A stretch of 64,000 bases of DNA from Pocillopora damicornis (GCF_003704095.1 NW_020847648.1:62001-126000), one strand, 5' to 3'. Positions 1 through 64,000 are shown, counted from the first letter of the stretch. Translations and numbers: made by a program. Notes: a model not told the origin generated them from the letters alone.

Positions 1-439
1 CATGATTACTTACATTAATCAAAACTGAAAACAAAATTCTTGAATGTGATTGGTTATCACCAGCCTGATTTGAACACTGATAGGGCAGTGTACATGTCAT
101 CCTTGTAATTTGATAGTTTAATAGGACGGTTAAAGGTACAGTTAACATGTCATGCCTGTGTAAGTGGACAGAACGCGTCATGTGCACACACTGTTGTCTC
201 ACATTTTGCTGAGTTAACTGTTGTTTATTTTTTTTTTCCATGAAAAGATATATTAATCAATGTCCATAAAGAGTTTTTTTGGTGTCATGATTTACTGTCT
301 AGTCCAATAATAAGAGGTGTTCACAAATTATTTGTAAAGCAGCACCCCCCTCAAATCTTTAACTATGCTAGTTATCTTTTATGGACTTGGTGTGCCAGTG
401 GGCATCAGTACTGATGTTTTTTCTAAATATGGTGTTAAG

Positions 440-3400
440 GCTTTGTGAAAGTTGGAGGATACAATGGTCTTTGGGAAAAGTTCGGAAGTGCCCAGGGTAG
501 TCCTTATGCAACTACTGTTGTACCCACCACAATGGCAGTCAATATGACAAACATGACGAACATGATGCTGGCGAACATGACGACTGCTATGCCAACCACT
601 GGACCTGACCTAAGCGGGTGCTTCAAATTGACTCCTTACTGGGCAAACATGTTCCGTCCAATAGATGACCCTGACTATCCATGGCTTGGATTGTGGACCA
701 CTCTTCCTATTATGGGAGTCTGGTATTGGTGTACAGATCAGGTAGGTCAAGCGTATTTTTAACCCTTTACTCCTTGACATCAGTATACATATTCTCCCTA
801 CTGTTCTCTTTACTTTTCCTATGGTGCCGATAAGGAGAATTTGTTTGAACAATCCAGAGCTTCTTTAATTGGCTAACATTTCAATCTTTTATTCATGGGA
901 CTTTAAGGTTTTGATGTAGGGGTATTGTTGTGAGGAGAAATTAGGTGCTTGTCGAAGGGTTAAAAGGCAGGGCGTGAAATTGCGCCTAATACAGGCGCAA
1001 ATGTGACTAAATTTGTCACTTTGGCGACCAAAACCTGAAAATTAGTCGCCAAATTGGCGACTAGAATGTTTCATCATAACCTTACCTAGAGATATAGTGA
1101 ATTAAAAAGATTTGCAAAGACAAATCCGCGGCAAGCTTCCTCGTTAAGTTTGTTTCCAAAATGCAGCAGATGCATTTTGATCAATAACTAGACACCATCT
1201 TGGATTTAGGTGAGCTTAAACATTGCATATCATCCATCCTAGTGTCCCCTTTGTAGCACGTTAAAGATCTTTTCCCTTACTTAATTTCTAGAACGATGAC
1301 AGCATAAAAAAAAGGTTTTGTTTGTCTTTCAAAATGGCGACCAACTTTTTTTGAATTGGCTACCACTTTGATGAATTTAGGAGCCAAGTGGCTATCAGAA
1401 AAAAAAATTAATTTCACGCCCTGAAAGGTCAAGGGGTCAAAAGGTTGAGGGTATCTGGAGGGTGTGCCCCATTTCAAGTAGGCCCCATATTTGTTGCACC
1501 CACCCAAAAATTTTGCACCCGCTTAAACCAGCTCAACCCTTTAAATTATCATATTATTTCCCTACAGTAGAATTCATTCCTTTTGTATCAAAATTGTAAT
1601 TTATTGTGATCAAATGCAAAACCTCAACAACACACTTCTGTATATATGGTAACTCAGGATGAAAATGGTTACACTTGATTGCACTTGCATGCACATTTTC
1701 TGTCAATCAAAGATCTTAACTACAATGTATGTTCAGCCCCAGTCTTCGACAAAGTCAAGTAATCAACAGCTTGAGCAAGGTGACGCTTCCATCTTTGACA
1801 TCTTTTGCATCTTTCTTTACTTCCAGGTGATTGTTCAGCGTACCTTGGGAGCTAAGAACAACATTCAGGCCAAGGCAGGTTCCATTTTTGCTGGCTTTCT
1901 GAAGATCCTGCCCATCTTCATAATGGTGATGCCAGGAATGATCAGCCGCGTCCTCTACCCTGACTCCATTGGTTGTGCGGATCCCGTCAGCTGTAAATTT
2001 CATTGCGATAATGAGTGGGGCTGCTCTAACAATGCCTATCCCAAGTAAGGTTATTGTTTAGCCTTGTTGTGTCAGTTGTTTCATTTGCACATAGCTTACC
2101 TTTTGAAGGGCACCATGCTGGTGCATGTGCTATTAAAGAATTCAGCTGTGCATGACCATTTGAAACATATTGTTTCCCCTAGAATGTTAGTCATGCGTCA
2201 ATTATAATTTTTTGAGACAGATTCTTGAACGCAAGGAAGGGAAGGTTTTCTTGGACATGTGCTTAGTGAAGTTCACTTAAATGCCCTCAAAAAATTTCTA
2301 AGTTTAATTCATATTATTGTGGTGTACTTGGAAATCTCAGGATTAAATAGGAAGTTTTCACTCTATACTGTCATCTGAAAATTACCTCTGATTTACTATG
2401 ATACCAACAACTTTACTTTTTCAATCATGTACACCCTTAAAGCACGCCATTATGTTCTCCATACTGTTTTCTTTGCATTTCTTATGGTACTGACAAGAAA
2501 AATTTGTGTAACAAGCAAGGCGGAGCTTCTTTTATTGGCAATTATTTCCTTTAGTTTTGTGACCTTATTGATTGATTTAACAGCAATGTTCACAACAGGA
2601 GAAATTTGAATTTCTCCCTTTTGTATTAGAGGAGTGAATTTTTTTTCTAAAATGTGTCTGAAATGGGATCAGGATCTCCCCCACCCTTCCCACCCCCTTA
2701 ATCCTTGCTACTCTCCTTACACACATGTTCAGAGAGGTTACTAGTCTTTGTACCTAACCATTTTTTATCTGACGGTGTGTGTCCACAGTTTTTTCTTATC
2801 AAGACATATTGGTTTGTTTTTTTTTTCTGAATAGACTGGTTCTTAATGTTCTTCCCACTGGATTGGTTGGCCTGATGATGGCAGTGATGATGGCAGCACT
2901 GATGTCTTCTCTTTCCTCTGCTTTTAACAGCAGTGCCACCATCTTTACTGTGGATGTGTGGCTCCGCTTCAGGCCAATGGTATGCGAATGTCAAGGTTTT
3001 CACCCAGAAAATATAAAATAGCCAGTAGAATAGTGTTAACCCTTTACACCCAAACATCAGTATGCATATTCTCCATACTGTTCTCTATACATTTCCAAAG
3101 AGTTTGACAGGGATAATTTGTTTAACAGTCAAGAGCTGTTTTTGTCAGTGATCATCTCCTCTATTCTCATAACTTTCATGTTTGATTCAGGGGGTGATAA
3201 TTATAGTAAGGAGAAATTAGATGCTAGTCACTCTTAGGGGCTTAAGGGTCAAGTAGCATAAAAATATTCTTTGCAGCCAAATGAAAAGTAGGTGTGGTCT
3301 TAAACATTTCGCTCAAGAATTTGGTGGAATGGGTGGAGAATTCTCTGATCTTTGGTATCCAATGAGCAGCCTTAACTTTTACTGTGGTTTTTAACTGTGA

Positions 3401-6125
3401 TGAGCTTTCCAAAGGTCTCCTGTCACTCCACCTGTCACGAACAGACCTTGCCATCATAAGTACATGTAATTCTAAACTTTACTTACCTGATGCTTAAAAT
3501 GTAAACGGTGGAGGGATGGGGAAGTTGAAAACTGAAGGCAAAAGCTACTGTTATCAGAGAAATGAGTTTAGCACTTTGTGGGATTCTACATACACATGTA
3601 CACATACCTTATTTTATACCTCAGTCGCGATAATGAAGAGATCCTCTGGACAGTATTTGTAAAGAGGCTGTTTCTTCAGGTAGTGTGTTAGCTAAGCAAA
3701 GACTGTCTTCTCTTTGTAAGTATTTACAAATTGCATTTCTTTCTTTTTCATGCTGCAGGCCACAGAAAGAGAAAAAGTCATTGTTGGCCGGGTGGTTGTT
3801 GCCCTCCTTGTGGTTGTCAGTTTATGTTGGTTGCCAATCATTCAAGGTATTTCAACTCATTATTATCAACATCATCATCACTGGGCATCATATGGATTCT
3901 GTATGTCTCTTAGGGAATGAACAAGTTTCCAGAATTTAGCCAGCATTTGAGGGCCACAAAGCTGGCTCCAAAAATTAATTCTTTTAAGTGGAGTCCTGGC
4001 GATTGTGTTAATTGTTCTCTCCATGATTTTTTCTTCTTTGGTGCTGCATGTAGGTAGCCTGCTTGACAATTCTTTTTCTCACAACACTGGAAATAATTTG
4101 TCCAGTTAAAGTTATTTTTACTCAGGCACAGCCCATTATTGGCCAAAAGAATATTTATCATGCCATATCTTAATGAATTTTCCCTCCTGCCTCCCATCCC
4201 CACAAAACAAGTTTATTTACAATTCCATTATTGCACATGCAGCCTTAAATACACCTGTATTTAAAACTTGAACTAAGCTTGGAATTAGATTCTTCTCTGC
4301 ATGCTCAAACAACTGGACAAAATGACCAGCCATCTGAGGAGTTAACCAGACTAAACCTTTATTTGGACATTGGCTACTGAGCACCAGTTATTTCAAGCCC
4401 TGAATTATGTAAATCATTTCGCTCCTGACAAAACAGTACTATCATAATTTTCAAGCATTAAAAAGATAGGTAACCACTTGATATCAGTTTGCTTTTTTGT
4501 GAATCATGTCCACATGGCTATAGAACACTCTCGAGTCAAACCAGTCATTTTATATTTATGTACATTTTTGTCAACAGGTGCTGCAGGGAAACAGCTTTTT
4601 GTTTACATTCAGACAATCCAATCCTACCTTGCCCCACCAATTACTATGGTGTTTGGGTTGGGTATCCTGTGGACAGGTCTGACAGCAGCAGGAGCGCTGT
4701 CAGGCTTGGTGATTGGGTTCTTGCTGGGAATGGCCAAGTTTATTGCTGGTAATATTTGGTCAGATCCTAAGTGTGGTGAAGAAGATACACGACCTGGATT
4801 TGCTAAAATGCATTTCATGTTTTATGGTGAGTAAATTTGATTGTTGAGGATAAAAAGTTTTGAAAATTATACAATAAGAGTGACAGCTAAAGAAACAAAA
4901 TGAACAGGTTAGTGTGCCAGAATCTGCTTTCCTATTCTTCAAATTTTGATTTCAAAATATGGCTTGGAAATGCTCTTTATTTTTGCTTTGGTTTTTAATA
5001 ATTACACTTTGGGATTCTCACCCACAAACTAAAAGTTAGAGCTATTTTGTCTGGCAAAATGAACCATACCCAGTTGAGCAAAGGATACAGTTATAAACTC
5101 GAACAGAACAGGAACTGCCACCAAAAGCATGTTGAATGGTATCTGTGTGAGAGTAGTTCTCATCACCCTTTCCGGCTTCATTTCAATGACCACAACCCTG
5201 AGGGCAATGGGTGTTTCTTAAATTTCTTACCCCAGGTTGATGGTCCAGTTTTATAGAAGGTCATCAAATACCAAAATTTTAACTTTTTCATTTTCTAGCC
5301 ATCATTATTTTTGGAGTGAGTGGCTTTATCATGGTTGTGGTGAGTTTGTTCACAAAGAAGATCCCACGAGACGAGCTTGGTGGCCTGACTTGGCCAACAA
5401 TCAATGAGCCTCCCATCTCATTTGGATCCATTGGCGAAGCAGATGAAGCTGAGAAGGTGGAAATTGGTGGTGTGACTGGTACCGAAAAAGTCGAGCTTTT
5501 GGAAAAGAATGGTAAGGTTTCATTGTTGGTGAAGATTATTTATGCGGAACATTTTGGGGATTTTGTTTATTGTGGTTGAGTTACAAACAGTTGCAGAATC
5601 AAAACAAGTCGTGGTGGACCAAATATGTATTGTGTGAATGATGAAATATCACCCTACAGTGTATTTTAAAATGAAACTCTCATGAATAGCCAAGACGGAA
5701 TTTTTTTCAAGCAGATAAGTGATGAGTAATGTATCAACATTGGGATTGTTAGTTGATATAATACAAATTCTCGGAACTAACATCGTAAGAATTGTATGGT
5801 AGACAGTAAGGAGATTTACTAATGAGATCGAAGGGTTAAAATTCTCCGCCATTGGTAAATTTCAGGCCATCTAAGTCCAACAACTCGTGTGGAAACTTCT
5901 TTCGACGCTGATGGAGAAGTTACCAAAATCGAGGAAAAGAATGCTGTTCCACCCAAGCCGAATGTGAATGGCGAGACTATGGCACTGGAAGATGCAACAG
6001 GCGAGAAAATCAAACTGAGTGTAGTCCAGTTTGTCGAGGAAGATCCTGCTCTGAAGTGGTTTTTACGAATCATGACTGTCCTGTTACTGGTTTGTCTAGT
6101 TTTCCTGTGGGTGTACTTTCGCTAA
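440..6125 (+). CDS. Sodium/glucose(-myo-inositol) cotransporter, SLC5/SGLT family; 3' part (5' exons lie upstream of the window)
   Basis: GT-AG exons with consistent phases: 440-741, 1827-2044, 2835-2979, 3759-3846, 4578-4826, 5299-5511, 5866-6125 (TAA). SSS family motifs: WYWCTDQ|[90 protein letters not shown] and a terminal TM helix. The exact SLC5A orthologue cannot be assigned by eye. Confidence 0.93.
763..959. mobile_element. piggyBac-like MITE (about 200 bp)
   Basis: TTAA|CCCTTT...AAGGG|TTAA termini. Related copies at about 2434-2610, 3040-3248, 12040-12275, 17205-17390, 17950-18035, 25050-25255, 26436-26646, 33040-33244, 38478-38665, 48596-48797 and 58444-58631. Confidence 0.7.
968..1423. 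mobile_element. Non-autonomous hAT-like element with 5-bp TSD (hAT5-like)
   Basis: 14-bp TIR CAGGGCGTGAAATT / AATTTCACGCCCTG, flanked by direct repeat AAAGG (963-967 and 1424-1428). Confidence 0.75.
3040..3248. mobile_element. piggyBac-like MITE copy
   Basis: TTAA CCCTTT start and AAGGG end; internal sequence (atcagtatgcatattctccatactgttctc...) shared with 763-959. Confidence 0.65.
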
Positions 6126-6537
6126 GCGACATGTACAGTATAATTTGTCGATCCTCGCATATAGTGTGATGTAAAGATATGCTAAGGTGCGGTGATCATA
6201 TTAATAGGTTGTGCATCACCATGTACATCATGTATATCCTCATATAATCTCATGCTGGTTGATAAGTACCTAAATATGTACGTGAGGGTCGAGAAACCGA
6301 CCGCAAATATTTTAATGTTTGTGCAATAAGAGGTGTAATGGTATTTGTGTTGTCTCCCTGATAGAAGAGAGATGTGTTGGAAACGGTGAAATCTTTGATT
6401 AATTTTGTGGTGTAGACTATTTTTCCTTTAATATAGTAAGGGTATAGTCCTGCAGATTTTCAAAGCCAACCGGAACGTTCATTTAATTATGATGGTGAAG
6501 ACATTGATCTGGAAACCAAACCAAATTTAACGACACT

Positions 6538-6597
6538 CATCGTTGTGGTCATCGTCATCATTATCATTATCATCATCATCATCACAAACAACAACAA
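6538..6597. repeat. (CAT)n / (CAA)n microsatellite
   Basis: catcgtcatcattatcattatcatcatcatcatcacaaacaacaac. Confidence 0.7.
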
Positions 6598-7184
6598 ATA
6601 TATTAAATGGAATTACAACAGTAATCAAGAGAATTCGAGAAAGTCTTAGGCCTTTTATGGTAGGTTCTAAGATAGTGAACCTGTGTGGCTCAGTTAATCC
6701 TACTTAAATTTTGTTTTAGAATTACACATCCATTTTGTTGTCTTCATTACTGTGAAGCTTGAGGGAGTATCGAATCAGGTCTAAATACTCTTTTACGGCA
6801 AATTTCGAAGTTACAGTCCTCGTCTGAAAGTTTTGAAAGCTTTCTTGCCTCGTCTTCCCTTACTTCTATTGTCGAAGACTATTCTGTTTAACCCTAAGAA
6901 AAAGAAACTAGATTTCATATTCACGTAGAAGTGTATATTTAATAAGGTTTGACAGAAAGGTTTGCGTGTGTATAATGTAAACATCTCGTATAAGCTAGAC
7001 TTTGCTCCGGGGCAAGTTTTTGCATAGCTAATTAAACGTGTAGCCTTTGGTCACGATAAAAACCTGGCTAGGTTTTGAACCAGTTTATACAAAAGAGACA
7101 GTAGAGAAAGAGAGAGCAGTTTCGTTTTACTCTGTGCTTGGCATTAGTTTTCCTATTTTTCTGCCCCTTTTTAATGACAGCAAG

Positions 7185-7350
7185 CTTTCGCGCGCTTTTA
7201 TGTGTTTTTGCGCTCTGCGCATCGGTAGCAGATTTTCCCGCTCTTGGCACTGGTTACCAATATTTTCCCGCCTTTGGAAACGGCTGCTAAGTTTCCCGCT
7301 CATGGTATTAGTAACAGATTTTCCTACTCCTACCACCGTTAAAATGCCCA
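7185..7350. repeat. Degenerate minisatellite of about 28-30 bp units (ttttcccgc(g/t)cttggcac(c/t)ggtt...)
   Basis: About six imperfect units, each starting tttt(c)ccgc. They explain the spurious ORFs at 7047-7451. Confidence 0.55.
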
Positions 7351-9836
7351 CTTTCCCTTATTGGGCGTCGGTGTCCATTTTTATGCCATTTAACAAGTCG
7401 TCATGTGGTCTCAAGATTATATTTTTTTTCCGTTGTTGTTGTTGTTGTTGATTTAAAGTAATTTTTCGCCAGGAACGAACAAAAACACTCAGAAAAAACT
7501 CAAAAAATTCTTTTTTTTCGTCATAGAAAAGTGGTTGTACGAGTCAAAGGTTTCTGCCTTTCTTTCTTTTGTTTGTTTGTTTGTTTAAGGGGTTTTATCA
7601 TTGTTATTTTTTTATTTTTCAAGTGAGGTCAGATTTCTCCATTTTTGAGGGGTTTTTTGTTCGATTTTAGGCAGTTTTCTCGTTCAACACACTTTCCTTT
7701 GTTTTGAGCCAGCAAAACAACGGAAAGAAAAACCTAAACCAAAGGTTTTAACCATAGCATTTACTGTACGCATAAATTATGGATTTAGGATTCTTCACAT
7801 TTAAATGTTAGAGTGTGAGCTGCTCTAGACATTGCTTGCTTTAAAGTGGTGAAAATAATTAAGATATCGGTGTGACATTTTTGTAGATTGAGCAAAATTG
7901 TTCAAGGATTGTGGAGCAAAACCTGCCTAGAGCTTTTAACATGTTATCATATAAATATTTAAGATGAACATAATATGTAGACCTAGGAATTTTTAAGTAT
8001 ACCAAACTCAGGTTAGGCTTGAACTGTCAGGAGTTTAAGAGTAAATTAAGAGCCAGTTCAACATACATACTAGCTTCAATTATCCTCTGTAAACTAGAAA
8101 GTCAGTATTATGACAAAGTGGCTTTCTGAAACGGAGATGAGAGGTAAAGATTGGGAAGGGGTAGATGTGGAATGTCCCTCCCGAGTTGGCCGAGATTGAA
8201 CCAAAGTGGAACTCACAGTAAATAATCCTTTACCTCTCGCACCCGTTTAGATTTCACTGTACAAACGGGACTTCCGATCAGGAGTGTAGACAGTTGATTA
8301 AAGCTCAATGTACAAGTTCTTGGTGTGTTCGTAGATCTTGAGCTCCCGAGTTCCCGTGGTCTCTAATTTACACACCCCACCCCCGTCAAACTTTTTGTGC
8401 CCCATTAAGAATTGCAAACTGCTCTCCTGCGCTTAAAGAGGTGAAGTTACGAAATTCACGCCAAAAAAATTCGGCTGTTGTCAACACTCAAAAGGGGTGG
8501 GAAGGGGTGAAGTTGTGACAGTTGGCAACACGTGACGAACATTGGATCTTTGGTATCAAAATTGCCATCCCAGTGATGATACCGAATGGCAATGTGTTAT
8601 CCCTCGCCATGAATCTTTCTGAGTACACTCTTGCTTTTTCCTGCTTTTCACAACGATGAACGATTAGTGCCTGAGAATGAACTAAGCCAATGGAAGGAAA
8701 GAAGGAAACCTTCGGACCAAACTTAGCGTCAATGATGTTTACTTATCGCCTGGGTGGGAGGGCCGGAAGGAAAAATATTTGGCTCGTGGTCACTTCAGCT
8801 TTCGCAATGTTTTCTTTTGGATTGCACTTATGGACTCTCATTTTACGCCCTACTTCATCTTCCGTCGGAAATATGAGCCCGCGCTCCTGAAGACCGGACA
8901 CGAAAAAGTGGTGGAATTGAGCCCAGACTGTGACGGGTCATGATAAATTCCATTATTTTCTTTCTTCCCCTTCCGGTGACAAGCTCCCCTTCTTAAACTC
9001 TAGTCTGCAGTAATTTTTCCTCCTCTTCAACGCTTCCCACTCACCTCGAAATGAAAAACTGTACAATACTAAGTTGGTTGTCTTATAATTGTAGAAGGTA
9101 GCGTTGCGGTACAGTAAATACTTGTTTCGAAAGCCTGCAACAGCTTCCGGTTTTAACATCAAAAGCTTTGAACCGTAGAGCAATAAATTATCTCTGATAT
9201 TCATTTCATATTGGCGATAAAGCAGGAGAAAATCGAGTAACTTGTGTTTCAACTAGCTCGCAGAAAAATTTTGGTAGATAAGTCCCCTTCCTTGATGAGA
9301 TTTCCCACCCCCTCGATCTTCCCTCAGCCTGCCATCAGGCTTCATGAAAGCCTGAGATGTTAATAAACTCCAAGAGTCTGGGCTCCACTTCTCGGTCTCT
9401 GACCTTCGTTAGAGGGTGTCTTATTAAAGCATAAAATATTCTTAACTGCGAAGCCATCATTTTCGAACTGTTTACATTTCCAGTCAAATTATGATTTAAA
9501 GTTAAAAATACGTTGTGAAGCTTCCAGTTCCTTTGTGTGACTTTGGATCTCGAGCGAGGTCTGGGGTAAGCGTCCTAAAGCCTTGACTTTTCGCCGAAAA
9601 AGGCCGGAAACATTTTGGAGTTCTTGGAAAGATACGCATCAGTGAGACGTGTCGAAGACGTTTCATGTGGAATTCAAATTTGCGTTATGAAATGATTTGC
9701 TTTCTACAGAAAGACTATCAAACCTTAATTTAAAGAGGGCTAACAGATCGCAACCACGAAAGTTTTCTTATCGCTTTAAGGGCTCCCGCGATCACAGACC
9801 TAGATCAAAGTTGGTAGAAAAAGCGATCCATACAAC

Positions 9837-11294
9837 ATGGAAGGAGCAGAGGTTGATGTTTATCATCTCGATCGTCTGCAAGCTTTCAACGACGCTGTTT
9901 TCGCCATAGTTGCCACTATCTTAGTTCTGCCGGTGCGAAAACTCGAAGAGACAGGGGCCTCGGAGCACGTCAGCTTGGAAGAACAACTAAAACATAGATG
10001 GCCCCAGCTTGTGATCTACATGGTCGGTTTTCTCATGATGTGCGCTGTATGGGAGTCTCATGTGCTTCGATTTCGTATCTTGTCACGGGTGGACGATGTC
10101 ATGATCTGGTTCAACCTTACTTCTCTGCTGTTTACTTCGTGCCTCCCGTTCACGTGCGCTCTAGAGGGAACGTTTACAACCAAGGGTACACCAATGGCGC
10201 TGGTATGCGGAAATCTAATTTCTTTGGAGATATTGGAGGTAATCATGATAGTGTATGCTTTCCGCCAGCCACGTTTGTTGGCTCAAGAATTTGACACTCT
10301 CACCCAAGATGAAATGAAGCAAAGAATGAAACTTATGCTCGTAAAGAAAGCCGTCATAGCAAGTCTTTACGTGCTCGCTGGTCTCCTTAGCTTCTTACAG
10401 AAGCCGCTAGCGCTCGTGGTAGCGGCTGTTGTCGCCGTGTCCCCTTGGATTAATCGTCTTGTCGGTGTTACTTATCGCAAATGGTCGCATATTCGTCTGA
10501 CTGACTCGGAATTCGATCGCATGTTCGGGAATTTCATCGACAAAGAGAGAGTGGAATTCTTTAGCGACGGAGTCTTCGCTATCGTGTCTACGTTGTTAAT
10601 TCTAGATGTTACAGTCGAAGATTTCCCGACGAAAGCGGAAATAAGCAGCCATGGTTTTGTATATACGATGCAAAACGTTAGGCCAGACATTTCCACGTAT
10701 GCAGTCACGTTCATAGTCGTGGCTCTTCTGTGGTTCACGCACCATTCGCTCTTCAACTACATCCATACACTAAACCAAGTAATGCTAATTCTCAACAATT
10801 TATCTCTGGCTTTCCTGGGTCTTTTTCCCCTGATCAACGCCACACTGGATCGTTACGCCGGACGCGGCAAACCAGATAGTCGCCTTGCTCTCCAAGCGGC
10901 TGCTTCAATCGTTTTCATGGCCGGCATATCTCAAGGAGTAGTGTTTATTATCGCAATATGGAAAGGCCCGACTGATCCGGAATCGCAAGAAAATCCTCGC
11001 GAGGATCCTCGCTTTCGGTGTACGGCACACTCGTATCTCGCGTTCAAGCTGGCAACTATTCCTCTCATGACCTTAATGGTGTATTTTTGGGCAACATTCG
11101 GCCCTAACACATCCTTTTCAGTAGATGTTTATTACATAGCCGGTGGATTAACCCCAGTTCTTTTCATCCTGTTAAAGCTCGTGTTATCATGTTTGCAGAG
11201 GGTTCACTATCGCCGCTCATTTCAAATACGAGAAGAAAACTGGACCATCGTAACTCATGACCTGGAATCAGAGGATTATCCTAGAGTGGTTTAG
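9837..11294 (+). CDS. TMEM175: Endosomal/lysosomal K+/H+ channel TMEM175 (two-repeat 12-TM form), single coding exon
   Basis: 485-aa ORF with two RxxxF[S/N]D repeats (RLQAFNDAVFAIVATILVLP; KERVEFFSDGVFAIVSTLLILD), WESH/WFTHHSLF motifs and a C-terminal YPRV tyrosine-type sorting motif. Confidence 0.93.
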   Translation: MEGAEVDVYHLDRLQAFNDAVFAIVATILVLPVRKLEETGASEHVSLEEQLKHRWPQLVIYMVGFLMMCAVWESHVLRFRILSRVDDVMIWFNLTSLLFTSCLPFTCALEGTFTTKGTPMALVCGNLISLEILEVIMIVYAFRQPRLLAQEFDTLTQDEMKQRMKLMLVKKAVIASLYVLAGLLSFLQKPLALVVAAVVAVSPWINRLVGVTYRKWSHIRLTDSEFDRMFGNFIDKERVEFFSDGVFAIVSTLLILDVTVEDFPTKAEISSHGFVYTMQNVRPDISTYAVTFIVVALLWFTHHSLFNYIHTLNQVMLILNNLSLAFLGLFPLINATLDRYAGRGKPDSRLALQAAASIVFMAGISQGVVFIIAIWKGPTDPESQENPREDPRFRCTAHSYLAFKLATIPLMTLMVYFWATFGPNTSFSVDVYYIAGGLTPVLFILLKLVLSCLQRVHYRRSFQIREENWTIVTHDLESEDYPRVV

Positions 11295-12124
11295 AGCCTT
11301 TAACAGAAGCCTGCAAGAAAGTTTCATTCGGAAATCGCGAGATTGTGGGCAGTCATTTGCATTGTGATGGTGCCCGTGACCTGTTACTCCTTATCTCTTT
11401 GCGCTGGCGTGACTCGTCGTTGCGTGAAGCTTCGCTCTCGCCATTTGTAAAAACGACGGAGGCTTGGGTCGGGGTACGCGGCTTGACCCAGGCCTCTCTC
11501 GTTTTCCAACCCTCCGCTACCATCGCACTGTTTGCTACCCCAATTCGTTTTTCTGACTGAACGCTTGAAACAGGCTTTCCAATCGAATTTGGACAATTAA
11601 TGTTTCGAAGTAAACCTGGCTAAAAGCAGAGACAAAAGAAAATCATCAGTTTTCTTTAAGAGGGATTTCTCTGAGCTTCTATAGAAGTAGTTTGCTTTAG
11701 AAACCATCTAATGTTTAGTTTAGCTCTTAAGATTACTTTTAGAATTGATCTACTGACTGCAAAGAATAACTTAATTTTCTAGTATTGTTCTCACCTATGT
11801 GCTCAACGTTGATTTCGGATGCCGCCATTTTGAATCTTGCTTAGCAGCCTGGCCACGCCGCTGTGACGGAAGATAGTCTCTCTCTTTCTTTCTTTCGATT
11901 TCTACTATGGCAAGGGATTCCGTTTTTCAAAATAATCAGGAGCTATGCGAAAATCTATTCTTGATTGGAATAAATATTTTCTTTTTAGGGACAACCAGGG
12001 CAGCAGTTGTTAGTGAGAATAGTGCGTTGTAGTTGTAGCTGCCTGGATCTGGTTGTAAATTCTCCCTTCCAACTGTTAATTATTTCCTCGTTAATTTATT
12101 AAAATTTATTATTATGAGATTAAG

Positions 12125-12125
<1 letters not shown>

Positions 12126-12155
<30 letters not shown>

Positions 12156-12156
12156 T
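12126..12156. repeat. (TTA)n microsatellite
   Basis: tttattattattattattattattattatt. Confidence 0.8.
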
Positions 12157-12754
12157 AATATTAAATCAAGATAACAACCTCTTCCTGATAAGTTTGGGTC
12201 TTCTCATTACCTGTATACTTGGCAATGTATGGATTTTATTGGGAGAAGTTACATGTTTATCACTTCTGGAGGGTTACATGGTTAATAAAAGTTTCACTTT
12301 ACCCTGCTCGGTTCTTGATAAGCTAACTTCCCAGATCCGGAATTTCAGAATATTTGATAAATTGTTTAATGCCATTCTTTCACAGAAAAAAAATATAATA
12401 GAAACATCTGGCCTGGGTCGTTCAAAGCTGAGTTTAGATAACTCAGGAGTTAGTCTGAAAGCTGATTTCTGGTCTGAAAGCTTCAAAAGATCTAGAAAAT
12501 GCAGTTCAAATCTTTTTGCTTGCAATTTGATCACTGGATGTTCTAACGAGAATAGGGAAAATTGTCTCTAAAAGGTTTTTGAACAAAGGAATAAAGAAAC
12601 CTGGATTAAAGTTTACCCCTGAGTTAGCGCTAATCGGCCTTCGAACAACTGGGCCCTAGGCACACATGAAACTGTTAAGGGTGCAATGTGCGAAACATTT
12701 TCTTCCTGTTTACATATCGACATTTTTTTTTTAGATTTATTTGACAAAAAAAAA

Positions 12755-12777
12755 AATATATATATATATATATATAT
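12755..12777. repeat. (TA)n microsatellite after a poly-A run
   Basis: aaaaaaaaaaatatatatatatatatatatat. Confidence 0.8.
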
Positions 12778-38901: not shown

Positions 38902-39016
38902 AATAAAAGTGATCCTCGCAGTGATGTGCACTACTTAGGCAGTGGTGAAAATAAGGCCTGAAAAAGATTCAGGCCTGTACGGGATTTGAACCCATGACCT
39001 CTGCGATACCGGTGCA
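38902..39016 (-). mobile_element. 5'-truncated tRNA-derived SINE
   Basis: Pol III B-box GGTTCAAATCC (38992-38982 minus) followed by the hairpin caggcctgaa...ttcaggcct. The A-box is missing and there is no complete cloverleaf. Confidence 0.75.
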
Positions 39017-40581
39017 TCAGAAGAGATGGGAACATCTGCTTCAGCTTTTACATTCCAGTTGGGTCTGGGTGTCACTGCGTTGAAACTTTCTCTGAAAAAG
39101 CTGTAATTGGTGAAAGAATAACTCCACACTAGCGTCCAGCCTCCTCCATCAGTTTCCATGTCACAGTAAGCTTTGAAAGCGTTGGCTTGGAGCCCACCAA
39201 CAGGATCAATCCAATAAACATCCGAGGGAGGGTGACTGATGAGGGACTGGCACGAGGGAACCGCTGACGATTGAGTAGTACCTGGAAGCACAGATAAATT
39301 ATTTCTATTGTTAGTGTTATTGTTATGTTTTTTTTGTTTTTGAGGGATAAAGTAGAGAGACCACCAAGTCATTAATTATTAGCTCCTCGAATGGAACGCT
39401 GTTTCCGGGAGGTCCACACCTCGATGCGATTTTTAGTGTAAGCAGTATTTATGTTGCGCTTTATGAGGAATGGAAGCGAGTCAGGATGAAAACGACTTCG
39501 AGAAAAGTTGGAAATAATATTCGTAGAGCGATATTTCTCGAGGGAAGACTGTTCGTGTCTGGGAAAAGAGAACAGTTTTACCCCAAGACTGGAGAAAAAT
39601 TTAGTGGTGTCTTCTTCTGTTGCCTTTGAGTAATTCTTTATTTCATTGTTTCTTTGTTCATTTCACATCGTTCTACCAGACACCCACTCTTTGTTTTTCC
39701 GATGTTTATAGTTGTAAAGTAAGAACCCACACAGGTTGCCAGCGAAATGTCGTCTCACATGCAGCCGTAAGAAATACTGGAGAGTAACTTATGATTGATT
39801 GGTATCTACATCCTATTACCATCCCTTCCTATGGGAGTTTTCGTGCCATCTTTTAAAAAATCGGGTCCGAAGCAGTGAGTCCATTAGCCTTAGTTCTGCA
39901 ACTTTGTTGTTCTTGTAGATTGAGAAATTGTGAAATTTTAGGCTCTCTATTTGAGATGGAGACTGCTCTACTTACCTAGTGAGTTAGAAACTTGAGGCAA
40001 ATTGATCTGTTAGAATTGAATCAATGAACTGTCAAGGAAGCACGAGGTAACAAACAAAATGAATGGAAGAGAACAACACCGACAACAAATAAAGAAAGTT
40101 AACAAAAATCTATGGAAAAAGAGACAACAGCAAAAAACTTTTCACGCCTTCGAAACGAGGTGTCAACTCGCTTTATGGTTCTAGTGGTTACCATGAAAAT
40201 CTTCTTATCTCTAGAGCACTTAGCATTTTGCAGTTTCACAAAATTATTTTAAAAAAGTCAAGGCGTTGTAAAGAAATAAATTTCATGTTATCAAACCTTT
40301 TCAAGGTAGAACACGTCATCTTGCTGGGGTCGTTTCTGGCATTCTTCTCTTTGTGCTGTATCAAGTAGCGAACAAGTTCTTTGATTTACCCAAAACATGG
40401 CAATTTTACAACCTTCGCGCCTCGCACACAAGTGGGAACAAGACATTATAGAGCCTGTCTTTCCGGTCCAAAGGGTGTTTTCCTTCGAGAACGAAGTGCC
40501 ATCTTTGATATGAAAGTGAAACCCAAACAACTCTGCTTGTACCTTTGTAATGATCAAGAGGAACAGAAACATCCCCGCCAT
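38935..40581 (-). pseudogene. PAN/Apple + fibrinogen-related secreted protein, copy A; last exon truncated by a SINE (could still encode a short protein)
   Basis: Exon 40581-40297 (signal peptide, CSHLCARREGC...C), micro-exon 40006-39976 (INLPQVSNSL-G), exon from 39281 (SCQSL..DVYWIDP..AFKAYCDMETDGGGWTLVWSYSFTNY). The frame runs into the SINE at 39016 and stops at 38935. Confidence 0.75.
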
Positions 40582-41698
40582 AACCTGTCAAAGAAAGAAG
40601 TAACGACGAGAGTCGATGCACCCTTGTAATTTGAATTTATGAATTCATAGATAGTTTGTTTTAAATTGCCTTCTTTTTCGCAGATTTTCTTTCCCGTGCA
40701 CGTGTTTTTAAATTAAACATTGGCGCGTCAAGAGTCGAAAAAATGATTAGAAATGTTAAAAAATTTTTAAAACAATTTGTGTGAGTGGTCTTGTAAAGTC
40801 TTGAGTTATAAATGATGTTGAGACAAGCAGAAACATAATTGATGTAGGCTTTAAGAAAAAAAAAAGTGAGAAAGCTAGTTTAGACAGCTTACAATTCTGG
40901 CATTCAAACTAAAAGATGTTCCTTTATCTCGTTCACTTTAAGTATTTTCGAGTGAGACCAAGGTGTTCTCTACGTTTTTGTAGGATTGATATCATTAAAC
41001 GTAGCTACAGGTATCGTAACAGTGAAAGATACTTGTTTCTATTCGCGAGATTTTAAGCTTGCTTTTGCATCGAGCATTAATTTGTGTTCTGACAACTTTC
41101 TCCGCTGCAGGGTACCTTTCAAATAAAGTTTGTTTTTCCACACATCGTCTCAATATTGGAAGAAGCGTTATGTCATAAAAGGCAGTTTCATGGACCATAA
41201 TTTGTGATAAATTGCTTAAATCATACCTCCATTCTGAATCAGGCAGGATCGTAAGCTGTTCTGTAGCTTGCGCACGCATATATCCCTTCTTTTAAATGCT
41301 CCAGCTCAACTCTGATTCAAGTGGAGATCACTACCTTGAAGAACTTTGTATAGCTACTAAATTATTAAGTGAAATCGCGCCTAGCACGGAATCCAAGGGC
41401 AGTTAAACTAATTTAATTATGAAATATTACTTTGATGCCTGGAGAGGTCCAATTCAGGCAAGGCATAACAAACTGAGAAATGTTTTCAAATAACTTTGTA
41501 AACATAAAATCTTTTGTCACTTTTATGACTTATCTTTGATGGTCCCTTAGCGACACTNNNNNNNNNNNNNNNNNNNNNNNNNNNNNNNNNNNNNNNNNNN
41601 NNNNNNNNNNNNNNNNNNNNNNNNNNNNNNNNNNNNNNNNNNNNNNNNNNNNNNNNNTCTCTTAGTTACCAATATCAACACTAATCTTCCGCTCTCAC

Positions 41699-42662
41699 CT
41701 TGGGTTAAAGCGGTTATTCCCAGGAGGTCAACCTGCATTGGAGTCAAATAATACATATCAGTTAATACCCATACCTCGTGCGTGTATGCGTACAAAGTTC
41801 TTGAAGGCTCATTGGGTAGTAATCGTGTGCTCTCAGTTGTTGGTGGCTTCAGCTTATAACTGAACAATTTATGTGCTTAGGATGATAAGCTTTATTATGA
41901 AATGAACTTCTGGTAATTGGTCTTGTCATCTCCATTTTTTAACTAAAGGGGGTAATTTTCGAAAGAAGCGGTGGTGTTAAGTNNNNNNNNNNNNNNNNNN
42001 NNNNNNNNNNNNNNNNNNNNNNNNNNNNNNNNNNNNNNNNNNNNNNNNNNNNNNNNNNNNNNNNNNNNNNNNNNNNNNNNNNNNNNNNNNNNNNNNNNNN
42101 NNNNNNNNNNNNNNNNNNNNNNNNNNNNNNNNNNNNNNNNNNNNNNNNNNNNNNNNNNNNNNNNNNNNNNNNNNNNNNNNNNNNNNNNNNNNNNNNNNNN
42201 NNNNNNNNNNNNNNNNNNNNNNNNNNNNNNNNNNNNNNNNNNNNNNNNNNNNNNNNNNNNNNNNNNNNNNNNNNNNNNNNNNNNNNNNNNNNNNNNNNNN
42301 NNNNNNNNNNNNNNNNNNNNNNNNNNNNNNNNNNNNNNNNNNNNNNNNNNNNNNNNNNNNNNNNNNNNNNNNNNNNNNNNNNNNNNNNNNNNNNNNNNNN
42401 NNNNNNNNNNNNNNNNNNNNNNNNNNNNNNNNNNNNNNNNNNNNNNNNNNNNNNNNNNNNNNNNNNNNNNNNNNNNNNNNNNNNNNNNNNNNNNNNNNNN
42501 NNNNNNNNNNNNNNNNNNNNNNNNNNNNNNNNNNNNNNNNNNNNNNNNNNNNNNNNNNNNNNNNNNNNNNNNNNNNNAGAAAACACCATTTTCGGCTCCT
42601 TCAGCTGTCTTTGCCGCTAAGAACAAGACGATTGCAAATCGGTACTCGATTTGAAGTAACAT
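41699..42662 (-). CDS. PAN/Apple + fibrinogen-related gene, copy B (partial; mostly in gaps)
   Basis: cag|ATG at 42662 (MLLQIEYRFAIVLFLAAKTAEGAENGVF, then N gap); micro-exon 41732-41699 (VDLLGITALTQ-G) with intact AG/GT. Flanks match copy D. The last exon is not seen. Confidence 0.55.
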
Positions 42663-42939
42663 CTGTCAAAAGAATCTTGACACAAAATCAGGTATAGTCA
42701 GTAAACGTCTGAAACATATAAATTACCTGCCTAAAGACAAAATAGTCAAACGAGACAGAAAGATCAGAAAGGAAGAGAAATTTAAACCCACCCTTTTCTG
42801 TTGATGGAAAAACACCGCCCGACACACAGAAACCTTTGNNNNNNNNNNNNNNNNNNNNNNNNNNNNNNNNNNNNNNNNNNNNNNNNNNNNNNNNNNNNNN
42901 NNNNNNNNNNNNNNNNNNNNNNNNNNNNNNNNNNNNNNA

Positions 42940-43057
42940 TCCCACCTGAAAACACCATATCAGCTATGTATGTAAACAAATCGCTAAATCAATAGGTATT
43001 ATGTTCAGGTCTCGCTTTTTCCTATCCTCTACAACCAAACTCACTTTGTACTACACC
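42940..43057 (+). mobile_element. CR1/L2-type LINE reverse transcriptase C-terminal fragment
   Basis: Frame reads T*KHHISYVCKQIAKSIGIMFRSRFFLSSTTKLTLYYT, typical of the LTWxxHI...K.S...G thumb region; bounded by gaps. Confidence 0.65.
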
Positions 43058-46000
43058 NNNNNNNNNNNNNNNNNNNNNNNNNNNNNNNNNNNNNNNNNNN
43101 NNNNNNNNNNNNNNNNNNNNNNNNNNNNNNNNNNNNNNNNNNNNNNNNNNNNNNNNNNNNNNNNNNNNNNNNNNNNNNNNNNNNNNNNNNNNNNNNNNNN
43201 NNNNNNNNNNNNNNNNNNNNNNNNNNNNNNNNNNNNNNNNNNNNNNNNNNNNNNNNNNNNNNNNNNNNNNNNNNNNNNNNNNNNNNNNNNNNNNNNNNNN
43301 NNNNNNNNNNNNNNNNNNNNNNNNNNNNNNNNNNNNNNNNNNNNNNNNNNNNNNNNNNNNNNNNNNNNNNNNNNNNNNNNNNNNNNNNNNNNNNNNNNNN
43401 NNNNNNNNNNNNNNNNNNNNNNNNNNNNNNNNNNNNNNNNNNNNNNNNNNNNNNNNNNNNNNNNNNNNNNNNNNNNNNNNNNNNNNNNNNNNNNNNNNNN
43501 NNNNNNNNNNNNNNNNNNNNNNNNNNNNNNNNNNNNNNNNNNNNNNNNNNNNNNNNNNNNNNNNNNNNNNNNNNNNNNNNNNNNNNNNNNNNNNNNNNNN
43601 NNNNNNNNNNNNNNNNNNNNNNNNNNNNNNNNNNNNNNNNAATGCAACGAATAAATTTAAAGTACAACATTAGATTGAAAGGATCACTTAATGAATAGCT
43701 GATGATATTTCAATATATTTTAACATAGTAAACGAAATTTCTAGCATTAAAAACATTATTTCTGCGAATATATTCGGCTGAATTTGACTTAAAATTNNNN
43801 NNNNNNNNNNNNNNNNNNNNNNNNNNNNNNNNNNNNNNNNNNNNNNNNNNNNNNNNNNNNNNNNNNNNNNNNNNNNNNNNNNNNNNNNNNNNNNNNNNNN
43901 NNNNNNNNNNNNNNNNNNNNNNNNNNNNNNNNNNNNNNNNNNNNNNNNNNNNNNNNNNNNNNNNNNNNNNNNNNNNNNNNNNNNNNNNNNNNNNNNNNNN
44001 NNNNNNNNNNNNNCAGTTTGCATTCAAAAAATCAATTATCAATCAATGCCAGATATCTAACAGGATAACATTTTTACTCTAGATTAAATGGTTTTCTCTT
44101 TTTTAGATGAAATAGCACATTATNNNNNNNNNNNNNNNNNNNNNNNNNNNNNNNNNNNNNNNNNNNNNNNNNNNNNNNNNNNNNNNNNNNNNNNNNNNNN
44201 NNNNNNNNNNNNNNNNNNNNNNNATAATTTTTTCAAGATCGAACAATCATTTTTCACTTGGTTGAGCTCGACTCTCCACTAGCATCACGTGTAAGCCAAT
44301 GATCTCCAGAGCAACTATCCAATTGATAGCAAGACCCGCTTCAGCGCATGCTCCAAGAGAGTAACGGTCCATAGCCTTAGGATTTATTGGATGAAATTTT
44401 AAAGCAGTAAAGAAGAAAAAGTAACTTTGCATAAAATTCCCTTAGCAAATAATGATTCCGTGATCTTCGCTTGACCGTTCTATTTTTCTATTTGGATACA
44501 GCAATACAGCTTTGACATTTTGTTTTCTTAACAACACGTTTCCAATTACTCCACAACTCTATTTTGACATTTTAAATGAAATGCACAAGTCTTGCAGGTT
44601 TATAATGCAATTATCATGACTTTTAGGTATATGGAAATACCGGAAGGCTGAAAAAAAGAAAATTGGTAAGAGACAAAATTAAAACTGATCATGAAAACAC
44701 AGCCTTTTGTATTAAACACCTGGCAAAGAGGAGTTACATTCCTGAATGGAAATAAAAAAGCAAGACTTGCATAATTCAGCGAGAGAATTGGATCATTTAC
44801 AAGTTTGATGATGTTGCAGATTGTTGGCTACAGTTATAAAACGTGCTAAAAAGGGCAGGCTAAATGTACAGATACCAAATAGTGCCGAGAATTTGCTAGA
44901 AAAATGAAAGGATCCCTCCCTGTGATTTTTAATGATTTCTATTTTGCTTTTCGTTCGGCTTTTTTTTCTCGATGTCTTTTGTTTGTTTAATAAAGTCTGA
45001 TAAAGTAGAAACAATAACATCGCAAAAATTTATAAAAAATTAAATATACAGTCCGAAAAACAAGGATTTTGCCCTAGGGAACAGCGGCAAGTATATTGAT
45101 TAAATTGTAACGTTCTATCAGAATATTCGCGGAGGAGAGTCAAGTGGTAATTTTGTGATACGAGAAAAAATCTTAGGTTCGTCAATGAATGATTTGAATA
45201 TGAGGAAGCGAGAATCTATAGTGACCTGCCTTAAAGATCGCGATCAATCCCTATTACGAAAAGGTTTACGCTATTGACAAGACTAGACAACGTTTTATTT
45301 ACATAAAATCAATTTAATCAAATTGTAATAATTATTTTATTTGACAGTATTTTCAAGGGAATGTACTATCTTGTTATTGCTGATTTATTAAAAAATCATC
45401 AGTGGTTGGGCATTCTCTGTGTCTTTACCAGCTGTTTTAGCAAGAAAAACTAATCAAGTAATATGAATTCGTTTCACTTGAATTTTCCTTATGACTGTTT
45501 TGTATGCCCTTCCCTGAGAAAATGTGTTATAGGAAATATACGGATAACGGAAACAGGTGCTCATCACAGAGCAACTAACTTTCATAAACTAATTTAACAA
45601 ATGAAATGCTCCTTGATCATGGACAGGCCAGTTACGCCCTGTGGAACCGTTAAAATAATAGTACGGGTTGACGGTTTAGAAAATCGGTCCACAGCTTACT
45701 ATCCGTTCAAAAAATGAGGATGCCGGTGTATCTTTGCACGTTTCAGTCACGTGATTGATGACCTGACAGTTGATGTTAGCTAATTTTGCAGGTGGTTTAA
45801 CCAATTCTCTTTCTCCGTGGGGTCAAAACTGAATGGCACAGCAAGAAAGAGTCTAAAGGAAGGACTATAAAAAGAATTGGCTGCCAATTAACTCTCAATT
45901 AGGGGGATCATAGGAACATTCCAGAGCCTTATTAGGGATCCAATGAATTTTATCGTGAATCAACCAAACATCTTCTCACCCCCGGCGATAGTAATGGCTG

Positions 46001-47067
46001 GCGTTTTAAGGATACATTAATCACAGTGCATTACATCTTTATTAACTTCCGCCGCTTTTCATTCGATCCCTTCATACTGAAGTCAAAATTTTAACTACTA
46101 CTTTCCCAACTTTATTTACAACACTATACGTTACTAAGTGTACATAAAATGCCCTTAAATAATATTACATGTCCTTATCTCACTTTTCAAGACTAACATT
46201 ATCGCCAGTACTTACTTTGCTTAAAATGCCAACAATTGAACACAGCGAACATTCCATTTCACCCCTTACCACCACAACACTTTTTACGGTACTAACACTG
46301 TTTAGGCTGGTCGATGCACTGCCTCGCCTGGAATCCCACCCGGTCATCTAAGTTTAGAGCATGCGCAGAGGTGGCCTCTTCAAATAATGCCACAAGGCCA
46401 CATAGTTAAAACCTCTCTCTTTCAGGTTGTCAGTTTTTATTCAGTTATTGGACTTAACGATGTGTTTCTCTGGTTCCTGATTGTGTACATACACTGGAAT
46501 ATCTATTAAGAATTTTTCCTCAACGCCTTCACGAAAGGAATTTCGCCTTAGGATTGGTTTATACCTGGATTTTACATGCTTTTGCATGATTGCATGATAT
46601 TGCCTCTCCCTCCCCACTCCCTACTTTCTTCTTATTTCTAGCTGTTCACTTTTGTTTCAAGGTAATTGAGTCTTTTTTCGGTTTCTCTTAGAATCTCAAG
46701 TTACGGGGAATGGTCTGTAAACAAACAAAGCAATCGTGGATAAATATCGACACCCAATTGAAAATTGCTCTAAAAATAGGAATCCAGGTGGACAATCAAT
46801 TGATTTTATATGATGAACCTAGCGAACACTTCGCTCTTGTTTGTCTAACCCTTGAAAATGCCTAAAACGTCAGCCTTAATATTAGGTGCAAAATTCTTAC
46901 TTTTCGCTGCTATAAGCATATCAGAATTTGATGCAAGATAGAATAAAACAGCTGATCATTTCATCGATTCTTATCACTTGTTTGCTGGGTAGTTTATTGA
47001 TATGAACGAAGAAAGTAATCAGCCCTCGTCATATGTGTGAGAATTCATTTGTTACAGTCTGCCTTGG

Positions 47068-47919
47068 CTATAAGCCTCGAATAAGAATATTACCATGTGG
47101 AGTTACAACATTTCTCATTTGGTTGGGCGAGTTTGTTCCGATACGATCATGGGTAGGAAAATGGTTCATGGTAGAGCCATCAAAATAGTAGTAAACGGTG
47201 TTCCACGGCCCACTCATGGAGAACAGTGGTCCCACTTGTTTGGAAAAAAAAGGGAAGGAACCAACGTGTTACTCGGATCATCCGGCACCTGTTTAATTAT
47301 CGTACAGTTGACGCCACCTTCCCGCCAATCAACCAAGCTGCCACTTCCCGGATCACACACCAGCCAATTGCTTATGTTGCTTATGATGAGGACCTGTCTG
47401 CAGAGTTGCCTCCAGGGTGAAAAGTTCATGGCCCTGTAGTCTGTTTCATTTAATGGAGGAGTTGCGGAGATAGGAACATCCGCTTGAGATCTCACCAGCC
47501 AATTTGGCCTCGGAGTGATCGCATTTGATTTACGCCTAAAATGACTGTAGTTAGTGAAGGAATAACTCCATACAAAACTGCAACATATCATCAATGGCAA
47601 ATACCTTTGTTAAATATATAGAACCATCTCGCTGGTAAAGATGCCCAGCTGCTGAACTTGTTTGCATTTCGCCGCGAAGAAGGTGACAAAGTCTTTGGTT
47701 TTCTAAAAATTTTGCTCTTCTGCAAGAAGTTTCCCGCCCACACAACGCAGAACAGGAAAGCAAAGAGTCAGTTTTGCCAGACCAAACGAGACTTTCCTCA
47801 CTGAAACCGAAAAAGCTGTTTTCTTTGATTTGGAAGAAAACGCCATGTTCGGATCCTTCTGTTGTCGTCTTTGCCAACAACAAGAGGAAAGCAAATCGGT
47901 ACACGACTTGAAATAACAT
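47068..47919 (-). pseudogene. PAN/Apple + fibrinogen-related gene, copy C (internal deletion plus frameshift)
   Basis: Intact PAN exon 47919-47605, then about 30 nt of intron joined directly to VWSYSFTNY of the last exon. The micro-exon and the YCDMETDGGGW part are absent. A small deletion near 47230 shifts the frame; the homologous stop is at 47068. Confidence 0.8.
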
Positions 47920-48243
47920 CTGTCAAGAGAATCTTACGACAAATTCTTTTTATTTAGTAAACGTATGAAACATACAAATTGCCTTCTTGTTGAGAAAATG
48001 GCAGAAAAATCAGAAAGGCAGAGAATATTTACTTACGCTTTTCGTTTATGAAAAACACCGCGCGACGGTTAGAAACCTTTCTGAATAGGTCTGCATCGTT
48101 AGTGTTAATTGTAAATTTGCTGATTCTGTGATCTTCGTCTGAANNNNNNNNNNNNNNNNNNNNNNNNNNNNNNNNNNNNNNNNNNNNNNNNNNNNNNNNN
48201 NNNNNNNNNNNNNNNNNNNNNNNNNNNNNNNNNNNNNNNNNNN

Positions 48244-49907
48244 GAGTGCAAAGGAATGGTTTCACCTATTAGGTCATAAAGTTTTGAAAAAAATGGGTAA
48301 CAAGTGTTTCAATTATTAAAACTGGGTTTCGTAAAGATTTTATTATTGAAGACCAGTTCTCTGTCCCCAGTTCATCATCCAGCTCTTATTCCCTCACCTG
48401 CTCATCGATCTGACAATTCAACGATATTTCAGACAAGTATTACTCATTTTTTAAATTTTTGTTGTTTGCCAACTTTACTGCGACATCATGATCACAGTCT
48501 TTCAAAACCATGCAATGTTCAACTTCCAATTTTTTGTGTCGTGTTTTTCTGCGGTATGAAAGCTAAGAAACTGCCATCAACTTTTCATTAATAACTTGAC
48601 CCCTAAGAATGACCCATGGCATTTTTTTTTTTCATTACAAAATCACCCTTGAACCAGAATCACGATAATAAAGGAAACGATCACCAACTAACGAAGCTCT
48701 TGATTGATAAACAAATTCTCCTAGCCAGTACCTTAAGAAAAGTATAAAGACCAGTTTATGGAGAATATGCATATTGATGTTGGGGTCCAGAGGGTGAAAT
48801 ATGGCAGTTTAAATCAGTCCCCTAGTTATTAATCTCAACACAAGTCTGCCGCTCTCACCTTGGGGTGAACTGGGTATTCCTAGGAGGTAAACCTGCATTG
48901 GAGTCAAACAATACATATCAGTTAATATCCATACCTCATATGCATGCGTACGAAATTCTTGAAGGCTTATTGCTTAATAAATGTACGTGCTCGTAGTTGT
49001 CTGTGGCTACCGCTTAAAACTGGACGTTTTATGTGCTTTGGATGATAAGCTTGATTTTGAAATTAACTTGTGGTAATTGGTTATGTCGTTCCTATGTTTT
49101 AGCTAAAGGGGGTAATTTTCGAAAGAAGCTCTGGTGTTAAATCGGTGCGGTCAATGCAAACTGGCTAACATTGAGTTCCTAAAGCTGAAGGAGGGCCATA
49201 GCTTGAAAGGCTAGCTCTCAAAACTCTTGAAGGTGGCCAATTAACATTACCAACTCAGTTGATAACGCCAAAATATCTATTTTTTAAAGCGTATCACCAC
49301 TGATTATGTTGCTCTTTATAAATATTCATGCATCTAAGACTTTTTCTTTTTTATTAATTCAGCGCACTATGAATTAAACGCTCTGGTCTTTTTCGTAGTT
49401 TTCTTAAACTGAAATTAAATTTGATAGAGTTTTTGTCTCTTGAAATTATGGTAACAGTGATCACTTTTGCTGTGAAAAGTCTTCACTCTGATGGGAAACA
49501 TCGAGCAACGGTTTTCTGGGTCGTGATAATGCTAAAATGATCGCAAGTTGTCATCCGAAAACTATAACATGTAAAACAAAAAAGATGTGAAATACCTTTT
49601 TTAAATAGAATGAGCCATCTCGCTCTAAAAGCCACCCAGCTGCTGAACTTGTTTGCATTTCGTCGCGAAGAAGATAACAATGTCCTGCTTTTTGCAGAAA
49701 GTTTGCACCTCTGCAAGAAGCTTGCCTCGCACACAAAACAGAACAGGAAAGCAAAGAATCAGCCCCAGACCAAAAAGGGCTTTCTTCTCCAAAGCTGAAA
49801 AATTTGTTTTCTTTGATTTGAAAGAAAACACCATTTCCAGCTCCTTCGGTTGTCTTTGCCGCTAAGAACAAGACGAATGCAAATCGGTACTCGACGTGAA
49901 GTAACAT
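48244..49907 (-). CDS. PAN/Apple + fibrinogen-related gene, copy D (possibly intact; last exon runs into a gap)
   Basis: cag|ATG exon 49907-49596 (MLLHVEYRFAFVLFLAA...CSVLCARQASC...HCYLL...FYLKK|gt), micro-exon 48892-48859 (VYLLGIPSSPQ-G), last exon starts at 48265 (G-ETIPLH) and enters the N gap. Confidence 0.7.
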
Positions 49908-50158
49908 CTGTGAGAGAATCTTGAGACAAAATGTATAGTTAGTAAACGTGTAAAACATATGAATTACCTGCCTATAGACAAAATAGTCAAACAAGACAGA
50001 ACGATCAAAAAGCAACAGAAATTTTAACCCACCCTATTCTGTTGATGGAAAAACACCGNNNNNNNNNNNNNNNNNNNNNNNNNNNNNNNNNNNNNNNNNN
50101 NNNNNNNNNNNNNNNNNNNNNNNNNNNNNNNNNNNNNNNNNNNNNNNNNNNNNNNNNN

Positions 50159-52235
50159 CGCTTGTCTCGTCGATGAAAATGCTCTTCAAAGTGAAAACGC
50201 TGACTCTTTATTAGCTTGTGCTCAAATGTGTTGGAGAGAGGCTTCTTGTAAAGGAGCAAATTTCCTGGCGAACAAAGGCACCTGTTCGCTTTTTGGCGAA
50301 GGACAACAAGCAAAAAAGTTGGAGAGATTTGTAAAACGGGATGATTCTTTCTATGTGAAAAAGGTATTTCGTAAATTTTGTATACTTTGCCGTTGCCATT
50401 TATTTTTTTATTCAGTGCGATCTCAACTGAATGAAACTTTCTTTGAGAGCCAGATATTTTAGGCAATGCTGTGCGGTTGTTGTTGTTGTTTTTTTTTATT
50501 TTATTGTTTTCTTTTACATGTTTATGTTTCAATTTGGTTTTCATAATCCTTTTCGTAAAGCTTGACTGGAAATCTATGTTCTAGTGTCGGAAATGCCATA
50601 TAGCCGGAAGACCGGATCAATAAAAGATACATGTCGGCATGTTCTATCGTATCCATTTTGTAAATGTTTGTTATTCATTCTCATTAATTTACTTTGAAGT
50701 ATTGGAAAAGAAAATTGCACCTGTCGCTTTCATCTGTATGTACCCTCTCAGGTAGCCTGAATCAAAGACTACTTTAAATGAACCGTGATAAAATTCCACA
50801 GCAAGCTAACAGTTTAAAAAATTATTAGAGAAAAAACCTAGAGCAAAAAAAGATGACCAAAATTGAACTTCGTTGCGGTTCACAGGTTGTCTCTCCTGGA
50901 ATATCTGGTCCACGAGGTATGTGATCATTTTCTATATTCACCATGTCTTCCTTGTACCCAAAAGGGCTCCGTGATTAAGACCTATTCTATGAATAGAAGT
51001 AAAGCTGTTCGAAAGAACTAATTGTACCACACACCTTTTAATGCACCGCAACGAAAAAGGGGTTGACGCATAAGGTCACTGTAGCAACGTTCCACCCTGT
51101 AATTGAGCTCTGTACTTTTGTAACGCAGGGCAAATTAGTCGACCCCATTCCATCAGGGCAAAGCACCAGAGTGCCTATGCCTAGAATTGCACGGTTCAAC
51201 CTAACATTTAGCAGTAACCGCGAGCCAGACTCTCCTCAACTAATGTCCCACTTCGACTTCGGGTGTTTATTGGATTGGTCCTCATCGTGAATCCCCTGTC
51301 AACTTATTCAAAGCTCTCTGTGACATGGAGACTGATGGGGAAGGTTAACTTAAACGGTTCGAAGTTTTTCCTTTCCTATATATATCACCAAAAGAGGTGA
51401 TACTAGTCAAATTTTTATACCTATTCGTACATGATTGTATTGTCGATGAATAGCCCGACTGTTGCCAGTATGAAAATAAATCCTACTTCTGATACCAAAC
51501 ATGTTGTTATCGTCTTTCCGAAACATCTGTTACCCTGTAGGTCAAAGCATTCCCTTGCACTCTGGTTCAACCCAGCATTCAGCAGGACACTCGTGTCAGA
51601 CTATCCTCAGTAAATATCCTACTTTGATCTCTGGCGTTTATTGGATTGATCCTGATGGTGGATCCCAGGCCAACGCTTTCAAGGCTTACTGTGACATGGA
51701 GACTGATGGAGGAGGCTGGACACTAGTGTGGAGCTATTCCTTCACTAATTATAGTCATTTTACGAGCAAATCAAATGCAATCACTCCGAGGCCAAATTGG
51801 CCGGTGAGACCCGAAGTGGATGTTCCTATCTCCACAACTCCTCCATCAAATGAAATAGACTACAACGCCATAAACTTCTCACTTTGGAAACAACTCGGCA
51901 GACAGGTTCTCATCAAGAGCAACGTAAACAACTGGCTGGTGTGTCATCCGGGAAATGGCAGCTTGGTCGATTGGCAGGAAGGTGACGTGAACTGTAAGAT
52001 AATTAAACTCGTGATTGACCCAAGCATATCATTTTCTTCTGCGCCTTCTGAGTTTTCGCCGAACCGAGCCTATGGACCGCTGTTCTACCTGAGTACACCC
52101 TGGGGGAGCATTTCCTATTACTTTGATGGTTTTACAGGAAATCATTGGCCTACCCATGATCCTAGTGGAAGCAATAGGCCTAACCAAAAGAAGAATGTTG
52201 TTAATCCACATGGAAACATTTTTGTTCGACCTTGA
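50159..52235 (+). CDS. PAN/Apple + fibrinogen-related gene, copy E (apparently intact; 5' end in gap)
   Basis: PAN exon <50159-50363 (DSLLACAQMCWREASC...TCSLF...FYVKK|gt), micro-exon 50886-50916 (VVSPGISGPR-G), last exon 51541-52235 open to TGA. Phases 0/1 are consistent. Confidence 0.8.
51191..51346 (+). pseudogene. Relic of the fibrinogen-like exon 5' end within an intron of copy E
   Basis: Reads GST*HLAVTASQTLLN*CPTSTSGVYWIGPHRESPVNLFKALCDMETDGEG, homologous to 51560-51720. Confidence 0.7.
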
Positions 52236-54290
52236 AAATATTAAAGATGCATTAGTAAATGAAATAAATGGCATAAATAAAAAATTCAATATCACTTTGA
52301 AGTTCAAGCCGGCTGATGACTCGCAATTCAAATTTAGTGTTTTGTAAACATTTTTTCTTTAAAACGTTCAATACACATTACTTTTAAAAATATTCAGACT
52401 GAAATATTGACTTCGGCATCTACGTTATTACTTTGTTTCATCTCAAATGCGTTTGCGAGGCCGGTTGGTAACAATAATTTTGCTCTAGGACACGCATTTT
52501 TAAACATTTACATTTTCATTTGTACTCAAAACATTTAAGTTTCCTTGCTAGGTGTTTCAAACAACTTTACTGCAGTTAGATGTTCAGTTTTAATTCGTCT
52601 TCCTCTAATTTTTTCGTCATTCATTTTTCCGTTGAAGCCTTTTGGATGTTCTTCCCAAATGCTGTTTATTTATAGAAGTCATGATAACTGCATTATCAAC
52701 CTGCTGGGCTTTTGTTTTTCAGTTTAAAGTCAAAAAAGAGTTGTGGAGTAATTGGAAACGTATTGTAAAGAAAACAAAATTTCAAAGCTGTATTTCTCTN
52801 NNNNNNNNNNNNNNNNNNNNNNNNNNNNNNNNNNNNNNNNNNNNNNNNNNNNNNNNNNNNNNNNNNNNNNNNNNNNNNNNNNNNNNNNNNNNNNNNNNNT
52901 TTCTTTACAATACGTTTCCAATTACTCCACAACCTTTTTTTGACTTTAAACTGAAAAACAAAAGCCCAGCAGGTTGATAATGCAATTATCATGACTTCTA
53001 TAAATAAACACCATTTGGGAAGAACTTCCAAAAGGCTTCAACGGAAAAATGAATGACGAAAAAAATTAGTGGAAGACGAATTAAAACTGAACATCTAACA
53101 GCAGTAAAGTTGTTTGAAACACCTAGCAAGGAAACTTAAATGTTTTGACTACAAATGAAAATGTAAATGTTTAAAAATGTGTGTCCTAGAGCAAAATTAT
53201 TGTTACCAACCGGCCTCACAAACGCATTTGAGATGAAACAAAATAATAACGTGGATGCCGAAGTAGATATTTCAGTCTGAATATTTTTAAAAGTAATATG
53301 TATTGAATGTTTTAAAGAAAAAATGTTTACAAAACACTAAATTTGAATTGCGAGTCATCAGCCGGCTTGAACTTCAAAGTGATATTTAACTTTTTATTTA
53401 TGCCATTTATTTCATATACTAATGCATCGTTAATATTTTCAAGGTCGGTTTTAATTCGTCTTCCACTAATTTTTTTCGTTATTCATTTTTCCGTTGAAGC
53501 CTTTTGGATATTCTTCCCAAATGCTGTTTATTTATAGAAGTCGTGATAATTGCATTATCGAACAATGTTTCCATGCGGATGAACAACATTCTTCTTTTGA
53601 TAAGGCCTATCGCTTCCACTAGGATCATGGGTAGGCCAATGATTTCCTGTAAAACCATCAAAGTAATAGGAAGTGCTCCCCCAGGGTGTACTCATATAGA
53701 ACAGCGGTCCATAGGCTCGGTTCGGCGAAAACTTAGAAGGCGCAAAAGAAAATGATATGCTTGAGTCAATCACGAGTTTAATTATCTTACAGTTCACGTC
53801 ACCTTCCTGCCAATCAACCAAGCTGCTATTTCCCGGATGACACACCAGCCAGTTGTTTACGTTCTTGATGAGAACCTGTCTGCCGAGTTGTTTCCAGAGT
53901 GATAAGTTTATGGCGTTGTAGTCTGTTTCATTTGATGGAGGAGTTGTGGAGATAGGAACATCCACTTCGGGTCTCACCGGCCAATTTGGCCTCGGAGTGA
54001 TTGCATTTGATTTGCTCGTAAAATGACTATAATAAGTGAAGGAATAGCTCCACACTAGTGTCCAGCCTCCTCCATCAGTTTCCATGTCACAGTAAGCCTT
54101 GAAAGCGTTGGCCTGGGATCCACCATCAGGATCAATCCAATAAACACCAGAGATCAAAGTAGGATATTTACTGAGGAGAGTCTGACACGAGTGTCCTGCT
54201 AAATGCTGGGTTGAACCAGAGTGCAAGGGAATGCTTTGACCTACAGGGTAACAGATGTTTCGGAAAGACGATAACAACATGTTTGGTGAT
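51484..54290. repeat. Long inverted repeat (arms about 1.3 kb) centred on a 100-N gap
   Basis: 51484-52799 is the reverse complement of 52900-54290, with scattered substitutions and small indels. Confidence 0.9.
53555..54240 (-). pseudogene. Copy F: isolated last exon, an inverted duplicate of copy E
   Basis: Open frame with intact acceptor, but homology to E ends about 50 bp upstream and no micro-exon or PAN exon is seen. It has 14 substitutions and 2 single-codon deletions versus E, and an insertion replaces the natural stop. Confidence 0.65.
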
Positions 54291-54460
54291 CAGAAGTAAG
54301 ATCTGCAAGAAAGGAAATTAAAATATGATAACATAAGGAAGAACAGTCAAAGTAGGAGGACCCTGTTGGATTATTGCTTAACATATTGCAAAACTTTGAA
54401 GAGAAGTGACTCACAAATTTTAAAGCCATCATCGATGGGAAAATTAACATTGGGAGCAGA

Positions 54461-54954
54461 TCTTTACTCCTCATGATTTTATCGAGTTTTGTTTGTCAAA
54501 CAAAAATAAACGTAATGCATTCGAGTACAACCTAAAAGGACTTTATGTTCTGTTTTATTTGTTTACTTATCATTCTTATCATTCTCTCGGGGATCGGAGA
54601 AAGTATGGGTGTGCGAGTTTTTGGGAAAAAAGATTGAGTGTTCAGAAGTTCAGAACGCGTGGTTCAAAACCTTGAAATAAAGATCAGCTTTAATTTGCCT
54701 TTTTTTATCGAATGAATCTAAGAAAACAATCATAAAAGGCAAAAACACCTGTAATAATATCCAGAAATCTAACGAGAATTGATTTGATCAGGTGGCTGTA
54801 CTCAATTACCAAAAAAACTCAAAGTGGTTTTGGAAAGCTTCTGAAATATATCAATTACGGTTTATTAATGCAGAATAAGTCATAGCAAACACTATGGTCT
54901 TAACATGTAATACAAGTTGTTTTTATTAGCATTTCGAAGGTAGTTAGCCTAAAA
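54461..54954. repeat. Inverted segmental duplicate of about 63399-63886 (also about 55290-55480 versus 63093-63283)
   Basis: For example, aataaacgtaatgcattcgagtacaacctaaaagga matches the reverse complement at 63803-63840; ORFs 54493-54675 (+) and 63674-63913 (-) are mirror translations. Confidence 0.85.
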
Positions 54955-55762
54955 NNNNNNNNNNNNNNNNNNNNNNNNNNNNNNNNNNNNNNNNNNNNNN
55001 NNNNNNNNNNNNNNNNNNNNNNNNNNNNNNNNNNNNNNNNNNNNNNNNNNNNNNNNNNNNNNNNNNNNNNNNNNNNNNNNNNNNNNNNNNNNNNNNNNNN
55101 NNNNTGAAATATATCAATTAAGGTTTATAAATGCAGAATGAGTAATAGCAAACACTATGGTCTTAACATGAAGTAAAAGTTGTTTTTATTAGCATTTCGA
55201 AGGTAGTTAGCATAAAAAGGAAAACTCAGTTTCCACGCAGTTCACTATTTTCAAACTCCGTTATATGTTTTTACTATTGATTAATGCTCATTACTCAACC
55301 CCTTTACTCCTGGCCTTTCCATGGAAATATGAAAAGAAAAAAAACCCCGTGGCGACAATTATTTAGTGGGGTAATTGATCCAGGCTTCCCTGAGTGAATC
55401 TTATTTACTCATTTTATTCTAAGAATTGCTCTAGCTGATTGCAGCTATCTGGTTTAGTGGTTGGCACGAGTTTTGTAAACATCAGCGGCAAAAGTAGTCA
55501 CGATTAAAAACACTGAGAGCTTAAATTTTGTTGTACAACAATAAAGAAGAAACTAGCACCTAATCAAGTCAAAGTTTCGCGAAGTGATTTTAATTCTCTA
55601 AAGTTCCATTGGAAAGTAAAATTCTGAAAGATAATCCCCCGATCTCTCATGATGAGTGTAACNNNNNNNNNNNNNNNNNNNNNNNNNNNNNNNNNNNNNN
55701 NNNNNNNNNNNNNNNNNNNNNNNNNNNNNNNNNNNNNNNNNNNNNNNNNNNNNNNNNNNNNN

Positions 55763-55901
55763 CTCGAATAGCTTTTATTACTATTTTGACGGTTACACAG
55801 GGAACCATTGGCCTACCCATGATCCTCTCGGAACAAATGGGCCCAACCAAAAGAAAAATGTATTTGATCCACATGGTAACATTTTTATTCGAGCCGAGTA
55901 G
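55763..55901 (+). CDS. 3' end of another fibrinogen-related last exon (rest in gap)
   Basis: SFYYYFDGYTGNHWPTHDPLGTNGPNQKKNVFDPHGNIFIRAE* immediately after an N gap. Confidence 0.6.
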
Positions 55902-55959
55902 CAAAGACATAATAACAAACTCTTACACGCACATGAATCTTAAAGAGGTGATTGAATTC

Positions 55960-56250
55960 TTAAAATCATTACATTACTGGTGTGTCATCCGAGAAATGAC
56001 AGCTTGGTTGATTACAGGGAAGGTGACATCAGTTGTGAGATATCCAACATATAACTGACGCGTGCAAAGATACACAAGTGCATTTTTTTTTAACGGATAG
56101 TAGGCTATGGACCAATTTTCAAAACCGTCATCCTGTACTGTCATTTTGATGGTTCCTCAGGGTGTAACTGGACTGTCCATGATCCATGTGGACGAAACAG
56201 ACCCGATCACTTGAATGGTTTCGCTAAGCCTTCTCAGAACATTTCATTTG
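55960..56250 (+). pseudogene. Highly decayed fragment of the same exon family
   Basis: LVCHPRNDSLVDYREGDISCEI...YGPIF...HFDGSSGCNWTVHDPCGRNRPDHLNG, with frameshifts. Confidence 0.65.
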
Positions 56251-56454
56251 TTAGTTTATAAAAGCTTGTCGTTCTCTGATGAGTACCTCTTTCCGGTATT
56301 CGTTTTTTTATTATAGCACATCAACTTAGGGAGGGGTATACAAAACACTCGTAAGGAAAATTCAAGTAAAACGAATTCATATTGCTTGAGTAATTTTTCT
56401 AGCTAAAACAGATGGCAAGGAAACAGTGAGTGCCAAACCCTTATGAATTCACTG

Positions 56455-56590
56455 AGCGTCTTATATATAATATCGATTTCGAGTTTAAATTATTACATTT
56501 ATGGCATAAAGGCATTCTGCCCAATATATTTGATAACATGTTTCAACATGCTAGTAACATTCGTGGTTACAACACAAGTATCTTTACAAG
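56455..56590 (+). mobile_element. LINE (CR1/L2-like) ORF2 3' fragment
   Basis: IYNI..FKLLHLWHKGILPNIFDNMFQHASNIRGYNT resembles the LP..F..MF....H.YNTR tail of CR1/L2 ORF2. Confidence 0.45.
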
Positions 56591-56642
56591 CCTAACAAAG
56601 CGACAACAAATCAAATTTTTAATAATTCAGCAATACCAAGAG

Positions 56643-57400
56643 AGCACATTCTCTTGAAATTATTGTGTAATAAAAAAATTATAACAATTTGATTAAATTG
56701 ATTTATGTGGATAAAACGTTGTCGTGTCTTGTAAATAATGTGAACTCTTTCGGGTTTGGGGTTGGAAGCGATCTTTAAGTCAGGTCACTACAGATTTTAG
56801 CTTCCTCAGATTCAAATTATTCATTGACGAAGTAATCTTTTCTCACACCACAAAATTACCTTGACTTTCCTCCGCGAATATTCTGACCGAACGTTACTCG
56901 TTAATCAATAAAGTTGCTGCTGTTCCGAAGGGAAATTCCTTGTTTTTCGGACCGTATTTCTCATTTTTATAATGATGGCAGCATGGCCCCAGATTTGTTG
57001 AGGGAATTTTTGCAAAGGTGTTGTTGCTACGTTATAAAGTAAAAACGAACAAATAAAAGCAAAAACAAACAAAAGACATCGCGAATAAGGAAAAAGCAAA
57101 AGGAAAAGAAAAATCCAAATCCTTAAAAATCACAGGAGGATCTTTGCACTTTTCGAACAAATTCTTAGCACAATTTTTTAATTTGATATCTTTTATCACG
57201 GTAGCCAATAATCTGCACCATCATCAAACTTGTAACTGATCCAATTCTCTCGTTGAATTATTTCTAAAATAACAATCCTTAATTTTTCATCTCACATGAT
57301 CAGAAAAGTAATTTTTCTTTGCCAGGTGTTTCATACAAAATAGTTTGTGTTCATGTCCAGTTTTAATATTCTCTTTCATCAATTTTCTTTTTTTCATTTT
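56643..57400. repeat. Inverted duplicate of about 44660-45345
   Basis: For example, ctccgcgaatattctga and catcatcaaacttgtaa(c/a)tgatccaattctctcg are shared in reverse complement. Confidence 0.8.
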
Positions 57401-57432
57401 TTTTAAACTTTACAATTCAAATTTTTGGTTTC

Positions 57433-58270
57433 TTCACTGTTACATGAAAAAACTTTTATAACATAGCGCGCGTGCTTGCCCTACATAAGTCCTATTGAGC
57501 CGCTATGAACAAAATCTTTATTTACGCACGCCCGTGCGTAAATAAGATGACGTAGAATATTTTATTCGTGGCTGCAGAGTTTCCGTCCTGTTAAGCTGCA
57601 GTGCAGTTTTCCCTCTCTTTGAAATATGGAAGAAACCAGCGAAGAACTGCCCAATTTTTCTATCGAAGTTGACCTTTTAGGTCCTGATCCAACAAGCAAC
57701 AAAAATAAAGCCGAAATAAAATCGCAAGTTGCATGTTTCGCAAATTTGTCCGAAGACCAACTGCAGCAAATTTTGGCCGAAAGACATTCACTGGTAACAA
57801 AAAAAGTCACCAACTGGTCATTAACAATATTTAAAGTTAAAATTTCCGTTTTTACTTTATTATCCGTTTTTAAATTTACTCAAACTTGGGGAATAATGTA
57901 CACAGTTGTTAATTGGGAATTTACCAAAACCAAAACAATCAAGGCCGCAAAAAATCTAAATCTAAAACCATTTTCCCAGTAAATTTTGAGCCCTTTATTT
58001 ACAGTTATCGGTTAACTGGATCAAATGTTATCGCTCAAACCAGAGTTTAAAATGTGGCGTATTTTTCACCAGCCAATAGGGACGTTTGTTTACTTTTTTT
58101 TTGTGCGTTGTGAGAATTTTGCATTCTATCTCAATAAAGGGCTTCTTCGCGCAGATCCTTGTTGTCGCTCTTTTGTAAAAGAATTTGCTCCTGCTTTTAG
58201 CTGTGCGTATATCGAGTTATGGATGCACTTGGGAAGTTTGGAGAGCACTAAAAAACGTAGAGGTGCTCTC
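57433..58270 (+). mobile_element. Probable Crypton-like (tyrosine recombinase) DNA transposon remnant
   Basis: ORF 57626-57982 contains FANLSEDQLQQILAERHSLVTKKVTNWSLTIFK, resembling the N-terminal helix motif of Crypton/DUF3504-associated proteins. It sits where the PAN exon of copy G would be expected. Confidence 0.4.
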
Positions 58271-58345
58271 GTGTAGGCATGCGCATACGCATGCATACAC
58301 GTGTTATGAGTATTAACTGATACGTATTATTTGTCTTCAATGCAG

Positions 58346-59673
58346 GTTTATCTCCCAGGAATAACCACTTCGATCCAAGATGAGAGCGGAAGATTGGTGT
58401 TGAGATTGGTAACTAGGAAACTGATTTAAACTGCCATATTTAACCCTCCATAGCCTATCGTTAGTATGCATATTCTCCATACCAGTCTCTATACATTTAC
58501 TAGGGTACTAACAAAGAGAATGTGTTTATCTATCAAGAGCTTTGTTAGTTGATGATTATTTCCTTTATTCCCGTCATTCTGATTCAGGGTTGATTTTGCG
58601 ATGAAAAATAGATACCAGTCACTCTTAGGGGTCAAATGATTAATGAAATGTTGAAAGCAGCTATTCAACTTTCATACCGCAGACAAACACGACGCAAAAA
58701 ACGGGAGTTAGGCATTGCATGGTTTTGAAATATCAAAATTGTGACATCGTAATATAAAGTTGGCAAACATCAAAAATGTTAAAACTGAGTAAAACTTGTC
58801 TAAAATATCGTCGAATTGTCAGGTCGATGAGCAACTTAGGGAATAAGGAGTAGATGATGAGTTGGAAACAGAGAACTGGTCTTCAATACAGAAATCCAGT
58901 TTTAATCATTTAAAAACGTGTTCTCCATTTTTTCAAAACCTTGTAACCCAATAGGTCAAACTATTCCTTCGCACTCTGGTTCAACCCAACATTCAGTGGG
59001 ACACTCGTGCCCGACCCTCCTCAGGAAGAATCCTACTTCAAACTCTGGTGTTTATTGAATTGCTCCTATCGGTGGATCTCAGACCAACGCTTTCGAGGCT
59101 TACTGTGATATGAAGACCGATGGAGGAGGCTGGACACTAGTATGGAGCTATTCCTTCACTAATTACGGTCATTTTAACCATAAATAGAATGCGATCACTC
59201 TGAGGCCAAATTGGCCGAGGAGTCCTAGAATGGCTGGTCTTGTCTCCACAACTCTTCCTTTGAATGAAACAGACTACAACGCCATGAACTTCTCACTCTG
59301 GAAACAACTCGGCAGACAAGTCCTCATCAAGAGCAACATAAACAACTAGCTGGTGTGTCATCCGGGAGATGGCAGCTTGGTTGATTGGCAGGAAGGGGAC
59401 GTCAACTGTACGATGATTAAACAAGTGCCGGATTATCCGAATAAGATGCTGGTGAATAACACGTTGGTTCCATCCCTTTTTCTTCCAAACAAGTCGCCCC
59501 AAAGCTATGGACCACTCTTCTCCTTGAGTGGGCCATGGAATACCGTTTACTACTATTTTGATGGCTCTACCATGCACCATTGGCCTACCAATGATCCTTC
59601 CAGAACAAATTCCCCCAACCAAATGAAAAATGTTGTAAATCCACATGGTAATATTTTTACTCGAGGCTTATAG
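58346..59673 (+). pseudogene. PAN/Apple + fibrinogen-related gene, copy G
   Basis: Micro-exon 58346-58379 (VYLPGITTSIQ-G) with donor GT mutated to AT; last exon 58955-59673 with in-frame stops at 59056, 59185 and 59347; no PAN exon seen. Confidence 0.85.
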
Positions 59674-60984
59674 CCAAGGCAGACTGTAACAAATTAATTC
59701 TCACACACAGAATGTCCAAGGGCCGATTACTTTCTTTATAAATATGAATACATTACCCAAGTGATAAGAATCGATGAAATGATCAGCTATCTTATTTAAT
59801 GTTGCACCAAATCCTGATATGCTTATAGCTGCGAAAAGGAAGAATCTTGCACCTAATCAGGAAGCTGACGTTTTAAAAATGTTTTAGGGTTAGACGAGCA
59901 CAAGGGAAGTGTTGGCTACGTTCATCACGTAAAATCAACTGATTATCTAACTGGATTCTATTTTTAGAAAAGTAACCCAGGATTGCTTTGTTTGTTTACT
60001 GACGATTCCCCACAGCTGAGACTTGAGGAAAAACTGTAAAGGGCTCGAATAACCTTAAACACGATTTTAGTTCTTCTGAACTCGGTATATTGTTTGTTAA
60101 TGCTAGTCCTTGTTCGCACCCTTTATCTCTTAGCCATCTTGTGGCGGAGCTCGCAGCGCGCAGCGAAGCCCCATACTTATCAAAAATGGCTACTAAACTA
60201 ATATCAAACTCGATTTAAAGGAGTGTGTCTCCTTAGTGTAAGAACAAGTCTAAAGTTAAAACTACATTGCTTCCAGATTAAATGATACGAAGGAATTTAA
60301 ACAGAAGTGGAAATTCCTTCTCTTTAGTATTTTAAATGCGATATAGTTATTAAGGTAAACTAACCTATACATTGCTATTATCTATTGTAAGACTGTATGA
60401 CAGTCTTGTTAGCTGCATAAGGGTAGCAAAAAATGTCTGTGGCGTATGTAATGTTAAAATAGAAAGCTGATGTTGATGCAAACGGTGACATCGAGAGTCG
60501 AGCCCAACCAAGTGAAAAATGATTGTTCGAACTTTAAAACACTACTAAACATATATTACTTTACGTGAAAAAAGTAAAAAAAAAAACCTATAATATCAGT
60601 TTGAAAGGGCTGGTTCACAAATAACATATTAAATTGTCCCTTCAAATACAAACCTTTCTTTTTCATTTGCACTCAAAAAAGTACTTTTTCTTTACCAGGT
60701 GTTTCAAACAAATATGATGTGTTTTCATACTCAGTTTTAATTTTATCTCCCACCAGTTTTTTATCTTTACCTTTGCATTTCCAGTTTTTGTTTTCTTCAC
60801 CAAACTATTGCATAAAAGAGCTTATTGCAGCCTTTCCGGTATTTCCGTATTCTGTTTACCTAGACGTCGTGATAATTGCATTATAAACCTGCAGAACTTG
60901 AGAACAGAGACTATTTTGATGTAGGTAGGTAATTTATATGTTCCATCATTTGCTAATCATAAGTTTGTGTTAAGATTCTCTCTC

Positions 60985-62610
60985 TTGGCAAGTCGAGTAT
61001 CTATTTGCATTCGCCTTGTTCTTGGCGGCAAAGACAACTGAAGGATCCGATATTGGCGTTTTCTTTCAAATCAAAGAAAACACTTTTTTCAGCTACAGCG
61101 AAAAAAGCCTCTTTTGGTCTGGAAAAACTGATTATTTGCTTTCCTGTTCGGCTTTGTGTGCGAGACAGGCTTCGTGCAGAAGTGCAAACTTTCTGGAAAA
61201 CCCATAACTTTTCACCTTCTTCGCGGCGAAATGCAAACAAGTTCAGCAACTGGGTGGCTTTTACAGCGAGATGGCTCTTTCTATCTAACAAAGGTATTTG
61301 GCATTGATGACATGCCATGTTATTTGGTGACACCTTCCGATAATGTACACCTCACCACGAACAAGTATAAGGCCCTTCCTGCACTAGCAGACAAAACTAG
61401 AATTGTCCCGTTAAAATAAAAGGACAATTTTTGTTTCATCTGTTGCATCCGTTTTAAAAATTTTAAGGCCGTCAAATGCCGTCAGCGTCCGATCTATTCA
61501 TAGGACCAGCCAAAGGATTTTACCTCCAGTCTGCACTTGTAAAATGTTTATGATGATAGAAAATTTGTCAAATTAAACAACTTTTTCGTCGGTGCGGAAT
61601 GGCCCTAATTCTCTTTCCTAGCTACAGTGTGAGGGAGATTTTTTGAAAGCGATAAAGATAACTGCTACGACCATTTCATTAAATAACAACTCCACATACT
61701 TTTTGATTCAGCTCACCAAATCTACGTAATAGATTCGATCCGTCGTTTACACTAATTTGCGTTCTAATATTGGTTCCTTGTTTGATGCTCATTACTAAAT
61801 TTAGGTCGCCAGCTCTAACTTCCGTTACAGGTCTAAAGCACACATAGAGGATACTTTGCTAGACTCACTTTCAATGATGAAATTGTTTTTCTAATTTTAA
61901 ACTATATGACGGTAAAGTAAAACACCTCTCCACCCCCTGGTTCTGACCAGCACTTACCTAACAGTAACCTCACGCCATACTCTCCTCAAACAATTTCCAA
62001 GGACGTCCTCGAGTGTTTATTGGATTGATCCTGATGGTGGATCCCAGGTCAACGCTTTTAAGGCTTACTGTGATATGGATACTAATGGCGGGGGCTGGAC
62101 ACTAGTATGGAGCTATTCCTTTACTAACTACAGTCATTTTAGAGATGATTCAAATGTGATCAGTCTAATACCAAATTGGCCGGCTACGAATAAGGTGTTT
62201 TCGTATCTCCACAACTCCTCCGTTAAATGAAACAGACAAATCTTCAGACTCTGGAAACAACTCGGCAGACAGATCCTCATCAAGAGCAGCATAAACAACT
62301 GGCTGGTGTGTCATCCGGTAACTGGCAGCTTGGTTGATTTGCAGAAAGGTAACGTCAACTGTAGGATCACCAAATACGTGCATTACGTGGCAGACCCTAG
62401 TAAATCATCTTCGGCGCCTTCCAAGTTTTACCAAGCACCAACTATGGACCAATGTTCTATTCGAGTGGGCGCTGGAACGGCACCTTTTATTATTTCAATA
62501 GTTACACAGGCAAAAATTGGCTTACCCTTGATCCTTGTGGAAGAAATAGGCTCAACCAAAAGAAAAACGTTCTTGATACAAACGGTAACATTTTTATACG
62601 AGCCGAGTAG
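60985..62610 (+). pseudogene. PAN/Apple + fibrinogen-related gene, copy H
   Basis: PAN exon to 61293 lacks the cag|ATG start and has TAA at 61205 plus a frameshift. The last exon (about 61938-62610; VYWIDPDGGSQVNAFKAYCDMDTNGGGWTLVWSYSFTNY...GNIFIRAE*) has frameshifts. Confidence 0.85.
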
Positions 62611-64000
62611 CAGACAGACAATAACAAACCTTTACACACGTATCTTCCAGAGCTAGTTAACTTATCTGCACAAAATCATTACATTACCTTGAACAAGTGT
62701 GGCGAGAATCATCTGGAGAACCTAGAGGGTCTTATACTGATAGAACTCTAAATTCCTCTATCGTATTTACTGAGAAAAACCCTACCAGAAGGGAGAATTT
62801 AGGACCAGATTTTGGAGGCTGAAGCTTGATTCACTCTTGCAAGATAAGAACAAGCAAAGCAACAGTTATGCTCATCATGTGAAGTCGGGGAATTATCCTT
62901 CAGAATTTTGCTTTCCAATGGAGTTTTAGAGAATTCAAATCACTTCACAAATCTCTGACTTAATAAGGTGCTAGTCACTATTACAGAGACTTTGTAATTT
63001 TTTTAAAATTTGTTTTTGTATGCCTTTTTCTTCTTGGTTCTTTCTTTCTTGATGTTTTTAATAATAACTCCCTTTACCGATATTGCTTACAAAACTCGTG
63101 CCAGCCACTAAATTAGTTAGTTGCAATCAGCTAGAGCAATTTTTAGAATGAAATGAATAAATAAGGTTCACTTAAGGAAGCTTGGATCAATCACCACATT
63201 AAATAATTGACGTCACAGCTTTTTATATATTTAAGGCGCAAAATAACGGGTTTAGTAACGAGCATTACTTAATAGTAAAAACATATTTTCCCAGTAACAA
63301 AGTTTCAAAACGGTATACCGCTTGGTTCTAAAGGGTGCATACCTTTCCAAGACACTTCAATTTCTTTTCTACTATATGTTGAAACTTAGTTTGCCTTCTA
63401 GGCTAACTACCTTCGAAATGCTAATAAAAACAACTTGTATTTCATGTTAAGACCATAGTGTTTGCTATTACTTATTCTGCATTTATAAACCGTAATTGAT
63501 ATATTTCAGGAGCTTTCCAAAACCACTTTGGGTTTTTTTGCCAATTGAGTACAGCTACCTGACCAAATAAATTCTCGTTAGATTTCTGGATATCATTACA
63601 GGTGTTTTTGCCTTTTATGATTGTTTTCTCTAACTCATTCCTTAAAAAAGGCAAATTAAAGCTGATCTTTACTTCAAGGTTTTGAATCACGCATTCTGAA
63701 CTTCTGAACACTCAGTCTCATTTCCAAAAAAACTCGCACACCCATACCTTCTCCGATCCCCGAATGAAAGATAAGTATTAACAAATAAAACAGAGCATAA
63801 AATCCTTTTAGGTTGTACTCGAATGCATTACGTTTGTTTTTGTTTGAGAAACCAAACTCGATAAAATCATGAGGAGTAAAGATGTGCTCCTGTATCAATA
63901 TGCCTAAGAGCACTCAACAGACAAAAAGGGAGAGACCTTGTGGTAAACGACAAGCTATCTTTAATGGCCGGAAGAACAACCTTTTCCAACATCCGGGAAT

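What the first reader, a model, noticed from the sequence alone, without database searches (positions are those of the whole stretch)
38935..62610. Birth-and-death array of secreted PAN/Apple - micro-exon linker - atypical fibrinogen-related proteins (candidate diversified recognition system)
Seen: at least 8 copies (A-H) plus 3 fragments of one 3-exon gene: signal peptide + PAN/Apple-type Cys pattern (C-x3-C-x5-C...C), a 31-34 nt linker exon, and an exon starting with the fibrinogen/intelectin N-terminal subdomain (SC..I...SGVYWIDP...YCDMETDGGGWTLV). After WTLV the sequence does not follow canonical FReDs (no QRRxDGS, FGxxxGEFWLG or FSTxDxDND). It continues instead as a distinct domain of about 170 aa (WSYSFTNY..NAITPRPNW..NNWLVC.PG.GSLVDW..YYFDG..WPTHDP..NPHGNIF). 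Known: intelectins use the same FReD-N plus private lectin domain layout, PAN domains bind carbohydrate or protein, and mollusc FREPs are diversified immune lectins. Inference: an invertebrate (probably coral) family of secreted pattern-recognition, symbiont-recognition or matrix lectins under rapid turnover. I do not know of a description of this architecture, but I could not search.
Basis: partly seen in the sequence, partly recalled or inferred. Interest (0 to 1): 0.82.

Follow-up and report, generated by a model that had tools for sequence, protein, structure and literature searches.

The report
Coral PAN plus divergent fibrinogen-like gene array
A stony-coral scaffold carries a decaying tandem array of genes for secreted proteins that join a PAN/Apple domain to an unnamed, very divergent fibrinogen/intelectin-like domain; the family is real, conserved across anthozoans and also found in bacteria, but nobody has studied it and most copies in this window are broken.

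Summary
Window 38.9-62.6 kb contains eight copies and about five fragments of a three-exon gene: signal peptide plus PAN/Apple, a 31-nt linker exon, and a domain exon of about 230 aa. The array runs on past the window.

Only two domain exons are open here (D and E). They form a 95-98% palindrome around an assembly gap. The other copies are truncated, frameshifted, stop-bearing or cut by gaps.

A 1.57-kb transcript contig from a related coral breaks exactly at the predicted exon ends, so the family is spliced as predicted. Transcription of this locus itself was not shown.

The 170 aa after GGGWTLV match no Pfam model or PDB sequence. Folded with its N-terminal subdomain, the exon matches only intelectin and fibrinogen-related domains (Z 8-9.5). 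Folded alone, it has no significant match.

The domain is not private to corals:
- PAN plus this domain occurs in sea anemones and an octocoral.
- The domain alone occurs in an annelid, Telonema and Myxococcota.

dN/dS among intact copies is 0.2-0.4, which indicates purifying selection and gives no sign of diversifying selection. I found no paper on the family.

Most likely it is a secreted lectin-like binder, but that is inference. The scan noted a related PAN-head cluster elsewhere in this genome (s1-769267).

The parts
40297..40581 (-). Copy 1, exon 1: start codon, signal peptide, PAN/Apple domain
   Evidence: Open from the ATG at 40581. PAN_1 E 1.6e-6. GT donor follows 40297.
39976..40006 (-). 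Copy 1, 31-nt linker exon
   Evidence: AG before, GT after, in frame with exons 1 and 3.
38992..39281 (-). Copy 1, domain exon, 3'-truncated (pseudogene)
   Evidence: Matches residues 124-224 of P0014. No further family sequence lies below 38977.
38901..39012 (.). Dispersed repeat that ends copy 1's domain exon
   Evidence: About 112 nt. 1575 first-look candidates, 61 matches listed, most at 91-97% identity (two at 88%) on many contigs, often as inverted pairs. No tRNA gene called.
42579..42662 (-). Copy 2, 5' stump of exon 1, cut by assembly gap 41983-42577
   Evidence: 79% identical to residues 1-28 of P0014. The rest is unknown and was not read across the N run.
44245..44373 (-). Weak fragment of the domain's C-terminal part
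   Evidence: tblastn E 1e-4.
45616..45780 (-). Fragment of the domain's C-terminal part
   Evidence: tblastn E 1.4e-5.
47605..47919 (-). Copy 3, exon 1 (signal peptide and PAN)
   Evidence: PAN_1 E 5.4e-7. 64% identical to P0014 residues 1-106.
47074..47579 (-). Copy 3, domain-exon remnant (pseudogene)
   Evidence: Begins at residue 177 of P0014, only 27 nt after exon 1 and out of frame. A further frameshift lies near 47240.
49596..49907 (-). Copy 4, exon 1 (signal peptide and PAN), open; no downstream exons found
   Evidence: 79% identical to P0014 residues 1-106. PAN_1 E 2.5e-5. Gap 48144-48243 lies downstream. This short contig sits between two gaps, so its orientation is not secure.
50160..50363 (+). 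Copy D, 3' part of exon 1 (PAN); the 5' part is lost in gap 50059-50158
   Evidence: Open frame with the PAN Cys pattern. GT donor follows 50363.
50886..50916 (+). Copy D, 31-nt linker exon
   Evidence: AG before, GT after, in frame.
51193..51345 (+). Degenerate fragment of the N-terminal subdomain inside copy D's second intron
   Evidence: 54-62% identity to residues 12-72. Three TAA codons in the frame.
51541..52235 (+). Copy D, domain exon, open to the TGA stop
   Evidence: AG acceptor at 51539-51540. Contains the FReD/COLFI/GGGWT N-terminal subdomain plus the 170-aa divergent part. 96-98% identical ORFs are on record in ENA metagenome assemblies.
53555..54238 (-). Copy E, domain exon, open; no PAN or linker exon found upstream
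   Evidence: 93% aa identity to D. It is the inverted arm of a palindrome: 51494-52773 against 52900-54287, 95-98% complementary, centred on gap 52800-52899. dS against D is 0.049.
55773..55898 (+). 3' end of another domain exon, directly after gap 55663-55762
   Evidence: 83% identical to P0014 residues 306-347.
55965..56243 (+). Degenerate fragment of the C-terminal part
   Evidence: 39% identity, two TAA codons.
58957..59667 (+). Copy 7, domain exon with three in-frame stops (pseudogene); no PAN exon found
   Evidence: 71% identical to P0014. 1 TGA and 2 TAG.
60989..61299 (+). Copy 8, PAN exon with a stop and a frameshift; start codon lost
61970..62607 (+). Copy 8, domain exon with a stop and a frameshift (pseudogene)

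Best explanation
This is part of a tandem and inverted gene array, at least 50 kb long, in a pocilloporid stony coral. It encodes small secreted proteins of about 330-350 aa. Each has a signal peptide, one PAN/Apple module, a short variable linker encoded by a micro-exon, and one globular domain of about 225 aa on a single exon.

That domain is a very divergent member of the fibrinogen-related/X-type-lectin fold. Its first ~50 residues are the ordinary disulphide-clamped 'C...YCDM..GGGWT' subdomain. The remaining ~170 residues (motifs WSYxFTxY, NAxTPRPxW, NNWxxC, WPxHDP, NPHGNIxIR) form a sequence family with no Pfam model.

Shown:
- The architecture and the splicing pattern of the family.
- Purifying selection on intact copies.
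- Conservation of PAN plus this domain across Anthozoa.
- Presence of the domain in Myxococcota, Telonema and an annelid.
- Heavy pseudogenisation in this window.

Inferred: the protein is an extracellular binding protein. The fibrinogen-like domain would recognise a glycan or other small surface ligand through its variable loop region (residues ~156-192 of the exon), as ficolins and intelectins do. The PAN module would add a second carbohydrate or protein contact. Gene duplication and decay would vary the repertoire.
For: - Architecture and copies.
- Splicing: transcript contig L020 (1569 nt, uninterrupted 352-aa ORF) aligns to the genomic copies with breaks at the predicted exon ends. cDNA 2-422 matches exon 1, a 45-nt linker follows, and the domain-exon alignments begin at cDNA 468-491 in the window's copies.
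- Full-length RefSeq models with the same layout exist in Pocillopora, Stylophora, Montipora, Acropora, Oculina and Desmophyllum.
- Secretion: the models have an N-terminal hydrophobic leader, no C-terminal anchor, and conserved NxS/T sequons (read).
- Fold: the whole-exon AF2 model (pLDDT 83, pTM 0.86) matches only intelectin-1 (Z 9.5, 181 residues), FGL1 and fibrinogen (8.8), ficolin-3 (8.2) and ANGPTL3 (8.1), then COLFI (5.2). Everything else is at or below 4.1.
- The NCBIfam 'fibrinogen-like YCDxxxxGGGW' model hits at 3e-21.
- Selection: dN/dS is 0.11-0.39 between the older pairs of intact copies (0.55 for the young D/E pair, only 21 differences), higher in the loop segment (0.33-0.57 where dS could be estimated).
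- That loop segment is the least conserved part of the alignment.
- Distribution and architectures.
Against: - No binding, expression pattern or localisation is known for any member. Four literature searches found no paper on the family.
- The C-terminal 170 aa folded alone (pLDDT 95.8) has no significant Foldseek match (best E 0.25). It scores only Z 4-5 to both TLDc domains and FReDs, so continuity with the FReD ligand site is not established.
- None of the calcium or ligand residues of ficolins or intelectins could be aligned.
- No dN/dS above 1 beyond a six-substitution comparison.
- At this locus no spliced RNA was seen. Contigs from RNA libraries cover introns too, at depth 2-5.
- Only copy D could be a working gene here, and its first exon is cut by a gap.
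Confidence: 0.6

Rival explanations
1. Structural or adhesive extracellular-matrix component, for example of mesoglea, skeletal organic matrix or egg coat, rather than a recognition lectin. The domain would mediate oligomerisation or matrix assembly, as the collagen C-propeptide does.
For: - The best Pfam hit of the N-terminal subdomain is COLFI (E 2e-11).
- Some RefSeq names read 'collagen alpha-2(I) chain-like'.
- Another FReD-N-bearing coral family, USOMP-5/egg protein, is found in skeleton and eggs (PMC4890752, PMC6824150).
- PAN modules are common in matrix proteins.
- Purifying selection, with no sign of an arms race.
Against: - No collagen repeats or other matrix modules.
- The COLFI match is limited to 47 residues, and structural similarity to COLFI is weaker (Z 5.2) than to lectin FReDs.
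- The USOMP-5/egg-protein sequences printed in S17 Fig of PMC4890752 share none of the C-terminal motifs of this family.
- High copy turnover is unusual for core matrix components.
Confidence: 0.2
2. Secretory product of cnidocytes or gland cells (venom, mucus or digestive secretion).
For: In Nematostella, members of a greatly expanded FREP family are expressed in mature cnidocytes and were suggested as venom components (PMC12549020). The proteins here are small, secreted and tandemly duplicated.
Against: It is not known whether the FREPs of that paper include this family. No toxin-like features and no expression data.
Confidence: 0.08
3. Within this window nothing functional remains. The array is a graveyard of pseudogenes. 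The two open exons D and E are one locus written twice (haplotypes or a scaffolding artefact around the gap), and the working genes lie elsewhere.
For: - Six of eight copies are visibly broken or incomplete.
- D and E are mirror images centred exactly on a 100-N gap.
- No PAN or linker exon is found for E.
- D's exon 1 is cut by a gap.
- No spliced RNA at the locus.
- Intact copies exist outside the window, for example at contig positions 129112-129801 and 30600-31277.
Against: - D and E differ by dS 0.049 and by indels, which is high for alleles.
- Separate DNA contigs match each arm without differences, and one contig runs from 52799 into 165 nt that are not part of the palindrome.
- D's ORF is on record at 96-98% identity in ENA metagenome assemblies (clusters of 171, 29 and 7 member sequences), and DNA runs of four studies hold 79-86% of its words.
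- Both ORFs are fully open over about 690 nt.
- A poly(A) library holds a contig across D's stop codon (52076-52417).
Confidence: 0.25

Closest known systems
Intelectins / X-type lectins (human intelectin-1, Xenopus XEEL, lamprey LSVL)
   Same: - Secreted.
- The fibrinogen-type N-terminal subdomain (C...CDM..GGGWTLV) is followed by a part that no longer matches canonical FReDs.
- Best structural match of the whole exon (Z 9.5, 181 residues).
- Top, though non-significant, Foldseek hit of the C-terminal part.
- RefSeq names an octocoral relative 'intelectin-like'.
   Different: - No sequence similarity beyond residue ~83.
- The calcium and ligand residues of intelectins could not be aligned.
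- The domain is shorter (about 225 aa against about 280 aa).
- It carries a PAN module.
- Its family extends to bacteria.
Canonical fibrinogen-related lectins (ficolins, tachylectin-5, mollusc FREPs, angiopoietin-like proteins)
   Same: - Same superfamily fold at Z 8-9.
- First disulphide and the GGGWT strand are conserved.
- Extracellular.
- Often tandemly expanded in invertebrates.
   Different: - Pfam Fibrinogen_C matches only profile positions 4-46 of 221.
- None of the B/P-subdomain motifs are present.
- No collagen, coiled-coil or IgSF partner.
- No evidence of somatic diversification.
Bacterial 'fibrinogen-like YCDxxxxGGGW domain' proteins (NCBIfam NF040941, GGGWT_bact)
   Same: The N-terminal subdomain scores higher on this model (75 bits) than on either animal Pfam model. 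Myxococcota proteins, including one from a Haliangium MAG, match the whole C-terminal profile at E down to about 1e-53.
   Different: The bacterial proteins are either short or giant multidomain surface proteins carrying Laminin_G_3, Big_2 and CBM_4_9. The NCBIfam model covers only 46 residues and says nothing about the rest.
USOMP-5 / coral egg protein (EP) family
   Same: A coral secreted family in which only the fibrinogen subdomain 1 is recognisable (PMC6824150). An earlier scan note links a PAN-EGF form to it.
   Different: After GGWT the sequences printed in PMC4890752 S17 Fig follow a different pattern and lack every C-terminal motif of this family. The 120 listed hits carry no USOMP-5 name.
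PAN/Apple-module proteins (plasminogen/HGF N domain, factor XI apple domains, apicomplexan MIC adhesins)
   Same: PAN_1 hits above the cut-off, and a four-Cys core (C-x3-C-x5/6-C...C).
   Different: There is a single module used as the N-terminal head of a small lectin-like protein.

Membership tests
Fibrinogen-related domain (Pfam PF00147) | N-terminal A subdomain with a conserved disulphide and the YCDM..GGGWT strand | tested here: met
   PF00147 E 2.2e-6, 28 bits against a cut-off of 22, profile positions 4-46. C18 and C50 are invariant.
Fibrinogen-related domain (Pfam PF00147) | Sequence match over the B and P subdomains (profile positions ~50-221), including the calcium and ligand site | tested here: not met
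   No Pfam or PDB sequence match beyond residue ~83. The profile of the C-terminal 169 positions finds nothing in the PDB.
Fibrinogen-related domain (Pfam PF00147) | Overall FReD fold | tested here: inconclusive
   The whole exon scores Z 8-9.5 over 170-181 residues, to FReDs and intelectin only. The C-terminal part alone scores Z 3.8-4.6, tied with TLDc domains, and Foldseek is non-significant.
Intelectin / X-type lectin | Homology of the C-terminal lectin part, with the calcium-coordinating ligand site | tested here: not met
   phmmer aligns only residues 24-83 to intelectins. The profile search is blank.
Intelectin / X-type lectin | Calcium-dependent binding of exocyclic diol glycans | not testable with these tools
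   Needs recombinant protein.
Fibrillar collagen C-propeptide (COLFI, PF01410) | Full 233-position domain following a collagen triple helix | tested here: not met
   Only profile positions 24-70 match. There are no Gly-X-Y repeats in the full-length homologues. Z 5.2.
PAN/Apple (PF00024) | Profile match above the gathering score and the conserved Cys core | tested here: met
   24.5-29.8 bits against a cut-off of 21.4 in three window copies. 23-39 bits in the anemone and octocoral homologues.
NCBIfam NF040941 GGGWT_bact | 46-residue YCDxxxxGGGW domain above the cut-off | tested here: met
   75.1 bits against a cut-off of 30.
Mollusc-type FREPs (diversified immune lectins) | IgSF domain(s) upstream of a canonical FReD; somatic or strong positive diversification | tested here: not met
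   No IgSF domain. dN/dS is below 1. Somatic variation was not testable.
USOMP-5 / coral egg protein | Shared conserved region downstream of GGWT | tested here: not met
   Read from S17 Fig of PMC4890752: the motifs differ. This was a comparison by eye, not an alignment score.

The most novel reading that the evidence does not exclude
The ~170-aa part after GGGWT defines a third, unnamed branch of the fibrinogen/X-type-lectin superfamily. It is shared by Myxococcota, possibly cyanophages, the protist Telonema and a patchy set of animals, perhaps spread by horizontal transfer. Anthozoans fused it to a PAN head and expanded it into a repertoire of soluble receptors for microbial or symbiont surface glycans.
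Probability: 0.25. Interest if true: 0.7.

Novelty: new variant of a known kind. Interest (0 to 1): 0.5.

Why it matters
Corals lack adaptive immunity and must tell symbionts, commensals and pathogens apart with germline-encoded binders. An expanded, conserved and completely unstudied family of secreted PAN plus fibrinogen-like proteins is a concrete candidate set for that task, or for matrix assembly.

For protein-family curators, the C-terminal 170 aa is a large family with no Pfam model: more than 500 clusters at 50% identity. It folds with high confidence and occurs in both bacteria and eukaryotes.

The value lies in the family, not in this window. The window's copies are mostly dead and sit in a gap-ridden short-read assembly.

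Tried and rejected
- **USOMP-5 / coral egg protein.** The sequences printed in PMC4890752 S17 Fig share only the GGWT subdomain, and the 120 listed hits carry no USOMP-5 name. Rejected for this family.
- **CTHRC1.** It turned up in the COLFI-plus-coral literature search and is a different, C1q-like domain.
- **Protein atlas.** Blank for the window's C-terminal part. With P0014 it returned only unnamed cnidarian clusters and some clusters whose few labelled members are phages. This is a lead only.
- **Phage collection.** Cyanomyophage hypothetical proteins match the N-terminal subdomain, and one matches up to residue ~113. None covers the whole domain.
- **Read laying.** Only contigs were available. 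No joint at either predicted intron. Random-primed RNA libraries cover introns at depth 2-5, which could be DNA or pre-mRNA. One odd joint (52586 to 53448, one contig at depth 3) lies in the inverted repeats and was not interpreted. No support for transcription of this locus, and no evidence against it.
- **Tree of 41 domains.** The backbone is unresolved, so it says nothing on horizontal transfer. One row I added (coral_winD) was cut out of frame and must be ignored. The scleractinian core clade (100/99) and the grouping of one coral paralogue with anemone sequences (94/94) do not depend on it.
- **The search for related loci with alignment A3** failed for lack of conserved stretches. With P0138 it returned mostly N-terminal-only matches.
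- **ARAGORN** found no tRNA gene at the element that truncates copy 1. The element is a dispersed repeat, and its class is left open.
- **Spliced model.** All searches used single exons by reference.
- **Gaps and human sequence.** No gap was filled or read across. Nothing here looked human.

Full report
**What and where.** The window is G000:C4283:62001-126000 of a 234,350,878-base assembly in 4,393 contigs. The nearest named homologues are from Pocillopora, Stylophora, Oculina and other stony corals. That identification is from memory and was not tested.

**Observation.** ORF listing and tblastn show eight copies and about five fragments of one gene between 38.9 and 62.6 kb, on both strands.
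- Pfam calls PAN_1 in the first exons (E 5e-7 to 2.5e-5, above the cut-off).
- In the large exon, Pfam calls only COLFI (E 2e-11) and Fibrinogen_C (E 2e-6), and only over about 46 residues.
- phmmer against PDB sequences agrees. Collagen C-propeptides, fibrinogen, intelectins and ficolins align to residues ~20-83 and no further.
- The linker micro-exon is 31 nt with AG/GT borders and keeps the frame in copy 1 and copy D.
- Exon 3 of copy D starts at 51541 after an AG and runs open to the TGA at 52233-52235.

**State of the copies.**
- Copy 1 is cut at 39012 by a ~112-nt dispersed repeat with over 1,500 candidate matches in the genome.
- Copy 2 is a 5' stump that abuts gap 41983-42577.
- Copy 3 has lost the linker and the first ~60 residues of the domain exon, is out of frame, and has a second frameshift.
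- Copy 4 is an open PAN exon on a short contig between two gaps.
- Copy D lacks the 5' part of exon 1, which is lost in gap 50059-50158.
- Copy E is an open domain exon with no upstream exons found.
- Copy 7 has three in-frame stops.
- Copy 8 has stops and frameshifts in both exons.
- Nothing in this report reads across an N run, and no gap was filled.

D and E are arms of a palindrome (51494-52773 against 52900-54287, 95-98% complementary) centred on the 100-N gap at 52800-52899. Their dS is 0.049. DNA contigs of run X1 match each arm separately, and one continues from 52799 into 165 nt foreign to the palindrome. I lean towards a real inverted duplication but cannot exclude a scaffolding artefact.

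The array continues beyond the window to contig position ~152 kb. A second subcluster lies at 0.8-38 kb, and further copies are on at least eight other contigs. About ten domain exons are open genome-wide.

**Is the gene model real?** I did not build or search a joined model. Each exon was searched by reference.
- Full-length RefSeq and Logan/JGI proteins of 324-353 aa have exactly the predicted layout.
- One of them, P0022, is encoded without interruption on a 1,569-nt Logan contig (L020).
- That contig aligns to the genomic copies in pieces that end at the predicted exon borders. cDNA 2-422 matches exon 1, a 45-nt linker follows, and the domain-exon alignments begin at cDNA 468-491 in the window's copies.

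- There was no joint at either intron.
- Low-depth contigs from random-primed RNA libraries also cover introns.
- One poly(A)-library contig spans the stop codon (52076-52417).
- Transcription of this locus is therefore not shown.

**What is the C-terminal 170 aa?**
- By sequence it is an orphan. A profile of 13 paralogues finds nothing in the PDB, and no Pfam model covers it.
- The whole exon, modelled with 40 homologues (pLDDT 83, pTM 0.86), was aligned against about 48,000 PDB representatives. It matches intelectin-1 (Z 9.5, 181 residues), FGL1 and lamprey fibrinogen (8.8), ficolin-3 (8.2), ANGPTL3 (8.1) and the collagen C-propeptide (5.2). The next family scores 4.1. Foldseek agrees (E ~2e-6, TM 0.4-0.5).
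- The C-terminal part alone, modelled with a deeper and more diverse alignment, is very confident (pLDDT 95.8, pTM 0.91). It matches nothing significantly with Foldseek (best E 0.25, a Xenopus intelectin). It reaches only Z 4-5, tied between TLDc domains and FReDs or intelectin.
- My reading: one domain of the fibrinogen/X-type-lectin superfamily whose B/P part has diverged about as far as that of intelectins, independently of them.
- Two Cys pairs are conserved (C18-C50 and C134-C151 in exon numbering). A third pair (TDTC...HDPCG) is present in most members, and both of its partners are lost in the pocilloporid clade that includes D and E.

**Distribution.** The C-terminal profile alone was searched against 1.84 billion representatives. 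It finds at least 500 clusters at E up to 0.001, and 152 at E up to 1e-30.
- Labelled members include Nematostella, Actinia, Exaiptasia and the octocoral Dendronephthya. All carry PAN upstream, and Exaiptasia has an extra EGF.
- Other labelled members are the annelid Owenia, the protist Telonema (also with a PAN-like domain), Myxococcota MAGs and a Haliangium MAG.
- The bacterial proteins are either short or giant surface proteins with Laminin_G_3, Big_2 and CBM_4_9.
- The N-terminal subdomain fits NCBIfam's bacterial 'YCDxxxxGGGW' model better (75 bits) than either animal Pfam model.
- A quick tree left the backbone unresolved (one of my rows was mis-framed), so the direction or existence of horizontal transfer is open.

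**Selection and function.** Pairwise Nei-Gojobori estimates between intact copies give dN/dS of 0.11-0.39 overall for the older pairs. In the poorly conserved segment (residues ~156-192) the values are 0.33-0.57 where dS could be estimated. The only value above 1 (D against E, 1.65) rests on six substitutions. The genes are therefore under purifying selection with relaxed loops, and diversifying selection is not shown.

The leader peptide, the conserved sequons, the lack of an anchor, the lectin-type fold relatives and the carbohydrate-binding companions in bacteria make a secreted ligand-binding (probably glycan-binding) role the best guess. It remains inference. Matrix, egg and cnidocyte roles are live rivals.

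**Known or new?** Four literature searches found no paper on the family. Databases call its members 'uncharacterized', 'collagen alpha-2(I) chain-like', 'intelectin-like' or 'Veficolin-1'. USOMP-5 and the coral egg protein, suggested by an earlier scan note, form a different FReD-N family.

I class this as a new variant of a known kind: an unnamed, widely distributed branch of the fibrinogen-related superfamily, here in a decaying coral array. The scan has already noted a related PAN-head cluster on another piece of this genome (s1-769267).

Noticed in passing
window 9837-11294 (+): Single-exon 485-aa ORF with two TMEM175 repeats (endosomal/lysosomal potassium channel, E 9e-43).
   Followed up: partly
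window 18162-18899, 25649-26377, 29307-30068 (all -): Three tandem paralogues of a multi-pass membrane protein of the 'rolling stone' (Rost, PF21534) family. Only the first was scanned (E 4.6e-16).
   Followed up: partly
window 38901-39012: A ~112-nt dispersed repeat with over 1,500 first-look candidates in the genome. The listed matches are mostly 91-97% identical (two at 88%) and often occur as inverted pairs about 100-250 nt apart, which looks MITE-like. It contains a tRNA B-box-like GGTTCAAATCC, but ARAGORN calls no tRNA.
   Followed up: partly
window 14182-15531 (+) and 57626-57982 (+): A 449-aa and a 118-aa ORF without any Pfam match; not pursued.
   Followed up: no
phage records KX349303.1 31341-31640, NC_015281.1 31612-31776, NC_031900.1 104342-104500: Marine Synechococcus myophages (S-RIM14, S-ShM2, S-SSM2, S-CAM4) encode hypothetical proteins with the GGGWT subdomain. 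In S-RIM14 the match reaches residue ~113 of the coral domain (34% identity, E 2e-6).
   Followed up: partly
L010 (G000:C3923), L011 (G000:C3179), L012 (G000:C3834): Some paralogues split the domain exon. The N-terminal GGGWT subdomain lies on a separate exon 450-600 nt upstream (C3923:571925-572119, C3179:5190-5408), so exon structure varies within the family.
   Followed up: no
P0302, P0319, P0358, P0372 (relatives from other corals): Some family members carry a uromodulin-type D8C domain (PF23283, weak here, E 0.006) in place of PAN. This is a further sign that different heads are joined to this domain.
   Followed up: partly
window 49596-50363: Copy 4's PAN exon (-) and copy D's PAN exon (+) face each other across gap 50059-50158. 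The P. verrucosa protein P0014 is closest to copy 4 in its PAN (79%) and to copy D in its domain exon (76%). Either contig 48244-50058 is inverted in the scaffold or the exons have been reshuffled.
   Followed up: no
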